NCBI GenBank assembly: GCA_003252295.1
Contig: QKEV01000008.1
Coordinates: forward strand, 21,574-85,573
Length of the DNA stretch: 64,000 nucleotides
Source of the DNA: a bacterium
GTDB taxonomy: Bacteria > Patescibacteriota > Minisyncoccia > Phycocordibacterales > UBA12088
Direction of reading: 5' to 3'
The translations under genes were made by a program, and so were the position numbers. Shown here one piece after another: positions 1 through 64,000 of the stretch. The number at the start of each line of letters is the position of its first letter. Within the stretch, counting starts at the first letter, position 1. Below the pieces are notes generated by a model that saw nothing but the letters and a program-made list of their open reading frames with translations, was not told the DNA's origin and searched no databases.

Positions 1-8342: not shown

Positions 8343-10645
8343 TGACCAAAAAGCTACCTTTCTATATCTTGAGTATTTGTTTACTCGCATTTATTAATAC
8401 AAGTACCATACATGCTGAAGATGAAGCGGATCTTCAAGATGCACTTGATGGTGGTAATGTAACGGTGCCTGATTCTACTCAAGATAATCAGACAAGTGAT
8501 ACAAGTGATACAAGTGATACAAGTGATACAAATGATACAAGTGATCCTACAAAAGTGTTTATTATTGATACCGGTGTCAACGCTGCTGAGTTTAAGGATA
8601 GTGAAGGGAACGTACTTCCTATTTCAGGTACGTACAATGCTACGGATGGTAGTAGTGATGTAACAGATAATGTGGGTCATGGTACTAACATGGCAAATAC
8701 TTACGGTCAGGAGATTGGAGACGAGATACAGAGTGGGAAGGTGCAGGTGTACGTGGTGAAGGTGAGTGACTCACCTCAGATAAATGAGACTAATATACAG
8801 AACGCCTTGACATACGTGAAAGAAAACTCTGCCAGTCCTGGGGCTGATATTGTGAGTATGAGTTTTGGTTCTCCAGGTATAAACAATACGGCTGAAACAC
8901 AAGCGCTACTGAACCAGCTCAATGATGCTGGTGTGGTAGTGGTTGCTGCAGTAGGTAATGACGGTAGTATTATTACTGACACAGACAGTATAGCTGGTGC
9001 CCCAGGAGTCCTTGGTGTTGGAGCGACTACTGAAGGTGATGATAATGCTATCACTAGCTATTCAAGCGGTAGAATTACTGCGAGTGCAGATATATATGCA
9101 AGCGAGGGTCCTACTGAGTTAGGGCAAGGTACGTCAGCAGCAACAGCAAGAGCGGGAGCTATTATTGCTGGGGAGATAGCAGCAGGTAACATAACTGATG
9201 AGGATGGTAATGGTCTCATTGACTCAAATGAGGTTGAAAAGTACTTAGCGAGTGGTCAAATGGAACCAAGGTCTGATTTTAATGTGACTGACCAGGCAAC
9301 GTACCAAACGATAGCAGCAAATGGTATGACATATGATGCTGATAAAAACGTATTTATAACAGAAGCTGGAGGTGAGGTCTCACCTCTGCTTTTGGGTATA
9401 AGTGATGACCCTACGGCAATAGAGGAAAACATGGAGTACTACGGTGATCAGGTAAAATCAATGTCTGCCGAGGATCTTGAGTTTGCTAAAAAGATAGGTA
9501 TGGCTCCTCTTTTGTATAACGAGGCTGTAAAACCTGCTCTTGATGACACTGGGTTTGCACCAAGCTTCTCTTCTACACAGGAACTAAAGGGTTACAAAGA
9601 TACGAATTTAGCAGCTGCTGGGTATGACTATGATCCTATCGCTGATACTTGGACAAATTATGATACAGGTGATGTTATTGCTGATAATGATCTTGATGCA
9701 ATGAACTATAGTGAGTTTGTCGAGACGATGCGAGAATCTAAACTCGAAAATCTTGGACTTGAAGAAACAACACAAGGTTGGGTGGATGGAGATGGAGTAG
9801 TTGTTATTCCAGCAAGTGAGAGTTTGGCAACGATGAGTGAAGGGGATTTCAAAACTTACGTACTTGCTGCGGGTGGCGATATCGGAGATAGTACGTTCTA
9901 TGACCCTTTTCCTTACACTCTTGATAATAAGGAAATCAACTTGGCATATGCTGGTTTTAAGTACAACACGTTCACTGATTCCTGGGAACCAGATACCTCA
10001 ACTGACAAGGGTATAGCGCTTGATGCTGCAGGTATCGATTCCTACTCTACTGAAGAAATAGTTGCTATGAGCGATGTTGAATTCACTGCACTCATGAGTG
10101 AAGCAGAACTTGCTGCAGATGGTTACACACCAAGTCCTGATATTGCAGGTGTTTGGGTGAGTGCTGATGACCCAGATGACATGATGACCATAAGTCCTAC
10201 AACAGGTTACGCGGTGCCGTACACAGCAGGGTCAACAGGTACCACAGGCGGTTCAACAGGTAGTACAGGAACAACAGGAAGCAGTAAAGGTTTAGTAAAT
10301 TGTGGTGGTACAAGCAATGGGGGATTTAAGGAGTGTGGCTTGTGTGACCTTACCACAACAGCAGCGAATGTATTAAACTTTTTAGTAGTAGCAACAGCTA
10401 TCATAGCAACACTCCTCTTCATTAATGCAGGCGTACTCTACCTCTTTTCAGCAGGAAACCCTGGCAGTATCGCAAAGGCGCATAAGATCTTTGTTAATAC
10501 ACTTGTTGGTTTTATTATTGTCCTTGCTGCATGGCTTATTATCAACCTTCTTATGGCATGGTTCTTTACTGGAGATCTATCCAAGGTTTTGCCTGGTGAT
10601 TGGAATACTGCACTCTGTCCTGGTAGTGGAGTTGTTGCACCATAG
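8343..10645 (+). CDS. Secreted subtilisin-like serine protease (S8) with D/T/S repeat linker and C-terminal two-helix membrane anchor
   Basis: Signal peptide MTKKLPFYILSICLLAFINTSTIHA. Catalytic triad context FIIDTGV (Asp), GHGTNMA (His), GTSAATARAGA (Ser). The C-terminus has the Cys motif CGGTSNGGFKECGLCDL followed by two hydrophobic helices. The in-frame ATG at 8210 belongs to an upstream extension that is probably not translated. Confidence 0.8.
8497..8550 (+). repeat. Tandem 9-bp repeat (gatacaagt)x~5, encoding (DTS)n
   Basis: agtgatacaagtgatacaagtgatacaagtgatacaaatgatacaagtgat. It is in-frame inside the subtilase gene. Confidence 0.8.
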
Positions 10646-10670
10646 AGAGAAGAACTTGTTAATAGAAAAA

Positions 10671-10702
10671 CACCCACTGTATGTATACAGCGGGTGTTTT
10701 GT
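10671..10702. terminator. Bidirectional intrinsic terminator between convergent genes
   Basis: CACCCACTGTAT-g-ATACAGCGGGTG + TTTT. The complementary strand shows an A-run/T-run. Confidence 0.55.
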
Positions 10703-10704
10703 CT

Positions 10705-11016
10705 CTACTCTTCTACAGAATCTGTTTTTGTTTCCTCCGTTATCGTTTCTGGTTTTGGTTCTGGAGTTGGTTCGTTTGGTGCTTCTTCCTGAACCATAGC
10801 AGTTTGCTCCTCGTGCTGAAACTCTCGAGAGTCCCGCTTGAGCATGGCATTTATTGGGCAGTAGCGTAAAAACGCTGTACCAGCGAGTATTGCAGCTATT
10901 GCAGCAAGTATGATGCGTACCACATAATTTTCAACAATAAAGAGTGCAAAGAGTACAATGAGTGCTCCAGCGAGAGAACGCATGTGTGACTCTTGGGTTC
11001 CAATGTTTTTATTCAT
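10705..11016 (-). CDS. Small membrane protein, DUF2892/YgaP-like (tentative), with proline/glutamate-rich tail
   Basis: Two TM helices, then a ...RYCPINAMLK motif resembling DUF2892. The C-terminus is EPTPEPKPE-rich. Confidence 0.45.
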   Translation of the reverse strand: MNKNIGTQESHMRSLAGALIVLFALFIVENYVVRIILAAIAAILAGTAFLRYCPINAMLKRDSREFQHEEQTAMVQEEAPNEPTPEPKPETITEETKTDSVEE

Positions 11017-11102
11017 ATTTTTACATTCATTAATGAGTACTATCAGAATACCTCACAAACCGTAATGTATGTTGAGTATTTCCACACTACCTGTGCATAC
11101 CG

Positions 11103-12494
11103 ATGCTATACTTTACAGTGATGCAACATGGAAAGAAACAGAAAAGGTTATTTAGCAACGCAGCTTGGGTAGCAATTATCTTCTTTTTTGGGAGTACTTT
11201 GTTGCTATGGTTATTTTCTGATCAGTTAGCAATAATGTTCCTCTATATTCCTGGTCAAAATATAAGCGACCTTGTCCTCTTTGGACGGGCAAAGGTTATT
11301 CTTGTTGCAATACTTTCGATTTTGTTTGCCCTTGTCTCGTATGTCCTTGTACTCAAGTACTCACTGATGACAGTACACAGACCACCCCCTCCAGTCATAC
11401 CACAGGAGGCATTTTCTGATCTCATGCTCTCTCGTGAGCAGTTTCGTAAGTTGTATGAGAATAGTCCAGTACCGTACTTTTCAATAGACAGTGTAGGAAA
11501 TATTCGTAACCCAAACACAGCAGCATTGCGATTTTTAGGAGGAACGCTCGAGGAGTGTATCTCAACTAATTTTTATTCGTTACTCATTGATGAGGGTGAC
11601 TCAAGTCAAGGTATGTCACTCTTGAAAGCAAAAGTAGAACGTTCTGTACCAATCTCGCAAGAAGAGATGCGTATCACTACTATCAACAGGAAAAAAGATC
11701 GGTATGCATTGGTCTCCATTTACTCACTTGCACATAATTCATCAGTTGCCTTTAGGCACCTCGTAACGCTTGTTGATGTAAGTAAGGAGCGTGAAAATGA
11801 GCAAGTGAAGACTGACTTTTTGCTTCTCGCTTCACATCAGCTTCGTACACCACTAACTACCATAAAGTGGCATATAGACTACCTACTTTCATCTGACTCA
11901 ATAGAAATGCCTGATCTGGTGCGTGAGTATCTAGAACAAATATACATTGGTAACGAACGAATGATTGAGCTTATTACAACACTCTTAACGGTTTCCAGGA
12001 TTGAGATGGGCGTTCTTGCACCACAGTATGAGGAGGTGGAGGTAAACAAGGTGGTGCAAGATATTCTCGCTGAACTTTCAGCTGATATAAAGAAACGTAA
12101 GACAGAGGTAGTGGTAACTACTGAGGGAGATGATGTTTTGACCACAGATTACACCATGCTGCGTATCATCATTCATAACCTTCTTACGAATGCCATCAAG
12201 TACACCTCAAATGGTGGAAAAGTAACCATTGAGTCAATGTTTTCGCCACATTCTTGTACGATCGCTGTTTCTGATACAGGGTATGGTATACCAATAGATG
12301 AGCAGGAAAAGATCTTCACCAAGATGTTCCGAGCGACGAATGCACGAAAGGTCTCTGCAAATGGTACTGGTTTAGGACTCTATATGAGTAGAGCATTTAC
12401 AGAGAAACTGGGTGGCAGTATGACCTTCTACTCTGAGGAAGAAAAGGGTACGACGTTTACGATAACTTTGCCACGCGTTGCACCAGAAGCCTAG
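11103..12494 (+). CDS. Sensor histidine kinase (TM + PAS-like + HisKA + HATPase_c)
   Basis: H-box LASHQLRTPLTTIKW. It has an N box (LLTNAIKYT), a G1 box (DTGYGI) and a G2 box (GTGLGLYMSRAF). The N-terminus is hydrophobic. Confidence 0.85.
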   Translation: MLYFTVMQHGKKQKRLFSNAAWVAIIFFFGSTLLLWLFSDQLAIMFLYIPGQNISDLVLFGRAKVILVAILSILFALVSYVLVLKYSLMTVHRPPPPVIPQEAFSDLMLSREQFRKLYENSPVPYFSIDSVGNIRNPNTAALRFLGGTLEECISTNFYSLLIDEGDSSQGMSLLKAKVERSVPISQEEMRITTINRKKDRYALVSIYSLAHNSSVAFRHLVTLVDVSKERENEQVKTDFLLLASHQLRTPLTTIKWHIDYLLSSDSIEMPDLVREYLEQIYIGNERMIELITTLLTVSRIEMGVLAPQYEEVEVNKVVQDILAELSADIKKRKTEVVVTTEGDDVLTTDYTMLRIIIHNLLTNAIKYTSNGGKVTIESMFSPHSCTIAVSDTGYGIPIDEQEKIFTKMFRATNARKVSANGTGLGLYMSRAFTEKLGGSMTFYSEEEKGTTFTITLPRVAPEA

Positions 12495-12552
12495 TAACGG
12501 TATTCTAGCAGTATATTTTAAATAAATAATTAGTAGTTTACTTATAGTCAGT

Positions 12553-12936
12553 ATGAATTCACAAAATACATGTTCAGTACTAATCGTTGATGATGAAGAG
12601 TCACTCGTGAACGTACTTGCTCGTAAGTTTGAGGATGAGGGAATAACAGCATATACAGCACTTGATGGTCGCGAAGGTCTCAACTTAGCTCTAGAAAAGC
12701 ATCCTGATATTATTTTGCTCGATATTATGATGCCTGAGATGGATGGTTTTGACGTCATGAAGCATCTTCAAGAGGATGCGTGGGGTAAAACAGTTCCTAT
12801 TATTCTCCTCACTAACTCTTCAAGTATTGATACGGTAGCAAAGGCAGTTACCTCAGGTATGAGTGAGTTTTTGGTAAAGACTGACATACGTCTTGATGAT
12901 GTAGTTGCAAAGGTGAAGGATAGGATACAGGGCTAA
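12553..12936 (+). CDS. Stand-alone response-regulator receiver domain (CheY-like)
   Basis: VLIVDDEESL...DIILLDIMMPEMDGFDV...PIILLTN. It is 127 aa with no output domain. Confidence 0.85.
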   Translation: MNSQNTCSVLIVDDEESLVNVLARKFEDEGITAYTALDGREGLNLALEKHPDIILLDIMMPEMDGFDVMKHLQEDAWGKTVPIILLTNSSSIDTVAKAVTSGMSEFLVKTDIRLDDVVAKVKDRIQG

Positions 12937-12963
12937 GAGAGTAATTTACGTATATACGTTACA

Positions 12964-12995
12964 GCAAGCCGCTCACATGAGCGGCTTGCTTTGTT
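12964..12995 (+). terminator. Intrinsic terminator
   Basis: GCAAGCCGCTCA-cat-GAGCGGCTTGC + TTTGTT. Confidence 0.6.
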
Positions 12996-13055
12996 AGGTG
13001 ATTATTCAGGTGATTAATACCCAAAAGGCACACGTCACCTGAATAGTTTTGAGAT

Positions 13056-14846
13056 TTATAAATCGAAGAAGTCCACAATCGTATCGTACAGTTCATCGAG
13101 ATTGTCACGCTTGCGGAGTATGTGGTCCTCGTCAGAGAAGGAGAGTGTCTCAAGGTTTACCCCTTGTTTTTCTGCAAACTCTACGTACTTGGTAGACTGC
13201 CATACCGGTACCGTCGAGTCATTCTCTCCCCACACCACGAGCACCTTGTCTTTTTTGGTGAGTTCATCCATGCCGGTAAACACACTTGCCTGCATGTAGG
13301 CATCTAGGTTGTCCGTATCAGGAACTCCATTAAACACGCTGGTGAATGGAGAGCTTGGTATAGCCTGAAGGAGTCCATACCAGTCAGACACACCGTTTAT
13401 TGAGATCACACCATCAAGTTTTTTTGGATAATCGACGATGCCACGTAGTGCCATGTATCCTCCATAGCTGTTACCAATGAGGTACACGTTATCTATATCC
13501 AAGTCTTTCTTGATGTCATCTATTGCGTCTTCAACATCTTCCATCTCCACATCACCGACATGCATAGTGAGTGCTTTTCTGAAGTCTGCACCGTAACCAG
13601 TAGAGCCGGTGTAGTCTATTTTGTAGACGTAGTTGCCATCTGCCACGAGCCGTTCAAGTAAGTCATCATAGACAGCGTAAGATAGGTATGAATGGTACTC
13701 TTTTGCTACCTGTCGCTGTGGGCCTCCGTGCATCCAAATGAAGAGGTTGCCGCTACCGCCTTTTGTAGGTGAGAGAAGTACTCCATTACTGTCTCCGTAC
13801 TCCACCACTTCTCGTTCTACCTTGCTCGAAAGTTTTGATGCTCGTACTGGTGTGAGGGTGGTTTCTTTTCCTGCATCATCTATAAGCATGAGATTTGTAT
13901 TTTTTCCTTCAGTTTTGAGAAAGGTGAGGAAAGTGCCATCACTGGTATCAACCCTCTTGATGTAGTCACCGTATGACACATCCTCCTCCACTTTTTGTGT
14001 CTTACTGTCTTTGTAGCTGAAGAGGTCCCATTCAAGTGGTCCATCTACATTTGCCATAAAGTAGAGTACATTGTTTGCAAAGAGGTAATCCTCTAATTCG
14101 GTTTCAGGTTTGGTGAGCTGTTTGAGTGAAGAAGGGTTAGTTTTTCCAAGATCACTTGTTTTCATGGTGTAGAGTGTTTTGTAGCCATCTACATCGTCAA
14201 GGAATGCTATTTGCTCTTCATTATCTGAAAATTCAAGATATGATTGCATAGATGAAGGTGGTGTGAGCTTTTTGCCATCAGAAAAACGCCATACCTCATG
14301 TTCAACTGTTGAGTAGTTGTAGCCAGCAACATAGTTACCGTCAGGTGAAATAGTAAGAAAAGCGAGAGTTTTTTGCAGAGTGAGTGTATTCTGCTTCTTT
14401 GTTTTTATATCGTAACGGGTGTAAGTGAGACCATCTTTAAAGATAACTGCAGTACTGTTCTTAGAAAATGATACCGTTGCACCTTTCTTGGTGTAGGGGA
14501 TGAGTGCGAGTTTTTTAGGTGTCTTTGTTGAGGTGTCGTAGAGGAAATAGTACACAGCAGTACCTGCAATAAATGGCTTGATACCAAGAGTTCCATCACT
14601 GTTTGTGACATATGCATTTGAACCTAAGAGTGTTGGGAGAAGGTTTGGTTCTTCTGAACCAACCTTATCGCAATCATTGTCAGTGGTGCAGGTGTAGTAT
14701 GTTGCACCTGCGGGTCCTTTGTACTGGAGTACGAGTGTATCTTTATACTGGCTTAGTAGTGAGCCATAATGTATTTCTCCAGCATGCGCTGTACTTGCTA
14801 CAAACAAGAGTGGCAGTGAGAGAATAAGGGATTTATGTAGTTTCAT
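13056..14846 (-). CDS. Secreted S9-family (prolyl oligopeptidase/acylaminoacyl-peptidase-like) serine peptidase with N-terminal beta-propeller
   Basis: Signal peptide MKLHKSLILSLPLLFVASTAHA. The C-terminal alpha/beta-hydrolase region has the nucleophile GNSYGGYMA. The N-terminal half is repetitive and beta-rich. Confidence 0.7.
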   Translation of the reverse strand: MKLHKSLILSLPLLFVASTAHAGEIHYGSLLSQYKDTLVLQYKGPAGATYYTCTTDNDCDKVGSEEPNLLPTLLGSNAYVTNSDGTLGIKPFIAGTAVYYFLYDTSTKTPKKLALIPYTKKGATVSFSKNSTAVIFKDGLTYTRYDIKTKKQNTLTLQKTLAFLTISPDGNYVAGYNYSTVEHEVWRFSDGKKLTPPSSMQSYLEFSDNEEQIAFLDDVDGYKTLYTMKTSDLGKTNPSSLKQLTKPETELEDYLFANNVLYFMANVDGPLEWDLFSYKDSKTQKVEEDVSYGDYIKRVDTSDGTFLTFLKTEGKNTNLMLIDDAGKETTLTPVRASKLSSKVEREVVEYGDSNGVLLSPTKGGSGNLFIWMHGGPQRQVAKEYHSYLSYAVYDDLLERLVADGNYVYKIDYTGSTGYGADFRKALTMHVGDVEMEDVEDAIDDIKKDLDIDNVYLIGNSYGGYMALRGIVDYPKKLDGVISINGVSDWYGLLQAIPSSPFTSVFNGVPDTDNLDAYMQASVFTGMDELTKKDKVLVVWGENDSTVPVWQSTKYVEFAEKQGVNLETLSFSDEDHILRKRDNLDELYDTIVDFFDL

Positions 14847-14994
14847 ATAGTTTTTATGTGATGAGCATTACGTAGTGTGTATTATACCTGACGATGCCAA
14901 AGTAAAAACTTTCGTTTACAAAGTGCACTGTCGTGGTAATCTGTAGTTCAGGTAATAGTACGTCTATTTTTAGTGAAAACATTCACATTCATGA

Positions 14995-15294
14995 ATGGAG
15001 GTGACCATGTTGCGAAGAATAGTACCCGACAGGGTGTGCTCAAAATGTTACGGGAATATACTTGCACAGCGGGTAGAAGTCTCTGGCAAGAAATGCTTAC
15101 GCTGTAAGGAGGAGTTTGTTGGTAATGATGTTTCTGTCTGCACAAGGTGCAATGGTATCGTTGTAAAATGTGATGTTTCCATTACTCAGTTTTTATGTGT
15201 AAGTTGTGGAGAAAATTTTCAGGGTACGAGCGAAACCGTTGGTGTTTCAAGACAACCAATACTTCAAAACTGCAGGCAAGGGCACTGGTGCTAA
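14995..15294 (+). CDS. Cys-rich zinc-ribbon protein (4x CxxC)
   Basis: CSKC, CLRC, CTRC and CVSC pairs. It is followed by a clean terminator. Confidence 0.4.
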   Translation: MEVTMLRRIVPDRVCSKCYGNILAQRVEVSGKKCLRCKEEFVGNDVSVCTRCNGIVVKCDVSITQFLCVSCGENFQGTSETVGVSRQPILQNCRQGHWC

Positions 15295-15311
15295 TGTGAG
15301 ATCTTTCTGGT

Positions 15312-15342
15312 AAAATGCCCCACTTTGTGGGGCATTTGTTGT
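15312..15342 (+). terminator. Intrinsic terminator
   Basis: ATGCCCCAC-tttg-TGGGGCAT + TTGTT. Confidence 0.6.
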
Positions 15343-15354
15343 ATTATGTAGGAC

Positions 15355-17151
15355 ATGAATAAAAAAATAGTGACGTTTTTTCAGATAGTCGCAGTTTTGT
15401 TCGTTTTTGTGCCACAAACAGTTTTAGGTGCCGAGGTGATACCGTCTTTTGATGCACGTGTCGTTGTGTACAAAAATGCAACAATAGAGGTGACAGAGCG
15501 TATTTTGTATGATTTTGGTGACAATGAACGCCACGGTATTTTTCGTGTTATTCCGTACAGCTATCAAGCAGGGAATGAGACCTATACAGCAGAAGTGAGT
15601 TCTGTGTTGGTGACTGATGGGATGGGTACACCACTACCGTTTACTGAGAGTAGGGGAAACGGTGAACTTACGCTGAAGATTGGTGATCCAAACAAAACAA
15701 TAACGGGGGAGCATGCATATGAGCTTACGTATGTAGTAGAGGGTCCTTTTTTGTACTATGAGGATTTCGATGAGTTATACTGGAACGTGACAGGATACTG
15801 GGAAAAACCTATCACGAATGCAAGTGTACTCGTTGATTTGCCGGTAGGTGCCGAGGTGCTTCAAGCTTCTTGTTACAAGGGAAAGGACGGTTCAAAGGAT
15901 CAATGTGATGAAAGTGTGCCACTCGTGAATACTGAACGTGCAGGATACAACGCGAAAGCACTCGATCTTAAGTCAGAAGAAGGGTTTACCATTGCAGTTT
16001 CTTTTCCTAAAGGGGTAATAGAAACGGAGCTATCTCAGAGGAGAGAGAGTAGTTCCGGGATCCTTTCTTCATGGGCCTTTTCACCATTCATACCTTCAGT
16101 TGTACCATTCTTCTTACTACTCACTTTAGTGTATCTGTGGTTTACGAAGGGACGTGACCCTGATGCTAGTAAAGTAATCGTGACCCAGTTTGAGCCACCA
16201 GAAGGTATGGGGCCATCAGTAGCAAGTGTTGTATATAGTGAAAAGGTGGAGGATGCTTCAATAGCGGCAGAAATACTGCGTCTTGCAGTCGATGGGTACA
16301 TCAAGATACATCGTCTTGAAAAAGATTTCTTAATATTTTCATTGTCAGACTATGTTTTTGCACGTGCAAACGACAAAGTTCCTGCTGATGAGGTGAGTGC
16401 TCGTGTACTTGAAAAAATATTTCAGGATGATTTCATGAGTGAAGAGGAAATAGGTGGCAAGAAGATACAGGTTGCGCTTCTTTCAAGAATGAAGAATGAA
16501 TTTGTTGATGAAAAAGATGCTATCGAGGATCTAGTGTACCAGACGGTAACAGAAGAGAACTATTTTATACAAAACCCTGACAAGGTACGCACGTGGTACG
16601 TTGTTGCCACAGTGCTGGTGAATGGTATATCAATTCTGTGGGCAACAGGTATTCTCTTACTTGGAAACAATCAAGGTACATCTGACTTTGTTTGGACGTA
16701 TGGACCTCTTGCAGTTATTTTGGCACTTGCGTTCTTTTTCAGTCTTCACATGCCTGCTCGAACAAAAGAGGGGGTTCGTTTACAAACTCACCTTAAGGGT
16801 TTTAAGCGATACCTCGATATAGCAGAAAAAGACCGTATCGCCTTTCATGATGCTCCAGAAAAAAAAGGCGATACCCCTGAGAGAACAGTTGAGATATTTA
16901 GTCGATTTTTGCCATATGCGGTGATGTTTGGAGTTGAAGAGAACTGGGCAAAACAGTTTGAAGACATCTTCACAGAAGCTCCTCAATGGTATGAGGGAGG
17001 TAATGGAACTTTTTCACCAAGCGTGTTTGCTACTGATATGAAAATGTTTACACAGAGTGTCAGTACTGCAACAATGCCGCAATCCTCAGGTTCTGGGGGC
17101 GGTGGCAGTGTTGGTGGCGGCTTCGGAGGTGGAGGTGGAGGTTCCTGGTAA
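15355..17151 (+). CDS. DUF2207-family membrane protein with Gly-rich C-terminus
   Basis: The architecture is signal peptide, a ~230-aa extracellular domain, TM helices, then a cytoplasmic region ending GSGGGGSVGGGFGGGGGGSW. This is typical of DUF2207. Confidence 0.6.
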   Translation: MNKKIVTFFQIVAVLFVFVPQTVLGAEVIPSFDARVVVYKNATIEVTERILYDFGDNERHGIFRVIPYSYQAGNETYTAEVSSVLVTDGMGTPLPFTESRGNGELTLKIGDPNKTITGEHAYELTYVVEGPFLYYEDFDELYWNVTGYWEKPITNASVLVDLPVGAEVLQASCYKGKDGSKDQCDESVPLVNTERAGYNAKALDLKSEEGFTIAVSFPKGVIETELSQRRESSSGILSSWAFSPFIPSVVPFFLLLTLVYLWFTKGRDPDASKVIVTQFEPPEGMGPSVASVVYSEKVEDASIAAEILRLAVDGYIKIHRLEKDFLIFSLSDYVFARANDKVPADEVSARVLEKIFQDDFMSEEEIGGKKIQVALLSRMKNEFVDEKDAIEDLVYQTVTEENYFIQNPDKVRTWYVVATVLVNGISILWATGILLLGNNQGTSDFVWTYGPLAVILALAFFFSLHMPARTKEGVRLQTHLKGFKRYLDIAEKDRIAFHDAPEKKGDTPERTVEIFSRFLPYAVMFGVEENWAKQFEDIFTEAPQWYEGGNGTFSPSVFATDMKMFTQSVSTATMPQSSGSGGGGSVGGGFGGGGGGSW

Positions 17152-17203
17152 TTGCAGTAATTACTAAAATGAAGTAGGTCCAACCTGCTTTATTATATGA
17201 AAT

Positions 17204-18556
17204 ATGTTGGATTGTAGAGAAATATTTGAAGGAAAGAAGGTAACTCAAATGGGCTTGGGTCTTTTGGGTGGTGGTACAGGTGATGCTGAGTACATGGCAA
17301 AAAATGGTGCCGAGGTTTTGATAACAGATCTAAAAACAGAGGAACAATTGGTATCATCAGTAGAACAGCTTCAAAAGTTTCCAAACATATCGTTCAGACT
17401 TGGGGAACACAAGGAGGAAGACTTTTTCAATAGGGATTTCATTTTAAAGGGCCCAAGTGTTCCCTTGAGTAATGTTTTTATTGAAACAGCAAGAAAAAAC
17501 AATGTGCCGGTGGATATGAGTGCATCACTCATGCTTCGTATCGCACATGTACCTGCTATCGGTGTTACAGGAACGAGGGGGAAGTCTACAGTCGTGCACT
17601 TTTTGAGCACTATGCTAGAGAAGGATGGTAGAGCAGTACTCACTGGTGGCAATGTAAAAGGTTTATCGAGTTTAGCACTTTTGGATCAAGTAGAGGCTGA
17701 TTCTGTGGGAGTTTTTGAACTCGACTCATGGAAATGCCAAGGTTTTGGGGAAGAGAGGAGTTTGCAGCATGATCGTGTGCAACAAGGATCACACTCACCG
17801 CAAGTTGCTGTGTTTACGACATTCATGCCTGATCATATGAACTACTACAAGGGTGATATGGGAGCATACCTTGCCGATAAGGCGAACATCTTCCTACACC
17901 AGAGTACTGGAGACGTGCTCGTGATAGGCAAGCAGGCACTTCCAGCTGTAGAAACGTATAAAAAGCACATCAAAGCGGATGTTGTGGTAGCAGACGAAAG
18001 TTCTTTGCCCAAGGGCTGGAAGGTTGGTCTTTTGGGTGAGCATAACAGGTATAATGCTGGTGTCGCTGTTGCAACCGCTCGAGCGTTTGGTGTGGATGAT
18101 GAGGTCATACGTGAAGTGGTAGAGACTATGTTGCCGCTTCCAGGAAGGTTGGAACTGGTAGGTGAGAAAAAAGGTGTACGATTTTACAATGATACTAACG
18201 CTACAACTCCTGAAGCAACCATGGTTGCCTTACGAGCACTTAAAGAAGTTGGTCCTATACGACTCATAACTGGTGGAACTGCAAAAGATCTTGATGCGGG
18301 TGCATTATTACCTCTCATCGGGGAGTATACTGAGGAAGTGGTGTTTTTAGATGGATCAGGTACAAGACAGCTACTTAATGGGAGAGAGGATAGGTTTACA
18401 GTTGTTAATTCACTGCAAAAAGCGTTCAGTGAGGTAATCAGTCATGCAAAAGAGGGGGATAGTATTCTTTTTTCGCCGGCATTTTCCTCATTTGAGATGT
18501 TTGCGAATGAGTTTGATAGAGGGGAACAATTTAATGCACTTGTAACAGGTTTGTAG
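17204..18556 (+). CDS. murD: UDP-N-acetylmuramoylalanine--D-glutamate ligase
   Basis: N-terminal Rossmann GLGLLGGG, the Mur-ligase P-loop GVTGTRGKSTV, and a C-terminal Mur-ligase domain. Confidence 0.8.
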   Translation: MLDCREIFEGKKVTQMGLGLLGGGTGDAEYMAKNGAEVLITDLKTEEQLVSSVEQLQKFPNISFRLGEHKEEDFFNRDFILKGPSVPLSNVFIETARKNNVPVDMSASLMLRIAHVPAIGVTGTRGKSTVVHFLSTMLEKDGRAVLTGGNVKGLSSLALLDQVEADSVGVFELDSWKCQGFGEERSLQHDRVQQGSHSPQVAVFTTFMPDHMNYYKGDMGAYLADKANIFLHQSTGDVLVIGKQALPAVETYKKHIKADVVVADESSLPKGWKVGLLGEHNRYNAGVAVATARAFGVDDEVIREVVETMLPLPGRLELVGEKKGVRFYNDTNATTPEATMVALRALKEVGPIRLITGGTAKDLDAGALLPLIGEYTEEVVFLDGSGTRQLLNGREDRFTVVNSLQKAFSEVISHAKEGDSILFSPAFSSFEMFANEFDRGEQFNALVTGL

Positions 18557-18557
18557 T

Positions 18558-19847
18558 ATGGATAAAAAAGAAACAATTTTTTTTGTAGGTATTGGAGGTA
18601 TCGGCATGAGTGCACTTGCCCAGCTGTATCTTTCCCAAGGGAAACTGGTGGTAGGTTCAGACAGAGGTACTTCAAAGGTAACAGAGCTGCTCAAGAGTAA
18701 GGGTGCTACGGTACTTGAAGGTCACAGTGCAGAACATGTACCACAAGAGACAGTTTTACTTGTGTACAGCGATGCAGTCCCTGAGGATAATGTTGAACGT
18801 ACTCGCGGAAGAGAACTAAATATTCGGGAGCTTTCATACTTTGAAGCACTCGGTGAGGCAACAGGTAGTGGAGTGTCTATTGTGGTTACAGGAACACACG
18901 GTAAAACTACCACTACTGCAATGATAGCGAAAGTGCTCATTGAGGCAGGAAAGAAACCTACGGTTATTGCAGGAAGTATACTGAGTGAGTACGGATCAAA
19001 TTTTATTGAGGGGAAACCAGATCTATTTGTTATTGAGGGATGTGAGTACCGAAGACATTTTTTACAGTTGCATCCTGATGTGTTGGTCATCAACAACATT
19101 GAACTTGATCATACTGACTACTACAGAGATCTTGAGGATATGCAGGACGCATTCCGTGAGGTTATAGGGCGTTTACCTGAAAAAGGGGTAGTGGTTACCA
19201 ATACTTCTTCAGAAGCAATCACTGTTGTGCTTGAGGGTGTAGAAAATACTATTGTGCCATTTCAAGGAACAGTAATACCTGAACTTCTCGTAAAAGGTGC
19301 ATACAATAAAGAAAATGCACGTGCAGCAAAAACAGCGGTATTGGCATGTTTTCCAGAAGTTGGTCTTTCAAAAATAGATACAGCACTGAGTTCTTTTGCG
19401 GGTACATGGAGACGGTTTGAATACAAAGGAAAAACAAAGAAGGGTGCATTGGTATACGATGACTATGCGCATCACCCAACTGCTGTTTTAGGAACCATAC
19501 AAATGGCAATGAGTGAGTTTCCTGATAAGAAACTTACTGTTGTTTTTCATCCACACCTGTACTCACGTACGAAGCAATTTTTTGATGGTTTTGCAGATGC
19601 ACTCGCTTATGCTAATGAAGTGCTACTACTCCCTATATATGCTGCACGTGAAGATAAAGATCCAACCATTTCTTCAGAGACACTTGCTGAAGCAGTAAAC
19701 TACAAAAAGGGAAATGCTCAGTTTGTAGAAACGTTTGCAGCAGCTAAAGAGGTGCTTGAGGAGAAAGGTAAGGATACACTCATCCTCACTATGGGTGCAG
19801 GAGATGTGTACCTTCTTGGCGATGAACTCATAGGTGTTGTGGAATAG
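18558..19847 (+). CDS. murC: UDP-N-acetylmuramate--L-alanine ligase
   Basis: FFVGIGGIGMSALAQ...VGSD N-terminus and the P-loop GTHGKTTTTAM. It lies directly downstream of murD. Confidence 0.85.
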   Translation: MDKKETIFFVGIGGIGMSALAQLYLSQGKLVVGSDRGTSKVTELLKSKGATVLEGHSAEHVPQETVLLVYSDAVPEDNVERTRGRELNIRELSYFEALGEATGSGVSIVVTGTHGKTTTTAMIAKVLIEAGKKPTVIAGSILSEYGSNFIEGKPDLFVIEGCEYRRHFLQLHPDVLVINNIELDHTDYYRDLEDMQDAFREVIGRLPEKGVVVTNTSSEAITVVLEGVENTIVPFQGTVIPELLVKGAYNKENARAAKTAVLACFPEVGLSKIDTALSSFAGTWRRFEYKGKTKKGALVYDDYAHHPTAVLGTIQMAMSEFPDKKLTVVFHPHLYSRTKQFFDGFADALAYANEVLLLPIYAAREDKDPTISSETLAEAVNYKKGNAQFVETFAAAKEVLEEKGKDTLILTMGAGDVYLLGDELIGVVE

Positions 19848-19868
19848 TCTTACAAAACTACTTCTATA

Positions 19869-19903
19869 CCATGTAATACTGTAGGTATTACATGGTAATT
19901 TTT
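19869..19903 (+). terminator. Terminator-like perfect palindrome
   Basis: ACCATGTAATAC-tgtagg-GTATTACATGGT: an 11-bp perfect stem, followed by AATTTTTA. Confidence 0.45.
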
Positions 19904-19907
19904 AGAT

Positions 19908-20360
19908 ATGGAACCAGAAACAACACAAGAAAACCAACAAGCACCAGAGCAGAACACGCAGCAAGAGGCATTTGTACCTCTCGATGAAGAGAAAGCAACA
20001 GCATCTACACCAACAGGTGAGTACAAAGATGAAGGATGGTCATGGGGAGCCATGATGTTCAACATGGCATTTGCCATTGCTGTTCGAGAGTACATGTACC
20101 TCTTCGTTTATCTACTCTTCTTGGTGCCGATTGTGAACTTTATTGCAATGCCGGCAGTCATGATATTCTTTGGGCTCAAGGGTAGGGAAATAGCACAGAA
20201 GAGTAAGGTGTTTGCAAACAAAGATCAGTACCTTGGCTTTATGAAAGCGATGGATCATGCAGGATTGATATCCTTTTATATATCACTTGCTTTCTTTGTG
20301 CTTGGAATTTTGGCAATGTTCGGTCTCGGCTCAATTGCCTTTATGGGCATGCACTACTAA
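19908..20360 (+). CDS. Hypothetical membrane protein (acidic N-terminus, 3-4 TM)
   Basis: 150-aa ORF followed by a hairpin terminator (GAACACCA...TGGTGTTC + TTTTTA around 20385-20420). Confidence 0.45.
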   Translation: MEPETTQENQQAPEQNTQQEAFVPLDEEKATASTPTGEYKDEGWSWGAMMFNMAFAIAVREYMYLFVYLLFLVPIVNFIAMPAVMIFFGLKGREIAQKSKVFANKDQYLGFMKAMDHAGLISFYISLAFFVLGILAMFGLGSIAFMGMHY

Positions 20361-20806
20361 TACCTCATCTAGATCAAACTATTACTAGAACACCACCAAA
20401 CAGAAGGATGGTGTTCTTTTTAATAGTCGCTGTGTTTTCGGTTGTATTCAGTGTACCGTTTCATATTTATTTGTGACCAAATTGTCTTTTTGTGTCTTTT
20501 AGAAAAAGACATGTGAATTGACAAAAAAAGTTTTATGCAACCTTATATACAATCCACAGAGTTTTCCACGAAAAAATACCTACTAATACACATGCTTTCC
20601 ACAGCTAATGCTATACTCATGTTAACCCCTGGTCTTGCCACGTATTGCAAGTAAACATATAAAGGACATCCTTAGTGTTCGTTTGTGGTGCAACTTATTA
20701 CAAGTAATTACTAGGGATAGGAAGACACGCTGGCTTCCGTAGGGAACTCGGAGAAATGAGTTACCTAAACTGTATGGCGTCACGCACCATACGGTCTTTT
20801 TTGCAT

Positions 20807-21967
20807 ATGTATTCACCATCACGCAGTATTGCGCTGCAATCGTGGTATATCCGCGTAGCAGTAGTAGTAACTGGAGCTCTTATTTTTTGGGCTTCTGGTC
20901 TTCCTGGCTCCCTGCTAGTTGCACGAGCCGATCAGGTAACAACGCTCTCTGATGTGCTTTCAACAAGTAAACCAGACACGGGAGCAAACCATACCATTAC
21001 ATTTGGCACACCTACGGGAGTTCCTGCAGATGGTTCAACTATAGTGGTAACTATGCCTACCGGATTTACCATGGGTTCACTTGGCGAGGATGATATTGAT
21101 ATTACAGATGATGGTGTCGACCTAACGACAGATACTGTCTGTGGAGCAGTGAATGCTGCAGTAACTGTTTCAGGACAGGATATAACCATTGAAATATGTA
21201 GTGGCGGCGGCGGTGCTATTGCAGCTGCGAGTACGATTACTATCGAGATAGGTACCAATGCTACAGCATCAGGTACTGGCGCAAACCAAGTAACTAACAA
21301 TGCTACAGTGGGTGAGTATGAGGTGTTGATAGGTGGAACTATGGCTGATGAGGGTTACACAAAAATTGCAATAATTGACAGTGTTACCATTACTGGTGAG
21401 GTTCAGAACTTCTTTGAGTTTACTATTGGTGGTGTTGATACGGGATTAACGGTAAATGCAGACGCAACACTTACCACTGGAACAACAACAGCCACATCAG
21501 TACCGTTTGGTATTGTTTCTGCAGGAAGTGAGTATGTACTTGCACAAGATCTTACGGTAAACACAAACTCAGCAAATGGTTTTATTGTTTCAGTGTTTGC
21601 AGATGGAGATCTTGAATCTTCAACAGGAGCAACGATTAACTCTTTCAGTGATGGAACGTATGAGGCAGTACCAACAACATGGGCACAACCTTCAGCAATA
21701 CCGGGTAGTGCGGATACATATGGACACTGGGGTGTTACAACAGAAGATACAACACTTTCTGATGATGATTCGTTTGGTGATGCATTGTATGTAGGTGATT
21801 TCGTAAGTAGTGCACGGGAAATAATGTATGCAACATCAAGTGCTGATGCTATTACCCCGGATATTGGTTCAACACGAGTTGGTTTCAAAATGGAGGTAAG
21901 TAGTATGCAGGAGGCGGCAACTGACTACACGACACGGCTTGTATATATAGCTACTCCGGTATTCTAA
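20807..21967 (+). CDS. Secreted Thr/Gly/Ala-rich beta-rich surface protein (hypothetical)
   Basis: Signal-like MYSPSRSIALQSWYIRVAVVVTGALIFWASGLPGSLLVARA, then a low-charge T/G/A/V-rich sequence. The ORF-track start at 20756 is probably an upstream extension. Confidence 0.5.
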   Translation: MYSPSRSIALQSWYIRVAVVVTGALIFWASGLPGSLLVARADQVTTLSDVLSTSKPDTGANHTITFGTPTGVPADGSTIVVTMPTGFTMGSLGEDDIDITDDGVDLTTDTVCGAVNAAVTVSGQDITIEICSGGGGAIAAASTITIEIGTNATASGTGANQVTNNATVGEYEVLIGGTMADEGYTKIAIIDSVTITGEVQNFFEFTIGGVDTGLTVNADATLTTGTTTATSVPFGIVSAGSEYVLAQDLTVNTNSANGFIVSVFADGDLESSTGATINSFSDGTYEAVPTTWAQPSAIPGSADTYGHWGVTTEDTTLSDDDSFGDALYVGDFVSSAREIMYATSSADAITPDIGSTRVGFKMEVSSMQEAATDYTTRLVYIATPVF

Positions 21968-22053
21968 AGTTTAGGTTTATTGGTTTTGAATTTTGAAAAT
22001 ACAGTATCTGTTTGATGCTGTATTTTCGTTTGTTTCAAGGTATACTCACTCTT

Positions 22054-22734
22054 ATGACAGCAAAACTGTATGTAGTTGCAACACCTATAGGAAACCTTGA
22101 GGATATTACCTTGAGAGCTCTTCGAGTGCTCAAGGAATCTGATGTGATTTTGTGTGAGGATACAAGGGTGACAAAGAAACTCCTTATACACTATGGTATT
22201 GCAACACCAACACTCTCATACCATACGCATTCTGGTGATGCGAAGTATGAAAAGGTATTTTCTTTTCTTGAGGATGGAAAGATGGTATCCCTTGTTTCAG
22301 ATGCTGGCACACCAACTATTTCAGATCCAGGTGCACGTTTGGTTGCTAAGATTCGTGAACAGTTTGGTGATACTGTTTCTATTGAGGCAATTCCCGGTCC
22401 GAGTGCAGTTGTTGCTGCACTTTCAGTAGCTGGGGTACACGCTGACACGTTCACTTTTTTAGGATTTCCACCACATAAGAAAGGGAGGGAAACATTTTTT
22501 ACCACACTTGCCACCTATGAACATACTGTTGTGTTTTACGAGTCGCCGCATCGTGTTATGAAGGCGCTCTATGCACTACGAGATCGACTTGAACCTGCAA
22601 AGAGTGTCACCGTGGTACGAGAAATCACTAAGGTTTTTGAAGAAGTGGTTTCTGGTACCTTGGATGAGGTTTGCGACCACTTCGAAGCACATACTGACAC
22701 GGTAAAAGGTGAATTCGTTATTATCATTTCGTAG
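22054..22734 (+). CDS. rsmI: 16S rRNA (cytidine1402-2'-O)-methyltransferase
   Basis: LYVVATPIGNLEDITLRALRVLKESDVILCEDTR and the tetrapyrrole-methylase fold. The likely start is MTAKLYVV. Confidence 0.9.
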   Translation: MTAKLYVVATPIGNLEDITLRALRVLKESDVILCEDTRVTKKLLIHYGIATPTLSYHTHSGDAKYEKVFSFLEDGKMVSLVSDAGTPTISDPGARLVAKIREQFGDTVSIEAIPGPSAVVAALSVAGVHADTFTFLGFPPHKKGRETFFTTLATYEHTVVFYESPHRVMKALYALRDRLEPAKSVTVVREITKVFEEVVSGTLDEVCDHFEAHTDTVKGEFVIIIS

Positions 22735-22770
22735 TTTGGTGGAAGTGCATAAAACAAGTACAATAGTCCC

Positions 22771-23040
22771 ATGCGAAAAGATATTTTTCTATACATCATT
22801 GGTCTACTTGTATTTTTGATACCATTTCTTGGTGTTCCAGAAGCTTGGAAGACTAACGCACTCTTCGTACTTGGGGCTAGTATCGTACTCGGTGCGTTTG
22901 CCTGCCGTATGACTATACGTCGACTTGAGCGAAACGAGCATGAATACTTCTATGAAGAGAACACCCCTAATGAGGGTCCTGATGTGACGAGTGTGGGTAA
23001 TCATAATTATCAAGAAGAGGGTGTGTACGAGGGTCAATAG
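22771..23040 (+). CDS. Small membrane protein (hypothetical)
   Basis: 89 aa with two predicted TM helices. Confidence 0.4.
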   Translation: MRKDIFLYIIGLLVFLIPFLGVPEAWKTNALFVLGASIVLGAFACRMTIRRLERNEHEYFYEENTPNEGPDVTSVGNHNYQEEGVYEGQ

Positions 23041-23053
23041 ATAGGAGAGTGGT

Positions 23054-24511
23054 ATGACCCAACCTAAAAAAACAAAGAAGGAAAAAAAGAAAGAAAAGAA
23101 ACGTGTTCCAGTAAAGAGAAATACTGTACTTTTTGGAGTGTTACTTTTGACCTTGGTTGCAATGGGTGCAGTCATGTTTTACTCATATCCTGCAATACTT
23201 TCTTCAAGGTACAGTGTTACCTCAACACATGCTGAAGCAGAGGGGGTAGATGTTGTAAGTGAAGTAGCAACAACAACTCCAGAACAGGAGGTTGAGGTGA
23301 GGGAAGAAATGGTGGGACCAATACCAGACTACATAGATACACCAGAAGCAGTGCGTGCAATTTACATGACCCAGTGTGTTGTGGGTACTCCATCGTTTCG
23401 TGCAGATCTCGTAGAGCTTATTGATGAGACGGAGCTCAACGCGGTTGTTATTGACATAAAGGACTATACCGGGAAACTTGCCTTTACTACAGATACTCCT
23501 GAACTTGCCCCATCGGTATCTGACCAGTGCGGTGCACGTGATATGAAGAGTTTTGTTGAACTGCTGCATGGGAAGGGTATTTACGTTATTGGACGTATTA
23601 CCGTGTTCCAGGATCCGTACTACTCACTTGCACATCCCGAACTTGCAGTGAAGTTTGCAAGTCCAGCAGGGGAGGTTTGGAAAGACAACAAAGGTCTTTC
23701 ATTTATTGATGTTGGTGCCGAGCCGTTTTGGGATTACATTGTTACGATCTCTCGTGAGGCGCATCTACTTGGCTTTGATGAACTCAACTACGATTATGTT
23801 CGTTTTCCATCTGATGGACCAATGAGTAATATTCACTTTGATTGGGCAGGGGACAGTACACCAAAGCAGGTTGCACTTGAGAAGTTTTTTGCATACCTCA
23901 GTAGTGAAATAAAAGATGAGACAAAGTATCCTATTGGAGTGAAGCCACCGGTTATCTCGGCTGACCTCTTCGGTATGGTAACGACAAACTATGATGACCT
24001 GAATATTGGACAGGTGCTTGAGCGTGCACTACCGTATTTTGATTACATAGACCCAATGGTGTACCCGAGTCATTACCCGAGTGGTTTTAATGGATGGAGT
24101 AATCCAAATACGGTGCCATATGCACTCATTAAGTTTGTGCTTGATAGTGCCGTGAGAAGAACAGTAGCGACACAGTCACCAATCGATACGTTGCTTTCAG
24201 ATCCTGTCATGAAGACAGTGGTTGTTCCTCCTGCAGCAAGCACCACAGCAACTACTACAAAGGAAGTGGCAACTGGTATGTACACGAAGGATGCATATGA
24301 TAAAGATAAGATACGTCCATGGCTCCAGGACTTTGACTATGGTGGTGATTACGATATACCGGAAGTGAAGGCACAGATCCAGGCAACGTACGATGCGGGT
24401 CTTGATTCGTGGCTACTTTGGGCACCTTCAAATCGATACACTCGCGGTGCATTGAAGGATGCCGTGGCTACACAGGCTACAGTTTCCACTTCAACTTCAA
24501 TCTCACTTTGA
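23054..24511 (+). CDS. Membrane-anchored putative glycoside hydrolase (DUF4015/GH-like TIM barrel)
   Basis: N-terminal lysine-rich stretch plus a TM. It has VVIDIKDYTGKL and ...GFDELNYDYVRFP motifs resembling the DUF4015 'putative glycosyl hydrolase' family. Confidence 0.55.
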   Translation: MTQPKKTKKEKKKEKKRVPVKRNTVLFGVLLLTLVAMGAVMFYSYPAILSSRYSVTSTHAEAEGVDVVSEVATTTPEQEVEVREEMVGPIPDYIDTPEAVRAIYMTQCVVGTPSFRADLVELIDETELNAVVIDIKDYTGKLAFTTDTPELAPSVSDQCGARDMKSFVELLHGKGIYVIGRITVFQDPYYSLAHPELAVKFASPAGEVWKDNKGLSFIDVGAEPFWDYIVTISREAHLLGFDELNYDYVRFPSDGPMSNIHFDWAGDSTPKQVALEKFFAYLSSEIKDETKYPIGVKPPVISADLFGMVTTNYDDLNIGQVLERALPYFDYIDPMVYPSHYPSGFNGWSNPNTVPYALIKFVLDSAVRRTVATQSPIDTLLSDPVMKTVVVPPAASTTATTTKEVATGMYTKDAYDKDKIRPWLQDFDYGGDYDIPEVKAQIQATYDAGLDSWLLWAPSNRYTRGALKDAVATQATVSTSTSISL

Positions 24512-24745
24512 TATAGAATTTATTCATTTGGATGAAGTTCGAGGCATCGAGGAAGCATTAGCTTGAGTTACACCACAAGGGTGCTTCATTTTTCTAATTC
24601 GTTCCTCATAAGAAAAATTAGTCGTACTAAACGTATTGTGAAAGTTATACTAACGAAGATAACAAAGAAATTCACCGAATGAATAGGTTCTATTGGTGGA
24701 GAGTAAAGCTAAACATAAACACAATACTACCGTATACTTACTAGT

Positions 24746-26695
24746 ATGAATGGACTTTCTATACGAAGTCTGATGAAGGATCATAACGTACCTGAAGATG
24801 AGCGCGTAACGTACTTTGGTGTCACAGACAGTAGAAACAGGATGCAACCGTTTGGCATAAAACGGGAGGATAGATCTCGTCATACCTACGTTATCGGAAA
24901 GACGGGAATGGGAAAATCTACGCTCCTCGAAAACATGGCAGCCCAAGATATTTTAAACGGCGAGGGTCTGTGTTTTATTGATCCGCATGGTGGTTCTGTT
25001 GAGATGATGCTCAACTACATTCCTGAAGATCGTGTGAAGGATGTGTTGTACTTTGCACCATTTGATATGGAGTATCCTATTTCCTTTAATGTGCTAGAGG
25101 ATGTTGATGCCGACAAGCGCCATTTGGTGGTAGCTGGACTCATGAGTACCTTCGAGAAGATATGGGTAGATGCTTGGAGTTCACGTATGGCATACATTTT
25201 GCAGAATACACTTGCAGCACTTTTGGAGTTCCCAGGAGCAACCTTACTTTCGGTAAACAGGATGTACATTGATAAAGAGTACCGAAAAAATGTTATAGCA
25301 AACATTACTGACTCATCAGTACGTTCGTTTTGGGTGGATGAGTACAGCAAGTACACAGATAGGTATGCACAAGAGGCAACACCTGCTATTCAGAACAAGA
25401 TTGGTCAGTTCTCTTCAAATGCACTCGTGCGAAACGTAATAGGGCAGCCGCACAGTTCCTTTGATATCCGTAAACTCATGGATGAACGAAAAATCTTTTT
25501 GGTAAATCTTTCAAAAGGGCGCATTGGTGAGGGTAACGCAAACCTGCTCGGTAACATGCTCATTACCAAGATCTACCTCGCTGCTATGAGCAGAGCTGAT
25601 GCTGCGCCGAGAGAGATGAAGGTACTCCCGCCGTTCTATCTTTTTGTTGACGAGTTTCAAAACTTTGCAAATCGAAGTTTTGCTGACATTCTCTCAGAGG
25701 CACGTAAGTACAAGCTTGCACTTACCATAGCACACCAGTACGTGGAGCAAATGGACGAGGAGGTGCGTGCTGCCGTGTTTGGAAACGTTGGAACAATGAT
25801 GACGTTTCGTGTAGGAGCGTACGATGCCGAGGTACTTGAAAAGGAATTTGCTCCAGTCTTCACAGCTGATGACTTGGTGAACCTTGGAGCTCGTCAGATA
25901 TACCTCAAGCTCATGATAGATGGTATTTCTTCAGCACCGTTCAGTGCCCGAACCTTGCCACCTGTTGAGGAACCTGAGGTGAGTCATAGGGACAGAGCCA
26001 TGGCATACTCACGGTCACTCTATGCTCAGCCACGTGGAGAAGTAGAAGCCCGTATCTCTGAATGGGTAAACATGAAGTATGAGGATCCTGAGAAGGACGC
26101 TAAAGATGCAGCACGTGCACAAAGAAGAGCAGAACGTGATAGGGATGAGAGAGGAGGTGGTAATAATGGCTTTGGTAACAATGGTGGACGTACGCCAAGA
26201 CGAAACGGTGAACAAAAGAAAAACGCAGAGAATAGTGACGAGTATAAAAAAGACCTACGTAATCTCCTCAAGAAAATGACACATGATACGAAGGGAGAGG
26301 TAAAAGGTAGTACTCCTCAGAAAGTAGTATCACAAAAGGTAGTGAACGAAGACAAGAAGGGTATATCTTCGCAAGAAAAAAGACCATTATCGAAACCTGC
26401 AACAACCTTTGTTCCCAAAAAAGATGATGGTAAGGGGATAACCGATGAGGGAAAGTCAGAGTTGCGAAACCTGTTGCAATCACTCACCAAGAAAACTCCT
26501 CAAAAGGAAGAGAGACAAGGTGAGAGTGCTGTAGGAGAAAAGGTGTCAAAAAAAGAATCTACTAAAGAGCAGGAATCAAAACAAGCGGAAGAGAAAAAGG
26601 AAGCAAGTGTTGCAAAGCACCGTATTGCTCCAATAGAGATACCAAAAGAAAAACTAGATGAGATGCTTCATGTAGATAAACCTAATCTTGAGTAG
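24746..26695 (+). CDS. P-loop ATPase of the TraG/VirD4/HerA (AAA_10/DUF87-like) superfamily with a long disordered K/E/R-rich tail
   Basis: Walker A HTYVIGKTGMGKSTLLENM. Walker B follows ~250 aa later (LFVDEFQNF). Then KYKLALTIAHQ (sensor/arginine region) and a low-complexity C-terminus (GGGNNGFGNNGG, KKE repeats). Confidence 0.5.
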   Translation: MNGLSIRSLMKDHNVPEDERVTYFGVTDSRNRMQPFGIKREDRSRHTYVIGKTGMGKSTLLENMAAQDILNGEGLCFIDPHGGSVEMMLNYIPEDRVKDVLYFAPFDMEYPISFNVLEDVDADKRHLVVAGLMSTFEKIWVDAWSSRMAYILQNTLAALLEFPGATLLSVNRMYIDKEYRKNVIANITDSSVRSFWVDEYSKYTDRYAQEATPAIQNKIGQFSSNALVRNVIGQPHSSFDIRKLMDERKIFLVNLSKGRIGEGNANLLGNMLITKIYLAAMSRADAAPREMKVLPPFYLFVDEFQNFANRSFADILSEARKYKLALTIAHQYVEQMDEEVRAAVFGNVGTMMTFRVGAYDAEVLEKEFAPVFTADDLVNLGARQIYLKLMIDGISSAPFSARTLPPVEEPEVSHRDRAMAYSRSLYAQPRGEVEARISEWVNMKYEDPEKDAKDAARAQRRAERDRDERGGGNNGFGNNGGRTPRRNGEQKKNAENSDEYKKDLRNLLKKMTHDTKGEVKGSTPQKVVSQKVVNEDKKGISSQEKRPLSKPATTFVPKKDDGKGITDEGKSELRNLLQSLTKKTPQKEERQGESAVGEKVSKKESTKEQESKQAEEKKEASVAKHRIAPIEIPKEKLDEMLHVDKPNLE

Positions 26696-28139
26696 AATGT
26701 TCTGGCGTAACGGTACAATCTTGCTGTTTACCTTACTTTTTACCCCTCTTGTTACAAATGCCTCAGTGTATATTTCTGAAGTTGCTTGGATGGGTGATAG
26801 TGATAATGCAAATGCAGAGTGGATAGAGCTTTACAATGATGGCGTAGAAGTTGATTTGTCAGAATGGACACTCACTGCAAGTGATGGTCAGCCGAGTATT
26901 GTGCTCACTGGTGTGCTTGGGGTAGATAGCTACGCGCTTCTCGAACGTACAAGCGATGAGACGGTTCCATTTCAGCCAGCTTTCATGGTGTACAGTGGAG
27001 CGCTCGGTAATACGGGGGAGTTACTTGAGCTACGTGATCAGAACGGAGTATTGGTGGATAGTGTTGATGGAAGTGATGAGTGGAGTATCGGAGGTAATAA
27101 CGATACGAAAGAAACATTGCAACGCTCTGGTAATCCACCGATTGGTACTTGGATAACGAGCACCCCAACGCCACAAGGTAGTGAACCTATTAGTGTTTCA
27201 AATGATGATGATGCTAATGAGGTGAGCAGTGCAGCACGGTCATTAAGTGCAGGTGGAAGGGTAATCTACGGAAAAGAAAGTGATGACGATGATGAAGTAC
27301 ATTTAGAACCAGCACTTATTTTAACTATTGGTGATGACCGTACGGTAACGAGAGGTGTACCGGTCACCTTCAGTGCAAAGACTTACACAGAACATGGGAG
27401 AGAACGGGTCATTGATACTGTTCAGTGGAGTTTTGGTGATGGGGCAGTTGCTGAGGGTAGAGAGGTTACTCACGAGTACAACTATACGGGTGATTACGTG
27501 GTTGCTGCTAGAGCAGTGCGTGGTGGCTTCATGGAAGAGATAACTGATTCAGATTCAGTGGTTATTCATGTAGTAGAACCGACCGTTAGCATAGTGCAGG
27601 CAAGTGGTGACTTTGTAGAGGTAAAGAATAACGGAAGGGAACGGTATGACCTTTCTGGTCATATTCTCACAACAGAGACTGCACACTTCGTGGTGCCGGA
27701 GAATACCTACATACTGCCGAATGCATCGGTGCGGTTTTGTAGAGAGTATACTGGGGTACATGGTAGTGCTGTTACCTTGCGATACCCTGGTGGTGAGGTG
27801 TTGAGTACCTATGCAACCACCGAAGAACTCGCTCCTGTGACACCAGTTGTCACGAAAGAGTACAGGGAGTTGGGTACCGTTGTGGAAGAAAAGAGTGTAC
27901 CTACCACTGAACAAGAGCTAGATGAAGTAGTATACCTACCCAGTGAAATAGCTGCAGTAGCACATGCTTACGATGGGGAGGTGTTCAGTTCGGGAGATGG
28001 TAGTACTGAACAGTCGCCCTGGTGGTGGATTCTTGGTCTATTTACCGCTATAGTAACTGTTATTGTCGTAACGCTCTTGGTGCGTCATGAGGAACAGGAG
28101 GTGATAGAAGGGTTTGTTATAGAAACAATTGATGGCTAA
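26688..28139 (+). CDS. Lamin-tail-domain (LTD) protein, secreted with C-terminal TM anchor
   Basis: ISEVAWMGDSDNANAEWIELYNDGVEVDLSEWTL is the LTD signature. A second LTD-like block follows (FVEVKNNGRERYDLSGHIL). The C-terminal TM is WWWILGLFTAIVTVIVVTLLV. Confidence 0.7.
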   Translation: MSRMFWRNGTILLFTLLFTPLVTNASVYISEVAWMGDSDNANAEWIELYNDGVEVDLSEWTLTASDGQPSIVLTGVLGVDSYALLERTSDETVPFQPAFMVYSGALGNTGELLELRDQNGVLVDSVDGSDEWSIGGNNDTKETLQRSGNPPIGTWITSTPTPQGSEPISVSNDDDANEVSSAARSLSAGGRVIYGKESDDDDEVHLEPALILTIGDDRTVTRGVPVTFSAKTYTEHGRERVIDTVQWSFGDGAVAEGREVTHEYNYTGDYVVAARAVRGGFMEEITDSDSVVIHVVEPTVSIVQASGDFVEVKNNGRERYDLSGHILTTETAHFVVPENTYILPNASVRFCREYTGVHGSAVTLRYPGGEVLSTYATTEELAPVTPVVTKEYRELGTVVEEKSVPTTEQELDEVVYLPSEIAAVAHAYDGEVFSSGDGSTEQSPWWWILGLFTAIVTVIVVTLLVRHEEQEVIEGFVIETIDG

Positions 28140-28151
28140 TTTTAAAGAGGT

Positions 28152-29033
28152 ATGGAAAACAAAAAAGTAATACTTGTAACGGGTGGTGCAGGGTTTGTGG
28201 GAAGTCATCTCGTGGAGGCGCTCGTTAGTGATGAGAACAACCAGGTTATTTCACTCGACAACTATTTTACCGGTTCAAAGGAGAACCATGTAGAGGGTGC
28301 TGAGTACCGTGAAGGGCATACCAAGGATATTGCCATGTTGGTACCTGAGCAACCTGACATCGTGTACCATCTCGGTGAGTACTCACGCGTTCGGCAAAGC
28401 TTAGATGAGCCGGATGTGGTGTGGGACCTCAACATGGCTGGGACACTTGCGGTGCTTGAGTACTGGCGTGAGAAAAAGTGTAAGCTGGTGTACGCCGGTT
28501 CAAGTACGAAGTTTACCGATACACGAGAGGACGGTGTCGAGGGGAGAAACCTTGCACCGTACACATGGGCAAAAGCTGCGACCACAGACCTCGTGGTGAA
28601 CTACGCTCGATGGTACAATCTTTCTTTTGTGAACACGTACTTTTACAACGTGTATGGTCCGCGAGAACTTGGTGGCAAGCATGGTACGGTGATACCAATA
28701 CTTTTAGATAGGTACAGAAAGGGAGAACCGCTCACTATTGCGAGCCCTGGAACACAAGAGCGTTGCTTTACCCATGTACTCGACACGGTAGATGGCATAC
28801 TCCTTGCTGCCAAGAAGGGTGAGGGTGATGGGTACGGTATTGGAACAGATGAAGTACATTCACTCTTGGAACTTGCTGAGATGATAGGAGGAGAAATAGA
28901 AATGTTGCCACAGACGAAGAGTACCCGTTCCTCAGACATTGTTGATTCAGAAAAAGTAAAAGCTCTTGGCTGGAAACCACGGCACACCCTCAAAGACTAC
29001 ATAGATGAGGTGAAGGGAAATATTGACATGTAA
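28152..29033 (+). CDS. NAD-dependent sugar epimerase/dehydratase (extended SDR)
   Basis: VILVTGGAGFVGSHL Rossmann motif. The YxxxK region is conserved. It is shorter than GalE, resembling a UDP-sugar decarboxylase or epimerase. Confidence 0.8.
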   Translation: MENKKVILVTGGAGFVGSHLVEALVSDENNQVISLDNYFTGSKENHVEGAEYREGHTKDIAMLVPEQPDIVYHLGEYSRVRQSLDEPDVVWDLNMAGTLAVLEYWREKKCKLVYAGSSTKFTDTREDGVEGRNLAPYTWAKAATTDLVVNYARWYNLSFVNTYFYNVYGPRELGGKHGTVIPILLDRYRKGEPLTIASPGTQERCFTHVLDTVDGILLAAKKGEGDGYGIGTDEVHSLLELAEMIGGEIEMLPQTKSTRSSDIVDSEKVKALGWKPRHTLKDYIDEVKGNIDM

Positions 29034-29094
29034 ACTAATACATCGTACTCTCGTGGTAGGTTTTCAACATTAAAAACATACAAGGAGGTGTTCT

Positions 29095-29574
29095 GTGGAT
29101 CTGTTTTCAAGAAAGACTCAGGGTGGGACTATCTACATACCGCCACTATGTAAGGTGAAGGTTGTTGATGACAGTATGCAGTTTCGTTACAAGTTGCCAA
29201 CAGGTGGAAAATTAGCACTTTGTGTTGCACCGCAATATGGGAAGGCAGACAAAGAAGGTCATTTTCACAAAGGTTTGGTTGAAGTGTACACGGTTCATTT
29301 GGGCTGGCTCGAAATAATCTTTCAGGATGCTTCGGGTGGTGAAATAGAACATACGGTTGTTGAACCGTACGGCACCAGTTGTTCGTTCGTTGCGTCAACA
29401 GGTATGAGGCATGCGATCATACAGGGACCAGAAACAGTGTTTGTTGTACAAACCATCGCAAATCATAAGCCGGTACCTAATCCAGAGAAGAATGGGAATG
29501 ATTGGTATCCTGCCGAAGAAAAGTTTAATGAACTTGTTCGCGAACACTTTCGTGTCCGAGGGTACGATATGTAA
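29095..29574 (+). CDS. Cupin-fold protein, possibly sugar 3,4-ketoisomerase-like (FdtA/WxcM type), tentative
   Basis: 159 aa with an HFHKG...E...H pattern. Its position is between a sugar epimerase and glycosyltransferases. Confidence 0.35.
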   Translation: MDLFSRKTQGGTIYIPPLCKVKVVDDSMQFRYKLPTGGKLALCVAPQYGKADKEGHFHKGLVEVYTVHLGWLEIIFQDASGGEIEHTVVEPYGTSCSFVASTGMRHAIIQGPETVFVVQTIANHKPVPNPEKNGNDWYPAEEKFNELVREHFRVRGYDM

Positions 29575-29631
29575 TTTTATAACACCCCTACGTGTGCTAT
29601 GTGCACGTAGGGGTGCTTGTATCAATAAAAT

Positions 29632-30834
29632 ATGCGGAATGGTATACTACTCTTCATGAAAAAACGCATACTACTGTTTTCTCTCGCATACTACCCGAGT
29701 CATGTTTCTGGAGCTGAGGCTGCAGTACGAGAGATTACTGACAGAATAAAACCTGAAGAAATTGAATTTGAACTTATTACCCACTGGTTTGATAAGTCAC
29801 AACCGAGGGAGGAAAAAATAGGGAACGTACTCGTGCATCGAGTGGGGGTGAGTGCGAACTACCTTTCAAAGATACTTTTTGTATTTCTTGCTGTACGTAC
29901 AGCACAGAGACTGCACAAAGAGAAACCATTTACCGGCATGTGGGCACTCATGACGTACATGCTCTTCCCGCTTTCACTCGCGCGAATGTTTGGCATGAAG
30001 CTTCCGTACGTCATTACGCTACAGGATGGTGATGCGTATGAGAAAGTGTTTGAGCGGTGGTTCATTAAGCCGTTTGCATGGATACTCGACTATGGTTTTA
30101 GGCATGCGACGGTGGTACAAGCAATATCAAACTATCTTGCTGAGTGGCCAGCAAAACGTGGTAGTGATGTTCCTGTGGAGATGATACATAACGGTGGTAA
30201 CCCACGGGACTTCATACGTGACCTCTTTAGTAAGGAGGAGATAGAAGACGCACGAAAAGGGATAGGTGTACTGGAAGGTGAAATACTTATAGGTAACACT
30301 GCTCGCTTGGTGTACCAGAAAGGGTGGGAAGACACCATTACTGCACTCTCACAGCTTCCAGAAAAGTACAAAATGCTCATCGTTGGTGGCGGGGAAGATG
30401 AAAAGAAGTACAGGGAGTTGGTGAAGAAACTTTCACTCGAGAGCAGAGTAATTTTTATTGGACAGGTAGACAGGAGTGAAGTGACCAGGTACCGAAGAAT
30501 GCTTGATGTGTTCGTTATGCCGAGCAGGTCAGAAGGCTTGGGTAATGCGGGACTCTCAGCTATGGCGAGCAAGATCCCACTCATTGCAACGCAAGAGGGT
30601 GGACTCGCTGAGTACGTGTTTGATGAGAAGAGAAATCCTGGAGTTCCGGCAACAGCCTGGGCGGTAGATAGGGATAGCCCAGGACAGATAGCAGAGACCG
30701 TGCAGTACATCATTGATCATCCGGAGAAACGGCAAAAGGTGGTGACCACAGCGTACGACATGGTGTCACGAAAGTACCGTTGGGATTCCATTGCGAAAGA
30801 TATGCAGGAGAAGGTGTTTTCTAAAATTACGTAG
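29632..30834 (+). CDS. Glycosyltransferase family 4 (GT-B)
   Basis: The C-terminal GT4 region has EGLGNAGLSAMASKIPLIAT. An alternative start is at 29656 (MKKRILLFS). Confidence 0.8.
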   Translation: MRNGILLFMKKRILLFSLAYYPSHVSGAEAAVREITDRIKPEEIEFELITHWFDKSQPREEKIGNVLVHRVGVSANYLSKILFVFLAVRTAQRLHKEKPFTGMWALMTYMLFPLSLARMFGMKLPYVITLQDGDAYEKVFERWFIKPFAWILDYGFRHATVVQAISNYLAEWPAKRGSDVPVEMIHNGGNPRDFIRDLFSKEEIEDARKGIGVLEGEILIGNTARLVYQKGWEDTITALSQLPEKYKMLIVGGGEDEKKYRELVKKLSLESRVIFIGQVDRSEVTRYRRMLDVFVMPSRSEGLGNAGLSAMASKIPLIATQEGGLAEYVFDEKRNPGVPATAWAVDRDSPGQIAETVQYIIDHPEKRQKVVTTAYDMVSRKYRWDSIAKDMQEKVFSKIT

Positions 30835-30835
30835 T

Positions 30836-31387
30836 ATGTTCAACGCACCAACACTAGTAGAGAAGGCGGTACGAGTGGCGACAGTAGCCCATAGTGGTCA
30901 GGTGCGGAAAAGTGATGGGTCTCCCTACATAGTGCATCCATACATGTGTGCACTGAAGCTCATGCAGTACGATTGCTCTGAGGAGGTGGTAGCCGCTGCA
31001 CTCACCCATGATGTACTAGAGGATACTGCCATAACCGAAGATGAGCTTCGACTCATACTTGGTAACGCAGTGGTGGATATTGTCACACATGTTTCAGAGG
31101 ATAAGAGGAAGGAATGGGAGGCAAGGAAAGAAGACTATGTAGAGATGGTGCGCAATGCTCCTCTTGAGGTAAAGCTCGTGAGTATTGTCGACAAGATACA
31201 CAACATGGAGAGTGTCCTCTTTGCTCATGAAAAAGATGGTGAAAAGATATGGAGTGTGTTCAACAAGGGAAAGGAAAAGAAATTGTGGTTTGAGGAGTTG
31301 TGCTTGAACATGTTCAAAGAGACACTGGAGCATCCACTCGTAGCCGAGTATGAGAAGCTCGTCGAAAAGATGCGAACTCTGATGTAG
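30836..31387 (+). CDS. HD-domain protein resembling (p)ppGpp hydrolase / small alarmone hydrolase
   Basis: AHSGQVRKSDGSPYIVHPYMCA...AALTHDVLEDT is the RelA/SpoT-type HD motif. The start overlaps the upstream stop by 1 nt. Confidence 0.7.
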   Translation: MFNAPTLVEKAVRVATVAHSGQVRKSDGSPYIVHPYMCALKLMQYDCSEEVVAAALTHDVLEDTAITEDELRLILGNAVVDIVTHVSEDKRKEWEARKEDYVEMVRNAPLEVKLVSIVDKIHNMESVLFAHEKDGEKIWSVFNKGKEKKLWFEELCLNMFKETLEHPLVAEYEKLVEKMRTLM

Positions 31388-32476
31388 CTAGTGCAGGTTC
31401 TTCTGTCGTTCAACTTCTTCCGTATCACGCAATCTATCGCGTGTTTTTTTGTATCCTTCTACGATGTTTGAATCGACTGTGGTGTTGTTGAGTTGTGCTT
31501 CAAGTACCCGTGACCAAAACTGTACACGTTCCTGTGTGAGAGTGGTGAGGTTGCCTTCAGTTTTTTCAAGCTTACTTGCGTAAAACCAGATGAGTTCGAG
31601 GAGTCGGTATATACGCATGAGCCGAAGTGATTCTAGTTCCCCCTTACTTCTGTTGTTTGCTACGTACTCATGTAGGGCTCGTTCGAGAGATGGATTATGA
31701 AGCGTCATGAAGTTCATGAGCCGTGCCCAACCTTCGTACTTGTTACCAAAGCGGATAGCAGTATGGTCAAGCAGGTAGATATCTTGCTCATGTACACGGA
31801 TGTTGTGGGGAACAAAGTCCCAGTGTGTAAGAAAGTTTGAGTATAGGTCGAGTATCTCTGAACCACTCTCAAGAGCTTCTTGTGCACGACGGAGTAGTTC
31901 AGTAAGTTCTGTCTTTTCTTTGAGCAGGCCGGACGTTTCTTGTACGAATGACTTTGCGTTTTCTAGATAGCGATCACTAGTGTATAGCTCAAAAACTTTC
32001 CGTATATTTTTGATGTGCCCGTACGTTGTTGCATGCGAACCTTCCTGAGCTTCCAGTGCCTTGAGTGCAAGGAAGAACTGCTCCTCTAGACTTCGTTCGA
32101 GAAAAGTTTTTTCCTGAGGTATGAACTCAGTGATGTAAAAGGTGTAGACACCATGCTTACCAAAGAGTATCTCTTCTGGTGAGTAGAAGGTGTTGTATGC
32201 AAAACGAATTTTCCTGAGCATGTCATGTGCTGCTCGTTCTTTCTCAAGTTCCTGGGCTATGGTGCTGTTGCTTGTAATCTTTATGATTACTTGCTTACCA
32301 GTTGTCGTTTGTGCGCCATAGAGTACGAGTTTTTCTCCAGAAAGGATGTAGCGTTCACCTTGTATGTGTGGTTGCTCGCTCGCAAGCTCAAACCCTTCAT
32401 CCAAGAGGAGTGGAGTGACTTCTTGAAGGTGTTGCTGGCAGTATGCTTCCCATTTTTCTTTTTGACTATCACCCAT
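31388..32476 (-). CDS. Protein-kinase-like / aminoglycoside-phosphotransferase-fold kinase
   Basis: Catalytic-loop HWDFVPHNIRV (HxDxxxxN) and a DxG-type LLDHTAIRFG. The start was chosen at the Met 2 nt after the upstream GT stop. The longer ORF to 32587 overlaps that GT. Confidence 0.5.
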   Translation of the reverse strand: MGDSQKEKWEAYCQQHLQEVTPLLLDEGFELASEQPHIQGERYILSGEKLVLYGAQTTTGKQVIIKITSNSTIAQELEKERAAHDMLRKIRFAYNTFYSPEEILFGKHGVYTFYITEFIPQEKTFLERSLEEQFFLALKALEAQEGSHATTYGHIKNIRKVFELYTSDRYLENAKSFVQETSGLLKEKTELTELLRRAQEALESGSEILDLYSNFLTHWDFVPHNIRVHEQDIYLLDHTAIRFGNKYEGWARLMNFMTLHNPSLERALHEYVANNRSKGELESLRLMRIYRLLELIWFYASKLEKTEGNLTTLTQERVQFWSRVLEAQLNNTTVDSNIVEGYKKTRDRLRDTEEVERQKNLH

Positions 32477-33614
32477 GATGTATTTTATTAAACGTATCAT
32501 TGAGTATCTGAATATGTTTGTCCCATGAAAATGTTTTCTCGAATACTTTCTTTGCATTACCTGAAAGTTCTGCAGCAAATGATTCATCCTCTAGGATTTC
32601 CAAAAGCATTTCTGCAGTGATATTGGCATTTGCTGGTTGTGTGAGGAGTCCTGTTTTTTCATGCATTATTCCCTCACGTATTCCGGGGACATGAGGTACA
32701 ACGACAGGTACACCATTTTGAAATGCTTCGTAGAGAAGCTCTGGTGTTTCCGCGTACGCTGCAGTAGAGAGAAAAGCACTTGCTGTTTGTAAGTGGTAGA
32801 GCTTTTCTGCTCGCGACACCTCACCAAGTAGGAGAACATTCTTTTCAAGTGAGAGCTCACGTATACTGTCCTCAAGTGCAACACGTTCTTCTTTTCCTCC
32901 GCCTGCTATGACAAGTTGCGCGTCTTCATGTACTCCACACACTTTTTGCATTGCTCTTAATGCTGTTGGTATATCTTCCCATGGAAAGAGAGAAGCTTTC
33001 ATGAAAACCTTGTTGCGTTGCTTCTTTTCAGTGAAGGGGAGGGAGAGTGGTTTGCGTGGAGCAGGGTTGAGGACACTAACACGGGTGTTCTGAAGCCCAT
33101 GTGTTCGGGTGAGGTCATCACATATGAACTGTGATGGTGCGAGTACATGTCTAGCATGCCGAAGTACGTACTGTTGTGTATGCCAAACTCCCCAGACACC
33201 ACCAGGTATCTTTTGCAGTTTTCGAAATGCACCTTGATGAATAGGGGCGGTGTCGGTATGGAGAAATCGCTCCCATGCTTCGTCCTCTGTGTAGTGTACG
33301 ATAACAGGCGTTTTGGTAAAACGTCCTGCCAGTACCGCAGGTAGTCCTGCAGCAACAGCTCGTTCTGTATAGATAATGTCTGCGCTTCGCGCCAGTTGCG
33401 TGAGGGTACGTGTGTAGTGAAAGAGTCGTACAAAAAGAGGAGTGTTCTTCTTTACTGTTTTTATCTCTACTCCCGCAATGGTTTCTATATGGTTTGCGTA
33501 GGTAAGTATAGTTATCTCATGGCCTTCTTTGAGATGCAGAGCAAGTTCCTGTATATACTGAGCTGAGTCACCAGTTTCAGGTGGGAAGAGTGGTGTTGCG
33601 ATAAGTATTTTCAT
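32469..33614 (-). CDS. Glycosyltransferase family 4
   Basis: MKILIATPLFPPETGDSAQY N-terminus. GT4 C-terminal motif. Confidence 0.8.
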   Translation of the reverse strand: MKILIATPLFPPETGDSAQYIQELALHLKEGHEITILTYANHIETIAGVEIKTVKKNTPLFVRLFHYTRTLTQLARSADIIYTERAVAAGLPAVLAGRFTKTPVIVHYTEDEAWERFLHTDTAPIHQGAFRKLQKIPGGVWGVWHTQQYVLRHARHVLAPSQFICDDLTRTHGLQNTRVSVLNPAPRKPLSLPFTEKKQRNKVFMKASLFPWEDIPTALRAMQKVCGVHEDAQLVIAGGGKEERVALEDSIRELSLEKNVLLLGEVSRAEKLYHLQTASAFLSTAAYAETPELLYEAFQNGVPVVVPHVPGIREGIMHEKTGLLTQPANANITAEMLLEILEDESFAAELSGNAKKVFEKTFSWDKHIQILNDTFNKIHHG

Positions 33615-33728
33615 CCCGTTAGAGACAGGAAACGCTTGAGGCGGTTCTTGATGTATCTTTTACCCATACCGGATTTAAGATATTTCTCGCGCGCCCTGGC
33701 ATCTTCCTCATTAAAACTATGCTTCATA
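33611..33728 (-). CDS. 38-aa basic micro-ORF, translationally coupled (ATGA overlap) to the downstream GT
   Basis: Manual translation gives MKHSFNEEDARAREKYLKSGMGKRYIKNRLKRFLSLTG. It is below the ORF-track threshold and is speculative. Confidence 0.25.
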
Positions 33729-33986
33729 GTAAATAATTGTAAAAGGACTCCTGTTCTTTGTCGAGTTGCTTTTGCCTTCTTGGTGAACCCTCAAGCGTTT
33801 CCGTAAATTATTGGTAATTCCTGTGTACATATCTCCATCTTTATTACTTTTTAGTACGTATACATACCACATAACTATTTGTCTCTAACGGGATTCATGG
33901 TCGAATCCTATCACAGCAACGGTTACCTGTGCAGTGTGTAAGTAGTATAACCATATTTATGCAATATTTGGTATACTGAAACGGTT

Positions 33987-34991
33987 ATGAAAGTACTTAT
34001 TGCAACACCTTTATCACCTCCTGACCCAGGAGGACCATCTTACTATTCAGCAAGCTTGTACGATGCTTTTCAGGCAATGGGGGAAGAGGTTGAAATGATC
34101 TCATTCCGCGATGTACGTGGACTTCCTCCAGGTATTCGACATTTCGTATTCTTTTTGATGGTGTTCTTTAAGTTACGCAAGATGGATGCACTCATTATGC
34201 TCGACACAGTGAGTGTCGCTATACCGGCGGCTATCGCAGGAAGAATATTGCGCAAGAAAATGGTAGTACGTGTAGGTGGTGATTTCCTGTGGGAGCGATA
34301 CGTAGAACGTACTGGGGAGAAGATACTACTTTCTGACTTTTACTTACAGGAGAGACCTTTTACAAAGAAAGAACGTTTTATTATGTGGTTGCAGAAGAGG
34401 TATGTATTTCGTGACGATGTACAGCTTGCTTTTAATACTGCATGGCAGTATGGGCTCTGGGCAGAGCCGTACGGTCTCAAGGATGAAAACGCGCAGGTTA
34501 TCGGTAATGCGTTTGACATAAACATGCAGAAGCAAGCTGCACCAGGTGAAGTATTTCTTGCAGCGTGGCGACCTACAGCATTTAAAAATATTGATACACT
34601 TGAGAAAGCGTATGAGCTAGCGAAGGCAGAAGACAGTACGATACAGCTTGAGATATACAAGAACATACCTCGTGAGTCGCTCCATGAGTATATGATGAGT
34701 GCTCGAGCACTCATCATTCCATCACTTTCAGAACTTGCACCAAACATGGCATACGAAGCACTTGCTATGGGGATACCTGTTATCCTTACGCAAGATTGCG
34801 GTTTGTATGACGAACTCAAGGACGTGGCACTATGGGTAGACCCACTCAGTCCGGAAGATATTGCCAGTAAGATGCTCTATCTCCAAGATGAGGAGAACTA
34901 TTTTGAGATGAAAGAGCGGGTGAAGTACTTTACTCGTGACCACTCATACATGAACATAGCTAACGAGTTTCTCTTTGTATTAAAAAAGTAG
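33987..34991 (+). CDS. Glycosyltransferase (GT4-like), divergent paralog of 32469..33614
   Basis: MKVLIATPLSPPDPGGPSYY parallels the N-terminus of the neighbouring GT. Confidence 0.7.
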   Translation: MKVLIATPLSPPDPGGPSYYSASLYDAFQAMGEEVEMISFRDVRGLPPGIRHFVFFLMVFFKLRKMDALIMLDTVSVAIPAAIAGRILRKKMVVRVGGDFLWERYVERTGEKILLSDFYLQERPFTKKERFIMWLQKRYVFRDDVQLAFNTAWQYGLWAEPYGLKDENAQVIGNAFDINMQKQAAPGEVFLAAWRPTAFKNIDTLEKAYELAKAEDSTIQLEIYKNIPRESLHEYMMSARALIIPSLSELAPNMAYEALAMGIPVILTQDCGLYDELKDVALWVDPLSPEDIASKMLYLQDEENYFEMKERVKYFTRDHSYMNIANEFLFVLKK

Positions 34992-35000
34992 GTGTATGTA

Positions 35001-35034
35001 TAGAAAATCGGGACCTGCATTACAGGTCCCGATC
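35001..35034. terminator. Bidirectional terminator hairpin
   Basis: ATCGGGACCTG-cattac-AGGTCCCGAT, with an A-run on + (a T-run on minus). Confidence 0.55.
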
Positions 35035-35045
35035 AAGGGAAGAAC

Positions 35046-35348
35046 CTAGCACCATAAACGTCCAGCTCCTTTAAGTACGAGTGATTTTGCATTAGCAAGC
35101 ACAGCCAACGGTGGGGGAGTTTCTTTTTTAGCTTCTTTTCTCTCACGCACCTCCTTAAGTGCGCTTTGGAAAAGCTCACTATCAACCGTACAGTTGTATG
35201 TACTGTGCAGTTTTGCAGGAATAATGACTGAAATAGTTTTTTCAGCTAACCTTTTAGTTGCTAAAGATAATCTAGAATTCCTTCTGAGCATTTTTTTTGC
35301 TGTAAGGTATTTCTCTGCTATCTTCAACAATTCTTTTGGCTTTTTCAT
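35046..35348 (-). CDS. Hypothetical basic helical protein
   Basis: 100-aa ORF with terminator and promoter context. No motif recognised. Confidence 0.35.
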   Translation of the reverse strand: MKKPKELLKIAEKYLTAKKMLRRNSRLSLATKRLAEKTISVIIPAKLHSTYNCTVDSELFQSALKEVRERKEAKKETPPPLAVLANAKSLVLKGAGRLWC

Positions 35349-35472
35349 TATGCACCTCCTTTGTGTTGTATGGTTACCGTATCTATGTATGAAAATAACA
35401 TAAAAACATATTGTTGTAAATACTTCCTATCTCACCTGCGTTAAGTTACATATTCGTGTAAGCTATAAGTAC

Positions 35473-36612
35473 ATGATGAAGTTACTACTTATTGGAACTG
35501 ATCGACACATCTTCGTGGAGGGAACAGAGGCGAGAAGTCGTATGGTGGGCTATGCGAGTGTTGCTGATGAGATACATGTTATCGTTTTTGCAAAGAGGGG
35601 ACTTGGTTTTACGCAAACACAGATAGCTCCAAATATTACCGTGTACCCAACCAACTCACGTACGAAGCTTCACTATATATTCGATGCTGTGCATTTGGGA
35701 AAGGGTGTGAAAGGAATCACGCACGTGAGTGCACAAGATCCCTTCGAGTGTGGTCTTGCCTCACTGTTTGTTGCGCGTTTTCACAAAGCGGCATTTCAGG
35801 TACAGATGCATATAGATGCATTTGGAAAATACTTCAAAGCTGAGTCTCTTCTCAACCCGTTACGCTCACTCATCGCACGCTATGTTTTGCCAAGAGCAGA
35901 TGGTATACGTGCTGTTTCTGAACGTATAAAGAAGTCTGTACTTAATCAGAGGATGAGGTTGCACTGTGAGCCAAAAGTTCTGCCAGTGTACGTGGATGTA
36001 TCTCGTTTTGAAACAGAAGAAGCAACAGTATCACTGCATGAGAAGTATCCACACTTTGACCCACTCATACTCACTGCAGGACGTTTGGTGCCACAGAAAG
36101 ATATGCCGACAGCGTTCAAGGCATTTGCTCAGTTTGTAGAAAAAGAAGAGAAATCAGGACTCGTTGTGGTGGGGGAGGGTCCTGATGAGGATGAGTTGAA
36201 AGAGCTTGTAGCTACACTTGGGCTTGATGGAAGAGTAGTGTTTGAACCGTGGCAAAAGGACGCATCCGCATACCTGTCATACCTAAAGACAGCGGACATA
36301 TTTCTCATGACATCAACACATGAAGGGTATCAACGCGCACTGGGTGAAGCTGCTGCCTCTGGTATTCCTGTTGTAACGACAGACACGGGACCGGTGGGTT
36401 CTGTGTACAAGGATGGTGACTCGGTACTCGTTTGTCCTGTGGGGGATGTCGCTTGTATTACTGAGAAGTTGCACATGCTAGCGAGTGACCCTGTGCTTCG
36501 GGAAAAGCTCAGTACTCGTGCTCGAAGAGTAGCGCATGACGCTATAGCTCCTGACTACGAAACATACATACAGCATTTTCGTGACCTCATTTTAGCGTGT
36601 GGTGGTAAGTAA
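35473..36612 (+). CDS. Glycosyltransferase family 4
   Basis: GT4 C-terminal region TSTHEGYQRALGEAAASGIPVVTTDTG. Confidence 0.75.
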   Translation: MMKLLLIGTDRHIFVEGTEARSRMVGYASVADEIHVIVFAKRGLGFTQTQIAPNITVYPTNSRTKLHYIFDAVHLGKGVKGITHVSAQDPFECGLASLFVARFHKAAFQVQMHIDAFGKYFKAESLLNPLRSLIARYVLPRADGIRAVSERIKKSVLNQRMRLHCEPKVLPVYVDVSRFETEEATVSLHEKYPHFDPLILTAGRLVPQKDMPTAFKAFAQFVEKEEKSGLVVVGEGPDEDELKELVATLGLDGRVVFEPWQKDASAYLSYLKTADIFLMTSTHEGYQRALGEAAASGIPVVTTDTGPVGSVYKDGDSVLVCPVGDVACITEKLHMLASDPVLREKLSTRARRVAHDAIAPDYETYIQHFRDLILACGGK

Positions 36613-36651
36613 CCTATTTGTTTTTACGTAGTTACTATATAGTAACAAGTC

Positions 36652-37650
36652 ATGACGGGGCAGAGGAAAAGACCAAGGGTGGTGACCATCGGTGGAGGTA
36701 CCGGTCATTTTGCACTGCTCAACGGTCTTAAAAAGCATAGGGTAGATATCACGGCGGTGGTTACCATGGCGGACGATGGTGGCTCGACAGGGGTACTCCG
36801 AGATGAGCTCGGTGTGCTTCCTCCAGGTGATCTGCGGCAATGTCTGGTGGCTCTCTCAGAGGCGGACGAACTCGTTCGTGAACTCTTCACGCATCGTTTT
36901 GATACGGGAACACTCAAGGGGCATAACTTTGGTAATTTGTTCATCAGTGCGCTGGAGCAGGTGTCGGGTTCTATCGAGCGGGCTGTAGAGGGTGCAGCAG
37001 ATGTTTTAAAGATCCAAGGTGAGGTTTTGCCGGTGACACTCGACAAGACCAAGCTGAGTGCGACACTTAAAGATGGTACGGTTTTGAATGGTGAGTACGT
37101 ACTCTCAGGCAGTCCTGATGTCTTTGTAAAAGGGGTAGCAAGTATGGAGCTGACACCAAAGGCGACACTCAACCCTCGAGTAGAGCGTGCTATTCGTCAG
37201 GCAGACCTGGTGGTGCTTGGACCGGGGAACCTGTATTCATCACTCATACCAAACATGCTCGTGCCACGACTCGGTGAGGTGCTACATAGTGCGTACGCTC
37301 CTGTTGTCTTTGTGGCAAACCTTATGAACAAGAAGGGGCACACGGATGACTTTGACTGTGCTCGGTACGTGGAGGAGGTAGAGCGGTACGCGGGGACAAG
37401 GTTTATTGATACCGTGTTGTATAACACAGAGCGTGTTTCAAAAGAGCTCGTGGAGCGGTATGAGAGTGAGGGTGTACCGGTGGTATGTCCATCGAGTGAT
37501 GATGGGGATGTGGAGTACATAGGTGCAGAGCTTATTTCAGACACCATGCCGGAGCAGAAAAAGGGGGATGCCATACAACGTACATTCATACGACACGACT
37601 CTGACAAGCTTGCAAGGGCTATCATGAAGGTACTCCACGGTACAATGTAA
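36652..37650 (+). CDS. YvcK/UPF0052 (CofD-like) gluconeogenesis-factor family protein
   Basis: VVTIGGGTGHFALLNGLK...TAVVTMADDGGSTGVLR...PPGDLRQ is the hallmark of the family. Confidence 0.85.
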   Translation: MTGQRKRPRVVTIGGGTGHFALLNGLKKHRVDITAVVTMADDGGSTGVLRDELGVLPPGDLRQCLVALSEADELVRELFTHRFDTGTLKGHNFGNLFISALEQVSGSIERAVEGAADVLKIQGEVLPVTLDKTKLSATLKDGTVLNGEYVLSGSPDVFVKGVASMELTPKATLNPRVERAIRQADLVVLGPGNLYSSLIPNMLVPRLGEVLHSAYAPVVFVANLMNKKGHTDDFDCARYVEEVERYAGTRFIDTVLYNTERVSKELVERYESEGVPVVCPSSDDGDVEYIGAELISDTMPEQKKGDAIQRTFIRHDSDKLARAIMKVLHGTM

Positions 37651-37714
37651 ATGTAGTAGCTGTACAAGAATGATTCACGTAACGTATGCCCTTTGTGTAT
37701 AAATCATGTAAATA

Positions 37715-38755
37715 ATGAAACTACTCATCCTCACACAAATAGTAGACAGAGAAGACCCCTTTTTGGGGTTCGTTCATACGTGGCTTGAAGCATTTGCGAC
37801 AAAGTTTGAGAAGATTACGGTGATTTGTTTGAAAGAAGGTAAACATGATCTACCTGAAAACATAGAGGTGTATTCACTCGGTAAAGAGGAAGGAGGGTCC
37901 CGTTTGAAGTATGTCAGACGTTTCTTGTGCTACATTTGGAAGTTTCGGAAAGAGTATGAAGGAGTGTTTGTGCACATGAACCATGAGTATGTGGTGCTTG
38001 GGGGATGGCTTTGGCGACTCATGGGGAAGAGGGTGACCTTGTGGCGTAACCACTTTGAGAAAAAGCTTTTGGTAGATATTGCAGCACCTTTCTGTCACAC
38101 AATCTTTTGTACCTCAAAGTACTCATACACTGCAAAGTTTAAAAAGACGGTCCTCATGCCGGTGGGTGTTCCCGAACAGGTTTTTCCTTTGGGTGATATG
38201 GAAGACAGGGAACCAAGCTCCATACTTTCATTTGGTCGTATCTCACCGGCAAAAAAAACAGAGCAACTCATCGAAGCTCTTTCGGTACTTCGAGATCGTT
38301 CTGTTGCGTTTACTGCAACCATATGTGGAGATGCATTACCCGAGTTACGTGACTACGAAACCATGCTTCACGACAAGGTAAAAGAACTTGGTTTGGAAGA
38401 ACAGGTTACTTTTATTCCTGGAATATCTTTTGAGAAGGTGCCGGAATTGTATAAAAAGTATATGATTAGTGTAAACCAGACTGAAAGTGGTTCGTATGAC
38501 AAGACAATCTTTGAGGCAATGCTTAGTGGAACACTTTCCTTGTCATGTAACGAAAACCTCAAAGGGGAGATTGATGACATATTTCTGTTTACCGAGGATA
38601 GTGTGAAGGAGCTTGCTGATCATTTGGAGCAGTTGCTACTCCTTCCTGATTATGAAAAAAAGCAAAAAGGTGAAGAGTTGCGCAGTTATGCGCTAGAAAA
38701 TCATAGTCTTTCAAGTTTGGTAGAAAAAGTTTTTAAAGAAATGCATGGAAAGTGA
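37715..38755 (+). CDS. Glycosyltransferase (GT-B, family 1/4-like)
   Basis: Gene context and C-terminal GT-B-like region. The motifs are weaker than in the other GTs. Confidence 0.5.
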   Translation: MKLLILTQIVDREDPFLGFVHTWLEAFATKFEKITVICLKEGKHDLPENIEVYSLGKEEGGSRLKYVRRFLCYIWKFRKEYEGVFVHMNHEYVVLGGWLWRLMGKRVTLWRNHFEKKLLVDIAAPFCHTIFCTSKYSYTAKFKKTVLMPVGVPEQVFPLGDMEDREPSSILSFGRISPAKKTEQLIEALSVLRDRSVAFTATICGDALPELRDYETMLHDKVKELGLEEQVTFIPGISFEKVPELYKKYMISVNQTESGSYDKTIFEAMLSGTLSLSCNENLKGEIDDIFLFTEDSVKELADHLEQLLLLPDYEKKQKGEELRSYALENHSLSSLVEKVFKEMHGK

Positions 38756-39926
38756 TACGCAGCAAAAGAAAAAGATTTTTATTCTTAATTACGATTGGCG
38801 TAACATCTTTCAGGATGACAGAGACGAGGTTTTTGAGAAATTACAGAGGGACATGTTTAACCCTGAGGTAAATGAGTTCTTCTTCTTTTCTTGGGCAAAG
38901 AGGTCATACAGTGAGTGTCGTGATACATGGTGCACGGTACACAAGAAAACCTTTGGTCTTGAAAAACTGCGACCACTCTTGAACCTGTGGGCATTTTTCT
39001 CAGTCCCCCTTACGGTGTATAGGCAGAAGGTGCGACCTGATGTGTGGGTGGTGTATGACTTTGGTATGGTACCTGCCGTATGGCTTGCGAGTAAACTTTT
39101 CGGTGGGGTGTTCGTTATGTACGTAAACAACCAAGCACAGATATACTCTGAGACACGGCGTTTTGGAAAAATAAAAGGTGCTTACTCGTGGGTGGCTGAG
39201 CGGATAGGTGCACCTTTTGTGAAGTACTTTTTTACTATCAACGAGACAATGTGTGATTACCTTATAGGTCTTGGTGCAAAGAGGGAGAACATTACTATCT
39301 ACAACGTAAACACTATAAACCGTGACAAGAAATATATAATGCAAGCTAAGGATGGGGTAATACGAACACGTTACAACATTCCACAAGAGACAAAGGTACT
39401 CATGGCAGTAGCTCGCCTAGAGGCAGAAAAAAACTATCCATTACTCATTGAACTTTTTGCAAAACTTTCAAAAGATCATGTGCTGTTTTGTCTTGGTATG
39501 GGAAGTCTTGAGAAGGAGTTAAAAAAACAAGCAGAAGCACTTGGTGTACGGGAGCGTATCTTTTTCCCGGGGTTTGTGGAACGTAACGATATTTGGAACT
39601 ACTACAAAGATGCGGATGTCTTCGTGTTGCTTTCAAAAGCCGAGGCGCTTGGTATAGTTTTCTGGGAAGCAATGTATGTAAACGTGCCCTGCATAGGTAG
39701 TGAAGTAGAGGGTATAATGGAGTCTCTGGGAGAGCAGGGTGAACGTGGGAAAATATGGCGCGAGCGTGAGGGTGAAGAAGGTTTTAAAAAGCTTATTGCT
39801 TTTTGTACGACAGAGAGTGAGGAAAGAAGTAAAATGGTCCAACAAGCGAAAAGTTTTGTTGAAGAACAGTTAAAGAACCATGCTACCATAAATGACTTTC
39901 TTGAAAATTTTGAATATGAAAAATAG
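38745..39926 (+). CDS. Glycosyltransferase family 4
   Basis: The C-terminus has EALGIVFWEAMYVNVPCIGSEVEG, the GT4 E-x7-E-like region. Confidence 0.7.
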   Translation: MESDTQQKKKIFILNYDWRNIFQDDRDEVFEKLQRDMFNPEVNEFFFFSWAKRSYSECRDTWCTVHKKTFGLEKLRPLLNLWAFFSVPLTVYRQKVRPDVWVVYDFGMVPAVWLASKLFGGVFVMYVNNQAQIYSETRRFGKIKGAYSWVAERIGAPFVKYFFTINETMCDYLIGLGAKRENITIYNVNTINRDKKYIMQAKDGVIRTRYNIPQETKVLMAVARLEAEKNYPLLIELFAKLSKDHVLFCLGMGSLEKELKKQAEALGVRERIFFPGFVERNDIWNYYKDADVFVLLSKAEALGIVFWEAMYVNVPCIGSEVEGIMESLGEQGERGKIWREREGEEGFKKLIAFCTTESEERSKMVQQAKSFVEEQLKNHATINDFLENFEYEK

Positions 39927-40536
39927 TTACAAACCAAGTTTACTGTACATTATTAAAGCGAGGCTCAAAGGAAAGAGTTTTGTGTATGAGTACTACTGTA
40001 AGGGTAAGAATACCTTGGACCTCGGATGTGGTGAGGGAGAGTTTTTACAACATGATAAGGAAAACATGAATGGGGTTGATCTCAACAAACGAGCTATAGC
40101 GAGGTTAGAGAGTGAGGGGTATAAGGTGAAGGAGGGAAGTGTTACAGACTTACCATATGAGAGTAATACCTTTGAAGTGGTCCATTGTCACAATGTTATT
40201 GAGCATGTTGATATAGCTACCGCATATACACTCCTTGAAGAAGCTAACAGGGTACTTAAAACTGGTGGGTATCTAGTACTTTCTTCTGAGGTAGTAACGA
40301 AAAAGTTTTGGGATACTTTTGGACATGTAAAACCATACCCACCTCATGCAGTGATAAAACTTCTGCGACCAGATAGTAGAGAAGGGTTTGATGGGGTAGA
40401 GGGTTTTGAACCAGTCGGTTTGTTTTATATAGGGGAGTACTTTAAGAATAAGGTGCTGTACCTACTCTCTTTTTGTCTTGGGTATCTAACACCTCTTTTG
40501 CGAAGAGAGTATTTCTTGGTTTTAAGAAAGCAGTAA
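39892..40536 (+). CDS. Class I SAM-dependent methyltransferase
   Basis: LDLGCGEGEF (motif I) ... VVHCHNVIEHV. Confidence 0.75.
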   Translation: MTFLKILNMKNSYKPSLLYIIKARLKGKSFVYEYYCKGKNTLDLGCGEGEFLQHDKENMNGVDLNKRAIARLESEGYKVKEGSVTDLPYESNTFEVVHCHNVIEHVDIATAYTLLEEANRVLKTGGYLVLSSEVVTKKFWDTFGHVKPYPPHAVIKLLRPDSREGFDGVEGFEPVGLFYIGEYFKNKVLYLLSFCLGYLTPLLRREYFLVLRKQ

Positions 40537-41490
40537 TTGAGATATATGAGGCAGATTTCATACGTGATTCCAGTTTACAATGAAGAAGATACTTTATCAG
40601 AATTGTATAAGGAACTTTCTAAGGTGCTTGAAAAGATTGAGTGTATTTTTGAATTGATTTTTATAAATGATGGTAGTACAGATAGTTCATTAAAAATATT
40701 AAAAGAGCTTCAAAAAGGTGACCCAAGAATAGTTATAGTAGAATTTTCAAGGAATTTTGGGCACCAGATAGCAATTACCGCTGGAATTGACTATGCGCAG
40801 GGGGATGCAGTTATTGTGATGGATGGAGATTTGCAAGATCCTCCTACTGTAAGTTTGAGATTTATTGAAGAGTGGGAAAAAGGCGCTGAGGTGGTATATG
40901 GACAAAGAAGAACCAGAAAGGACACTTGGTTTAAAGAAAAAACAGCCAATTTGTTTTATAAGGTTTTAAACTTACTTTCTGATGTAGAAATACCTCAAAA
41001 TACTGGGGATTTCAGATTGATGGACAGAAAGGTGGTTGAAGTTATAAAACAAATAAGAGAACATAATCGTTTTATGCGTGGTCTCTCTAGTTATGTTGGT
41101 TTTAAACAAAAAGCTGTTTTATTTGATAGAGATGAGCGTTACGCGGGTGTGACTCACTATCCACTTAAGAAAATGATCAAGTTATCACTTGATGCGATTA
41201 TTGGTTTTTCGACAGTACCACTTAAATTGATTAGTAGACTGGGGTTTGTTGTTTCTGGGTTAAGTATTTGTGGAATTGTATATGCTTTATTTATGAAGTT
41301 TTTCTATGCATCAATTACAGTTTCTGGATGGACCTTTCTTGTAATCTCAATCTTCTTCTTAAGTGGTATACAAATGATAATACTTGGGGTAATAGGAGGA
41401 TACTTGGGAAGAATCTATGACGAGGTTCGAAATCGTCCGCTTTATATTATTTCTCGTGTGAGTCGTGGAAAAAGTATCGAAAGCATCTAA
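40537..41490 (+). CDS. GT2 polyprenyl-phosphate glycosyltransferase (GtrB/DPM1/ArnC-like) with C-terminal TM helices
   Basis: ISYVIPVYNEEDTL...INDGSTDSS...DGDLQDPP (DxD), plus two C-terminal hydrophobic helices. Confidence 0.85.
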   Translation: MRYMRQISYVIPVYNEEDTLSELYKELSKVLEKIECIFELIFINDGSTDSSLKILKELQKGDPRIVIVEFSRNFGHQIAITAGIDYAQGDAVIVMDGDLQDPPTVSLRFIEEWEKGAEVVYGQRRTRKDTWFKEKTANLFYKVLNLLSDVEIPQNTGDFRLMDRKVVEVIKQIREHNRFMRGLSSYVGFKQKAVLFDRDERYAGVTHYPLKKMIKLSLDAIIGFSTVPLKLISRLGFVVSGLSICGIVYALFMKFFYASITVSGWTFLVISIFFLSGIQMIILGVIGGYLGRIYDEVRNRPLYIISRVSRGKSIESI

Positions 41491-41491
41491 T

Positions 41492-43222
41492 ATGAAGCAC
41501 TTTATTTCGTACTCGCTAATCGGTGTTGTTGGAGCAACATTAGATTTTGTTTTGTTTTTGTTACTTTTGCGTATCGGTATATATTATCAATTTGCAAATT
41601 TTTTTAGTACTTGTGCAGGTATTTTTAATAATTTTTTTCTTAATTCTTACTTTAATTTTAAAAAAACGGATAAATTATTACTCCGACTCGCAAGCTTTTT
41701 TAGTGTTGGACTTTTAGGTCTTGCAGTAACTACTTTGTTGCTTGCATTTTTTGTGGGTGTGCTTGACCTTAATGCTGGTTTTGTTAAATTTTTTTCAATT
41801 GGAGTTATTACTGTAGTGCAGTTTACACTCAATAAACATATTACTTTTCGTAACAGAAAAAAAGTACCTCAAGGAATTCCACGAGGGCATGTTGCGATAA
41901 TAGGGGGTGGTTTTACAGGACTTGTTGCTGCATACGAACTTTCAAAGTATGAACATATACAGGTAACTTTATTTGAGGGAGGTAAAGAAGTTGGTGGGTT
42001 GGCTGCATCAACAAAAATAGAGAATGAGTCAATTGAGGCGGCTTACCATCACACATTTATGGGTGACAAGGAACTCAAAAGACTTTTAATAGAACTTGGG
42101 ATAGAAAAACAAATGCAATGGTTACCAAGTAGTGTAGGGTTATATGTTGGAGGTACAATGTATTCTTTCATGGGAGCTATCGATTTACTCCGTTTCAAAG
42201 CATTGCCTTTTTTTGATCGTTTACGTACAGGTGTTATTTCAGTTATGTTACAGATGTTGCCATGGTGGGAATGCTTAACTACTCAAAAGGCATATACCTG
42301 GGTCTATCGTTGGTATGGAAAACGAGCAAGTCAAGTTATATGGGGTCCACTATTGCAGGCAAAATTTTCTACATACTATAAAGATATATCCATGGCGTGG
42401 CTTTGGGCACGATTACATAGCCGTGGCGCTTCACGGAAAAATATTTTTTCAAAGGAGCTACTCGGTTACCCTAAAGGCGGGTACCAAGTAATCGTTGCAG
42501 TTATTGTTGAAGAGTTACAAAGGCGTGGGGTAAATATTTTGACGAATGCACAAATTACTTCTGTAGATAATACTTCAGTTGAATATGGTGGTATAAGCAC
42601 TAGTTTTGACAAGATACTTTTTACCACCTCATCAAAGGTTGCTTCTCAACTTATCAAACCATCAGTTATTAGTAAAGAATATAGATGGTACAAGGAAAAG
42701 TTGAGCTCAATCCATTACATTTCTGCCGTGACACTTTTATTTTCTTCAACTCAAAATATAAGTTCATATTATTGGAATACTGTTGCTGACGATTCAATTC
42801 CATTTCTTGTTTTTATTCAGCATACCAAACTTGTGTCTAAGGGTAACTATGGTGGTAATCATGTATATTATATTGGATCATATCTTTCTAATAATGATAA
42901 ACAATTAACAATGAAAGATGAGGAGTTGATTAATTATTGGTTTTTGGGTTTAAAGAAAATGTTTCCTCATTTTGATCGTTCGTGTGTAAGGGAGAAACAG
43001 TTATTTCGTTTTTCGAATGCACAACATGTCGTTGACACTTCTTATGTATCGCGTATACCTTCTTATCAAACTCCGCTCCCAAATGTATTTATTGCAAACT
43101 TTTCTCAAATTTTTCCTGAGGATCGTGGTATAAATTATGCTGTACGAGAAGGTAAACGTGTTTCTGAATATATGATAAATTCTTTAACTGAACAAAAAGA
43201 TACTAATGATATAAAGGGATAA
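41492..43222 (+). CDS. Fusion protein: GtrA-like membrane domain + NAD(P)/FAD-dependent oxidoreductase (amine-oxidase/UGM-like fold)
   Basis: The N-terminal ~130 aa have 4 TM helices with the GtrA-family pattern (SYSLIGVVGATLDFVLF...). Then VAIIGGGFTGLVAAYEL (GxGxxG) follows. It is a paralog of 47648..49228. Confidence 0.65.
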   Translation: MKHFISYSLIGVVGATLDFVLFLLLLRIGIYYQFANFFSTCAGIFNNFFLNSYFNFKKTDKLLLRLASFFSVGLLGLAVTTLLLAFFVGVLDLNAGFVKFFSIGVITVVQFTLNKHITFRNRKKVPQGIPRGHVAIIGGGFTGLVAAYELSKYEHIQVTLFEGGKEVGGLAASTKIENESIEAAYHHTFMGDKELKRLLIELGIEKQMQWLPSSVGLYVGGTMYSFMGAIDLLRFKALPFFDRLRTGVISVMLQMLPWWECLTTQKAYTWVYRWYGKRASQVIWGPLLQAKFSTYYKDISMAWLWARLHSRGASRKNIFSKELLGYPKGGYQVIVAVIVEELQRRGVNILTNAQITSVDNTSVEYGGISTSFDKILFTTSSKVASQLIKPSVISKEYRWYKEKLSSIHYISAVTLLFSSTQNISSYYWNTVADDSIPFLVFIQHTKLVSKGNYGGNHVYYIGSYLSNNDKQLTMKDEELINYWFLGLKKMFPHFDRSCVREKQLFRFSNAQHVVDTSYVSRIPSYQTPLPNVFIANFSQIFPEDRGINYAVREGKRVSEYMINSLTEQKDTNDIKG

Positions 43223-43226
43223 TTGT

Positions 43227-44888
43227 ATGTTATTTGATTTTGGTTCAATTAAAAAACATGGAATGATCGTCACCTTTCTTTTTGTCTGGACTTGCCTACA
43301 TGTGGTTGGTGTTACTTATGGTACCCATAATCTTCCATTACACCAGTCATATATAGGAGATGAACAAGCTCCAGTAAATGGTGCTTTGCATATCTTGCAA
43401 GATAAAAGTTTGTTAGCTGTACACAATTTAAAAACCTTATACTATGGTCCAGTTTTTGCGGTCTTTGCGTTACCAGCTGTAGTATCTGATTTTACTGTAC
43501 GGTTTGTGACAGGTGAGGTTTCTGGTGCTGATGATTATAAAAATTTTATTTTGTGGAATTGGGGAGGAATAGTTCTTGGTATACGGATTACAGCAACACT
43601 GGTAAGCTTAATGACTCTCATATTTGTGTACAAAATATTGTCCTTAGAAAGTATTAATGAAAAGAAGGATATGTTATTAGCTTTTTTTGGTACAACAATC
43701 GTTGGTTTAAATTTTTATTTTTTTGAATATTCACATTTTTTTAAACATTGGGTCTTTGTGATTTTCTTTTTGGTGGCACAAATATATTTTGCATTACGTT
43801 TACGTGAGGTAGATGGTAAAAGAAGTATCTACTGGATTTTGCATGGTATATGCTTTGTTTTAAGTTTCGGTATTAACTATTTGAGCGCTATATACGCAAT
43901 AGCTTTTCTACCACTACTTTATCTTTTGTGGATTAAAAAAGATAAAGTAGCAAGAAAATATATCTACCTTTATGTGGGTGGTGTGTCATTTACATCATTA
44001 CTAATATTGTTGTGGCATCCCTATGCCTTTTTAAGATATTTAGGTTTTTTAAATATAGGTGATGTAACTTCAGGAGGTGTTGGGAATACCTATAATCCGG
44101 TAACCTCCGTGGATAATTCATGGGGGTATTACTTAACAGAAATATTTTTCAATAATCTTCCTTTAGTTATTGGTGTATTAATTTTGCTATACTTACTGTA
44201 TAAAAGAGGTGTTATAAAAAAACAACTCTATTGGTTGTGGATGTTTATAAGCATTGCTTTAATAAACATGTTAGTCTTCTGTCCATCAACACATCATGAA
44301 GGGAGGTACATGCTTCCAACTATTATGATGTTACTTTTGTTGACAGGTGTTGCGTTGGTTAAATTTATAAACAATATCAAAAATCACGAGTTAGTGATCT
44401 TTCGTTTAGTATCTCTATTGTTAATTTTATATATTGGTTTTCATGTTGTGCATATCGGAAAATGGATAGAAATATATGCCCAAGGTCCGGTTGAAAAAGA
44501 GATATTAAAAGAAATATTTGAAAGGCAGGAAAAAAATGAAGACTTGTCTACAAATCCCGTTTTGCTTATACAGTCATATATTGCAGGTAATGTGCATACC
44601 AAAGAAGCATATGAGTTTTATATTGAAAAGAGGGGACGTGAAGATATGAATTTATATAAAGCGATAATGTCTGCACCACTCCCTGATAATATAGATTTAC
44701 TAAATGCACGTTATGTTTTTGATCAAGATCTACCTCAGGGGTATTTAGAAATTTCTGAATATGAAATGGTGTACCAGTATCTTACACCTAGATCTAAGGA
44801 ACTTAACTTGTTTGATTATTTTGATGAGAATCTGTTGAGACTTTGGTATTGGAAAAGTTTTTCTCCAAGGTATGTAAGAATAAAGTAA
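43227..44888 (+). CDS. Polytopic membrane protein, probable GT-C glycosyltransferase (ArnT/PMT-like)
   Basis: About 12 TM helices. There is an N-terminal loop with GDEQ (DE-type motif). Its position is after the GT2 + GtrA genes. Confidence 0.5.
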   Translation: MLFDFGSIKKHGMIVTFLFVWTCLHVVGVTYGTHNLPLHQSYIGDEQAPVNGALHILQDKSLLAVHNLKTLYYGPVFAVFALPAVVSDFTVRFVTGEVSGADDYKNFILWNWGGIVLGIRITATLVSLMTLIFVYKILSLESINEKKDMLLAFFGTTIVGLNFYFFEYSHFFKHWVFVIFFLVAQIYFALRLREVDGKRSIYWILHGICFVLSFGINYLSAIYAIAFLPLLYLLWIKKDKVARKYIYLYVGGVSFTSLLILLWHPYAFLRYLGFLNIGDVTSGGVGNTYNPVTSVDNSWGYYLTEIFFNNLPLVIGVLILLYLLYKRGVIKKQLYWLWMFISIALINMLVFCPSTHHEGRYMLPTIMMLLLLTGVALVKFINNIKNHELVIFRLVSLLLILYIGFHVVHIGKWIEIYAQGPVEKEILKEIFERQEKNEDLSTNPVLLIQSYIAGNVHTKEAYEFYIEKRGREDMNLYKAIMSAPLPDNIDLLNARYVFDQDLPQGYLEISEYEMVYQYLTPRSKELNLFDYFDENLLRLWYWKSFSPRYVRIK

Positions 44889-44924
44889 AGACACTTTTTA
44901 GTATATGATATTTATTTAATTTTT

Positions 44925-45848
44925 ATGTCAGAAAATATCGAAAAAAATTTTGTTCATATAATTGGAATTGGAGCTTACAAAGCAGCAAGCACTTGGGTGC
45001 ACACATGTTTACGTGAACACCCAGAAATATGTACAGCAACACTTAAGGAGACAAATTTTTTTGGTTCAAATTTTGAAAAAGGGTTTGATTGGTATAAAGG
45101 TCTTTTTGGTGATTATAAAGAAAAAGAACATTTACGTGCTGAATTTTCTCCTGAATATTTAGTAAACAAGGAATCTGCAGGAATGATAAAGATGTATGCA
45201 CCAGACGCAAAACTTATAGTAAGTTTACGAAATCCAATAAATAAAATCTCATCTCGTTATTATTATGATATAACAATTGGAAAGAAAAAACAGAGATTAG
45301 GTTTGAATGAGTGGTTAGAAAAAAACATCGAAAAGCCTAGTAAGTATTTTTTATCTGTTCTTGAGGAAAACAAATACTCCAGTGGTCTGAAGTTGTATTA
45401 TAGTCTTTTCCCAAAAGAACAGATATGTATTGTTTTGGTAGATGATATTAAGAAGGATCCTAAAATGGTGATCAGTAAAATATATAGTTTTCTTGAAGTT
45501 AATAGTACTTTTATTCCTGAAAGTTTGGAAAAAAAAGTAAATTTTACTACTGCAGATACTGTACATTTTCCTGCAATTAATAGATTTCTTTTTCAAATAC
45601 AGGCGAAGGTTAAGAATAGTCATTACGCTAATTTTTTTGTTCCAATGCTTAAGTTTTGTGGTTTTAATTTTCTTGCTAAGAAGCTTTTTCACATAAACAG
45701 AAATCATAAGGATGAAAATCATAGGGAATTAAAAAAGGAAAAAATAAGACAAGATTTAAGAAGAGAATTATATTCTCTTTTTGAGAATGATATCAAGGAA
45801 ACAGAAAAGCTGATTGGTAAAAAACTAGATGGTTGGAAAATTGATTAA
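44925..45848 (+). CDS. Sulfotransferase (PAPS-dependent)
   Basis: The 5'-PSB-like motif is YKAASTW (K-x-x-S/T-T-W). The 3'-PB-like motif is SLRNPINKISSRYYY (RNPxDxxxSxY). Confidence 0.65.
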   Translation: MSENIEKNFVHIIGIGAYKAASTWVHTCLREHPEICTATLKETNFFGSNFEKGFDWYKGLFGDYKEKEHLRAEFSPEYLVNKESAGMIKMYAPDAKLIVSLRNPINKISSRYYYDITIGKKKQRLGLNEWLEKNIEKPSKYFLSVLEENKYSSGLKLYYSLFPKEQICIVLVDDIKKDPKMVISKIYSFLEVNSTFIPESLEKKVNFTTADTVHFPAINRFLFQIQAKVKNSHYANFFVPMLKFCGFNFLAKKLFHINRNHKDENHRELKKEKIRQDLRRELYSLFENDIKETEKLIGKKLDGWKID

Positions 45849-45986
45849 ATTAATCAACATTTTTAAATTCCTTATTCTCTATATAAGAGCTTTAAAATAA
45901 GAGGAGATAACAGAAAGCGGTTATGGACACTTCTTGTTTTTGTTATGTGGTGGAAAAAATGGGTGAAAAAAAACGATTAAAGTGTT

Positions 45987-47027
45987 TTATGAAAGCCACT
46001 TTAAAATCTTAATCACTCCCATTTTAGCGTTTTGTTTATGTGCAGACACGTTTTGACGTGTTGCAATGGAAGTTTTGTTCTCATGGTAATACTTGTATGC
46101 CTCAAGAAGCATGTCTTCGTTGGTGTGGGTTGGTTGCCAATCCATCTCCTTCTTTATCTTGGCTGTGTCAAAAATAAAGTCTTCAGCTATCATCTTGTAT
46201 TGATAAGGACCAAGTGGTGATAATCCAAGTTTGTGTGCTAGACGCATAACCCACAAAATGAGTTTACGCGGTAGCCCTCTCACCTTTGATGTGGAATTGG
46301 TGTGTGTGATGACGTACTCATACACCTCCTTAAAACTTTTTACATTATCACTACCAATGTTGTAAATAACAGTTTTTTGTACATCAAGTGCTTTCAGGCA
46401 TGCATTAACAAGATCGTCTGCATAAATAAATTGGTATTTATTTTTACCACCACCTACAACCCAGACAATTCGGTTTTCATCCATAAACTCATACAAGATT
46501 GATAAAAGACCTAAACGACCTGCAGATATAATCGTTGGGCATCGAAACATTACTGAATGAATATGGTTACTGTATTCTGTGAGAATTTTCTCACCCTCAA
46601 CTTTTGTTTTACCGTAAATCTCAACAGGATTTGGTGTGTCTGTTTCTAGTACTGGTCGCCCCATAGGTTCACCCCAAAGGCAGTTGCTCGAGATAAAGAT
46701 AATTTGATCTGTGCCATGTTTCCTACACATTTCCGCAATGTTGCGTGTTCCATCGACGTTTGATTCCCATAAAAATTGCTTATCTTTTGCAATGTGTGCT
46801 AGCTGTGCCGCCAGATGAAATACACCATCAAATGGTCCATGTGCGCTAAAAATACTATCTAGGAGTTTCTGGTCTCGTATATCGCCGACGATACTTACCA
46901 GGTTGGTGTGTATCTTATCGTCGGGTTCTAGATCAATGTTTACAACACGGTGTCCATCCTTAAGGAGACGTTCTTTTAGAATCGTGCCAAAAAAACCTGA
47001 GCCACCTGTAATCAAAAAACTCTTCAT
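45987..47027 (-). CDS. NAD-dependent epimerase/dehydratase (extended SDR)
   Basis: FLITGGSGFFGT Rossmann motif and YGKTK (YxxxK). Confidence 0.85.
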   Translation of the reverse strand: MKSFLITGGSGFFGTILKERLLKDGHRVVNIDLEPDDKIHTNLVSIVGDIRDQKLLDSIFSAHGPFDGVFHLAAQLAHIAKDKQFLWESNVDGTRNIAEMCRKHGTDQIIFISSNCLWGEPMGRPVLETDTPNPVEIYGKTKVEGEKILTEYSNHIHSVMFRCPTIISAGRLGLLSILYEFMDENRIVWVVGGGKNKYQFIYADDLVNACLKALDVQKTVIYNIGSDNVKSFKEVYEYVITHTNSTSKVRGLPRKLILWVMRLAHKLGLSPLGPYQYKMIAEDFIFDTAKIKKEMDWQPTHTNEDMLLEAYKYYHENKTSIATRQNVSAHKQNAKMGVIKILKWLS

Positions 47028-47054
47028 ATTCTCTATCCTATCATAATAATGTCC

Positions 47055-47492
47055 TTATATTCGGTTATCTGAAAATGCAAAGAACTTTATTGCAAAAAAA
47101 TTAACAAAAAAACCAACCACCAGCGCAATACCTTTTGCCGGCATAACTTCGCAGGACGCGCCCTCAACTAATGCTATCACAACCAATAAATTAACGAGTA
47201 GACCAAAACCACTTGAAGCATAGTGTTTAATACATGTTCGAGTCCATGATGAGGAACGAGCAAAGACAAACTTATTTGAAAAGAGAAAGTTGGTCATTGT
47301 TCCTGACATAAAACCTGCGAAAACTGCAACAGTGTAGTGTACAAAAGGAACTTTTAGTACGAGATACACTGACAAAAGGTCTACGCATGCTGAAACAATA
47401 CTTACAAACAAGTAACGAAATAGTTGCCAAGTAAGGAATTTTGGAAATGGTACTGTAAGCAGTTTTTCTTGTAGATGGGTGTAAATGTTCAC
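47055..47492 (-). CDS. GtrA-family polysaccharide-synthesis membrane protein
   Basis: 145 aa with 4 TM helices. GtrA-like motifs (RYLFVSIVSACVDLL...FLFSNKFVF). Confidence 0.75.
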   Translation of the reverse strand: MNIYTHLQEKLLTVPFPKFLTWQLFRYLFVSIVSACVDLLSVYLVLKVPFVHYTVAVFAGFMSGTMTNFLFSNKFVFARSSSWTRTCIKHYASSGFGLLVNLLVVIALVEGASCEVMPAKGIALVVGFFVNFFAIKFFAFSDNRI

Positions 47493-47647
47493 GTACCTAC
47501 AATAATAATATATTTACAGTATGTTAACTACGTTTTATATGTAATTTCTATGATTGAGTATGAGTTTAGATGGAACTATAAGGATGGTATACTGGAATTA
47601 TTAAAGCAGTAAGCCAAATTCTAAGCTAATTCGGAATATTTATCATT

Positions 47648-49228
47648 ATGAAAAAGAAAGCAGTAATTATAGGTGGTGGTCCTGCAGGTCTAACAGCAGC
47701 GCATGAGTTGCTTGCTACTACTGATATACATCCTGTGGTGTTTGAGAAGGGTGAAATGTTTGGTGGTATAGCAAGAACAGAGAACTATAAAGGCAACAGG
47801 ATAGATATCGGTGGACATCGTTTTTTCTCAAAATCAGACAGGGTGATGGATTTCTGGCGAGCTTTTCTACCTGTTCAAGGGTACCCTGCGCAGGATGAGA
47901 TCAAACTTGGAGTAAAGAAGAGAGAAGAGTTTGTGTCAGATGGACCAGATCCGGAAAAAACTAACAATGTTATGTTGATACGTAGCAGACTGTCGAGGAT
48001 ATTTTACCTACGTAAGTTTTTTGACTATCCTGTAACGCTCAGTAAAAACACGTTACTCAACTTGGGTATAGTGAGAGTTGCTCGCATAGGTTTCAGCTAC
48101 ATAAAGATACGACTGTTTCCAAGAAAAGAAGAGAATTCGCTCGAAGACTTCTTTATTAACCGCTTTGGTGTTGAACTGTATAAAACTTTTTTTAAGGATT
48201 ACACGGAAAAGGTGTGGGGAATTCCTTGTACAAAGATAAAGGCAGAGTGGGGTGCACAGAGAATAAAAGGTCTATCTGTTACGAAGACTGTTTTACACGC
48301 ACTGCGTTCAGTACTTCCTAAGAGGAAAAGTATTGAGCAGAAAGATACTGAAACAAGTCTCATCGAAACATTTCTCTACCCTAAGCTTGGTCCGGGACAG
48401 ATGTGGGAGTCTGTAGCTCAAAGCATCATTGAAAGTGGTGGAGAAACTATCCTTAATAGTGAGATAGTGCGTATAAAGCTGCAAGGTAAAAAAGTTGTGT
48501 CGGTAACAGTAAAAGACAGAGGAAGTGGTAAAGAAGAAAGTGTTCCTGCTGACTACATCTTTTCAACCATGCCGATAAAAGAACTCATCACTTCCATGGA
48601 AGGTAGTGTTCCTGAAAGGGTGCATACTCTTGCGAAGGGACTTGAGTATAGGGACTTTATGACGGCTGGGTTGTTGCTCAACAAACTAAAGATTAAAAAC
48701 GAGACAAACATTAAAACAGTGGGGAACATCATTCCTGATAATTGGATATATATCCAAGAGCCGGATGTGAAGGTGGGAAGACTTCAGTTTTTTAACAACT
48801 GGAGTCCATATCTAGTGAGCAATGCAAACAAAGTCTGGATTGGGATGGAGTACTTTGCGAGTGAAGGGGATAAGCTTTGGTCGATGAGTGATGAAGCATT
48901 TTTAGAATTTGCAAAAGAGGAGCTTGCAAAGATAGGTATTTCTGATGAGAGTGATGTGGTAGATGGGGTGGTGATACGCGCTCCTAAAGCATATCCATCG
49001 TATACCGGAGAAGGGTATGACCACTTTAGTGAGATACGAGACTTTTGTGACAGTATTGAGAACTTGTACTTGATAGGTAGGAACGGTATGCATAAGTACA
49101 ACAACCAGGATCATTCAATGCTTTCAGCTTTTGAGGCAGTACGTCATATCCGTGAGAATTTGAAGACAAAAGAAAACATTTGGAACGTAAATGCGGAAAA
49201 GGAATATCATGAGGAGAAAAGTTCATAG
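47648..49228 (+). CDS. NAD(P)/FAD-dependent oxidoreductase (amine-oxidase/UDP-galactopyranose-mutase-like fold)
   Basis: [17 protein letters not shown] ... GGHRFFS. The family is shared with the C-terminal domain of 41492..43222. Confidence 0.7.
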
Positions 49229-50678
49229 CATACTACAGTCAGTCAAAGAGTATGTAGATCGTTCCCCAAAGATGTTCATCTTTTCGGGGTCTTTGCTATG
49301 GCTCTCAGTTGTTGTTCCTTTCATTTATACCTTTGGTAACATGCCGAGTACTATTCCTGTTTTACCAGGTGACCCTGGTGAGTATGTTGTTTTAGGTAAC
49401 GCTATCTTGAACCATGAGGTGTACAGTTTGTCTGAAGGTAATGAGAAGTTTTTTGATAGTTTCCGCACACCCGGGTATCCGGTTTTTATCGCATTAGTGT
49501 CAGACCTGTTTGGCTCACTAGACTATGTTATAGTCGTGCAACTACTTCTCTACGCTGCCTCTGCGGTACTCATCTTTAGTCTAGGAGAAATACTCTTTGA
49601 TAGGAAAGTTGCGTGGCTTACAACGATTCTGTGGATGATAAATCCTTCCGGAATATTTCATGCTTCATTTATTTGGACTGATTTCTTTTTTACTTTTGTA
49701 CTACTACTTTCTATCTCTACAGCTCTGTGGGCATATGCCAGTAAGGGGTATACTCACATACTCACTATTGCTTCAGGGTTGCTGCTTGGCTACGCGATTC
49801 TTGTGAGGCCTGTTGCTCAGTTTCTGCCCGTAATGGTCTTTCTCATACTTGCATTACTGTTGCTGTCTAAAGTGACAAGGTGTTTTGTTGGTAAAAAAGG
49901 TTTGCTACTGATTTTTCTGTGGTTTGTTTCTTGTGTGGTTGTTGTCTCACCATGGTCAGTGAGGAACTATGTACGCTTTGATACCTTTGAAATCTCTTCA
50001 GTGAGCGCCTTTAATCTTCTCTACTACAACCTTACCGAGCATAATGCATACGAGAAGGGACTGCCTACTCCTGAGCAGCTAATCCCAGAAAGTGTCCCAT
50101 CGTATGATAAATCCCTGTTCCGGTCTTTTGTGTACCAAGAGTTGTATACAAATATTGCGAAGCGTTACCTACAGGAACATTGGTTTTCATATTTGAAATT
50201 TCATTTAGTAAAAACTACAGCATTCTTCATCGCTCCAAGTTATACCGATCTTGGCTTACTATTTTTCCCAGACATCGAGAAGACGTACAGAAGCGTTAGT
50301 TTGTCTTCGATAGCGTTGCATTTTGATGTAAAAAGTCTTTTCTCTCTCGTGTACTCACAAGTGAAGGTAGGGGACTACTCTTTTGTTTTGTACTTGGCAA
50401 ATGCTGTCTTTTGGGTGTACCTCTTCATGTTCTCTACCGTGACTCTAGTTGTCTCTCTACTTAAAAAACCAAGAACAATGGAAACTTTTGTGATACTTTC
50501 GTTTGCGCTCTTGGTGTTATACTTTGCAGTACTCACTGGTCCGGTAGCAATAGCTAGGTATCGGTTGCCCGTTGAGCCGTATGTTCTACTCACCGCTGTG
50601 GCTGGATGCACGTACTTGTGCAGGTACCTGAAGAGTGGAAGGTTGAGTATGAAAAAGAATGGTTACGTAGGTATGTAA
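49191..50678 (+). CDS. Polytopic membrane protein, probable GT-C glycosyltransferase (ArnT/PMT-like); start uncertain (alt. 49269)
   Basis: About 11 TM helices. There is a conserved RTPGYP loop and a DxxE-like motif (DPGEY). It overlaps the upstream gene by 38 nt if the start is taken at 49191. Confidence 0.5.
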
Positions 50679-50723
50679 TTAATTATATACCTAGAAATTT
50701 CTTTTTCAGTTACATGTTACAGT

Positions 50724-51785
50724 ATGCGTATTATGAGTAAGACAGTGCTCTATTTTGGAAATATTGATATGGAAAACTCCCGTAACAAGGTGTTTTCTTT
50801 GGGGTTGAAGCGTAATGGTGTAGAAGTGCATACATGTACCAGTACTGCAAAAGGTCTTAAGAAGTTTTGGAGACTATATAAAAAACATAAAGAGTTTAGA
50901 GATAAATACAGTGCTCTTATTGTTGGCTACGGTGGACGTATTACCGTGCCTCTTGCAAAACTCATCTCAGACAAACCGGTCATCTTTGATGCACTTTGCT
51001 CATACTACGAGACGGAAATACTTTCTCGAGATGCACTCAAAGAGTATCCGTTTCGAAATGCACGGGTGAGGTTTGTAGACTGGGTGTCTACCAAGTTTGC
51101 TGACAAAGTGCTTGTAGAGACACAAAAACAAAAGGAGTACTTCATAGAAAAACTAAAGGTGCCTGAAGAGAAACTTGTTGTTGTGTACACAGGGGTAGAC
51201 GATACTACGTTCGTACTAGATTCAGGGGTAGAAAAGTTTGAGAAGTTTACTGTGCTCTTTCGCGGGAGAATAATGATAGAGGCGGGAGTGCCTACTGTGG
51301 TGAGAGCTGCAAAGCTTTTGGAGGATGAAGATATACATTTTCTCATCCTAGGATACGGTCATGACAGGGCAAACAAAGAGTTTCAGGAAAGTTTAGAAAA
51401 GGAAGACCCAGGCAACCTAGAGGTGATAGACTGGCATGTGAGGTTTGATGAGTTAGTAGAGTACACGCAACGATCTCACATATCACTTGGGCAGTTTGCA
51501 GATCATGAACGTTTGAAGCGGACAGTACCACATAAGGCGTACGAAGCGATGGTGATGAAGCTTCCATATATTACAGCACGGACTGAGGGTATCAGTGAGA
51601 TACTAGAGGATGGTAAGCATTGCCTCATGACTAATCCAGAAGATGCAGAAGGTTTGGCACAGCAGATAAAGAAACTCTATGAAGACCAATCATTAAGAGA
51701 GAAGTTATCAGAAGAGTCACGTGCACTCTATGAGCAAAAGTTTACTCCAAAGGAGATAGTAAAACCTTTATTAGAAATATTGTAG
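50724..51785 (+). CDS. Glycosyltransferase (GT-B, GT4-like)
   Basis: C-terminal GT-B region and gene context. The motifs are divergent. Confidence 0.55.
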   Translation: MRIMSKTVLYFGNIDMENSRNKVFSLGLKRNGVEVHTCTSTAKGLKKFWRLYKKHKEFRDKYSALIVGYGGRITVPLAKLISDKPVIFDALCSYYETEILSRDALKEYPFRNARVRFVDWVSTKFADKVLVETQKQKEYFIEKLKVPEEKLVVVYTGVDDTTFVLDSGVEKFEKFTVLFRGRIMIEAGVPTVVRAAKLLEDEDIHFLILGYGHDRANKEFQESLEKEDPGNLEVIDWHVRFDELVEYTQRSHISLGQFADHERLKRTVPHKAYEAMVMKLPYITARTEGISEILEDGKHCLMTNPEDAEGLAQQIKKLYEDQSLREKLSEESRALYEQKFTPKEIVKPLLEIL

Positions 51786-51795
51786 TAGAAAAAAT

Positions 51796-52446
51796 ATGAT
51801 AGCAACTTTAAAAAGGATTCGGGTAAAAATTTTAAACAAGATACGTGAAGGGAAACAGCAATTTGGCTTTTTACAGAGAAAGTATATTACGCCAAAGATA
51901 CCTGAAAATGAAGATGGTAAGGTGTATGTAAACTTAGGGTGTGGGGTAAATACCTCAGAGGAGTTTATTAATGTAGACACGAGAGGGTTCCCACACACGC
52001 ACTACATTCATGAGGTGGAAGACCTTTCTATGTTTGAGGATGGTTCTGTAGATTTACTGTATGCGAGTCATTTACTGGAGCATGTGGACAGGTCAAAAGT
52101 TCCTACAGTACTTAAAGAGTGGAAACGTGTTTTAAAGAGTGGAGGTGTGTTGCGTTTTGGAGTACCTGACTTTGATGGTTTGGTGGAAGTGTACAACGCA
52201 AACAAAAAGAATATTGAGTCGATAATGGCACCACTCATGGGCGGTGAGGGGAAGTATGATGATCATCATACAGCTTGGAATTTTGCATATGCTGAGAAAC
52301 TGCTAAAAGAAGCAGGGTATAGCGTAGTACGAACATGGGATCCGGAAAAAGTTGAGCACCATGATTTTAGTGACAAAACCATGCGAAAAATCGAAGTTGG
52401 AGAAAGAAAAATATCAATTAGTTTAAATGTTGAAGCGGTGAAGTAG
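51796..52446 (+). CDS. Class I SAM-dependent methyltransferase
   Basis: VYVNLGCGVNT (motif I) ... LLYASHLLEHV ... GGVLRFGVPD. Confidence 0.75.
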   Translation: MIATLKRIRVKILNKIREGKQQFGFLQRKYITPKIPENEDGKVYVNLGCGVNTSEEFINVDTRGFPHTHYIHEVEDLSMFEDGSVDLLYASHLLEHVDRSKVPTVLKEWKRVLKSGGVLRFGVPDFDGLVEVYNANKKNIESIMAPLMGGEGKYDDHHTAWNFAYAEKLLKEAGYSVVRTWDPEKVEHHDFSDKTMRKIEVGERKISISLNVEAVK

Positions 52447-52453
52447 GAAACGA

Positions 52454-53164
52454 CTATTCTCTAATAAAAAGAGAATCCTCAAAGAGTGGAAGCATGTTTT
52501 TACTGTTTCTTTTAGTACCAACATCCCCTTTGTATGTAAAACCAAGGTTTGTTAGTAGTGTATAGATATCAGCAAAGAGTGGTTGTCCTTTGTATAATTC
52601 GTAGTAAGCAGTTTCTATCAGTATTATGGAAGTTTCCTCAATGATGTTTTTTGCTCCAGAGAGCACCTTGTCTTCGTATCCTTGCACGTCAAGTTTTAAA
52701 AGAATCTCTTTCTTTAAGTTGTTTGCAGATAAGACAGTATCAAGAGTTTTCACGATTATCTTTTCTTCAGTTGTATCTTTTGTAAAAGGAAAAATTTCTT
52801 CTGCAAAGGCTGAGTTTTCAAGTATTGATGAACTTGGTGCGTAGGCATTTTTGTTCATTGATACTTCTTCGTTTTTGTCACCAAGTGCGAAGTTGAGCGC
52901 TGTAAAGTTTTTATCTTCACTAAAGTTTTCCTTTAAGGTTTTAAAGGTTTCTTGCAGTGGTTCAAAAGAGTAAATAGTAGCATCAGGTAAAACAGTCCTT
53001 ATGTCTGTTGCAAATTGACCAATGTTTGCACCTGCATCGATAACTGTTTCGATTTTATACTCATTTAAAAATAGGTAAGGGTGAAGATCTCCTGTATATT
53101 TTGTTACTTGTAAGCCCAATTTATTTACCGTCTTTTTTGTTATTTCTTTTGGTTTTGTTTTCAT
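52454..53164 (-). CDS. FkbM-family methyltransferase
   Basis: TVIDAGANIGQFA together with FALGD are typical of Methyltransf_21/FkbM. Confidence 0.75.
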   Translation of the reverse strand: MKTKPKEITKKTVNKLGLQVTKYTGDLHPYLFLNEYKIETVIDAGANIGQFATDIRTVLPDATIYSFEPLQETFKTLKENFSEDKNFTALNFALGDKNEEVSMNKNAYAPSSSILENSAFAEEIFPFTKDTTEEKIIVKTLDTVLSANNLKKEILLKLDVQGYEDKVLSGAKNIIEETSIILIETAYYELYKGQPLFADIYTLLTNLGFTYKGDVGTKRNSKNMLPLFEDSLFIRE

Positions 53165-53173
53165 AAAATTAGA

Positions 53174-54430
53174 TCAATGTTTTATTTTTTCAATACTTTC
53201 GTGTGCAAAAAGATATGATACTTGTAGATAAACAACACTATAAAGTAACTTTACAAATATTGCACCCCAAATACCGTATAAGAAGATGCAAACAATTGAC
53301 AAGATTATCTTAAAGAAGGGAAGTGTTACGTGAAGTATGTATAGAGATTTTTTTTCATAATTTGCCCATAGGGTAGGGATTAATATATAAGATGGTAAAA
53401 GAATTAAGGATAATACGTACACCTGTGAGTAAGGTAGTGAACTAAGGTAGTTTGAAAAGAAAAGTTTGTATCCAAATGGTGCAAGTAAAAGGTAAAAAAC
53501 CATGATCACTGATGCTATAAGTAGAAGCTGTTTTGTTTTTCTCCTTATACTATCCCAAGTCTTATGTTTATTTTCTGCAAGTTTTGGAAGCGCTAAGGGT
53601 GTTAATGATGTAAAAAGTGCTCTTAACCTGTCAGGTATGAGTACCGCAAAAGAGTAGATTGCAAGTTGCACTGGTCCAAGCAGGTGATAGATAATAATAT
53701 TATCTGTCTGTTGTGCCATTGAGTTTAGGATATTTGTCAAACTTTGATGTTTGGTGTAGGAAATATCCGACATATCAATTTCACTGTTTGTGGTCGGATA
53801 TTTTTTTTGTATAAAAAAGCAAAAAAAGGTATTTACTAATCCATTAACAACAAAATAAGCACATACTAACCAAATGGCACTTGGTGCAAAAAAGATCACA
53901 TAAACTGTTACTAAAAAGTAGACCAGAGTGGTTATGTTTGAGTACATTGTTGAGGTGCGGAACATTTTTTTACCTCTCAGAAAAGCCTGGTAGGTATTCA
54001 TCGTGTTTGACAGGGGACCAAAGATAGCAACAATTATAAATGAAATAGCATATGCTATGTTTTCGTTATAGAGATAGTACACTGCAAGAAATAAGGAAAA
54101 AAGAAAATACAACAGGGACCATTTCAATTGTATTTTGATAGATTTTTTAAACATACTGTCACGTCCTTGAGCCACAGCACGTATGACAGTAGTGTTCATA
54201 CCGGTGAGTGTAAAAGCGCTTAGAAGAGCAGCTGTAGAGAATATGTATTTATAAATACCGTAGGTATTTGGGTCAACAAAATTGGCAAGTAGTATTGAGA
54301 GTGTAAACGAGGATATTATTCCAACAATTTGTCCAACACCTAACCAGAAACCATTCTCTCCAATGTAAATCATGTCAGTCTTTGTGTAACGTTCAGTCCA
54401 CTTAAGAAACCTGTATATTTTGCTTTGCAT
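53174..54430 (-). CDS. Wzx-type oligosaccharide flippase (MOP/polysaccharide biosynthesis protein family)
   Basis: 418 aa with about 12 TM helices. The N-terminal region is MOP-flippase-like. Confidence 0.7.
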   Translation of the reverse strand: MQSKIYRFLKWTERYTKTDMIYIGENGFWLGVGQIVGIISSFTLSILLANFVDPNTYGIYKYIFSTAALLSAFTLTGMNTTVIRAVAQGRDSMFKKSIKIQLKWSLLYFLFSLFLAVYYLYNENIAYAISFIIVAIFGPLSNTMNTYQAFLRGKKMFRTSTMYSNITTLVYFLVTVYVIFFAPSAIWLVCAYFVVNGLVNTFFCFFIQKKYPTTNSEIDMSDISYTKHQSLTNILNSMAQQTDNIIIYHLLGPVQLAIYSFAVLIPDRLRALFTSLTPLALPKLAENKHKTWDSIRRKTKQLLLIASVIMVFYLLLAPFGYKLFFSNYLSSLPYSQVYVLSLILLPSYILIPTLWANYEKKSLYILHVTLPFFKIILSIVCIFLYGIWGAIFVKLLYSVVYLQVSYLFAHESIEKIKH

Positions 54431-54548
54431 GTATGGTAATTATAACCATAAAATATACATAAAAGTTGTGTAAATAACATATGTGACAACAGTAGTTTTT
54501 ATGTATCTTTGTTTTGTTATTAAAAGTAACAAATGATACAATCTGCAA

Positions 54549-55334
54549 ATGTCTGTTGAGGAGTATGCAGAAATGGTCAAAGATGTTAGCTCACTTTCTC
54601 TTGAGTATTACAAGAGGAGTGTTGAAGTTACCTACAAAGAAGATGACTCGCCACTCACTGAAGCGGACAGAGTGGTGCATAGGCATCTGGTTTCCGAACT
54701 ATCAAAGACAAACATACCAGTGCTTTCTGAGGAGGGGAATCAGGAGGTGAGTTCTACTGATGGGGAACTATGGGTGATTGATCCAATAGATGGTACAAAG
54801 GATTTTATACAAGGAACTGATCAATTCTCAACGATGGTTGCTCTAGTGCAGGACGGTGTGCCGATTATGGGTATAGTATACGCACCAGCACTAGATGAGC
54901 TTTACTTTGCTGAGAAAGGAAAAGGTGCCTACTTACAAGTGGGTGACAAGGTGGAACGTTTGACTGTTTCTGATAGAGGAGACCTTGCTGACGCGACACT
55001 TGTAGTGAGTCGTAACCACGGAAGTCCCGAGTATGAGGAAAAGCTTGAGGAGATTGGTGTTAAAAAGAGGGAGAAAGGGTCTATAGGAATAAAACTTGGT
55101 GAGATAGCAAAAGGTGATGCCGAAGTATACGTAAATCACTACCGTAAGCTTGGTTGGTGGGATGTGCTTGCGCCACAGATCATACTTGAGGAGGCGGGAG
55201 GTAAGGTGACTGGTTTGAGTGGAGAGGTGTTGCGGTATGATGAGCCGCCGTATCAGGTAGTGGAGGGTGTGCTTGCATCAAACGAGTTACTGCATGATTC
55301 TGTACTTGTAAGTTTTAACGAGATAGAAAGATAA
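54549..55334 (+). CDS. Inositol-monophosphatase-fold phosphatase, CysQ-like 3'(2'),5'-bisphosphate nucleotidase
   Basis: WVIDPIDGTKDF metal-binding motif and EEG...D pattern. The length is ~260 aa. Confidence 0.7.
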   Translation: MSVEEYAEMVKDVSSLSLEYYKRSVEVTYKEDDSPLTEADRVVHRHLVSELSKTNIPVLSEEGNQEVSSTDGELWVIDPIDGTKDFIQGTDQFSTMVALVQDGVPIMGIVYAPALDELYFAEKGKGAYLQVGDKVERLTVSDRGDLADATLVVSRNHGSPEYEEKLEEIGVKKREKGSIGIKLGEIAKGDAEVYVNHYRKLGWWDVLAPQIILEEAGGKVTGLSGEVLRYDEPPYQVVEGVLASNELLHDSVLVSFNEIER

Positions 55335-55353
55335 CCTATGGAGGAAGAATGTA

Positions 55354-55800
55354 GTGTTAGTCTTACAGCAAGTAACAATGGTTTTGTGCACTGGCTTTAT
55401 GGGCTTTTTGGTACCTGGTAAAACCACTGTTGCCGATAGAGTCTATAAAGAGGTACATGGGAAAGGTTTACCTATTGTGCGACTTGATGGTGACGTCGTA
55501 AGAGAAAATCTAACCGAAGACTTAGGTTTTAGTTGAGAAGATAGAAATGAAAATACACGCCGTGTTGGTTTTGTTGCTGACCTTTTGAGTAAGAATGGTG
55601 TAGTTGTGTTATCGTCGTTTATTACAGCTTATGAAGAGTGGAGAAAATGGCTCAGAGAGAGGGGATGCTTTCGTTTATAGGAATTTCGGACGTGTTTGAA
55701 ACTCCAGAAAAAACAGATGTTTGTTTGCAGTGGAGTGAAAAGTCAGCAGAAGAGAGTAAAACCCATTATTGATTATTTGAAAGAGGGTAGGATGATTTGA
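55354..55800 (+). pseudogene. cysC: Adenylyl-sulfate (APS) kinase gene disrupted by an in-frame TGA, a frameshift and an internal deletion
   Basis: The first frame has GFLVPGKTT (P-loop) and VRLDGDVVRENLTEDLGFS, followed by a stop. Downstream reads EDRNENTRRVGFVADLL...VVLSSFI, then in shifted frames DVFETPEKTDVCLQ and KPIIDYLKEGRMI. These match APS-kinase blocks LDGDNVRxxLxxDLGFS, DRxENIRR, FISP, EVFVDTPLEVCEQ and ILDYLKERG. Confidence 0.65.
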
Positions 55801-55826
55801 TAAAAAAGTGCTTCTTTTATATTTCG

Positions 55827-56882
55827 TTAAGAATTATGGATTTTTTTTAAAAATTTCGATAATTCTCTTGCATAAATTTCAGCATCTGCATTTTTGACAA
55901 CAAAATCTCGAGCATTCTTTCCTAAAAATTTTCTTTTGTTTTCATTATTGTATAAATCTCGAATTGCTTTTTGCATTGCCTTCACATCGTGTTTGGGCAC
56001 AAAGACACCATTCTTTCCATCTTGTATATAGGAAGATAGGGCTTTTGTTTTTGTAGCTATTATAGCCTTTCCGCTTGCCATGGCTTCAATAACTACATAT
56101 GTTCCCATTGAATCATTGTTGTCTTCTTTCATGTTTAGTCCGACAATGTTGATCCTTGCTCTATTGTAAAGTTTTTTCATTTCTTCATGAGTATAAAATC
56201 TTGCAGTTACATTTTTTGGTAAGGGTTCATACTGTGCCACTCGCTCTGGTTTGGTTGCGATGTGTAACTGAATTTCTGGTAATCCTTTCATTGCTTCGAT
56301 AAGTGTTCCAAAGTCGCGACTTGGATCAAGTCCAACAGAAATAATGTAGTCTCCTTCTTCCGTATCTGATGGTGTAAAATATTTTGTATCAACACCTTCA
56401 AATAAAAATTTTGCGCGTTCTCCCATATAAGGGAACATTTTTCGTAAAGAATCTTCTTCTGCTTGTGAAAGTGCCACAATACCATCAGCTTTTGAAACAG
56501 CATATTTAAAAAGTTTTGTCCTAAGTGTTTTTTCTTTTTCTATGGTACCAGTAATATTTGCATCATAAATAACCCACTTCGGTCTAGGTAAATGAAAAAT
56601 TGCTTTAAAGAGCAGGGATGCATAAGCTCCTCCTGTGAAAACGATATCATACTTAAAAAAGTATGGGAAAAAAGGTAAATGCATCCAAAAAATATTTAAA
56701 ATCCTTCTCCATACTTTTGCTACGGGATTGGGAAGTATGTGTTCAGGGTCAAAAAAATTTGTTTCAATACCATATTTTCTTATGCGGTACATACCAATAA
56801 AATGGTTGTCATGACCTTTGCCAGATTCAAAATTTTTTGCTTGTTCAATACGAGGACGACTGAACAAAAATAACACCTTCAT
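55827..56882 (-). CDS. Glycosyltransferase family 4
   Basis: GT4 C-terminal region (VIEAMASGKAIIATK). Confidence 0.75.
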   Translation of the reverse strand: MKVLFLFSRPRIEQAKNFESGKGHDNHFIGMYRIRKYGIETNFFDPEHILPNPVAKVWRRILNIFWMHLPFFPYFFKYDIVFTGGAYASLLFKAIFHLPRPKWVIYDANITGTIEKEKTLRTKLFKYAVSKADGIVALSQAEEDSLRKMFPYMGERAKFLFEGVDTKYFTPSDTEEGDYIISVGLDPSRDFGTLIEAMKGLPEIQLHIATKPERVAQYEPLPKNVTARFYTHEEMKKLYNRARINIVGLNMKEDNNDSMGTYVVIEAMASGKAIIATKTKALSSYIQDGKNGVFVPKHDVKAMQKAIRDLYNNENKRKFLGKNARDFVVKNADAEIYARELSKFLKKIHNS

Positions 56883-56946
56883 AAAATATTTATTACATTA
56901 GTGATTGTAACATTAGTATAGTTAAAATTGTTAACAAGAAATAAAA

Positions 56947-59628
56947 ATGTGGATAGTAGACAGAGTTTTAAAAAATAATGTTATTTTAATAATATTAATA
57001 GTTCTTTATTTTTTTAACATGTTTTTTAGAAGAGTTTTAATAAAAAATATCATACAACTGTTTGTGTTGTCTGTTGTTGCCGCTGCTCCAAGTGATTTTT
57101 TATTTGCAGAAGAAATACAGACCATTAAAAGTGATGTATCATTATCGGATGGTTTAGTATCGTATTGGTCAATGGATGAGGAAATTGGTATCAGAAAAGA
57201 CATTGTAGGAGGAAATGATTTAATACCAGAAGGAAACGTGATAGGAATTTCAGCGGTACAAGGATATGGTGCTGATTTTGTAAAGAATAATATTGAATCA
57301 CTGTATGTAGAACATGTTCCTGAATTAGAACCAGGTAGTGATTACAGTATTTCTCTTTGGTACAGACATGATAGTTCTGAATATAATGTTCAAAGTGTAA
57401 TTTCAAAGGATGGTGTGAATCCATTAAAAGGATACACTTTATTTACAGATGATGGTTCTATTTTGTATATGACACATCAGAATATAACCACGTTGCATGG
57501 TCCAACCCTTGAAGTTGGTAAGTGGTATCACATTGTCGCAACACATGATGCTACAAATAATTTAAATTTTCTATACGTAAATAATTCTGCACCTTATACA
57601 GTACCTGGTGGGTATTTGGATTCCGAAGGAGCGACTTTAAGAGTAGGTGGATATAACTATAATACAAATTATTATTCTGACGGTGCAGTTGATGAGTTAG
57701 GTTACTGGAATCGGGTACTTACTCAGGAGGAGGTAGGTCGTTTGTATAACGAAGGTGAAGGTGTGCCATATGATGTTAGTAATGAAGATGTTGACGATGG
57801 GGTGTCGTCTGTAGCTTTTATTCCAGGTATTACAGGTAGTAGGTTATACGTAAATAGTTTATTTGGTGAAGATAAGTTGTGGGAGTCAATACGTTTAGGT
57901 GATTTGAGTGATATTGGTTTTACTAAAGATGGTGTGAGTGAGCGAAATGATGTATATACGAGAGATGTTGTGGAAACACTTCGCCCAGTAGTTGAGTGGT
58001 GGGATTACGCAGAGGGGTATAGTGATTTTATGGAATATCTCAATATCCTTACTCAAGAAGGTTTAATAAATGAATGGGAGGCACTTCCATATGATTGGCG
58101 TATGGCAACCGATAAACTTTTTCACTATGGTGAAAATTTGGGTAATGGAAATATTTCATATCTGACAGGTGAGCAAGATGAACCATACATTATTACTCGA
58201 CTAGAAGAACTTGCAGAAAACTCTCAAACAGGAAAGGTGACTATTGTTGCGCACAGTAATGGTGGTTTAGTAGCGAGAAATCTTTTGAAGTATTTACAAG
58301 ATACAAATCATCCTTTGTTTGAAAAAATTGATAAAGTGATACTTGTTAGTTCACCACTTCTTGGCACCCCTAAAACTATTGGAGAATTATTGCATGGTAC
58401 GACTAATATCGTAGAAGGTGCCACACGGGACGCAATGGAAAATATGCCAGGGGTGTATGGGTTGTTGCCATCGCAAATACTTATGAGTAATTTAAATGAC
58501 CCGGTAGTTGAAGTAGATTATCTTGCTCAAATTGAAAATCCATTTAAGAATTTTTACGATACAAAAATAACAACATATGATGATCTTGTGGCGTTCTTGC
58601 TTGGCGAATTGGCGCCTAGAAATGAACCAGATAGTACTGAGACATGGATGCCAAATATACTTAACAAAACTATTCTAGAGGATGTACGGAGTATGCATAG
58701 TGGTGTCGACAGTCAAGATTTTCCTGAAAATATTGAGGTGGTGTCGATCATAGGAACTGATCTTCCAACCGCTCGTGCTGTTCGATATACAAATTGTCTT
58801 GAGTATCATGTTGCATGTGTGGGAAAGGAGAGCGAGACATTACATGAATGGCTTTTTACTACAAGAGGTGACGGAACAGTTGTTACAACCTCGGCAAAGG
58901 GTGGTGTTGGGGTAGATAAAACAGTGTTTGTTTCACTTACAAAAATTGGTAAGGATGAAGGTGAAAATTATAGACATGCCACCATATTGTCTTCTTTATA
59001 TGTGCAAAATGTGATTAAGAGTGTGCTTTTGGGAATGAGTGATGAAATTGAAGGTGGAACTGAAGGTGTGAATACTGTAAAACGAATAGAACTCAAAGTG
59101 TATTCGCCTGTTGATGTGCATTTCTATAAAGATGATAACCATACCGGTGTGGTTAAAAATGGTGAAGAAAATGATTTTGGTAGGGAGTATGAACAAGAAG
59201 TACCAACATCATACTATCGTGAATGGGGTGAGGTTACTTACTTAGGAACCGAGTTGTATGATGATAATCTGGACATAACTTTTAAAGGGAAAGAAGTGGG
59301 TATGTTCACTTTAACGTTTGATGTGTATTTAGGGGAAGAATTACTTGATTCATATATATTTAAAGATATTCCTGTGAATTCAAAGACGGAAGGTTGGATT
59401 GAATTGACTGAAGGTGGGGAACCAATTTTGCACTATGATGGTGATGGAGATGGGGAAATCGATTTTACATTGAAACCGGATGATAGTATTCCTGATTCAC
59501 TTAGGAAATGGGTAAGAAACAAATTTCGTGTGATAGCAGAACTTATGCAACAAAAAGGAAAAGGTGTTGCAATAGCAATTGAAAGTCAGTTTAGTGAGAT
59601 ATCTCATAAGTTACAAAAAACATATTAA
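56947..59628 (+). CDS. Secreted/membrane-anchored protein: LamG-like (concanavalin-A-like lectin) domain + alpha/beta-hydrolase (lipase/PGAP1-like) domain
   Basis: N-terminal TM/signal. LamG_3-like block (SISLWYRHDSS...GKWYHIVATHDATNNLNFLYVNN). GxSxG nucleophile context IVAHSNGGLVARNLL. Confidence 0.5.
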   Translation: MWIVDRVLKNNVILIILIVLYFFNMFFRRVLIKNIIQLFVLSVVAAAPSDFLFAEEIQTIKSDVSLSDGLVSYWSMDEEIGIRKDIVGGNDLIPEGNVIGISAVQGYGADFVKNNIESLYVEHVPELEPGSDYSISLWYRHDSSEYNVQSVISKDGVNPLKGYTLFTDDGSILYMTHQNITTLHGPTLEVGKWYHIVATHDATNNLNFLYVNNSAPYTVPGGYLDSEGATLRVGGYNYNTNYYSDGAVDELGYWNRVLTQEEVGRLYNEGEGVPYDVSNEDVDDGVSSVAFIPGITGSRLYVNSLFGEDKLWESIRLGDLSDIGFTKDGVSERNDVYTRDVVETLRPVVEWWDYAEGYSDFMEYLNILTQEGLINEWEALPYDWRMATDKLFHYGENLGNGNISYLTGEQDEPYIITRLEELAENSQTGKVTIVAHSNGGLVARNLLKYLQDTNHPLFEKIDKVILVSSPLLGTPKTIGELLHGTTNIVEGATRDAMENMPGVYGLLPSQILMSNLNDPVVEVDYLAQIENPFKNFYDTKITTYDDLVAFLLGELAPRNEPDSTETWMPNILNKTILEDVRSMHSGVDSQDFPENIEVVSIIGTDLPTARAVRYTNCLEYHVACVGKESETLHEWLFTTRGDGTVVTTSAKGGVGVDKTVFVSLTKIGKDEGENYRHATILSSLYVQNVIKSVLLGMSDEIEGGTEGVNTVKRIELKVYSPVDVHFYKDDNHTGVVKNGEENDFGREYEQEVPTSYYREWGEVTYLGTELYDDNLDITFKGKEVGMFTLTFDVYLGEELLDSYIFKDIPVNSKTEGWIELTEGGEPILHYDGDGDGEIDFTLKPDDSIPDSLRKWVRNKFRVIAELMQQKGKGVAIAIESQFSEISHKLQKTY

Positions 59629-59687
59629 AGTATTTGTAAAATTTCTTTATTGAAATAGTTTCTTCATCACGACGATGTTTTTCCAGA

Positions 59688-62012
59688 GTGACAAGTATGT
59701 TACGACGACGGTGTCGTGGTATAGTAGTGACCATGTTAAAAAGCACACTTCGATGGGTAGCTATAGCAGGTATTTTTGCGATACCGGTTATTCTGCCATT
59801 CATCGTTTCTTCGTCAATGTTCTTTCCATTCATTACGGGAAAGAATTTCACTTTTAGAATACTAGTAGAAATAGTTTTAGGAGCGTGGGCGGTACTTGCC
59901 TTCATGGACGCACGATATCGACCCAAGTTCTCTTGGGTACTGGCAACAGTAACCCTGTTTGTTCTCATTATTGGACTTGCTGACTTTACCGGCAGTAATG
60001 TCTTCAAAAGTTTTTGGAGTAACTTTGAACGTATGGAGGGATACATTGCAGTATTGCACCTCTTTGCTTACTTCATAGTGGCTGGAACAGTACTCAGTAC
60101 AGAGAAACTTTGGAAGGTATTCTGGTACGCATCTCTCGGAGCAAGTGTGCTTGTAGCTATCGTTGGTCTTGGTCCTATTTTTGACGACCCAACACACTTT
60201 TACCAAGTGCGAATAGAAGCTCGTTTTGGAAACCCTATCTACCTTGCAGTGTACTCACTCTTCCATGCCTTCATCGCACTCATTCTAGCAGAAAAGTGGC
60301 GCGGGATAGTGTGGCACCGAGTGTTGCTGATAGCGGTTGCAGTACTGCATATGGTCATTGTGGTTCTTACCCAGACTCGTGGTACGACTTTTGGTTTACT
60401 CGGCGGTCTCATGGTTGCTACATTACTCATCGCAATCTTTGAACGGGAACGAAAGGCACTCAGGGTAGGAGCAATTGCCGTACTCTTAGCTGTAGCAACA
60501 CTCGTTGGAACAGGATATGCAATAAAGGATACTAACTACGCAAAGACAACGCCGATTCTTGGCAGGTTCACACAGATAGAGCTCACAACAGGTACGGTAC
60601 ACGCTCGTTTTATGAACTGGGGTATGGCATGGCAGGGAGCAAAGGAACGACCGATACTAGGATGGGGACAGGGTAACTACGAGTATGTGTTCTCAAAATA
60701 CTTTGACCCAGGTATGTATGGTGAAGAGCCATGGTTTGACCGTACACACAACATTTTCTTTGACTGGCTCGTTGCAGCAGGTTTTCTTGGTCTCCTCTCT
60801 TACCTACTCATGCCCGCATCGCTCTTGGTGAGCTTGTGGACAGTAGATAGAGAGAATCTAGAAGGTCGTAAGTGGTCACTGAAAAAGTTACTAAGTTTTG
60901 AAACCATAAAGAACATCTTTGTGAAGCGTGATCATGCGTTTACTCCTACAGAGCGTGCGCTCTGGACAGGGCTTGTGGCTGCATACATGTTCCATAACCT
61001 CTTTGTATTTGATAATATCATCAGCTACATCCTTTTCTTCTCAGTACTTGCATACATTCACTTTAGGGTGACGGAGGATGATAAGTCACTATGGAACGAT
61101 GTAACCATCTCTGAGGAAACAATCACTACAGCGGTAATGCCGGTAACACTCGTCGTCGTTGGACTCTTGATATGGTATATAAATGTTCCAGGTATCAAGA
61201 CATCGCAAGCACTCATTGATGCTCTACAACCTCAAAAGACCCTTCCGACGGGGCAGGTGGTACAGCAGACACCTGAGGATGTGTTAGCTCACTACAAGCG
61301 TGCACTTGACTATGACCAGCTCGGTCGTCAGGAAGTGCGAGAACAAGCTGCACAAATGGCTGCAAACTTCCAACGAAACGAGAATGTGTCACAGGACACT
61401 AAGGTCGCTTTCAAGAATCTTGCGATGGCGGAAATGCAAAAGGAAGTAGACCGTAACCCAAACTCAGCACGTCTTGAACTCTTCATGGCAGCACTCTATG
61501 GCGGTTATGGACAGCTCGATAAGGCAGAGGAAACATTTAAGAGAGTTCTGGAACTTGCGCCAAGAAAACAGATTGTCATGTTCCAGTTAGGTGAGGTGCT
61601 TACTCTTGAAGGTAAAAATGATGAAGCGGTAGAGGTTCTCAAGGAGGCGTATGAAGCTGAGACGGAGTTCAGTGAAGCTGCTTCACGGTATGCTGCTGCT
61701 CTCATACGTGCTGGACGAGACAAGGAAGCTGTCGACTTTATAACAGAACGTTTTGGTGATGTAACATACGACGACGGACGGGTCTTTGGTGCGTGGATGC
61801 AGGCAAAACGTTACGACATTATTGCAGCCATTCTTGAGAACAGGATAGCTGCAAACCCTGATGACCTGCAGCAGTACGTTTCTCTTGCTGTTGCTTACAA
61901 TGAATTGGGAGAGTCAGAAAAGGCTATCGCTATACTTGAAGGTGTAAAGGATGACCACCCAGAGTATACCGATCAGATGGATACATTTATAAAAGAAATT
62001 CGCGGCTGGTAG
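59688..62012 (+). CDS. O-antigen-ligase-like (Wzy_C) polytopic membrane protein with C-terminal TPR repeats
   Basis: About 12 TM helices in the N-terminal 450 aa. The C-terminal ~250 aa are helical repeats (TPR-like). An alternative start is at 59733. Confidence 0.6.
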   Translation: MTSMLRRRCRGIVVTMLKSTLRWVAIAGIFAIPVILPFIVSSSMFFPFITGKNFTFRILVEIVLGAWAVLAFMDARYRPKFSWVLATVTLFVLIIGLADFTGSNVFKSFWSNFERMEGYIAVLHLFAYFIVAGTVLSTEKLWKVFWYASLGASVLVAIVGLGPIFDDPTHFYQVRIEARFGNPIYLAVYSLFHAFIALILAEKWRGIVWHRVLLIAVAVLHMVIVVLTQTRGTTFGLLGGLMVATLLIAIFERERKALRVGAIAVLLAVATLVGTGYAIKDTNYAKTTPILGRFTQIELTTGTVHARFMNWGMAWQGAKERPILGWGQGNYEYVFSKYFDPGMYGEEPWFDRTHNIFFDWLVAAGFLGLLSYLLMPASLLVSLWTVDRENLEGRKWSLKKLLSFETIKNIFVKRDHAFTPTERALWTGLVAAYMFHNLFVFDNIISYILFFSVLAYIHFRVTEDDKSLWNDVTISEETITTAVMPVTLVVVGLLIWYINVPGIKTSQALIDALQPQKTLPTGQVVQQTPEDVLAHYKRALDYDQLGRQEVREQAAQMAANFQRNENVSQDTKVAFKNLAMAEMQKEVDRNPNSARLELFMAALYGGYGQLDKAEETFKRVLELAPRKQIVMFQLGEVLTLEGKNDEAVEVLKEAYEAETEFSEAASRYAAALIRAGRDKEAVDFITERFGDVTYDDGRVFGAWMQAKRYDIIAAILENRIAANPDDLQQYVSLAVAYNELGESEKAIAILEGVKDDHPEYTDQMDTFIKEIRGW

Positions 62013-62046
62013 CAGCAGCGTTTAATAGTAAATAAAAAACGTAGGT

Positions 62047-62313
62047 ATGGCAGAAAAAAAGGCAACAAAAAAAGTAGCAAAAAAGGTTACCGCTAAGAAA
62101 GCTGCACCAAAGCAGGTAAAGAAAGTGGTTGCAAAGGCAAAAAAAGCACCCGTTGATAAGAATGTCCGAAAGATACAGCGACAGGCAAATGGTTCGACAA
62201 CGATAGTGCTTCCAGCTGAACTGCTTCGTGAGTTGAAATGGAAACCAAAGATGAACGTGACAGTTAAAAAGAGGGGTGAAGGTATTTTGATAGAAAAAGT
62301 GAAGACTAAGTAG
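62047..62313 (+). CDS. AbrB/MazE (SpoVT-AbrB swapped-hairpin) DNA-binding protein with N-terminal lysine/alanine-rich histone-H1-like tail
   Basis: The C-terminus QANGSTTIVLPAELLRELKWKPKMNVTVKKRGEGILIE is AbrB-type. The N-terminus is AEKKATKKVAKKVTAKKAAPKQVKKVVAKAKKAP. Confidence 0.55.
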   Translation: MAEKKATKKVAKKVTAKKAAPKQVKKVVAKAKKAPVDKNVRKIQRQANGSTTIVLPAELLRELKWKPKMNVTVKKRGEGILIEKVKTK

Positions 62314-62327
62314 GAAATCAAAAAAAC

Positions 62328-62355
62328 TTGCATTTTTTTCAGACTATGCTATAGT
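62328..62355 (+). promoter_or_regulatory. Sigma70-like promoter (TTGCAT - 16 nt - TATAGT)
   Basis: Near-consensus -35 and -10 hexamers with 16-nt spacing, read directly from the sequence. Confidence 0.4.
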
Positions 62356-62361
62356 AGTCAG

Positions 62362-62424
62362 CGAGTGCCAGAGTGCTACTCTGGAAAAGAAAAACTGCGA
62401 AAGGATCCCGTCAGGGATTTTTTC
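62362..62424 (+). ncRNA. Candidate small RNA (~60 nt) bounded by promoter and intrinsic terminator
   Basis: Internal hairpin CAGAG-tgcta-CTCTG, then terminator GGATCCC-gtca-GGGATTTTTT. There is no ORF. Confidence 0.3.
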
Positions 62425-62584
62425 GTTTCTGGATAAACTTTTTTTACTATTTTCTCCTTTACCAAAAGGATGTAGATGCTATACTCTTTCTATGTTCCTA
62501 GTATGGAGCGTCGCGGCACTCACAAAATTAGTTTTTCTTTGGAGCTCGCACCGACGTTCCATACTGGGTGCATAATGTAACTAT

Positions 62585-63625
62585 ATGGAGATACTCGAGC
62601 ACGTATCAATGTGTGACCATACGACACTTCGCCTCGGCGGGGAAGTGCGTTTTTTTGTATCTATAGCTTCAGTACCAGAGCTTCGGGAAGCACTCGTTTT
62701 TGCCCAAGATAAGAAAATTCCTTTTGTTGTTGTAGGAGGAGGATCTAATGTGCTGTTTGTTGATGATGAATGGAATGGACTTGTGATACATATGAAGCTT
62801 ATGGGGAGAGAGTATGAGGAGGGTAACAAGGGAGATGCAAAAGTGACAGTCGCTGCAGGAGAAATATGGGATCAGTTTGTAGAGGAGACAGTATCACTTG
62901 GGTACTGGGGTATTGAAAACCTTTCACGTATTCCAGGTACGGTGGGTGCAGCGCCGGTACAGAATATTGGTGCGTACGGTGTGGAGGTGGCAGAAGTAAT
63001 CGATTGGGTGGAAGTGTTAAATGCTAAAACTAATGAGCTGCATATCCTTTCGTCGTCAGAGTGTAGGTTTGGTTACCGTGATTCTATCTTTAAACATGAG
63101 GAAGGGAAGGACTACATTATTACTCGTGTATCATTTCGTTTCACTACACAGCCACAACCACGGCTCGAGTACAAGGACCTATACGAGTACTTTGGTGTGC
63201 GTACAGATGTATCGGTAACTGAAGTACGTGAGGCAATAAATAAAATACGAGAAGCAAAATTTCCGTCACTCATGAAGGTGGGTACTGCTGGTTCTTTTTT
63301 CAAAAATCCAATTGTGAGTGAGCAACTCATTGTTGAGATGGAAAAGTGGCTTGATACACCAATACCACACTACACACTGAAAGATGGAACGGTAAAAATT
63401 CCTGCAGGATGGATACTAGAGCGGCTCGGTTGGAAGGGTAAACGTGAGGGTAATGTAGGTTGCTGGGAAAAACATGCACTGCTTTTAGTACACTATGGCG
63501 AAGGTAGCGCCAAAGAATTTCTCAATTTTGTAGAGAAAGTGAAGAAGAGTGTAAAAGAAAAGACAACAATTATACTTGAACCAGAGGTACGTATTGTTGG
63601 TGCTGAAGTGACGACGTCGACATAA
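62585..63625 (+). CDS. murB: UDP-N-acetylenolpyruvoylglucosamine reductase
   Basis: FAD-binding PCMH-type N-terminus (TTLRLGGEVRFFV...VVGGGSNVLF) and MurB C-terminal domain. Confidence 0.85.
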   Translation: MEILEHVSMCDHTTLRLGGEVRFFVSIASVPELREALVFAQDKKIPFVVVGGGSNVLFVDDEWNGLVIHMKLMGREYEEGNKGDAKVTVAAGEIWDQFVEETVSLGYWGIENLSRIPGTVGAAPVQNIGAYGVEVAEVIDWVEVLNAKTNELHILSSSECRFGYRDSIFKHEEGKDYIITRVSFRFTTQPQPRLEYKDLYEYFGVRTDVSVTEVREAINKIREAKFPSLMKVGTAGSFFKNPIVSEQLIVEMEKWLDTPIPHYTLKDGTVKIPAGWILERLGWKGKREGNVGCWEKHALLLVHYGEGSAKEFLNFVEKVKKSVKEKTTIILEPEVRIVGAEVTTST

Positions 63626-63663
63626 AAAAATAACACAAAAAGGTTATCCACATAAAAACTTTC

Positions 63664-63690
63664 TAACTGCTTTTTTTGCAGTTTTTTTAA
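63664..63690 (+). terminator. Intrinsic terminator after murB
   Basis: AACTGC-ttttttt-GCAGTT + TTTTTTT. Confidence 0.55.
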
Positions 63691-63778
63691 ATGATAATAG
63701 TAGTAGCAGGCGACAACAAGTTTTGAAATACAAACTGGTCGACGTCGTTTGTTGTTCTATAGAATAATAAATAGAAGT

Positions 63779-63976
63779 ATGCCAGCAAAGAAGAAGAAAG
63801 CAGCTCCAAAGAAAAAGAAGGCTGCTCCAAAGCGCAAGGCTGCAGCAAAGAAGAAGACAGCTAAGAAGACTACACGTCGTAAGGCTGCTCCAAAGAAGAA
63901 GGTTGCTAAGAAGAAGAAAGCTGCTCCAAAGCGCAAACCAGCTGCAAAGAAGAAAAAGACTACTCGCAAGAAGTAA
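63779..63976 (+). CDS. Histone-H1-like lysine/alanine/proline-rich nucleoid protein
   Basis: MPAKKKKAAPKKKKAAPKRKAAAKKKTAKK... with internal DNA repeats (gctgctccaaagcgcaa occurs twice). The ORF-track start at 63749 is probably an extension. Confidence 0.5.
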   Translation: MPAKKKKAAPKKKKAAPKRKAAAKKKTAKKTTRRKAAPKKKVAKKKKAAPKRKPAAKKKKTTRKK

Positions 63977-64000
63977 TAGCCCTTTTGTTCTTTTCAGAAA

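Follow-up and report, generated by a model that had tools for sequence, protein, structure and literature searches.

Why should a subtilisin-like protease gene of an ultra-small patescibacterium end in what looks like a pilus subunit, and what would such a tail do? The gene lies in a window of 64,000 nucleotides (the whole stretch of DNA that was analysed), where an earlier note had pointed to a subtilase with a C-terminal Cys-motif and two hydrophobic helices reminiscent of T4SS pilins.

Gene Boundaries

In the ORF list the longest frame of the locus is 8210..10645 on the forward strand, with a GTG start and 811 aa. Downstream of the preceding gene, whose end is at 8226, lies a terminator-like hairpin (8238-8268) that is overlapped by the first 44 codons of this frame; the preferred ATG lies behind a promoter-like site. 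Considering both facts, the protein was taken as 767 aa long (Table 1). The span of 8343-10645 proposed in the earlier note was therefore kept as a single ORF with the start moved to 8342, and its "residues ~690-811", counted in the 811-aa frame, are the region numbered here aa 650-767. The gene looks monocistronic, and its reading frame is unbroken over 2.3 kb.

Table 1: Coordinates of the features of the subtilase-pilin gene in the window.
Feature	Residues (aa)	Position	Strand	Basis or remark
Promoter-like site TTGATA-17-TATATT		8291..8319	+	10/12 matches; 23 nt upstream of the ATG
CDS, S8 subtilase-T4SS_pilin fusion	1-767	8342..10645	+	767 aa + stop
Predicted signal peptide, MTKKLPFYILSICLLAFINTSTIHA cut before EDE	1-25	8342..8416	+	cleavage site by eye
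9-bp tandem repeat x6, unit ACAAGTGAT, encoding (TSD)n	51-68	8492..8545	+	TRF
Peptidase S8 catalytic domain	70-276	8549..9169	+	Pfam, motif alignment
Catalytic Asp	D76	8567-8569	+	
Catalytic His	H113	8678-8680	+	
Oxyanion Asn	N206	8957-8959	+	
Catalytic Ser	S265	9134-9136	+	
Putative EF-hand-type Ca2+-binding loop, DEDGNGLIDSNE	286-297	9197..9232	+	loop pattern by eye
Acidic alpha/beta stalk	300-629 (~330 aa)	9239..10228	+	AF2, alignment A1
Gly/Ser/Thr linker	630-648	10229..10285	+	short tandem repeats, 21 bp x2 and 9 bp x3
Complete mature T4SS_pilin (PF18895) module, predicted	650-767	10289..10642	+	Pfam, homology, AF2
Module parts: Cys head	C654/C665/C668			
Module parts: helix 1	667-705			
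Module parts: loop, putatively cytoplasmic or lumenal	706-715			
Module parts: helix 2	707-746			
Module parts: tail	C759			

The Enzymatic Part

Hydropathy places a hydrophobic segment at aa 5-23, near the N-terminus. A lipoprotein signal at Cys13 (LSIC) was considered and rejected by eye, as the residue at -1, Ile, does not fit a lipobox. The 9-bp array (6.0 copies, 95% matches, TRF score 101) is translated as TSDTSDTSDTSDTNDTSD; it is the array that had been reported at 8497-8550, in a shifted register. It had also been described as a (DTS)n linker, and of this description the tandem repeat stands but the role does not: since the repeat follows the signal peptide and precedes the catalytic Asp, it forms a low-complexity stretch near the N-terminus and does not link two domains.

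The S8 domain was recognised by PF00082 over its entire tabulated length with 55.9 bits (gathering cut-off 21.8). The residues D76 (IIDTG), H113 (GHGT), N206 (GND), and S265 (GTSAA) were matched by alignment with the corresponding motifs in solved subtilases; the triad in the order Asp-His-Ser and the oxyanion Asn are intact, and G263-T264-S265 is invariant in the family alignment. The domain has the subtilisin alpha/beta fold. This agrees with the standard subtilase that had been read from the D, H, and S contexts, and by its domain content the protein is classified as a predicted subtilisin-like serine protease. The form YDxDGNGxxDxxE of the putative Ca2+ loop is conserved in the S8-pilin relatives (alignment A1), and the Pfam EF-hand matches there are sub-threshold (E 0.2).

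The stalk was modelled by AF2 with pLDDT mostly of 70-85 and contains an internal repeat (aa ~419-475 against ~530-590, z=7). It is common only to P0003, P0004, and P0005 (alignment A1), and neither a Pfam match nor a PDB sequence match was found for it. The ectodomain as a whole is strongly acidic, with 109 Asp+Glu against 22 Lys+Arg and a pI of about 4. In the linker, TRF reported tandem repeats at 10222-10262 and 10254-10280, the pLDDT falls below 50, and the sequence is not conserved across the family (alignment A1).

The C-Terminal Module

T4SS_pilin (PF18895) was matched with 40.3 bits by the C-terminal 124 aa and with 36.5 bits by the full protein, against a gathering cut-off of 26.6, and the match spans profile positions 5-71 of 71. 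TrbC/VirB2 (PF04956), the other family suggested beforehand, gave no match at E<=1. The Cys-motif CGGTSNGGFKECGLC occupies aa 654-668 and a fourth Cys is located at 759. Hydropathy delimits two hydrophobic segments (670-705 and 710-746) and AF2 two helices (667-701 and 707-743; module pLDDT 79), joined by the loop NPGSIAKAHK with positive charge from Lys/His/Lys. The Cys-motif, the two helices, and the short loop are as had been noticed, and both methods describe a two-helix hairpin rather than a single-pass anchor. An exhaustive HMMER search recovered more than 140 proteins that match only aa ~648-762 (E 1e-15 to 1e-36) and which, together with the PF18895 score, uphold the pilin-like interpretation. 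LPXTG, PEP-CTERM, and MYXO-CTERM sorting signals were rejected in view of the two helices, the conserved 20-aa tail, and the significant pilin-family match.

It was also possible to fix the boundary of the module. Residues 34-151 of the stand-alone 151-aa pilin P0153 are identical to aa 650-767 at 95 of 118 positions (81%), with no gaps; the identity of the module to P0006 is 60%. At the nucleotide level, homology (74.8% identity) covers exactly 10289-10645. The C-terminal match to a PF18895 protein has an E value of 1.2e-57, and the conserved Cys, Gly, Tyr, Ala-His, and Trp positions of the family are all present. Judged from this homology, the module corresponds to a whole mature VirB2-like pilin, where "pilin" is used as a family name known from sequence.

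Alternatively, the gene might encode a precursor. Cleavage within the linker or close to it, whether by its own S8 domain or by a different protease, would release a soluble secreted protease and a mature pilin, and the N-terminal part would be an oversized leader. The homology starts exactly at the predicted signal-peptidase site of P0153 (AYA/GLVNCGG against SSK-GLVNCGG), and the linker is disordered and accessible in the AF2 model. Long leaders and proteolytic maturation are also a property of the canonical conjugative pilins TraA, TrbC, and VirB2. However, G650 is not preceded by an Ala-x-Ala signal-peptidase motif, the variation of the linker across the family leaves no conserved cleavage motif, and a leader does not explain the enzymes that lie C-terminal to the hairpin in relatives. 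We consider this processing very doubtful.

Relatives and Domain Partners

Among the 148 closest pilin modules, 32 stand alone, 98 are extended at the C-terminus, and 18 carry long additions at the N-terminus; 106 of the 116 proteins with extra domains are PF18895-positive. The partner domains that Pfam recognised in these 116 are mostly hydrolases: S8 (8), SLT (8), SLT_3 (5), CHAP (2), VanY, NlpC/P60, and Lysozyme_like. The commonest C-terminal partner carries the motif H..H..G.K.D...E..HWD and gives the unconfirmed impression of a LAS/M15-type peptidase; a profile of 15 of its sequences found no PDB match, and Pfam assigned VanY in one protein only. A BLAST clustering of these extensions was left out of account, as Pro/Gly-rich linkers had inflated it. 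Genomic relatives occur in MAGs of Parcubacteria, Kaiserbacteria, Campbellbacteria, and other Patescibacteria. The extensions and partner domains bear out the remark in the earlier note that this domain is found on larger patescibacterial surface proteins. In P0136 the S8 domain precedes the hairpin and a CHAP domain follows it, an arrangement that is only sensible if both ends are extracellular. The wider pattern appears to be modular, with pilin modules that carry predicted extracellular hydrolases on either end. The component parts were already known, and in the Patescibacteria T4SS literature that could be searched enzyme-pilin fusions are not described.

S8 and T4SS_pilin occur together in at least seven diverged cluster representatives (P0003, P0004, P0005, P0007, P0046, P0106, and P0136; P0027 and P0113 were left out of this count). 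They come from different data sets and share only 25-35% identity with the query, so the common architecture is not an assembly artefact. This bears on the reading in which a mis-assembly or a frameshift fused two genes, or a generic two-TM anchor resembles a pilin by chance. In its favour are the absence of the exact protein from a 15-billion-protein collection, the absence of a near-identical contig (neither the single-protein scan of genome contigs nor the metagenome scan found a relative), and a fusion junction composed of short tandem repeats. Against it, apart from the seven independent fusions, stand the continuous frame, the C-terminal E value given above, and the family-wide conservation of Cys, Gly, and Trp. 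We regard it as effectively refuted already and hardly credible. The exact DNA pattern bracketing the 9-bp repeat, which might vary in copy number by slippage as had been suggested, also gave no match. Homologue searches by word matching, whether with the full protein, S8 plus stalk, or the pilin module, returned almost nothing (two matches in one pilin-module run), because of low-complexity words and high divergence; the relatives were those recovered by HMMER.

Genomic Neighbourhood and the Question of a Pilus

The neighbours of the gene are tsaD, tRNA-Val, a tRNA-binding protein, a YgaP-like protein, and a histidine kinase/response regulator pair. No T4SS genes (virB4, virB6, virB3) or pilin array adjoin it, and the 64-kb window yielded no further pilin-like tail. 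The only T4SS-type gene noted encodes a coupling-protein-like (T4CP-like) ATPase 14 kb downstream, by which the genome may have a T4SS. The fusion genes examined have housekeeping surroundings, with no T4SS genes in the available DNA (1.6 to 10 kb a side). By comparison, a pilin gene lies near virB4 in 1135 of 1948 pilin-bearing assemblies, about 59% (PMC12102498).

Could the protein nevertheless be an enzyme-bearing minor pilin, which a T4SS would pull out of the membrane and polymerise together with short VirB2-like pilins, so that the subtilase would be displayed on the exterior of a conjugative-type pilus reaching the host? The module is complete, highly conserved, and mature, and its cargo is joined at the mature N-terminus by a long flexible linker; the solved structures of F- and T-pili show outward-facing termini. 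When alignment A4 was compared by hhalign with eight annotated VirB2/TrbC sequences, helix 1, loop, and helix 2 were in register over 62 columns (probability 62.6%, E 7.2e-5), a score that hydrophobic helices can inflate; the similarity to canonical VirB2 is only suggestive. The pilin arrays of patescibacterial T4SS loci are essential, and the existence of a pilus is suspected (PMC10633639, PMC12857230, PMC12102498), and the T4CP-like ATPase of the window points in the same direction. On the other hand, none of the Patescibacteria T4SSs is known to make a pilus (PMC12857230), and T4SS genes are absent from the surroundings of the fusion genes examined. Comparisons with solved pilins were not significant: Foldseek placed the Agrobacterium T-pilus subunit at rank 8 (E 3.8), and a 46-sequence profile of the module found no solved pilin among PDB sequences, the only match being an insignificant one to OSTC. 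A tblastn search of 72,556 plasmids gave no match. A cargo of 640 aa per subunit would moreover clash sterically with tight helical packing, by which only sparse incorporation is conceivable. On balance, incorporation into a pilus seems to us rather unlikely.

Proposed Model

We therefore favour, with a probability of about 0.6, a cell-surface subtilisin-like protease that the whole VirB2-like pilin module holds on the outside of the cytoplasmic membrane. The model starts from what was shown above, namely, which domains the protein has, where its module begins, and that the architecture recurs; signal-peptide cleavage and membrane topology were deduced from hydropathy, AF2, and the positive-inside rule. 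The N-terminal signal peptide would route the chain through Sec, and the catalytic domain, the Ca2+ loop, the acidic stalk, and the flexible linker would reach the cell exterior. The module would insert as a hairpin, with helix 1 running out-to-in, the loop NPGSIAKAHK inside, and helix 2 running in-to-out. The head cysteines C654/C665/C668 and the tail C759 would meet outside, where they are probably disulfide-bonded. If active, the protease would act on extracellular proteins or on the host surface, either for scavenging or for remodelling of the host contact zone. Patescibacteria are described as epibiotic and auxotrophic, and proteolysis of this kind would suit such a lifestyle.

A static anchor may understate the function of the module, considering that its family is named and discussed as pilin and that Southlakia epibionticum requires its pilin arrays (PMC10633639, PMC12857230). 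The T4SS with its VirB2-like pilin array is needed for epibiotic growth of the only genetically tractable Patescibacterium (PMC10633639, PMC12857230). In a broader idea, which we hold to be improbable, the VirB2-like "pilins" of Patescibacteria would be largely hydrolase carriers (for subtilases, lytic transglycosylases, CHAP, NlpC/P60 amidases, and other peptidases). The T4SS would build them into a filament or contact zone decorated with enzymes, and at the attachment point this would digest the envelope and proteins of the host; the present protein would be its protease-bearing subunit. If true, this would also explain that a separate VirB1 is seemingly absent from most Patescibacteria with VirB2 homologues (PMC12102498).

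Complete pilin modules are routinely joined to predicted extracellular hydrolases, a subtilase here and cell-wall hydrolases in relatives, in some of them with one enzyme at each end of the hairpin. This offers a testable idea of what the module is for, namely, that it places degradative enzymes at the cell surface or along a host-facing filament. It is also a caution that a PF18895 match alone does not make a protein a pilus subunit. The fusions are natural cargo-tagged pilins and could be traced by microscopy.

Comparison with Known Systems

The closest system is that of the Patescibacteria T4SS pilins, such as those in the arrays of S. epibionticum ML1 and Nanosynbacter lyticus TM7x. PF18895 pilins are widespread in Patescibacteria (PMC12102498), and the module is a full member of the family, with which it shares the C...ECxxC head, the two helices, the NPGxIxKAH loop, and the W...C tail. 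Those pilins have ~130-150 aa and belong to a T4SS cluster or array, whereas here the pilin is the tail of a solitary gene for a 767-aa enzyme.

VirB2/TrbC (PF04956, Agrobacterium T-pilus) and TraA (F-pilus) likewise form a hydrophobic two-helix hairpin with a short positive loop and, if the topology deduced for the module is right, have in common with it both termini on the outside. In contrast, the VirB2 alignment has no counterparts of the four conserved Cys, and the canonical pilins do not have the 640-aa enzymatic N-terminal extension of the subtilase-pilin. Every VirB2 locus fetched has virB1/virB3 adjacent, and neither adjoins the gene studied here.

Mycosins (MycP), the subtilases of T7SS/ESX, are anchored by a single helix and encoded inside ESX loci, while the present gene stands alone and its product has a pilin-family hairpin as anchor. 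Their sequence identity to the subtilase-pilin is about 30%, across 22% of the protein, and no ESX genes were seen among the window genes scanned.

A subtilisin-like protease is functionally tied to a T4SS in a monoderm bacterium, as SspA-1 of Streptococcus suis 2 is reported to be secreted by the T4SS of the 89K island (PMC12857230, citing Yin et al. 2016). In that account SspA-1 is a released substrate and not a pilin fusion, and the comparison concerns the S8 fold only.

Finally, as in the VirB1- and PrgK-type peptidoglycan hydrolases of T4SSs, in which SLT and CHAP domains are joined to a membrane anchor, the many pilin-module relatives with SLT, SLT_3, CHAP, VanY, and NlpC/P60 would be membrane-tethered extracellular enzymes, and it is their family name that connects them with T4SS. 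The anchor of PrgK-like proteins is not known to be a pilin module. The VirB1- and PrgK-type enzymes are cell-wall hydrolases, whereas the predicted cargo of the window protein is a protease.

Gene Limits and Protein Anatomy

The listed open reading frame (8210..10645, + strand) encodes 811 aa from a GTG. A strong hairpin (8238-8268), located 3′ of the upstream gene for a tRNA-binding-domain protein, overlaps the first 44 codons. Considering this hairpin, the promoter-like site and the first ATG at 8342, we took the gene as 8342-10645 (767 aa). The start given in the earlier note was one base off, and its residues 690-811 follow the numbering of the 811-aa reading. Apparently the gene is monocistronic; its downstream neighbour (10705-11016, − strand), encoding a YgaP-like membrane protein, is convergent with it. 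The YgaP-like protein has an acidic, Pro/Glu-rich tail (…PNEPTPEPKPETITEETKTD…) and a short tandem repeat within its coding region. A hairpin seen by eye between the two genes (~10666-10700), which was not called by the scan, may be a shared terminator.

Features of the subtilase-pilin protein and of related loci (window positions unless a contig is named)
Feature	Residues	Position	Details
Promoter-like site		8291-8319	TTGATA-17-TATATT
Signal-peptide-like segment	1-25		MTKK + hydrophobic core + TIHA
(TSD)n	51-68	8492-8545	9-bp unit x6.0; 95% matches; TRF score 101
EF-hand-type loop DEDGNGLIDSNE	286-297		Pfam sub-threshold; kept as YDxDGNGxxDxxE in relatives
Acidic alpha/beta stalk	300-629		modelled, pLDDT mostly 70-85; one clear internal repeat, z=7
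Gly/Ser/Thr linker	630-648	10222-10280	encoded by short tandem repeats
C-terminal module	650-767		C654, C665, C668; helix 667-705; loop NPGSIAKAHK; helix 707-746; tail ...WNTALC759PGSGVVAP
T4SS coupling-protein-like ATPase, 649 aa		24746-26695	TrwB_AAD_bind, T4SS-DNA_transf, TraG-D_C; E 1e-5 to 1e-7
miaA-neighbourhood pilin-fusion loci		L004 9395-11291; L007 5226-7769; L009 1844-4336	Parcubacteria-type contigs

The ectodomain is markedly acidic (Asp+Glu 109 versus Lys+Arg 22), and its stalk had no match in Pfam or among PDB sequences. The 9-bp tandem array pointed out in the earlier note was confirmed; a single A/G difference is the only departure from identity among its six units. It is in frame and lies 8 residues ahead of the catalytic domain's first strand, a place commonly taken in subtilases by a propeptide or N-terminal segment. 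Its absence from the aligned relatives that cover the region (P0004 and P0005) marks it as recent and lineage-specific, and its lengthening or shortening by slippage is plausible in principle. The linker at the protease-pilin junction, built of 21 bp x2 and 9 bp x3 repeats, is a second segment potentially variable in length.

The C-Terminal Module as a Complete Pilin-Family Domain

The two-helix C-terminus was found as the earlier note had described it. The Pfam search proposed there matched T4SS_pilin (PF18895) with 40.3 bits for the C-terminus alone and 36.5 bits for the whole protein (cut-off 26.6), but the other candidate family, TrbC/VirB2 (PF04956), had no match at E<=1 in the protein. 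NCBIfam gave only a sub-threshold match to a Mycoplasma ICE pilin-like family. An exhaustive HMMER search returned 6365 matches, and over 140 of the 150 best were confined to aa ~648-762, with identities of 40-59%.

A word-based search using the module alone recovered P0153, a stand-alone pilin of 151 aa assigned to PF18895. By BLASTP, aa 650-767 aligned gap-free with aa 34-151 of P0153 (95/118 identical), the tail LCPGSGVVAP being the same in both, and a predicted signal peptide ends at aa 33 of P0153 (...LLVLFSAYTQVAYA|GLVNCGG). At the nucleotide level the similarity to the P0153 gene (74.8%) is confined to precisely 10289-10645, with unrelated genes on the flanks. Taking these limits into account, the fusion boundary falls at the predicted mature N-terminus of the free pilin; as the alignments read, the place of the leader is taken by subtilase, stalk and linker. 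Cleavage in the linker would release a free protease and a mature pilin, an outcome that we consider unlikely.

Relation to canonical pilins was sought by several routes. The profile of 46 module sequences found no solved pilin, and tblastn against 72,556 plasmids gave no match. We also compared the 46-sequence alignment, by hhalign, with eight annotated VirB2/TrbC genes of MPF_T plasmids, all of them lying between virB1 and virB3. The probability was 62.6% (E 7.2e-5, 62 columns), with helix 1, loop and helix 2 in register and N-I-x-x-F common to both at the start of helix 1, which is suggestive of a relationship and not proof of it. What identifies PF18895 as a pilin family is therefore its name in Pfam, together with an annotation based on structure in S. 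epibionticum (PMC10633639) and gene neighbourhood statistics (PMC12102498). Both domains of the protein are known families, and PF18895 pilins have already been described in Patescibacteria (PMC12102498, PMC10633639, PMC12857230). No paper in the literature searched described a fusion of a pilin module with a protease or a cell-wall hydrolase; given that public protein sets, with their precomputed Pfam matches, already contain the architecture, it is unreported rather than unseen.

Recurrence of the Architecture and Other Cargoes

Peptidase_S8 followed by T4SS_pilin was detected by Pfam in seven homologous proteins (P0003, P0004, P0005, P0007, P0046, P0106, and P0136), each the representative of its own 50%-identity cluster and 25-35% identical to the window protein. 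The catalytic GTS, the loop Gly, C654, C665, C668, A696-G697, Y700, A713, G723, and C759 are invariant in the eight-sequence alignment. The stalk is common to the window protein, P0003, P0004, and P0005; in P0007, P0046, P0106, and P0136 the spacer is shorter and an extra domain lies beyond the hairpin (CHAP in P0136). The exact window protein was absent from a collection of 15 billion proteins, which holds a 55-aa fragment 98% identical to it (P0024). Module matches were located in genomes of Parcubacteria GW2011_GWA2_43_11, Kaiserbacteria, Campbellbacteria, and an unclassified Patescibacteria MAG. From these genomes the window itself would be patescibacterial, probably of the Parcubacteria group. 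Judged from the seven homologues, the architecture is real and recurrent, and an artefact or chance similarity is very improbable.

Among the best 148 module matches, 32 consist of a signal peptide and the module and so stand alone. In 98 the N-terminus is short and the module is followed by an extension exceeding 40 aa (150-300 aa as a rule), and 18 have a long N-terminal extension, accompanied in 10 by a C-terminal one. Pfam assigned to the 116 extended proteins T4SS_pilin (106), Peptidase_S8 (8), SLT (8), SLT_3 (5), CHAP (2), one each of VanY, NlpC/P60, and Lysozyme_like, and scattered single matches; most of the extensions had no Pfam assignment. The module appears to be a general carrier. 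Its commonest C-terminal partner, seen in P0010, P0011, P0012, P0016, P0019, and others (alignment A5), is a domain of ~130 aa in which H, H, G, K, D, E, and D of the motif SHxxGxKxD...ExxHWD are invariant and which had no match in Pfam or PDB and, by eye only, looks LAS-peptidase-like.

By BLOSUM distance, most S8-fusion modules have their nearest neighbour outside the S8 group: that of the window protein is nearest to the stand-alone pilins P0153 and P0006, that of P0003 to a stand-alone pilin, and those of P0106 and P0007 to pilin-plus-C-extension proteins. This pattern, drawn only from distances over ~115 aligned positions, favours repeated module shuffling over a single ancient fusion.

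Genomic Context

The neighbours in the window are tsaD, tRNA-Val, the tRNA-binding protein, the YgaP-like protein, a PAS histidine kinase-response regulator pair, an S9 peptidase, DUF2207, and Mur ligases. No other ORF of the window has a pilin-like terminal hairpin. The coupling-protein-like gene is the sole T4SS-related gene seen there, with no VirB4 or VirB6 among the larger ORFs scanned, and the genes of P0004, P0136, and P0106 are likewise solitary. A cargo-bearing minor pilin, sparsely incorporated into a T4SS pilus, would suit a complete pilin module; beside these solitary genes we regard it as rather doubtful. The 649-aa ATPase also matches DUF87/HerA, its coupling-protein signatures being weak but consistent, and is overlapped and followed by a 483-aa LTD (Lamin-tail domain) + PKD protein (pair, 24746-28139).

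miaA lies close to the genes of P0136 and P0106 and also to two pilin-fusion genes that stand side by side in a Kaiserbacteria MAG; at two of these three loci parB and relA are near as well, and no T4SS genes were present in the flanking DNA examined. The fusions differ between the loci: S8-pilin-CHAP, an S8-pilin protein extended by another C-terminal domain, and the adjacent pilin-protein pair. The miaA neighbourhood may serve as a conserved slot in which pilin-cargo genes vary.

Other proteases are encoded nearby, one of the S9 prolyl-oligopeptidase family (13056-14846, −) and a PrsW-family intramembrane protease (1680-2441, −). The ORFs 20756-21967, 31388-32587, 5226-5888, and 19908-20360 (150-403 aa) had no Pfam match; the last has two long hydrophobic segments without the pilin-type Cys pattern. 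The GC content falls to 30-36% at 40000-47000 and 52000-60000 (~42-45% elsewhere). These stretches encode envelope/glycan functions (GtrA-amine-oxidase fusion, PMT_2-type glycosyltransferases, Wzy_C + TPR protein, 893-aa Laminin_G_3 + LCAT-like lipase) and may form a surface-polysaccharide island acquired by horizontal transfer.

Proposed Topology and Comparison with Known Systems

We favour, with a probability of about 0.6, a Sec-exported, membrane-tethered extracellular subtilase. The signal peptide would export the S8 domain to the outside, so that helix 1 must cross inwards; the Lys/His/Lys loop would lie inside, obeying the positive-inside rule, and helix 2 would bring the tail back outside. 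The same out-in-out topology is required by P0136, with S8 ahead of the hairpin and CHAP beyond it. The four conserved Cys would all be outside, where disulfides could staple head to tail. TrbC and VirB2 pilins are cyclised head-to-tail, and such disulfides would be functionally reminiscent of that cyclisation. Parallels are found in the mycosins, membrane-anchored S8 proteases of T7SS, and in SspA-1, a subtilisin-like protease secreted by the S. suis T4SS (PMC12857230).

Follow-up and report, generated by a model that had tools for sequence, protein, structure and literature searches.

Coupling proteins of type IV secretion systems (T4CPs; VirD4/TrwB/TraG/TraD; PF10412, PF02534 and PF12696) are motors that normally feed DNA into bacterial conjugation machines, and the tail of F TraD binds TraM. 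In Patescibacteria, a survey of 2,918 genomes counts 5,713 VirD4-like T4CPs of which only 148 lie near virB4, describes relaxases as rare and notes exaptation of these proteins as a possibility (Quinonero-Coronel et al. 2025, PMC12102498). The same study records that T4CP genes are often distant from virB4 in ordinary systems, and that the T4SS genes of S. epibionticum are essential while its T4CP homologue is reported as non-essential; in the T4SS cluster of this organism, Wang et al. did not observe a coupling protein. In the pIP501 system, TraI has been proposed as the anchor of TraJ, a coupling ATPase without transmembrane (TM) segments encoded beside this potential membrane tether (PMC12857230).

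The stretch of DNA analyzed here (64 kb, hereafter the window) is part of the chromosome of a member of the Paceibacteria (Patescibacteria/CPR), an ultra-small bacterium. It encodes a T4CP-like ATPase followed by a surface protein that carries lamin-tail (LTD) and PKD domains (Table 1). Matches of the ATPase to more than 8000 protein clusters, and the presence of orthologues of both proteins on hundreds of contigs, place the two genes far beyond chance ORFs.

Table 1. Features of the ATPase-LTD locus and its surroundings (positions within the window).
Feature	Position	Strand	Basis
DUF4015 putative glycoside hydrolase, 485 aa, upstream conserved neighbour	23054..24511	+	Pfam DUF4015, 276 bits
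Promoter-like hexamers TAAACA-17-TATACT, 8 nt before the ATPase ATG	24710..24738	+	Consensus scan, weak evidence
Anchor-less VirD4/TrwB-family (T4CP-like) ATPase gene, 649 aa	24746..26695	+	
Walker A / P-loop GKTGMGKST, aa 51-59	24896..24922	+	Sequence
All-helical insert in the nucleotide-binding domain, aa 122-232	25109..25441	+	AF2 model
Walker B VDEFQNF, aa 301-307	25646..25666	+	Sequence; aligns with TrwB LFIDEL
ARKYKLALTIAHQ motif, aa 319-331	25700..25738	+	phmmer alignment to 1e9r/1gl6; counterpart TrwB GRKAGLRVVAGLQ
Disordered K/E-rich C-terminal tail, aa 450-649	26093..26692	+	AF2 pLDDT, composition
Tail helix motif 1 DLRNLLKKM, aa 503-511	26252..26278	+	AF2 helix 498-512; LRxxL in 64-homologue consensus
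Tail helix motif 2 ELRNLLQSL, aa 572-580	26459..26485	+	AF2 helix 567-581, pLDDT ~78
Conserved C-terminal peptide EIPKEKLDEML, aa 631-641	26636..26668	+	AF2 helix 634-641, pLDDT ~79
LTD-PKD surface protein gene, 480 aa from ATG 26697	26697..28139	+	Public gene call; orthologue alignment
Signal peptide MFWRNGTILLFTLLFTPLVTNA	26697..26762	+	Hydrophobic window aa 8-26
Lamin-tail domain 1	26757..27068	+	Pfam PF00932 best stretch, aa 24-127 (TTG numbering)
PKD domain	27324..27515	+	Pfam PKD_4 and PKD, aa 213-276
Second LTD-like beta domain (inferred, limits approximate)	27579..27812	+	Second Pfam LTD stretch; orthologue alignment
Single C-terminal TM helix WWWILGLFTAIVTVIVVTLLV, aa 445-465	28020..28082	+	Hydropathy windows aa 440-465
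Short cytosolic tail RHEEQEVIEGFVIETIDG	28083..28136	+	Positive residues after TM
Epimerase (NAD-dependent), 159-aa unknown, GT4 glycosyltransferase, HD-domain protein (rest of probable operon)	28152..31387	+	Pfam
Terminator-like hairpin and T-run between convergent genes	31426..31443	+	Scan: CACGCAATCTATCGCGTG TTTTTTT

By sequence and predicted fold, the 649-aa protein is a member of the VirD4/TrwB coupling protein family, as the initial annotation had proposed. The Pfam models TrwB_AAD_bind (over aa 41-356), T4SS-DNA_transf and TraG-D_C each exceed their gathering cut-offs, and TrwB is the top match among PDB sequences, over aa 39-338. The top Foldseek matches of the predicted fold are DotL, HerA-NurA, TrwB and Cagbeta, at ~1e-10; the fold resembles the VirB4 C-terminal domain as well as TrwB, DotL and HerA, and by itself it does not distinguish a T4CP from the former. 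The VirB4 family model reaches only 17 bits, in the P-loop region. Unlike HerA, the protein scores below the DUF87 cut-off and has neither a HAS-barrel nor a NurA partner, and unlike FtsK it has no FtsK_SpoIIIE match and no gamma domain. With T4CPs it shares a P-loop nucleotide-binding domain (NBD) in which the Walker A (G51, K52, G54, M55, G56, K57, S58) and Walker B (V301, D302, E303, F304, Q305, F307) residues are invariant among 64 homologues, as are R320, K321, Y322, H330 and Q331 of the ARKYKLALTIAHQ motif, whose RK...Q residues align with TrwB. The helical insert comprises seven helices between strands 100-103 and 250-254 (pLDDT ~90) and is, in the AF2 model, the counterpart of the T4CP all-alpha domain.

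The protein also differs from T4CPs. The P-loop motor and its helical insert are complete, but the N-terminal transmembrane domain is missing: a hydropathy scan of the whole protein found no hydrophobic window and no transmembrane segment. Scores against the NCBIfam equivalog models for TraD and VirD4 are far under their cut-offs. A search for VirB4, VirB6, pilus or competence genes had been suggested as a check; neither these nor relaxase genes were found within the 64 kb, and the ATPase gene is unlinked to any T4SS gene over this distance. The 5,713 homologues of Quinonero-Coronel et al. 2025 (PMC12102498), which are likewise mostly encoded apart from virB4, almost certainly include this protein. 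In the sections consulted, that survey does not describe an LTD-PKD neighbour, a DUF8128 partner or fusion, an anchor-less short form, the tail motifs or the level of conservation. Orphan T4CPs from this phylum are in the literature; what seems to be new here is the pairing with LTD, the DUF8128 partner and the motifs of the tail.

The C-terminal tail had been described as ~200 aa of low complexity. It is indeed rich in K, E, D and R (K 17%, E 12%) and predicted to be disordered, with pLDDT <50 across most of aa 476-627, but it also contains three conserved short amphipathic helices. In the second of these L573 is invariant and L577 is conserved in at least 90% of 64 homologues. The last one, with the family consensus E-[VI]-P-E-[DE]-x-L-[RK]-x-[LI]-L, matches the strict pattern in 68 of 77 orthologues, takes relaxed forms in at least L001 and L002 and is absent from L058 and L064. 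Tail length ranges from 93 aa to 384 aa across the orthologues, and a C-terminal extension that closes with a short conserved peptide is reminiscent of the tail of F TraD.

The ATPase locus is syntenic in all 80 species loci, in the fixed order DUF4015 – ATPase – [LTD] – GT4. DUF4015 lies directly upstream in 58 of the 71 loci with upstream room, a GT4 gene lies downstream in 67 of 80, and where the LTD gene is absent GT4 directly follows the ATPase. Median identity of the NBD is 72.8% versus 42.7 for MurC and 43.0 for MurD, the NBD being the more conserved in every paired comparison, and no neighbouring gene is as conserved as the ATPase. The gene keeps a fixed place in the chromosome under extreme purifying selection, with no conjugation genes around it. 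In contrast to T4CPs, its behaviour is that of a vertically inherited chromosomal gene rather than of a mobile-element component.

The initial annotation identified the neighbouring gene product as an LTD protein with a C-terminal TM helix, which holds. The Pfam LTD model scores 58.8 bits in two stretches (cut-off 34.3) and PKD_4 39.7 bits, giving the order signal peptide, LTD, PKD, second LTD-like domain, TM helix and 18-aa cytosolic tail. Among 32 orthologues the signal peptide corresponds to an N-terminal segment ending in A/G, followed by a conserved SEVAWMG / TEIMYD start, and the W, F, G, D and G of the PKD WxFGDG are invariant. The second LTD-like domain shows the conserved block IE..N....DLS.W.L...F.IP..T......LLYPNG in the orthologue alignment, and the position of the TM helix is also conserved. 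An acidic-aromatic end motif (family form E-A-[DE]-x-[FY]-x-I-[IV]-E) closes the cytosolic tail in most orthologues and is missing from L015, L024, L026, L058 and L064. The most likely role of this protein is binding or adhesion at the cell surface. The 8-nt overlap with the ATPase gene reported at first is obtained only with the alternative start TTG 26688; with the publicly called ATG 26697, at which the orthologue alignment opens with the signal peptide, a 1-nt spacer follows the ATPase TAG (26693-26695). The overlap, the low complexity of the tail and the domain content of the LTD protein were the parts of the original observation that needed correction; both ORFs, their motifs, the tail, the LTD and the TM helix were confirmed.

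Of the 75 species loci that could be evaluated, 42 have an LTD gene immediately after the ATPase, with gaps mostly of -28 to +35 nt. Conversely, the ATPase is directly upstream of the LTD orthologue in 44 of 53 loci, or in 31 of 38 LTD-orthologue clusters after de-duplication. The paired state comes out as ancestral, with ~5 changes, apparently clade-wise losses of the LTD gene. The pairing is old and real, and would go back to the Paceibacteria ancestor. On the interpretive side of the initial annotation, the ATPase family, the LTD surface protein and conservation of the pair are supported. The LTD protein is not an obligatory partner, since ~44% of species have no adjacent LTD gene and yet retain an ATPase bearing the same tail motif. 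Only L058 and L064 lack both the LTD cytosolic motif and the C-terminal motif of the ATPase; otherwise the two losses do not go together. Adjacency may also be mere inheritance of gene order, because the conserved order takes in the functionally unrelated MurD, MurC and RsmI-like methylase.

In another Patescibacteria lineage, whose loci carry the labels Komeilibacteria, Nomurabacteria or unclassified, the ATPase orthologue directly follows a gene for a DUF8128 (PF26449) membrane protein in four of four loci; these are fairly close relatives and thus represent few independent observations. The NBDs are orthologous, the ATPase being 58% identical to one whose adjoining DUF8128 protein NCBI labels Komeilibacteria. 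Where the two genes are split the ATPase has the same anchor-less start, and these loci too are chromosomal and lie among housekeeping genes; in long-form homologues DUF8128 is fused to the NBD. A TM-like segment is found at the N-terminus of 100 of 120 DUF8128 proteins. The partner there is upstream, N-terminally anchored and of cytosolic-domain type, whereas here it is a downstream surface protein, and the ATPase tail ends there in a CxxC-x17-CxxC zinc ribbon (PF23477) instead of a helix peptide. These operons adjoin SecDF, and three of the four are followed by a pyrimidine-nucleoside phosphorylase and then NUDIX (two loci) or MnmA. DUF8128 was not found in the window nor in 160 Paceibacteria-type loci.

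The reading we prefer, held at somewhat short of even confidence, is that Patescibacteria have an 'orphan' coupling ATPase of VirD4/TrwB type, chromosomal and inherited vertically, and that the 649-aa protein represents its orthologue in Paceibacteria. It would assemble as a ring ATPase at the membrane, recruit a macromolecular substrate (protein or DNA) and energise its hand-over to an envelope channel, most plausibly the chromosomal monoderm-type type IV secretion system of the phylum, encoded elsewhere. Such a T4SS role is not established, because the S. epibionticum T4CP homologue is reported as non-essential and no coupling protein was seen in the T4SS cluster of that organism. The conserved tail helices may serve as docking peptides for partners. 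The LTD gene would be co-transcribed with the ATPase, and its product Sec-exported as a single-pass protein with an LTD-PKD-LTD-like ectodomain, a TM helix and an 18-aa acidic-aromatic cytosolic tail. Since the ATPase itself lacks an anchor, the LTD protein is a candidate membrane tether, speculatively and by analogy with DUF8128 elsewhere and with the pIP501 TraI-TraJ pair. TraI differs in that it has two TM helices, lacks a large ectodomain and lies inside a conjugation operon, whereas the candidate here is a 480-aa surface protein absent in 44% of species.

An unlikely but weighty alternative is that the two genes are neighbours without any functional link, the LTD-PKD protein being a surface (glyco)protein of the epimerase/GT4 glycan genes and the ATPase unrelated to it. 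The operon does run into the epimerase, GT4 and further glycan genes, with GT4 directly behind the ATPase where the LTD gene is absent; the LTD protein has linkers rich in Thr/Ser/Pro/Glu and is fast-evolving (30% median identity versus 73% for the ATPase); the tail motif of the ATPase occurs regardless of whether an LTD gene is there; and unrelated housekeeping genes share the synteny. Against this, the 31 of 38 independent clusters that retain the ATPase, the tight or overlapping spacing and a pairing inferred to be ancestral across deep divergence all argue for a connection. The minimal DNA-uptake or transfer module proposed initially, with the LTD protein binding DNA outside and the ATPase pulling it in, is improbable. 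The pair lacks a membrane channel, the LTD protein having a single TM helix; the LTD neighbour is often missing; orthologues of the other lineage pair with DUF8128; the operon continues into glycan-synthesis genes; the phylum already has ComEC-based competence according to the literature; and our literature search found no paper linking LTD to DNA uptake or to DNA binding in competence. In favour of the module are conservation of the gene pair, the position of the ATPase in a DNA-translocase-related clade, its weak match (21.8 bits, P-loop region) to the archaeal DNA-import ATPase CedD, and the dependence of Patescibacteria on scavenged nucleotides known from the literature.

It is also rather doubtful that the ATPase has been exapted to act independently of a T4SS, working with its own membrane partner, which in other lineages would be DUF8128; it might then bring in host DNA or nucleic acid to salvage nucleotides, or export a specific protein. 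The adjacency of DUF8128 in four of four loci of another lineage, its fusion to the NBD in many homologues, the SecDF and nucleoside phosphorylase genes alongside, the very strong conservation of the ATPase and the published rarity of virB4 neighbours are consistent with exaptation, but the few related DUF8128 loci, the absence of this domain from Paceibacteria-type loci and the frequent distance of T4CP genes from virB4 in ordinary systems weaken the case. An anti-phage defence ATPase (MADS mad8-like or HerA-type), or the coupling protein of a mobile conjugative element, is highly improbable. A PADLOC mad8 match (57.8 bits), structural likeness to the DptH/DndH C-domain and HerA-Sir2, and the Pfam T4CP matches point that way, yet MADS is an eight-gene operon and no neighbour matches PADLOC, and no NurA, Sir2, Dnd partner, relaxase, integrase or VirB genes were found in the 64 kb. 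A defence-island or mobile-element identity is close to refuted, fixed synteny in 80 species and conservation far above that of neighbouring housekeeping genes being the opposite behaviour.

The promoter-like hexamers before the ATPase are not significant alone, because only three such sites occur in the region versus 13 expected in shuffles. Past the LTD gene the probable operon extends into glycan-synthesis genes on the same strand, with gaps of 12-61 nt or overlaps. The 234-nt intergenic gap upstream of the ATPase is consistent with an operon start.

The ATPase gene (24746-26695, + strand, 649 aa) and the gene of an LTD-PKD surface protein directly 3' of it (26688/26697-28139, + strand) are both present, as the initial annotation had it. 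The 8-nt overlap claimed for them, however, arises only if TTG 26688 is taken as the start of the second gene. The public gene call places the start of this 480-aa protein at ATG 26697, and its orthologues align from the signal peptide that follows this codon. With ATG 26697 as the start, the two genes are separated by a 1-nt spacer after the TAG at 26693-26695.

The proposed assignment of the ATPase to the TraG/VirD4 family of type IV coupling proteins (T4CPs) is borne out by three Pfam models above cut-off, TrwB_AAD_bind (30.9, cut-off 20.5), T4SS-DNA_transf (28.1, cut-off 20.1) and TraG-D_C (24.4, cut-off 22), and by TrwB being the top PDB sequence match (E 1e-5, aa 39-338), to which the protein aligns at Walker B and at the RK...Q motif. 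The Walker A motif and the distant Walker B were confirmed, and their core residues are invariant in 64 homologues. Equivalog identity to TraD or VirD4 (CD1115) was below threshold in NCBIfam (SXT_TraD 44.7 vs 366; conj_TOL_TraD 34.3 vs 647; conju_CD1115 31.8 vs 250). An AlphaFold2 model built with these homologues has a confident core at aa 10-370 and 400-470 and, at aa 122-232, an insert of seven helices between core strands with high pLDDT. Judging from the model, the insert would be the counterpart of the all-alpha domain of T4CPs, yet a helical insert also occurs in the VirB4 C-terminal domain. Foldseek matched the model at about 1e-10 to DotL, HerA-NurA, TrwB and Cagbeta. The predicted fold thus points to the VirB4/T4CP/HerA clade, within which the sequence profiles favor a T4CP. 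As a T4CP, the protein would be expected to form a hexameric ring, to hydrolyze NTPs and to bind DNA or a relaxase.

Several other identities were considered and set aside. A HerA/DUF87 helicase would be expected to match DUF87, which scored slightly under its Pfam cut-off, and neither a HAS barrel nor a NurA or Sir2/DUF4297 partner was found. For FtsK/SpoIIIE there was no match to the motor profile, no N-terminal TM domain and no gamma domain; replacement of FtsK was rejected on the lack of a profile match, a lower fold score and the reported presence of FtsK in Saccharibacteria TM7x. The PADLOC mad8 model of the MADS defence system gave 57.8 bits on aa 44-343, above every Pfam T4CP model. 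MADS is an eight-gene operon (mad1-mad8); PADLOC left five neighbors of the ATPase unmatched and detected no further mad gene nearby, and mad8 itself may be a T4CP/HerA-like ATPase. Defence readings (mad8, HerA) were dismissed on the missing partner genes and the core-gene behavior of the ATPase, which also speaks against a mobile-element reading.

The ATPase harbors no hydrophobic segment over its whole length (no 19-aa window with a mean hydropathy of at least 1.6), and so lacks the membrane domain that T4CPs usually have at the N terminus; its Walker A begins at aa 51. VirB4, VirB6, relaxase, type IV pilus and competence genes were not found among the ORFs of at least 120 aa in the 64-kb window, and ComEA-, ComEC- and ComFA-type features (HhH, ComEC channel, ComFA helicase) gave no Pfam or NCBIfam match in either protein or in the window. 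The protease-pilin fusion listed in the table below has a signal/TM segment at its N terminus, followed by a subtilisin-like Peptidase_S8 domain (aa 114-320) and a long region rich in Asp, Thr and Gly, and a T4SS_pilin domain (PF18895) with two TM helices (aa 714-781) at its C terminus. Among accepted T4CPs, TraJ of pIP501 also lacks a TM domain, and the membrane protein TraI has been proposed as its anchor (PMC12857230).

Coordinates and motifs of the ATPase and of related features in the window and in comparison loci (locus numbers precede the colon)
Feature	Position	Strand	Remark
S8 protease-pilin fusion, 811 aa	8210-10645	+	Sole other T4SS-related gene in the window
Walker A, GKTGMGKST	ATPase aa 51-59		Core residues invariant in 64 homologues
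Walker B, VDEFQNF	ATPase aa 301-307		Core residues invariant in 64 homologues
Tail helix 1, DLRNLLKKM	ATPase aa 503-511		Recurrent short helix
Tail helix 2, ELRNLLQSL	ATPase aa 572-580		Recurrent short helix, L573 invariant
C-terminal peptide, EIPKEKLDEML (window)			Third recurrent helix; family consensus E-[VI]-P-E-[DE]-x-L-[RK]-x-[LI]-L
DUF8128-ATPase regions	L163:8001-12792, L167:4511-9636, L168:4484-9646		Preceded by SecD-SecF and a sigma70_r4/HARE-HTH protein

A word-indexed search recovered at least 8000 clusters matching the ATPase, the best 120 of which are all 72-86% identical to it, and an exhaustive search of clusters at 50% identity returned 22,397 matches at an E of 1e-3 or better, 5,952 of them at 1e-30 or better. 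The 80 species-representative loci have their genes in the order MurD - MurC - … - RsmI-like - DUF4015 - ATPase - [LTD] - [epimerase] - GT4 - GT4. The record titles of loci related to the window include Parcubacteria, Kaiserbacteria, Taylorbacteria, Zambryskibacteria and Paceibacterota, which places the window in Patescibacteria (CPR) of the Paceibacteria type. The nucleotide-binding domain (NBD) of the ATPase has a median identity of 72.8%, a value somewhat inflated because the 80 loci are its best matches, as compared with 48.9 for DUF4015, 43.0 for MurD, 42.7 for MurC, 35.7 for GT4 and 29.8 for the LTD protein; the NBD exceeds each neighbor in all paired comparisons. The choice of loci cannot account for a gap of 30 points in genomes so diverged. 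On these comparisons the ATPase behaves as a vertically inherited core gene rather than as a mobile or defence gene, and it is among the most conserved envelope-related genes of the class, its usual anchor lost or never present.

The window is a chromosomal segment, in which Pfam searches of ORFs of at least 120 aa identified housekeeping genes for a ValRS/IleRS-type tRNA synthetase, TsaD, MurD, MurC, an RsmI-like methylase and MurB. A large glycan-biosynthesis cluster (~28000-62000) encodes at least nine GT4/GT2 glycosyltransferases, two epimerases, a sulfotransferase, an FkbM methyltransferase, a Wzx-like flippase, a Wzy_C+TPR protein and GtrA fusions. Its GC content falls to 0.30-0.38 at 40000-59000, against about 0.43 elsewhere, which suggests that this glycan island is variable or subject to horizontal exchange.

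The LTD domain and C-terminal TM helix noted at the outset were confirmed in the surface protein: the LTD (Pfam 58.8 vs 34.3) is matched in two stretches, together with PKD_4 (39.7 vs 27), between an N-terminal hydrophobic, signal-like segment and a TM helix at aa 445-465. All orthologues have in common a signal peptide, an LTD, an acidic linker, a PKD domain with an invariant WxFGDG, a second LTD-like domain, a linker and the TM helix, and most of them end in a short cytosolic tail with the motif E-A-[DE]-x-[FY]-x-I-[IV]-E. Three proteins in the LTD position (L040:4240-5673, L043:5669-7156 and L052:11824-13389) carry another N-terminal domain (VQKFVFVS...) in place of the first LTD and retain the PKD, second domain, TM helix and cytosolic motif.

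The association of both genes was evaluated in two directions. An iterative profile search for the LTD orthologue at 75 evaluable ATPase loci placed it directly 3' of the ATPase in 42, with gaps mostly between -28 and +35 nt; at evaluable loci without it, a GT4 gene lies directly 3' of the ATPase, except for L066, in which the nearest recognized gene (the second GT4) is ~2 kb downstream. Conversely, a search with the LTD protein (query, a 9-sequence alignment) retrieved 80 metagenome loci, and the ATPase lies directly 5' in 44 of the 53 with upstream room, or in 31 of 38 clusters after de-duplication at 90% nucleotide identity. The seven remaining clusters (L103, L114, L116, L121/L123, L125/L126, L129 and L141) contain LTD-PKD relatives without an ATPase upstream and with mixed neighbors, and are either paralogues or rearranged loci; L125 and L126 still have the GT4 pair downstream. 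Fitch parsimony on a neighbor-joining tree of the NBD, rooted at its midpoint, infers the paired state at the root and about five changes, which on this tree look like losses in whole clades. Given these counts and the reconstruction on the tree, the pairing is old and persistent but dispensable. The pair is conserved, but not as an obligatory association.

The tail of the ATPase, described as low-complexity, comprises its last ~200 residues and is indeed K/E/D/R-rich and predicted to be disordered in the AlphaFold2 model, but it contains three conserved short helices. Across 77 orthologues it varies from 93 to 384 aa in length, and the C-terminal peptide follows the strict pattern in 68 of them; variants are seen in two or more orthologues (L001, L002), and the peptide is absent from L058 and L064. 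Short helices on a flexible linker are a signature of docking peptides, for which they would be candidates. The end of the protein differs between two groups of orthologues: it is an E-[VI]-P-E-x-x-L-x-x-[LI]-L helix in the Paceibacteria-type ATPases and a CxxC-x17-CxxC zinc ribbon (PF23477) in the homologues of the ATPase at L163 (P0392-P0510).

In about one third of the top representative matches, the NBD is preceded by an N-terminal extension of 300-450 aa with a TM segment, identified as DUF8128 (PF26449) from precomputed annotations of homologues of these long forms; a local Pfam scan of three such long forms (P0188, P0200 and P0212) reported no N-terminal domain and no PF26449. Many Patescibacteria also encode DUF8128 as a free-standing membrane protein of some 450-500 aa, and it lies directly upstream of an orthologue 58% identical to the NBD of the window in four of four loci (L163 and L167-L169; labeled Komeilibacteria, Nomurabacteria or unclassified). 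Three of these share the order SecD - SecF - sigma-like - DUF8128 - ATPase - pyrimidine-nucleoside phosphorylase, followed by NUDIX in L167 and L168 and by MnmA in L163, and L169 has only the sigma-like - DUF8128 - ATPase core in common with them. Such surroundings may hint that the pair is connected with secretion or with the salvage of nucleotides. Being fused to the NBD in some homologues and adjacent in others, DUF8128 is probably the cognate membrane part of the ATPase in those lineages, on Rosetta-stone evidence. An HMM from 120 DUF8128 proteins had no match in the window or in the Paceibacteria-type loci (L001-L160), and the idea of a split gene, with the N-terminal domain of the long form encoded separately, was discarded after this HMM and tblastn searches of the window and 80 loci recovered nothing. 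Stand-alone DUF8128 genes without an adjacent ATPase occur at L161/L162:8001-9455 and L164/L165:6001-7431, preceded by SecD-SecF plus an ORF of 53 aa; SecA lies farther upstream. A literature search found no paper on DUF8128.

The most economical reading is that the ATPase serves the chromosomal T4SS of the phylum. It would be recruited to the membrane as a ring, receive a macromolecular substrate and energize its hand-over, and the LTD protein would act as a co-expressed surface binding module, possibly also as its tether. It is possible, if doubtful, that the adjacency is simply inherited and that the two proteins are unlinked in function, the LTD protein being part of the glycan cluster. 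An operon-like arrangement does lead from the pair into the glycan genes, and a hairpin resembling a terminator occurs at 31426-31443; the predicted promoter carries little weight, since shuffled controls gave more sites than the scan. The C-terminal tail motif is kept in ATPases with and without an LTD neighbor. As regards co-variation, the ATPase C-terminal motif and the LTD cytosolic motif are both absent only in L058 and L064, and L015, L024 and L026 do not fit a joint loss. The minimal DNA-uptake or transfer module suggested in the initial annotation is very improbable: the pair does bring a coupling-protein-like motor next to a surface protein, but it contains no channel, obligatory pairing is contradicted, DNA binding by the LTD protein finds no support, and literature searches on LTD proteins in CPR bacteria or in competence gave nothing relevant.

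The ATPase could also belong to an exapted machine independent of the T4SS and built with DUF8128, which we consider unlikely. According to Quinonero-Coronel et al. (PMC12102498), just 148 of 5,713 Patescibacteria T4CPs lie near virB4 and relaxases are rare, and the authors leave exaptation open because the T4CP homologue of S. epibionticum is non-essential while its T4SS genes are essential. For the essential T4SS cluster, neither a coupling protein nor a relaxase was reported (Wang et al. 2023). A more elaborate proposal, which we regard as quite improbable, makes the anchor-less ATPase the motor of a hitherto unrecognized, phylum-wide, T4SS-independent translocation device with a swappable membrane partner, DUF8128 in some Patescibacteria lineages and the single-pass LTD-PKD protein in Paceibacteria. 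The surface partner would sense or bind a target on the host or in the medium and couple this event to the motor through its short cytosolic tail, for instance to obtain nucleic acid from the host or to deliver protein. If real, such a device would amount to a new kind of envelope machine at the heart of epibiotic life.

A large part of bacterial diversity belongs to Patescibacteria, which live attached to other cells; their T4SS genes are essential in the one strain tested, where a substrate and a dedicated coupling protein have likewise not been identified. If the ATPase serves this T4SS, the missing substrate receptor would be identified; if it does not, a conjugation motor would have found a new use. 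Orphan T4CPs in Patescibacteria are already known. New, as far as the literature searched shows, are the short form, which has no anchor but conserved tail peptides, the exceptional degree to which it is conserved, its ancestral pairing with LTD-PKD in Paceibacteria and the fusion or adjacency to DUF8128 elsewhere. The two candidate partners, the C-terminal peptide and the clade-wise presence and absence of the LTD protein provide experimental handles on the cargo that crosses the envelope of these cells.

Downstream of the pair, a gene at 31388-32587 (- strand) encodes a 399-aa protein with no Pfam match and a weak match to Bud32-like kinases (18.5 bits), convergent with an HD-domain gene at 30791-31387 (+ strand). 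Both proteins have matches in L005, L006 and L078, and the 399-aa protein alone in L004.

Follow-up and report, generated by a model that had tools for sequence, protein, structure and literature searches.

The 64-kb stretch of DNA analysed here (the window) comes from an uncultured member of the Patescibacteria and contains a 34-kb glycan gene cluster at positions 28152–62012, which raises the question of what kind of surface structure such a cluster makes and whether it works as one unit. The cluster is a mosaic sugar-coat locus of a known and fairly ordinary kind. A preliminary description of the sequence had placed the organism in the Patescibacteria, and this is upheld by the ValRS encoded in the window, whose named best matches (68–72% identity) are Patescibacteria group, Kaiserbacteria, Pacebacteria and Minisyncoccia, as well as by a T4SS_pilin domain and a VirD4-like gene upstream of the locus.

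All the genes named in that description are present at the positions it gave, and Pfam searches place each of them in a family above the cut-off, with the exception of the cupin at 29095 (Table 1). The family assignments bear out the reading of the region as a glycan-biosynthesis locus. Genes of glycan-pathway families cover 25,522 of 33,861 bases (75%). The statement that almost every gene is glycan-related does not extend to the HD_4 protein, the LamG-LCAT protein, the ORF with a kinase-like motif and a GIY-YIG gene that is a frameshifted remnant. At least ten glycosyltransferases had been claimed, and this number is reached when membrane enzymes are counted: there are nine Leloir enzymes (eight GT4 and one GT2), which alone fall short of it, two GT-C-like proteins and one Wzy_C protein. 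Two GtrA-type cassettes and a dead APS-kinase gene, the latter within an apparent 492-bp gap (55335–55826), had not been listed.

Table 1. Features of the glycan locus, with positions in the window and the evidence for each assignment
Feature	Position	Strand	Evidence
SDR1, NAD-dependent sugar epimerase/dehydratase	28152..29033	+	PF01370 148.8 bits
Small cupin-family protein	29095..29574	+	motifs, homologues, family profile
GT4a glycosyltransferase	29632..30834	+	PF00534 110.8 bits
HD_4 protein, SpoT-like hydrolase domain	30836..31387	+	PF13328 59.6 bits; TIGR00691 N-terminal part alone
362-aa protein with kinase-like HxDxxxxN...D motif	31388..32476	-	motif HWDFVPHNIRVHEQDIYLLD, residue 218
GT4b glycosyltransferase	32469..33614	-	PF00534 92.3 bits
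GT4c glycosyltransferase, C-terminal domain alone recognised	33987..34991	+	PF00534 47.9 bits
GT4d glycosyltransferase	35473..36612	+	PF00534 97.6 bits
YvcK/CofD-related UDP-GlcNAc-binding protein	36652..37650	+	TIGR01826 306.3 bits, cut-off 196
GT4e glycosyltransferase	37715..38755	+	PF00534 48.6 bits
GT4f glycosyltransferase	38745..39926	+	PF00534 116.2 bits
MT11a, SAM methyltransferase (Methyltransf_11)	39892..40536	+	PF08241 63.3 bits
GT2, polyprenyl-phosphate glycosyltransferase, GtrB/PgfS/ArnC-like	40537..41490	+	PF00535 116.8 bits
GtrA/DPMS-type TM domain fused to amine-oxidase-fold flavoenzyme	41465..43222	+	PF04138 74.2, PF01593 77.7 bits
11-TM membrane protein	43227..44888	+	about 11 TM segments; sub-threshold matches
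PAPS-type sulfotransferase, intact ORF	44925..45848	+	PF00685 53.7 bits
SDR2, NAD-dependent epimerase/reductase	45987..47027	-	PF01370 132.7 bits
Stand-alone GtrA-family flippase-like protein	47055..47492	-	PF04138 57.9 bits
UDP-galactopyranose-mutase-like flavoenzyme, PRK07208 family	47648..49228	+	NF005546 832.7 bits, cut-off 418
PMT_2-like GT-C membrane glycosyltransferase	49191..50678	+	PF13231 25.5 bits, cut-off 26.1; about 10 TM
GT4g glycosyltransferase	50724..51785	+	PF00534 67.8 bits
MT11b, SAM methyltransferase (Methyltransf_11)	51796..52446	+	PF08241 42.9 bits
FkbM-family methyltransferase	52454..53164	-	PF05050 73.1 bits, TIGR01444 101.6 bits
Wzx-type (MOP) flippase	53174..54430	-	PF01943 (Polysacc_synt) 64.2 bits, PF13440 47.9 bits
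Inositol-monophosphatase-family protein, nearest CysQ (PAP phosphatase)	54549..55334	+	PF00459 166.9 bits
APS kinase (adenylyl-sulfate kinase, cysC) pseudogene	55378..55800	+	PF01583 97.4 bits; PDB 5cb6 E=1.3e-20
GT4h glycosyltransferase	55827..56882	-	PF00534 66.7 bits
LamG lectin and LCAT/PGAP1-like lipase protein	56947..59628	+	PF13385 61.6 bits, PF02450 57.5 bits
Wzy_C membrane protein with C-terminal TPR array	59688..62012	+	PF04932 68.7 bits, several TPR families

Of the accessory ORFs, the 362-aa protein has no family match, and its single-sequence AF2 model (pLDDT 37) is unusable. The LamG-LCAT protein has a hydrophobic N-terminal segment, is secreted or membrane-anchored, and probably stands outside glycan synthesis.

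Synteny can be judged against one relative lineage (L002/L003), in which L002 is the single close relative found. Twelve genes from GT4c to MT11b are collinear there and in the same orientation, with protein identities of 32–71%: GT4c, GT4d, YvcK, GT4e, GT4f, GT2, the GtrA-flavoenzyme fusion, the 11-TM protein, the second flavoenzyme, the PMT_2-like protein, GT4g and MT11b. The L002 sequence starts with 51% identity to GT4c over 147 aa, and YvcK (69%), the 11-TM protein (60%) and MT11b (71%) have positional counterparts. Dispersal of the genes in relatives had been named earlier as a sign against a functional unit, and on this count the locus is upheld in part. By tblastn, L002 contains nothing that matches the sulfotransferase, SDR2 or MT11a, and no gene is found at the L002 position corresponding to MT11a; FkbM and Wzx are present there, diverged past detection. 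In comparison with L002 the locus has acquired or exchanged cassettes. The strand switches at least eight times within the locus, and the GC content falls from 0.445 (28.2–40.5 kb) to 0.363 (40.5–59.6 kb); both argue against one co-regulated unit, and together with the gain or replacement of cassettes they led us to reject a single operon.

These properties might also mean that the 34 kb is a recombination hot spot of independent envelope pathways (GT4 enzymes for glycolipids or a wall polymer, the two decoration cassettes and what is left of a sulfation pathway) and not one functional unit. The frameshifted GIY-YIG gene and a pseudogene inside the locus, the 23S_rRNA_IVP insertions in L002 and L169, and a flavoenzyme (47648) that is nearer to proteins from many phyla (60–67% identity) than to its positional L002 counterpart (32%) are all consistent with this. 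However, twelve genes stand in unchanged order and orientation in L002 although the proteins have diverged to 32–71% identity, and many genes overlap or sit less than 65 bp apart, which suggests operon-like blocks. We regard the hot spot as a serious contender, although short of an even chance, and favour with moderate confidence a mosaic Patescibacteria cell-envelope glycan locus that joins three known machineries. In the scheme set out below, the sequence of reactions, their substrates, the acceptor and the roles of the flavoenzymes are putative.

The eight GT4 enzymes score 47.9–116.2 bits on Glycos_transf_1 (PF00534, cut-off 26.4 bits). Pairwise identity among them is at most 32% and no repeated DNA was found in the locus; recent tandem duplication is therefore ruled out as their origin. 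The best NCBIfam match of SDR1 is dTDP-glucose 4,6-dehydratase (101.7 bits, far under the cut-off), and the cupin is possibly its partner. Direct Pfam and NCBIfam HMM searches give no match for the cupin, and its identity is supported indirectly: it carries the motifs GKADKEGHFHKGLVEVYTVHLG and STGMRHAIIQ, 10 of 41 homologues match Cupin_2, and the family profile matches only cupins in the PDB (best E=7e-5), the Cap5F cupin domain included. Residues H56 and H106 never vary in this family, and H58 and E63 hardly do; homologues number only 64 among 1.84 billion representatives.

We propose that the GT4 enzymes, both SDRs, the cupin and the three SAM methyltransferases work together in the cytoplasm, where they would assemble an oligosaccharide on a polyprenyl carrier and O-methylate it. 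The Wzx flippase would export the product, which the Wzy_C-TPR protein (about 13 TM segments; polymerase, ligase or O-oligosaccharyltransferase type) would polymerize or ligate to an acceptor. A methylated product, as suggested earlier, is plausible because the three methyltransferases are present and intact. The locus resembles Wzx/Wzy O-antigen and capsule clusters in its many glycosyltransferases, sugar-modifying enzymes, Wzx and Wzy_C membrane protein, its low GC and a content that varies between relatives. Family searches of the 64-kb window found no priming phosphoglycosyltransferase, chain-length regulator (Wzz) or LCP ligase; unlike those clusters, the window lacks an initiating transferase, Wzz and any gene for export or attachment, and further differences are the TPR array and a host that is monoderm-like and without LPS.

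Wzy_C is a domain of some polymerases as well as of WaaL ligases and PglL/PilO oligosaccharyltransferases, and the Pfam match therefore does not tell these types apart. It is compatible with a locus devoted mainly to protein O-glycosylation. The Wzy_C-TPR protein would then act as an O-oligosaccharyltransferase of the PglL/PilO type and bind protein substrates through its TPR array, the PMT_2-like enzyme would be a protein O-glycosyltransferase as in Actinobacteria, and pili or neighbouring surface proteins would be the targets. Proteins are the usual ligands of TPR arrays, PMT_2 is a protein-mannosyltransferase family, and surface proteins are encoded beside or within the locus (LTD/PKD at 26688, LamG-LCAT at 56947, subtilase-T4SS-pilin at 8210). 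Yet no acceptor protein or sequon was found, eight GT4 enzymes and Wzx suit a repeat-unit polymer equally, and the PMT_2 family also includes ArnT-like lipid- or glycan-modifying enzymes. Patescibacteria are monoderm-like and have no LPS (PMC5220378), which again suits protein targets; taken as a whole, we judge the protein reading rather improbable.

The surface polymer had also been described as possibly sulfated, and here the evidence is less kind. The sulfotransferase gene has the lowest GC content of the locus (0.29), and its product carries the motifs KAASTW and RNPINKISS, which we take to be PAPS-binding loops. The CysQ-like protein scores 190.7 bits on the TIGR01331 CysQ model, under the cut-off of 228.8 bits. 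Its gene adjoins the APS kinase pseudogene, which has an in-frame TGA at 55534–55536, two frame changes (around 55660 and 55760) and about 34 residues missing; an independent Logan assembly shows exactly the same sequence over the 492 bp that contain it. Sulfation is doubtful because this pseudogene is the sole PAPS-supply gene of the locus, and the window has no ATP sulfurylase. In the favoured reading a PAPS-dependent branch would be decaying, with the sulfotransferase and CysQ-like genes intact and the APS kinase dead; probably sulfation has been lost, or a PAPS source is encoded elsewhere. A second cysC might sit elsewhere in the genome, a point against decay. That sulfation is still active, with PAPS drawn from an intact cysC and sulfurylase outside the locus or from the host, we consider unlikely, if less so than the protein reading: both intact ORFs, the putative binding motifs and a coverage of 64 kb out of a 103.8-kb contig speak for it, whereas the three kinds of lesion in the pathway gene and a sulfotransferase without a detectable L002 homologue speak against. 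We know of no precedent for PAPS uptake.

The first GtrA-type cassette consists, in order, of the GT2, the GtrA-flavoenzyme fusion and the 11-TM protein. The NCBIfam models nearest to the GT2 are PgfS (278.6 bits) and ArnC (182.3 bits), each under the equivalog cut-off; it has a DGD motif at residue 96 and C-terminal TM segments at 235–288. The fusion belongs to the PRK07233 family (NF005560, 404.7 bits, cut-off 252), and its N-terminal domain matches the Pyrococcus DPMS TM domain (5mlz), DPMS being named in the title of PF04138 (GtrA/DPMS, transmembrane domain). The 11-TM protein has no PDB sequence match, and sub-threshold matches to DUF6056 (E=1.6e-4) and the LA_3751/LA_3752 putative glycosyltransferase (E=3.6e-8) suggest a GT-C-like transferase. 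The GT2 would make a polyprenyl-phosphate sugar, the fused flavoenzyme would act on the lipid-linked intermediate, and the 11-TM protein would transfer the sugar outside the membrane.

In 39 of 80 GTDB loci a GT2 gene immediately precedes that of the PRK07233 flavoenzyme; counted within 3 kb, the number rises to 48, and about 49 of the 80 match the fusion from the GtrA N-terminus. The loci span CPR, Verrucomicrobiota, Actinomycetota and Pseudomonadota. On a Burkholderia stagnalis plasmid a PRK07233-type flavoenzyme occurs with GtrA and an SDR, adjoined by genes for a UbiA prenyltransferase and DprE1-/DprE2-like proteins, and the same holds for Xanthomonas LPS loci (PMC2238763). The element common to the GT2 and UbiA/DprE contexts is a polyprenyl-P-monosaccharide.

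What the PRK07233 flavoenzyme does is less evident. Its AF2 model (pLDDT 88.8) has phytoene desaturase (5mog) and PPOX as best fold matches (TM-score 0.78), the closest characterized NCBIfam relative is the hydroxysqualene dehydroxylase HpnE (E=1.3e-16), and in comparison with UGM it has neither the Arg327 equivalent nor the GRxG..NQDHS motifs. Together with the fusion to a membrane domain, the fold matches and HpnE would fit an enzyme that (de)saturates an isoprene unit of the polyprenyl carrier, making a dedicated carrier and leaving the sugar unmodified. But the fold ranking is close among PDS, PPOX, LkcE and UGM, with PDS/PPOX equal to or above UGM, and the tight pairing with sugar-specific genes (GT2 or UbiA/DprE-like), often with an SDR, suits sugar chemistry better. 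Carrier modification thus appears improbable, and action on the lipid-linked sugar is preferred.

The second cassette comprises a separate GtrA (about four TM segments in a crude hydropathy scan), a UDP-galactopyranose-mutase-like flavoenzyme and a PMT_2 GT-C. The PMT_2-like protein has no PDB sequence match; its L002 counterpart is 48% identical and has a PMT_2 match. The flavoenzyme aligns over residues 161–509 with the Trypanosoma cruzi UGM 4dsg (phmmer, E=6.8e-11), including GGH, R378, Y449, R478, Y484 and NQDHS, and the UGM-motif residues of the PRK07208 family are invariant in 21 homologues. As in eukaryote-type UGM (T. cruzi 4dsg, A. fumigatus 3ukh) it keeps KxYP and GRNG, and also the Arg of 'GRLQxFNNWSPY', all of them invariant in PRK07208. 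However, the two sequences as a whole have very little similarity, Pfam GLF is not matched, the TIGR00031 score is only 34.8 bits where 303.75 would be required, the FMRPYNFKVW segment has Lys in place of its Arg (fungal UGM Arg182), and enzymes of this type always accompany GtrA and a GT-C-like protein, not Galf transferases. A furanose donor is plausible because the UGM-like enzyme is present: it would supply a furanose or otherwise ring-isomerized sugar, which GtrA and the PMT_2-type GT-C would place on a polymer or protein.

Both cassettes are reminiscent of three-component systems of the GtrABC type for extracytoplasmic glycosylation (Shigella/Salmonella gtrABC, Gram-positive CsbB/GtcA/YfhO, Streptococcus mutans Pgf). 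They share a GT2 with C-terminal TM helices, and small GtrA membrane proteins encoded beside multi-TM GT-C-like transferases. They differ in that each cassette adds an amine-oxidase-fold flavoenzyme, one of them GtrA-fused, that both GtrA/GT-C sets apparently depend on a single GT2, and that the GT-C partners are under family cut-offs. It should be pointed out that the single GT2 for two cassettes, the two sub-threshold GT-C assignments and the absence from the window of a priming phosphoglycosyltransferase, Wzz and LCP ligase count against the favoured reading.

DprE1 has the vanillyl-alcohol-oxidase/FAD_binding_4 fold, unlike the amine-oxidase fold of both flavoenzymes here. Polyprenyl-phospho-pentofuranose systems (mycobacterial DPA with DprE1/DprE2; Citrobacter youngae O1/O2, Kelly et al. 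2024, PMC11127046) resemble the locus in that a lipid-linked monosaccharide is redox-modified before GT-C transfer outside the membrane, and in the Burkholderia and Xanthomonas neighbourhoods of PRK07233. Their donor synthase is a PRPP-dependent UbiA-family enzyme and their flippase of MATE type, whereas the locus has a Leloir-type GT2 and GtrA. In the Xanthomonas LPS region ORF8–ORF12 (Patil et al. 2007, PMC2238763), genes for a 430-aa 'phytoene desaturase/protoporphyrinogen oxidase' and a GtrA-like protein are likewise adjacent to those for an NAD-dependent epimerase and two large membrane proteins. The setting there is Gram-negative LPS, UbiA and DprE-like genes are present, no GT2 lies directly upstream, and functions are putative there too.

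A three-component framework with auxiliary epimerases has already been published (PMC11127046, PMC11194591). The second cassette recurs in Desulfonema ishimotonii (L170) as well as in L168 and L169, where GtrA and PRK07208 stand with a membrane protein that is either of PMT_2 type or large and unassigned. It is these flavoenzyme-linked cassettes, recurring across phyla and uncharacterized, that are the main point of interest of the locus.

The stretch is part of a 103,848-bp MAG contig (NCBI, JGI), which Logan assembled independently from run SRR7216773. Its assignment to the Patescibacteria is supported by the predicted ValRS, which is 68–72% identical to proteins named Patescibacteria group, Kaiserbacteria, Pacebacteria and Minisyncoccia, and by genes for a subtilase–T4SS_pilin fusion and a VirD4/TraG-like coupling protein upstream of the glycan locus. 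The latter two genes are in keeping with the type IV secretion system that the literature notes for Patescibacteria. The locus is bordered by genes for an LTD/PKD surface protein and MurB, and murD and murC lie at 17–20 kb. Parcubacteria genomes are rich in glycosyltransferases; one carries 20, and these have been read as pointing to polysaccharides, glycoproteins or a glycosylated S-layer (PMC5220378).

ORF listing and Pfam/NCBIfam scans place the named genes where the preliminary description had them, and its family assignments stand for the glycosyltransferases, SDR proteins, methyltransferases, flippase, YvcK and Wzy_C–TPR protein; the sulfotransferase that it implied is at 44925. The description overlooked a degraded APS-kinase gene and, from 40.5 to 50.7 kb, a pair of GtrA-type cassettes. 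Almost every gene had been regarded as glycan-related. Genes of glycan-pathway families cover about 75% of the bases from 28152 to 62012; four genes within the locus are not for glycan enzymes. The eight GT4 proteins have pairwise identities of at most 32%, and no repeated DNA was found in the locus.

Genes of the glycan locus and its surroundings, in window positions (start only where no end is listed), with profile scores
Feature	Position	Strand	Score or remark
Subtilase–T4SS_pilin fusion	8210-10645	+	
VirD4/TraG-like coupling protein	24746-26695	+	
LTD/PKD surface protein	26688		border of locus
SDR1, epimerase/dehydratase	28152		
Cupin	29095		
GT4a (Glycos_transf_1)	29632		
HD_4 SpoT-like hydrolase	30836-31387	+	183 aa; not glycan enzyme
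Protein with kinase-like HxDxxxxN...D motif	31388-32476	-	362 aa; not glycan enzyme
GT4b	32469		
GIY-YIG nuclease-domain remnant	33611-33872	-	PF01541 58.5 bits when joined
GT4c	33987		
GT4d	35473		
YvcK (CofD-related)	36652		TIGR01826 306.3 bits (cut-off 196)
GT4e	37715		
GT4f	38745		
MT11a (Methyltransf_11)	39892		
GT2	40537		cassette 1; PF00535 116.8 bits
GtrA–flavoenzyme fusion	41465		cassette 1; PF04138 74.2 bits; PRK07233 404.7 bits, over cut-off
11-TM protein	43227		cassette 1
Sulfotransferase	44925		PF00685 53.7 bits
SDR2, epimerase/dehydratase	45987		
GtrA-family small membrane protein	47055	-	cassette 2; PF04138 57.9 bits
PRK07208-family flavoenzyme	47648-49228		cassette 2; 832.7 bits, over cut-off
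PMT_2-like GT-C	49191		cassette 2; 25.5 bits (cut-off 26.1)
GT4g	50724		
MT11b (Methyltransf_11)	51796		
FkbM methyltransferase	52454		
Wzx (MOP-family) flippase	53174-54430		PF01943 64.2 bits; PF13440 47.9 bits
CysQ-like phosphatase	54549		best model TIGR01331, 190.7 bits (cut-off 228.8); not glycan enzyme
APS-kinase (cysC) pseudogene	55378-55800	+	lies in 492-bp "gap" 55335-55826
GT4h	55827		
LamG lectin + LCAT lipase protein	56947-59628	+	893 aa; GC 0.36; not glycan enzyme
Wzy_C + TPR protein	59688-62012		Wzy_C 68.7 bits; ~13 TM segments
AbrB/MazE-like protein	62047-62313	+	88 aa; PF04014 24.4 bits vs 24.7
MurB	62585		border of locus

The HD_4 protein is stand-alone and matches the hydrolase part of RelA/SpoT only; its gene abuts that of GT4a with a 1-bp gap. 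The neighbouring opposite-strand ORF at 31388 gave no family or PDB match in HMM and PDB sequence searches, and its single-sequence AlphaFold model has a pLDDT of 37. Its motif reads HWDFVPHN...LLD, which is kinase-like, and it could be a candidate sugar or glycan kinase. Its weak match to WelO5 (E=0.002; 18 bits, cut-off 27) was dismissed as spurious; the HxDxxxxN motif is the better, if unproven, lead. The LamG–LCAT protein, with a hydrophobic segment at its N-terminus and an LCAT/PGAP1-like lipase domain, may act at the surface as a lipase or acyltransferase that takes host lipids, rather than as a glycan enzyme. A frameshift splits the GIY-YIG gene, which is situated where GT4b and GT4c diverge, into ORFs of 51 and 38 aa. 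Between the Wzy_C–TPR gene and murB is the AbrB/MazE-like gene, whose product has a lysine-rich N-terminus; an opposite-strand, low-complexity ORF of 103 aa at 62022-62333 is probably spurious. Rfam detects two tRNAs only in the window, and promoter and terminator scans performed no better than on shuffled sequence.

The cupin at 29095 had been named from the sequence alone. Direct Pfam/NCBIfam HMM and PDB sequence searches gave no match, but both cupin motifs are present with the His/Glu ligand positions conserved, and Cupin_2 is matched by 10 of 41 members of its family. The family is rare (64 homologues among 1.84 billion representatives), and its profile matches only cupins in the PDB (E=7e-5). 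The SDR1–cupin pair (28152-29574) resembles a split Cap5F, a capsule sugar synthesis protein with an N-terminal SDR and a C-terminal cupin; the match of the family profile to the Cap5F cupin domain is weak (E=0.007).

The locus is ordinary in kind, a Wzx/Wzy-type cluster combined with GtrABC-type three-component systems. What is new here is a finer dissection of it and a correction concerning sulfation. Among the scanned ORFs of the 64-kb window there is no Bac_transf or Glycos_transf_4 match for an initiating phosphoglycosyltransferase of the WbaP/WecA type, which may be encoded elsewhere in the genome, and no chain-length regulator (Wzz/PCP) was found in the same 64 kb. In the order of steps proposed, the GT4 enzymes, SDR/cupin proteins and methyltransferases would assemble a methylated oligosaccharide on a polyprenyl carrier, Wzx would flip it, and the Wzy_C–TPR protein would polymerise it or ligate it to a presumed acceptor. 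Outside the membrane, the two GtrA/GT-C cassettes would afterwards attach single sugars modified by the flavoenzymes; sulfation can probably no longer take place. The Wzy_C domain is common to ligases and O-oligosaccharyltransferases, and a main rival is that the locus specifies protein O-glycosylation, with the Wzy_C protein as a PglL-like transferase and the PMT_2-like protein as a protein glycosyltransferase. The latter scores just under the PMT_2 cut-off and gave no match in a PDB sequence search; its orthologue in L002, a JGI metagenome contig, has a PMT_2 match. The lipid-linked oligosaccharide pathway, with its Wzx step, is the reading adopted here.

The GtrA-family component of GtrABC-type systems occurs twice, once fused to a flavoenzyme (41465) and once stand-alone (47055). 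The GT2 at 40537 bears C-terminal TM helices and scores highest on PgfS (278.6 bits) and ArnC (182.3 bits), under the equivalog cut-off of each model; it is predicted to be a membrane-anchored enzyme that makes a polyprenyl-P-sugar. In the fusion protein, a GtrA/DPMS-type membrane domain, which matches the TM domain of Pyrococcus DPMS (5mlz), precedes a flavoenzyme of amine-oxidase fold. The third member of cassette 1, at 43227, has sub-threshold GT-C-like matches only (DUF6056, 21 bits vs 27; LA_3751/2 family, 32.7 bits vs 200) and, in direct HMM and PDB sequence searches, no PDB sequence match. Both this protein and the PMT_2-like protein have 10–11 TM segments.

First matches suggested that the fusion of GtrA with a flavoenzyme is a rarity. 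This was ruled out when GTDB species representatives were scanned with the PRK07233 enzyme profile and the best 80 loci were kept, the window's own genome not being among them. The match starts at the GtrA N-terminus in about 49 of these best 80 loci, and the fusion is thus common. The 80 span CPR, Verrucomicrobiota (including a MAG labelled Akkermansia muciniphila), Actinomycetota (Demequina, Marisediminicola), Pseudomonadota and others. Of the best 80, 39 have a GT2 homologous to that at 40537 immediately upstream, and 48 have one no more than 3 kb away. Examples from Saccharibacteria and Uhrbacteria show the GT2 and flavoenzyme next to a GtrA gene and to large proteins without Pfam matches. 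A Burkholderia stagnalis plasmid carries a PRK07233-type flavoenzyme together with GtrA and an SDR, immediately downstream of UbiA prenyltransferase, DprE1-like and DprE2-like genes, and the same set was described in a Xanthomonas LPS locus in 2007 (PMC2238763).

Common to all PRK07233 contexts are a polyprenyl-phosphate monosaccharide and GtrA. Because of this shared context and the DPMS TM-domain match, we infer that the PRK07233 enzyme acts on a lipid-linked intermediate. Its AlphaFold model (pLDDT 88.8) is closest to phytoene desaturase and protoporphyrinogen oxidase (TM-score 0.78), followed by LkcE and UDP-galactopyranose mutase (UGM). Profile comparison with PRK07208 indicates homology (probability 96.7%), and in that comparison PRK07233 does not share the UGM Arg and GRxG..NQDHS motifs. 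Candidate reactions are isomerisation of the ring, alteration of the lipid, and oxidation of a hydroxyl group on the sugar with an SDR as partner. That the enzyme modifies a lipid and not a sugar is a main rival to the sugar-modifying role in the proposed pathway; the phytoene desaturase likeness is to be set beside the monosaccharide that all contexts share.

The flavoenzyme of cassette 2 resembles UGM more closely. It aligns with the T. cruzi and A. fumigatus enzymes (E=6.8e-11) and has GGGPAG at residue 9 and GGH at residues 55–57, the latter invariant in 21 homologues. R378, Y449, R478, Y484 and N485/N486-D488-H489-S490 align with motifs of 4dsg (T. cruzi UGM) and are likewise invariant in the 21; we take R378, Y449, R478, Y484 and N485-486 to be the equivalents of the diphosphate- and sugar-binding R327, Y419, R447, Y453 and N457 of fungal UGM. 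Lys183 stands where UGM has its flap Arg, presumably equivalent to fungal R182. The score on TIGR00031 is 34.8 bits against 303.75, and there is no Pfam GLF match. UGM membership is thus borne out only in part, by conserved residues with model scores far under cut-off; the protein would act like UGM at best and is not classed as a family member. Two metagenome contigs have PRK07208 next to GtrA and a membrane protein that is either PMT_2-type or large and unassigned; Desulfonema ishimotonii shows this arrangement too, inside a Wzm/Wzt-type cluster. The most economical reading is that PRK07208 is a putative pyranose–furanose mutase that supplies the GtrA/GT-C pathway.

The order of genes can be compared with one close relative, L002 (with its fragment L003). 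GT4c, GT4d, YvcK, GT4e, GT4f, GT2, GtrA–flavoenzyme, the 11-TM protein, a flavoenzyme, PMT_2, GT4g and MT11b share order and orientation in the two, with protein identities of 32–71%. The comparison of close synteny rests on this contig and its fragment, since a metagenome scan with the 11-TM protein found no relatives and one with GT2 found relatives at 49% identity or less only. MT11a, the sulfotransferase and SDR2 gave no tblastn match in L002, whose FkbM and Wzx have diverged too far to be picked up by tblastn. L002 has in addition a methyltransferase, a GT47-like gene and a 23S_rRNA_IVP insertion. Small genes of this 23S_rRNA_IVP (four-helix-bundle) type are found within glycan loci on two unrelated contigs (L002 3177-3533; L169, with cassette 2-type genes, 6060-6425), beside YvcK or GT2 genes.

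In L002 the GtrA gene follows the second flavoenzyme on the plus strand, whereas in the window it precedes it on the minus strand. The second flavoenzyme itself is only 32% identical to the protein at the same position in L002 (10659-12149), but 60–67% identical to Firmicutes, Bacteroidetes, Gammaproteobacteria, Desulfonema, Melainabacteria and other proteins, which suggests xenologous replacement by horizontal transfer. GC content is 0.429 upstream, 0.445 in 28152-40536 and 0.363 in 40537-59628, with the drop at 40.5 kb. The L002 differences and the GC drop point to a conserved core with exchangeable cassettes, the usual picture for glycan loci. A main rival is that independent pathways have accumulated here and do not form a single unit; the GC drop falls at the start of cassette 1, and the order conserved with L002 runs across it, from GT4c to MT11b. 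The comparison with L002 separates conserved from swapped parts.

The polymer had been described as possibly sulfated, which the present analysis makes doubtful: the APS kinase is a pseudogene and no ATP sulfurylase was found in the ORFs scanned in the 64-kb window. In the remnant a TGA interrupts the frame, the frame changes twice, and about 34 residues (reference positions 117–150) are deleted. From the ATG at 55378 the frame reads MVLCTGFMGFLVPGKTT...LDGDVVRENLTEDLGFS up to the TGA at 55534-55536, where Synechocystis APS kinase (5cb6) carries Lys; past it, the same frame reads EDRNENTRRVGFVADLL...WLRERG. FIGISDVFETPEKTDV follows in a different frame from 55674, and the C-terminus is back in the first frame at 55765. 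When joined, the fragments reach 97.4 bits on Pfam APS_kinase and match 5cb6 at E=1.3e-20. An assembly artefact is unlikely because the 492 bp are identical in the independent Logan assembly. Recoding of TGA does not rescue the gene, since TGA terminates four ordinary window genes; in addition, translation table 11 leaves the other ORFs intact, and recoding would remove neither the frame changes nor the deletion. Stop codons of 41 window genes are TAA in 21, TAG in 16 and TGA in 4.

The sulfotransferase is an intact ORF with KAASTW (residue 19) and RNPINKISS (residue 102), presumably the PAPS-binding 5′-PSB and 3′-PB loops. Nowhere else in the locus is GC as low (0.29, GC3 0.21). Sulfation capacity looks to have been acquired and later partly lost. 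The main rival is that sulfation is kept up from elsewhere, and it is to be weighed with an intact sulfotransferase on one side and the broken APS-kinase gene on the other. Sulfated polysaccharides are uncommon in bacteria outside cyanobacteria (PMC13390465).

The locus can then be taken as a parts list: GT4 assembly with Wzx and Wzy_C–TPR, two GtrA/GT-C decoration cassettes, methylation and a dying sulfation. To our knowledge, the envelope chemistry of Patescibacteria has yet to be elucidated; their cell surface is their presumed contact with hosts.

DprE1 belongs to the FAD_binding_4 (vanillyl-alcohol-oxidase) fold class. Both flavoenzymes here have instead the amine-oxidase/NAD_binding_8 fold, and their likeness to DprE1/DprE2 would be a functional analogy only. 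The locus is alike to systems in which auxiliary epimerases diversify the lipid-linked donor (PMC11127046; PMC11194591). Flavoenzyme-coupled GtrA cassettes recur in CPR, Verrucomicrobiota, Actinomycetota, Desulfonema, Burkholderia and Xanthomonas. They have already been noticed in annotation, as in Xanthomonas in 2007 and in Bacillus three-component systems, where FAD-dependent oxidoreductases were remarked on (PMC11194591); no functional study of them was found in the literature searched.

A wider proposal, which is offered tentatively and which we consider rather doubtful, is that the PRK07233 (often GtrA-fused) and PRK07208 families regularly serve GtrA/GT-C extracytoplasmic glycosylation systems as a fourth component in many phyla. 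Before flipping, they would convert a sugar linked to a nucleotide or to polyprenyl phosphate into a donor that is a furanose or is altered in some other way. Were lipid-linked furanose or epimerised donors made, this would be a new branch of the known three-component glycosylation pathways. If true, it would represent a counterpart, hexose-based and Leloir-fed, to the decaprenyl-phospho-arabinofuranose route of mycobacteria, and a widespread means of placing unusual sugars on bacterial surfaces, those of Patescibacteria included.

What the first reader, a model, noticed from the sequence alone, without database searches (positions are those of the whole stretch)
40537..50678. Duplicated GtrA / FAD-oxidoreductase / GT-C module, one copy as a GtrA::oxidoreductase gene fusion, next to a GT2 polyprenyl-phosphate glycosyltransferase
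The first module runs 41492..44888. It encodes a GtrA-like 4-TM domain fused to a GxGxxG FAD/NAD(P) oxidoreductase, then a ~12-TM GT-C-like protein. The second module runs 47055..50678 and encodes the same three parts as separate genes: GtrA (minus strand), an oxidoreductase and a GT-C-like protein. Together with the GtrB-like GT2 (40537) and an SDR (45987), this resembles GtrABC-type lipid-linked sugar transfer. The sugar moiety may be oxidised or epimerised while still on the polyprenyl carrier. A functional analogy is decaprenyl-phospho-ribose to arabinose epimerisation by an FAD enzyme plus an SDR, which feeds GT-C transferases. The enzymes here belong to a different fold, so this is analogy only. 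A physical fusion of a GtrA flippase-like domain to a flavoenzyme is unusual. It suggests coupling of redox chemistry to membrane translocation.
Basis: partly seen in the sequence, partly recalled or inferred. Interest (0 to 1): 0.75.

Follow-up and report, generated by a model that had tools for sequence, protein, structure and literature searches.

The report
Flavoenzyme-assisted lipid-linked glycosylation modules, twice
Two unrelated copies of a membrane sugar-transfer system sit side by side, each with an uncharacterised flavin enzyme (one fused to the small GtrA membrane protein); these enzymes look more like sugar-ring mutases than oxidases, which points to an undescribed but widespread way of preparing sugars for bacterial cell surfaces.

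Summary
All the genes exist at the stated coordinates and the GtrA::flavoprotein fusion is real. It is a single ORF with no internal start, an independent re-assembly gives the identical protein, and four or more other fusions arose independently.

The two modules are not a duplication. The flavoproteins belong to different families (PRK07233 and PRK07208, 18% identity), the GtrA pair is barely alignable, and the GT-C pair is not alignable.

Both module types are conserved elsewhere. Family 1 usually occurs as GT2–GtrA–flavoprotein–membrane protein. Family 2 occurs as (GtrA)–flavoprotein–membrane protein. The flavoproteins are also found fused to GtrA (in both orders), to GT2, to a methyltransferase and to a polytopic membrane domain.

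Family 2 keeps the GGH loop and all five diphosphate ligands of eukaryote-type UDP-galactopyranose mutase, so it is probably a redox-neutral nucleotide-sugar pyranose-to-furanose mutase fed by the GalE-like SDR. Family 1 has lost four of those five ligands and probably acts on the polyprenyl-phosphate sugar; its chemistry is unknown.

The DprE1/DprE2-style oxidase plus SDR model is poorly supported, because an SDR is rarely a neighbour. The first membrane protein has a confirmed GT-C fold. For the second, the GT-C assignment is only weakly supported.

This is a new variant of three-component (GtrABC/Arn-like) glycosylation.

The parts
39892..40536 (+). SAM-dependent methyltransferase, first gene of the tightly packed module-1 operon (0-nt gap to the GT2)
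   Evidence: Pfam Methyltransf_11 3.4e-17. A methyltransferase also follows the flavoprotein in L007/L008 and is fused to it in P0382.
40537..41490 (+). GtrB/ArnC/PgfS-like GT2, the predicted polyprenyl-phosphate glycosyltransferase, with C-terminal hydrophobic segments at aa 230-291
   Evidence: Pfam Glycos_transf_2 1.2e-33. NCBIfam PgfS 6e-83 and ArnC 1e-53, both full-length but below the equivalog cut-offs. Hydrophobic segments. A GT2 of about 320 aa lies within 2 genes on the same strand in 51 of 79 family-1 loci.
41492..41875 (+). GtrA domain of the fusion protein, with four transmembrane helices
   Evidence: Pfam GtrA_DPMS_TM 1.3e-20. The AF2 model has helices at 2-27, 32-54, 62-90 and 95-117 with pLDDT around 90.
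41857..41863 (+). A7 homopolymer inside the 12-aa basic linker (RKKVPQGIPRG) that joins the GtrA and flavoprotein domains
   Evidence: Read directly from the sequence. Linker pLDDT is 62-75.
41885..43222 (+). Family-1 flavoprotein domain of the fusion (NCBIfam PRK07233; PPOX/PDS/UGM superfamily)
43227..44888 (+). GT-C fold glycosyltransferase of module 1, from a small Patescibacteria family; D45-E46 are invariant in the first loop
44925..45848 (+). Sulfotransferase, last gene of the module-1 operon (36-nt gap)
   Evidence: Pfam Sulfotransfer_1 2.5e-14. GC content 0.29.
45987..47027 (-). Extended SDR, GalE-like nucleotide-sugar epimerase; downstream of GtrA2 on the minus strand
   Evidence: Pfam Epimerase 1.9e-38. 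Nearest solved structures are UDP-glucose 4-epimerases: 4zrm 3.3e-23, 7ys8, 3ehe.
47055..47492 (-). Stand-alone GtrA-family protein of module 2, transcribed divergently from the flavoprotein
   Evidence: Pfam GtrA_DPMS_TM 1.5e-15. About four hydrophobic segments. GtrA is adjacent to the family-2 flavoprotein in 16 of 83 loci and fused to it in Nostoc L073.
47648..49228 (+). Family-2 flavoprotein (NCBIfam PRK07208.1-2), a bacterial relative of eukaryote-type UDP-galactopyranose mutase
   Evidence: NCBIfam 1e-250. The best PDB matches are AfUGM and TcUGM: 7e-11 with the single sequence and 5e-17 with the profile. 13 of 17 UGM functional residues are invariant in 36 of 36 sequences (roles from PMC3624792).
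49191..50678 (+). Polytopic membrane protein of module 2, probably GT-C (PMT_2-like); its start overlaps the flavoprotein gene by 38 nt
   Evidence: Pfam PMT_2 1.7e-5 (25.5 bits against cut-off 26.1) and PMT 7e-4. About 10 hydrophobic segments. No PDB sequence hit. A large membrane protein is adjacent to family-2 flavoproteins in 48 of 83 loci.

Best explanation
The region holds two different, non-paralogous 'four-component' extracytoplasmic glycosylation modules. They lie inside a Wzx/Wzy-type surface-glycan island of a probable Patescibacteria (CPR) genome. Each module is a GtrABC/Arn-like system (polyprenyl-phosphate GT2, GtrA-type small membrane protein, GT-C transferase) plus a flavoprotein of the PPOX/PDS/UGM superfamily that prepares the sugar donor.

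Module 2 (inferred pathway). The GalE-like SDR supplies the pyranose nucleotide sugar. The PRK07208 flavoprotein acts as a UDP-galactopyranose-mutase-like, redox-neutral ring-contraction enzyme and produces a furanose nucleotide sugar. A GT2 loads this sugar onto polyprenyl phosphate; in this window the only candidate is 40537. GtrA2 handles or flips the lipid-linked sugar, and the 49191 membrane protein transfers it outside the cell.

Module 1 (inferred pathway). The GT2 makes a polyprenyl-phosphate sugar. The PRK07233 flavoprotein is held at the cytoplasmic membrane face by its fused GtrA domain and modifies that lipid-linked sugar before or during hand-over to GtrA. The GT-C protein 43227 then transfers it. 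The methyltransferase and sulfotransferase in the same operon decorate further.

Shown: domain identities, the reality and recurrence of the fusion, conserved gene order, the GT-C fold of 43227, and conservation of UGM residues in family 2.

Inferred: the substrates, the order of the steps, and the reaction type of family 1. I favour ring or stereo-isomerisation without net redox over oxidation.
For: Architecture.
- In 79 non-redundant family-1 loci, GtrA is fused or directly adjacent in 46, a GT2 is within 2 genes on the same strand in 51, and a large membrane protein is within 3 genes in 41. Many of these contigs are truncated, so the counts are underestimates.
- In L126 the genes GT2, GtrA, flavoprotein and 501-aa membrane protein all overlap start-to-stop.
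- In 83 family-2 loci a large membrane protein is adjacent in 48 and within 3 genes in 64. GtrA is adjacent in 16.

Rosetta-stone fusions.
- GtrA::FAD1 occurs in the window, P0003, P0044, P0060, P0086, P0321 and P0322.
- Other fusions are GtrA::FAD1::GT2::GT2 (P0323, 1447 aa), GT2::FAD1 (P0448), FAD2::GtrA (Nostoc L073) and FAD2::9-TM domain (Puia L060).
- The fusions arose independently, because each fused protein's nearest relative is unfused.

Family 2 as a mutase.
- The invariant residues G55-G56-H57 match the eukaryote-type GGH loop.
- All five diphosphate ligands are present: R205, Y368, R378, Y449 and Y484, corresponding to AfUGM R182, Y317, R327, Y419 and Y453.
- The uracil stackers Y127 and F181, plus T186, W190 and N486, are also conserved (roles from Table 3 of PMC3624792).
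- The SDR is GalE-like.

Family 1 on a lipid-linked substrate.
- It keeps only R307 of the five diphosphate ligands and has deletions at the W167 and R327 positions.
- A GT2 lies immediately upstream in most loci.
- The fold is closest to the membrane-associated, isoprenoid-handling PDS and to PPOX.

Other support.
- The GT-C fold of 43227 is confirmed.
- Precedent exists for modifying sugars on the lipid carrier before flipping: DprE1/E2 and ORF13 (PMC11127046), and ArnD from my own knowledge.
Against: - No biochemical data exist for either flavoprotein family, and no paper in the searchable library mentions them.
- Family 2 fails the curated bacterial UGM model (TIGR00031, 34.8 bits against a cut-off of 303.75) and has no Pfam GLF hit.
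- AfUGM N207 is replaced by Glu, so the sugar may not be galactose.
- If family 2 makes a nucleotide furanose, a polyprenyl-phosphate GT2 is needed. One lies within 2 genes on the same strand in only 4 of 83 family-2 loci.
- The mapping of R307 onto UGM R182 has low alignment confidence.
- The GT-C nature of 49191 and of most partner membrane proteins is weakly supported or unsupported.
- GtrA flippase activity has never been shown directly (PMC11127046).
- The neighbourhood statistics rest on my own simple ORF caller and on iterated HMMs.
Confidence: 0.5

Rival explanations
1. The flavoprotein oxidises a hydroxyl of the polyprenyl-phosphate sugar to a keto group and the SDR reduces it back with inverted stereochemistry. 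This would be a DprE1/DprE2-like two-step epimerisation carried out on the carrier lipid.
For: - An SDR (45987) lies between the two modules.
- Lipid-linked epimerisation has precedent in DprE1/E2 and the GalE-like ORF13 (PMC11127046).
- Family 1 is structurally closest to flavin oxidases and desaturases.
- Family 1 lacks most UGM diphosphate ligands.
- L007 has an SDR divergent from GT2-FAD1.
Against: - An SDR is within 4 genes in only 13 of 79 family-1 loci and 5 of 83 family-2 loci, so it is not an obligate partner.
- The window's SDR is co-transcribed with GtrA2 of module 2, not with the fusion.
- That SDR is most like UDP-glucose 4-epimerases, which epimerise on their own without a partner oxidase.
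- Family 2 has the full UGM residue set.
Confidence: 0.15
2. Both flavoproteins act on soluble nucleotide sugars. Fusion or adjacency to GtrA and GT2 serves only to tether them at the membrane, so that a thermodynamically unfavoured product such as a furanose nucleotide is channelled straight into the GT2.
For: - Family 2 keeps the whole UDP-diphosphate binding set.
- The two families are homologous (hhalign 98-99%).
- Family 1 keeps the 'YPF' and 'AWLxxR' motifs.
- GT2::FAD1 fusions exist (P0448, P0323).
Against: - Family 1 has lost four of the five diphosphate ligands and has deletions at W167 and R327. This is hard to reconcile with binding a nucleotide diphosphate.
- Family-2 loci rarely encode a GT2 nearby.
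Confidence: 0.15
3. The family-1 flavoprotein works on the isoprenoid carrier and not on the sugar. It would desaturate, saturate or isomerise the polyprenyl chain, producing for example a dolichol-like or otherwise modified lipid that the partner GT-C prefers.
For: - GtrA/DPMS transmembrane domains contact the polyprenyl phosphate (my knowledge of the DPMS structure 5mlz; weak hit).
Against: - The invariant residues of family 1 are rich in Arg, Lys, His, Asn, Gln, Tyr and Trp: R307, R311, K291, H186, Q511, H512, D544, R545. This looks more like a sugar-phosphate pocket than the hydrophobic tunnels of PDS.
- The middle region carrying the 'AWLxxR' motif aligns with family 2 and UGM but not with PDS.
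- I know of no modified bacterial carrier lipid of this kind.
Confidence: 0.1
4. The flavoproteins are unrelated housekeeping enzymes (protoporphyrinogen oxidase, as JGI annotates them, or carotenoid desaturases) that merely happen to sit next to glycosylation genes.
For: - Source annotations read 'protoporphyrinogen oxidase'.
- GT2 plus CrtI-like pairs occur in carotenoid glycoside clusters (my knowledge).
Against: - They fail the curated PPOX and PDS models: TIGR00562 scores 41 bits against a cut-off of 97.85, and TIGR02731 scores 27 bits against 569.
- Synteny with GtrA, GT2 and membrane proteins is conserved across phyla, and there are multiple independent fusions to these partners.
- No phytoene or squalene synthase appears among the called neighbours.
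Confidence: 0.02

Closest known systems
GtrABC-type three-component glycosylation, including CsbB/GtcA/YfhO in Gram-positives and PgfS/PgfM in S. mutans
   Same: A GtrB-like GT2 with C-terminal membrane helices, a GtrA-family four-helix protein and a GT-C fold transferase, located in a surface-glycan locus that also has Wzx and Wzy-like genes.
   Different: A flavoprotein is a conserved fourth component and is sometimes covalently fused to GtrA, GT2 or the membrane protein. The review of these systems mentions no oxidoreductase, mutase or fusion.
Arn pathway (ArnC/ArnD/ArnEF/ArnT), and pentofuranose three-component systems with auxiliary epimerases (DprE1/DprE2; C. youngae ORF13)
   Same: The lipid-linked monosaccharide is (or may be) chemically modified between synthesis by the polyprenyl-phosphate transferase and use by a GT-C. 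The window's GT2 aligns full-length to ArnC (1e-53).
   Different: The modifying enzyme here belongs to the PPOX/PDS/UGM flavoprotein fold. It is not a deformylase, a VAO-type oxidase or an SDR. No PRPP-dependent polyprenyl-phosphoribose synthase is present, and an SDR is not a conserved partner.
Eukaryote-type UDP-galactopyranose mutase (A. fumigatus, T. cruzi)
   Same: Family 2 shares the double-glycine histidine loop, both catalytic arginines, the three diphosphate tyrosines, the uracil-stacking aromatics, N457, and the C-terminal GR-G...NQDHS FAD motif.
   Different: Identity is only around 20%. Family 2 fails the curated UGM models, has N207 replaced by Glu, carries an insertion of about 45 aa after the His loop, and is genomically tied to GtrA and polytopic membrane proteins, which no characterised UGM is.
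Archaeal and eukaryotic dolichol-phosphate mannose synthase (GT2 fused to a GtrA-like transmembrane domain; PDB 5mlz)
   Same: A GtrA/DPMS four-helix transmembrane domain is covalently joined to a cytoplasmic enzyme that works on a polyprenyl-phosphate substrate. 5mlz is weakly hit by the fusion's N-terminus.
   Different: The partner enzyme is a flavoprotein instead of a GT-A transferase, and the transmembrane domain is N-terminal instead of C-terminal.

Membership tests
GtrABC-type three-component extracytoplasmic glycosylation | GT2 (GT-A) polyprenyl-phosphate glycosyltransferase with C-terminal membrane helices | tested here: met
   Pfam GT2 1.2e-33. Full-length NCBIfam alignments to PgfS and ArnC, both below the equivalog cut-offs. 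Hydrophobic segments at aa 230-291.
GtrABC-type three-component extracytoplasmic glycosylation | GtrA-family small four-helix membrane protein | tested here: met
   PF04138 at 1.3e-20 (fusion N-terminus) and 1.5e-15 (47055). AF2 predicts four helices.
GtrABC-type three-component extracytoplasmic glycosylation | GT-C fold transferase | tested here: met
GtrABC-type three-component extracytoplasmic glycosylation | Polyprenyl-phosphate monosaccharide donor that is flipped and used outside the membrane | not testable with these tools
   Requires lipid-intermediate biochemistry.
UDP-galactopyranose mutase | Histidine loop contacting flavin N5 and the isoalloxazine | tested here: met
   Family 2: G55-G56-H57 invariant in 36 of 36 sequences. 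Family 1: H186 invariant but preceded by A-Y. Roles from PMC3624792.
UDP-galactopyranose mutase | Diphosphate-binding set (AfUGM R182, Y317, R327, Y419, Y453) | tested here: met
   Met for family 2 (47648): R205, Y368, R378, Y449 and Y484 are all 36 of 36. NOT met for family 1 (the fusion): only R307 is kept, Y317 becomes N, R327 is deleted and Y419 becomes Q.
UDP-galactopyranose mutase | Passes curated family models (NCBIfam TIGR00031; Pfam GLF) | tested here: not met
   TIGR00031 scores 34.8 bits against a cut-off of 303.75 for 47648. Neither protein has a GLF hit. I therefore describe it as UGM-like and do not file it as a UGM.
UDP-galactopyranose mutase | Reduced-flavin-dependent pyranose/furanose interconversion | not testable with these tools
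   Requires an enzyme assay.
DprE1/DprE2 lipid-linked epimerase | VAO-type (FAD_binding_4) oxidase | tested here: not met
   Both flavoproteins are Amino_oxidase/NAD_binding_8 proteins with the PPOX/PDS/UGM fold.
DprE1/DprE2 lipid-linked epimerase | Obligate partner reductase (SDR) encoded with the oxidase | tested here: not met
   An SDR is within 4 genes in 13 of 79 and 5 of 83 loci. The window's SDR is GalE-like.
Protoporphyrinogen oxidase / phytoene desaturase | Passes curated family models | tested here: not met
   TIGR00562 scores 41.4 bits against 97.85. TIGR02731 scores 26.9 against 569.4. HpnE scores 61 against 283. Only the overall fold is shared.

The most novel reading that the evidence does not exclude
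These two flavoprotein families would be the first enzymes that make lipid-linked furanose (or otherwise ring-isomerised) donors by flavin-N5 covalent catalysis at the membrane. Family 1 would isomerise a polyprenyl-monophosphate pyranose directly. Family 2 would either do the same or act as a mutase-transferase: after forming the flavin-sugar adduct from the UDP-pyranose, it would release the contracted ring onto polyprenyl phosphate presented by GtrA. That would explain why family-2 loci usually lack a GT2 yet keep GtrA and a polytopic transferase. If so, extracytoplasmic hexofuranosylation by GT-C enzymes would be widespread across Acidobacteriota, Planctomycetota, Bacteroidota, Cyanobacteria, CPR bacteria and some archaea.
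Probability: 0.2. Interest if true: 0.85.

Novelty: new variant of a known kind. Interest (0 to 1): 0.62.

Why it matters
Three-component (GtrABC-like) systems are a main route by which bacteria decorate O-antigens, teichoic acids and glycoproteins. Known auxiliary enzymes that remodel the lipid-linked sugar are few: ArnD, DprE1/E2 and ORF13.

Here a very large, highly conserved and wholly uncharacterised flavoprotein family (PRK07208) and its sister family (PRK07233) are tied to GtrA, GT2 and GT-C. PRK07208 filled the 8000-candidate scoring cap with hits at E ≤ 1e-5, and its best 120 are 59-67% identical across many phyla. The link rests on conserved synteny and on at least five kinds of gene fusion.

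This gives a concrete, testable functional prediction for proteins now annotated as 'protoporphyrinogen oxidase' or 'NAD(P)/FAD-dependent oxidoreductase'. It suggests that eukaryote-type UGM has a broad bacterial sister group. The repeated fusions also offer a handle on what GtrA proteins actually do, since their flippase role has never been shown directly. Furanose sugars are absent from mammals, so enzymes that make them are of interest as drug targets.

Tried and rejected
1. Recent duplication. Rejected by pairwise BLASTP and by the different curated families.

2. Frameshift or assembly artefact as the source of the fusion. Rejected by the junction sequence, the identical re-assembly and the independent fused homologues.

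3. My first reading, that most metagenomic relatives are fusions, was wrong. ORF calling showed that most are a separate GtrA gene abutting the flavoprotein gene, and only 3 of 79 loci are truly fused. N-terminal 'extensions' without transmembrane segments in L110, L121, L131 and others are over-extended ORF calls.

4. Fold search to decide oxidase against mutase for family 1. Uninformative, because PDS, PPOX, LkcE, MAO and UGM all score similarly.

5. Concatenated AfUGM fragments aligned with hmmalign gave a partly broken alignment. I replaced it with the hmmsearch alignment and a local hhalign.

6. Profile of the 43227 family against PDB sequences gave no hit. Only the structure comparison revealed the GT-C fold.

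7. Deep iteration of a profile from 49191 drifted to a 161-position hydrophobic core with high bias. I do not rely on it.

8. hhalign of the partner membrane proteins against the confirmed GT-C family gave 64% probability for family-1 partners and 11% for family-2 partners, which is inconclusive. Pfam and NCBIfam find nothing for them.

9. Six literature searches found no description of these flavoproteins with GtrA systems.

The organism is therefore inferred only from homologues named Patescibacteria, Parcubacteria and Dojkabacteria.

Full report
**1. What is in the sequence**

The region 39.9-50.7 kb contains the following genes (Pfam; NCBIfam).

| Coordinates | Strand | Product |
|---|---|---|
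| 39892-40536 | + | SAM methyltransferase |
| 40537-41490 | + | GT2 that aligns end to end with PgfS (6e-83) and ArnC (1e-53), below their equivalog cut-offs; C-terminal hydrophobic segments |
| 41492-43222 | + | single ORF with a GtrA_DPMS_TM domain (aa 16-128, 1.3e-20) followed by an Amino_oxidase/NAD_binding_8 flavoprotein; NCBIfam PRK07233, 4e-121, above its cut-off |
| 43227-44888 | + | 553-aa polytopic membrane protein |
| 44925-45848 | + | sulfotransferase |
| 45987-47027 | - | extended SDR |
| 47055-47492 | - | stand-alone GtrA (1.5e-15) |
| 47648-49228 | + | second flavoprotein; NCBIfam PRK07208.1-2, 1e-250 |
| 49191-50678 | + | 495-aa polytopic protein with sub-threshold PMT_2/PMT hits |

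- The first five genes are packed with gaps of 0, 1, 4 and 36 nt and have GC content of 0.29-0.39. Module 2 has GC content of 0.37-0.42.
- The wider region, about 28-62 kb, is a surface-glycan island. It holds seven GT4 genes, another SDR, a Wzx-type flippase, a Wzy_C/TPR protein and methyltransferases.

**2. Is it a duplication? No.**

- BLASTP between the two flavoproteins finds only the 59-residue Rossmann segment.
- The GtrA pair gives E=0.004, and the two membrane proteins give nothing.
- Profile-profile comparison shows that the flavoproteins are homologous but distant: hhalign 98-99% probability at 18-19% identity. They belong to different curated families.
However, these are two distinct module types that co-occur, not paralogues.
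- Family-1 and family-2 genes also lie within a few genes of each other in L038, L071, L076, L078, L081 and L108.

**3. Is the fusion real? Yes.**

- No in-frame ATG, GTG or TTG lies between the last GtrA helix and the Rossmann strand HVAIIGGG, so the flavoprotein cannot be translated separately.
- A Logan re-assembly yields the identical 576-aa protein.
- AlphaFold2 predicts four transmembrane helices, a short basic linker of low confidence, and a confident flavoprotein domain (pLDDT 92.8, pTM 0.82).
- Fused homologues exist at 36-39% identity: P0003, P0044, P0060 and P0086, and P0321 and P0322.
- A query spanning only the junction, run against 1.84 billion representatives, found just a handful of clusters covering both sides. 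The fusion is therefore rare but recurrent.
- In the flavoprotein domain, each fused protein is closest to an unfused one. The window is 47% identical to unfused relatives and 36-39% to other fusions. P0044 is 75% identical to the unfused P0119. This implies several independent fusion events.
- Fusion is easy to achieve, because the usual arrangement is a separate GtrA gene whose stop overlaps the flavoprotein's start. L126 is an example.
- I first misread as showing mostly fusions. ORF calling corrected this to 3 of 79 loci.

**4. Conserved context**

I used my own ORF caller and HMMs iterated from the window's proteins on 162 non-redundant loci.

| Feature | Family 1 (n=79) | Family 2 (n=83) |
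|---|---|---|
| GtrA fused or directly adjacent | 46 | 16 |
| GT2 within two genes, same strand | 51 | 4 |
| Large membrane protein adjacent | 24 | 48 |
| Large membrane protein within three genes | 41 | 64 |
| SDR within four genes | 13 | 5 |

- Many contigs are truncated, so these counts are underestimates.
- The canonical family-1 operon is GT2, GtrA, flavoprotein, then a membrane protein of about 500 aa.
- Further fusions were confirmed with Pfam:
  - GtrA::FAD1::GT2::GT2 (P0323, 1447 aa)
  - GT2::FAD1 (P0448)
  - FAD1::methyltransferase (P0382)
  - FAD2::GtrA in the reverse order (Nostoc L073, GtrA at 1.3e-18)
  - FAD2 fused to a 530-aa nine-helix domain (Puia dinghuensis L060)
- GtrA is also fused to GT-C-like proteins, including five members of the 43227 family.
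- Together these links make the flavoprotein an integral fourth component of polyprenyl-phosphate-sugar glycosylation. It is not a chance neighbour.

**5. The membrane proteins**

- The 43227 family is small (78 hits) and its named members are Patescibacteria/Parcubacteria.
- D45-E46 in the first loop are invariant, which fits the GT-C acidic motif.
- For 49191 the GT-C assignment rests on near-threshold PMT_2/PMT hits only.
- Partner proteins elsewhere are very diverse and mostly unannotated. Such diversity is typical of GtrC-type transferases, but it is not proof of the fold.

**6. What the flavoproteins are**

*Family 2.*
- It is very large and strongly conserved. All 8000 scored candidates pass E ≤ 1e-5, and the best 120 are 59-67% identical across Firmicutes, Bacteroidota, Proteobacteria, Cloacimonadota, Cyanobacteria/Melainabacteria and others. 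Saccharibacteria and a Methanobacterium also appear among the loci.
- Its best solved relatives are eukaryote-type UDP-galactopyranose mutases.
- Residue roles come from Table 3 of PMC3624792. Against that table, family 2 keeps the following, each invariant in 36 of 36 sequences:
  - the double-glycine histidine loop G-G-H, described there as unique to eukaryotic UGMs
  - both uracil-stacking aromatics
  - all five diphosphate ligands (R182, Y317, R327, Y419, Y453)
  - N457
  - the T/W pair found in bacterial UGMs
- N207 is replaced by Glu.
- The family fails the curated bacterial UGM model, so I call it UGM-like and do not file it as a UGM.
- The natural reading is a redox-neutral nucleotide-sugar pyranose-to-furanose mutase. 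The adjacent SDR is most similar to UDP-glucose 4-epimerases, which fits a galE plus glf-type supply line.

*Family 1.*
- It keeps the loop histidine, F66, W315 and one arginine (R307 in an 'AWLxxR' motif, aligned with low confidence).
- It has lost Y317 and Y419, and it has deletions where W167 and R327 lie.
- By fold it is marginally closer to phytoene desaturase and PPOX than to UGM, and it fails their curated models.
- Three things lead me to infer that its substrate is the polyprenyl-monophosphate sugar made by the GT2: the loss of the nucleotide-diphosphate ligands, a GT2 immediately upstream in most loci, and repeated fusion to GtrA and GT2.
- The reaction type is not determined.

**7. 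Mechanism proposed, and rivals**

- Best explanation (confidence about 0.5 overall): two four-component modules, as set out in the Best explanation section.
- My confidence by step:

| Step | Confidence |
|---|---|
| Overall architecture | about 0.85 |
| Family 2 is an NDP-sugar mutase | about 0.6 |
| Family 1 acts on a lipid-linked sugar | about 0.45 |
| Family 1's chemistry is isomerisation, not oxidation | about 0.3 |

- The DprE1/E2-like oxidase plus SDR model (0.15) is weakened by three points: SDR neighbours are rare, the SDR is GalE-like, and family 2 has the UGM residue set.
- Membrane tethering of soluble NDP-sugar enzymes for channelling (0.15) fits family 2 but not the residue losses in family 1.
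- Action on the isoprenoid carrier (0.1) is suggested by the similarity to PDS and HpnE. It fits poorly with the polar and aromatic invariant residues.
- Housekeeping PPOX or carotenoid roles are effectively excluded.
- One observation remains unexplained. Family-2 loci rarely encode a GT2 (4 of 83), yet they keep GtrA and a polytopic partner. This is what keeps the more novel mutase-transferase or lipid-linked-mutase reading alive (probability about 0.2).

**8. Comparison with what is known, and novelty**

- The system works like GtrABC/Arn-type glycosylation with an auxiliary donor-modifying enzyme. There is precedent for such enzymes in ArnD, DprE1/E2 and ORF13 (PMC11127046 and PMC11194591).
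- The kind of auxiliary enzyme is new, and so are its fusions.
- Neither the main review of these systems nor five other full-text searches mention it.
- I classify this as a new variant of a known kind, with interest 0.62.

Noticed in passing
window 41857-41863: An A7 homopolymer lies exactly in the linker between the GtrA and flavoprotein domains. A -1 slip would end GtrA after '...RKKYLKEFHEGMLR' and leave the flavoprotein without a start codon. This could be a slippage or phase-variation site, or simply a place prone to indel errors.
   Followed up: partly
window 44925-45848: A sulfotransferase gene (Sulfotransfer_1 2.5e-14; GC 0.29, the lowest in the region) closes the module-1 operon. 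This hints at a sulfated surface glycan, which is uncommon in bacteria outside cyanobacteria according to PMC13390465.
   Followed up: no
window 40000-46000: GC content falls to 0.30-0.36 across module 1, compared with 0.41-0.48 at 26-38 kb and 0.38-0.41 for module 2. Module 1 may have been acquired separately.
   Followed up: no
L073 6995-9034 (Nostoc sp.) and L060 7001-10192 (Puia dinghuensis): Family-2 flavoprotein is fused C-terminally to a GtrA domain in Nostoc (679 aa) and to an unannotated nine-helix 530-aa domain in Puia (1063 aa).
   Followed up: partly
P0323 (1447 aa), P0448 (651 aa), P0382 (732 aa): Further fusions of the family-1 flavoprotein: GtrA + flavoprotein + GT2 + processive-type GT2 in one chain; GT2 + flavoprotein; and flavoprotein + SAM methyltransferase.
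   Followed up: partly
L001 4600-13927, L003 5589-12461, L137 (around 6977): The other GtrA::flavoprotein fusions sit in a different conserved cluster: a 700-830-aa double GT2 with a processive-synthase-type domain, followed by PMT_2::GH8 fusion proteins (878-926 aa). In L003 a GH6 follows as well. This looks like a distinct glucan-type system.
   Followed up: no
L038, L071, L076, L078, L081, L108: Family-1 and family-2 flavoprotein genes lie within a few genes of each other in other genomes too (Planctomycetales, Acutalibacteraceae, Acidobacteria). The co-occurrence seen in the window may therefore be functional.
   Followed up: no
L030 (Methanobacterium sp. MZD130B): A family-2 flavoprotein with an adjacent upstream GtrA occurs in a methanogenic archaeon at 59% identity to the window's protein. 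This suggests inter-domain transfer of the pair.
   Followed up: no
window 56947-59628 and 59688-62012: An 893-aa Laminin_G_3 + LCAT-like (lipase/acyltransferase) protein, and a 774-aa Wzy_C (O-antigen ligase-like) protein with C-terminal TPR repeats, flank the glycan island.
   Followed up: no
window 49191-49228: The annotated start of the module-2 membrane protein overlaps the end of the flavoprotein gene by 38 nt. A second Met seven codons in (49209) would reduce the overlap, and the true start is uncertain. In Desulfonema L011 the equivalent genes also overlap.
   Followed up: no
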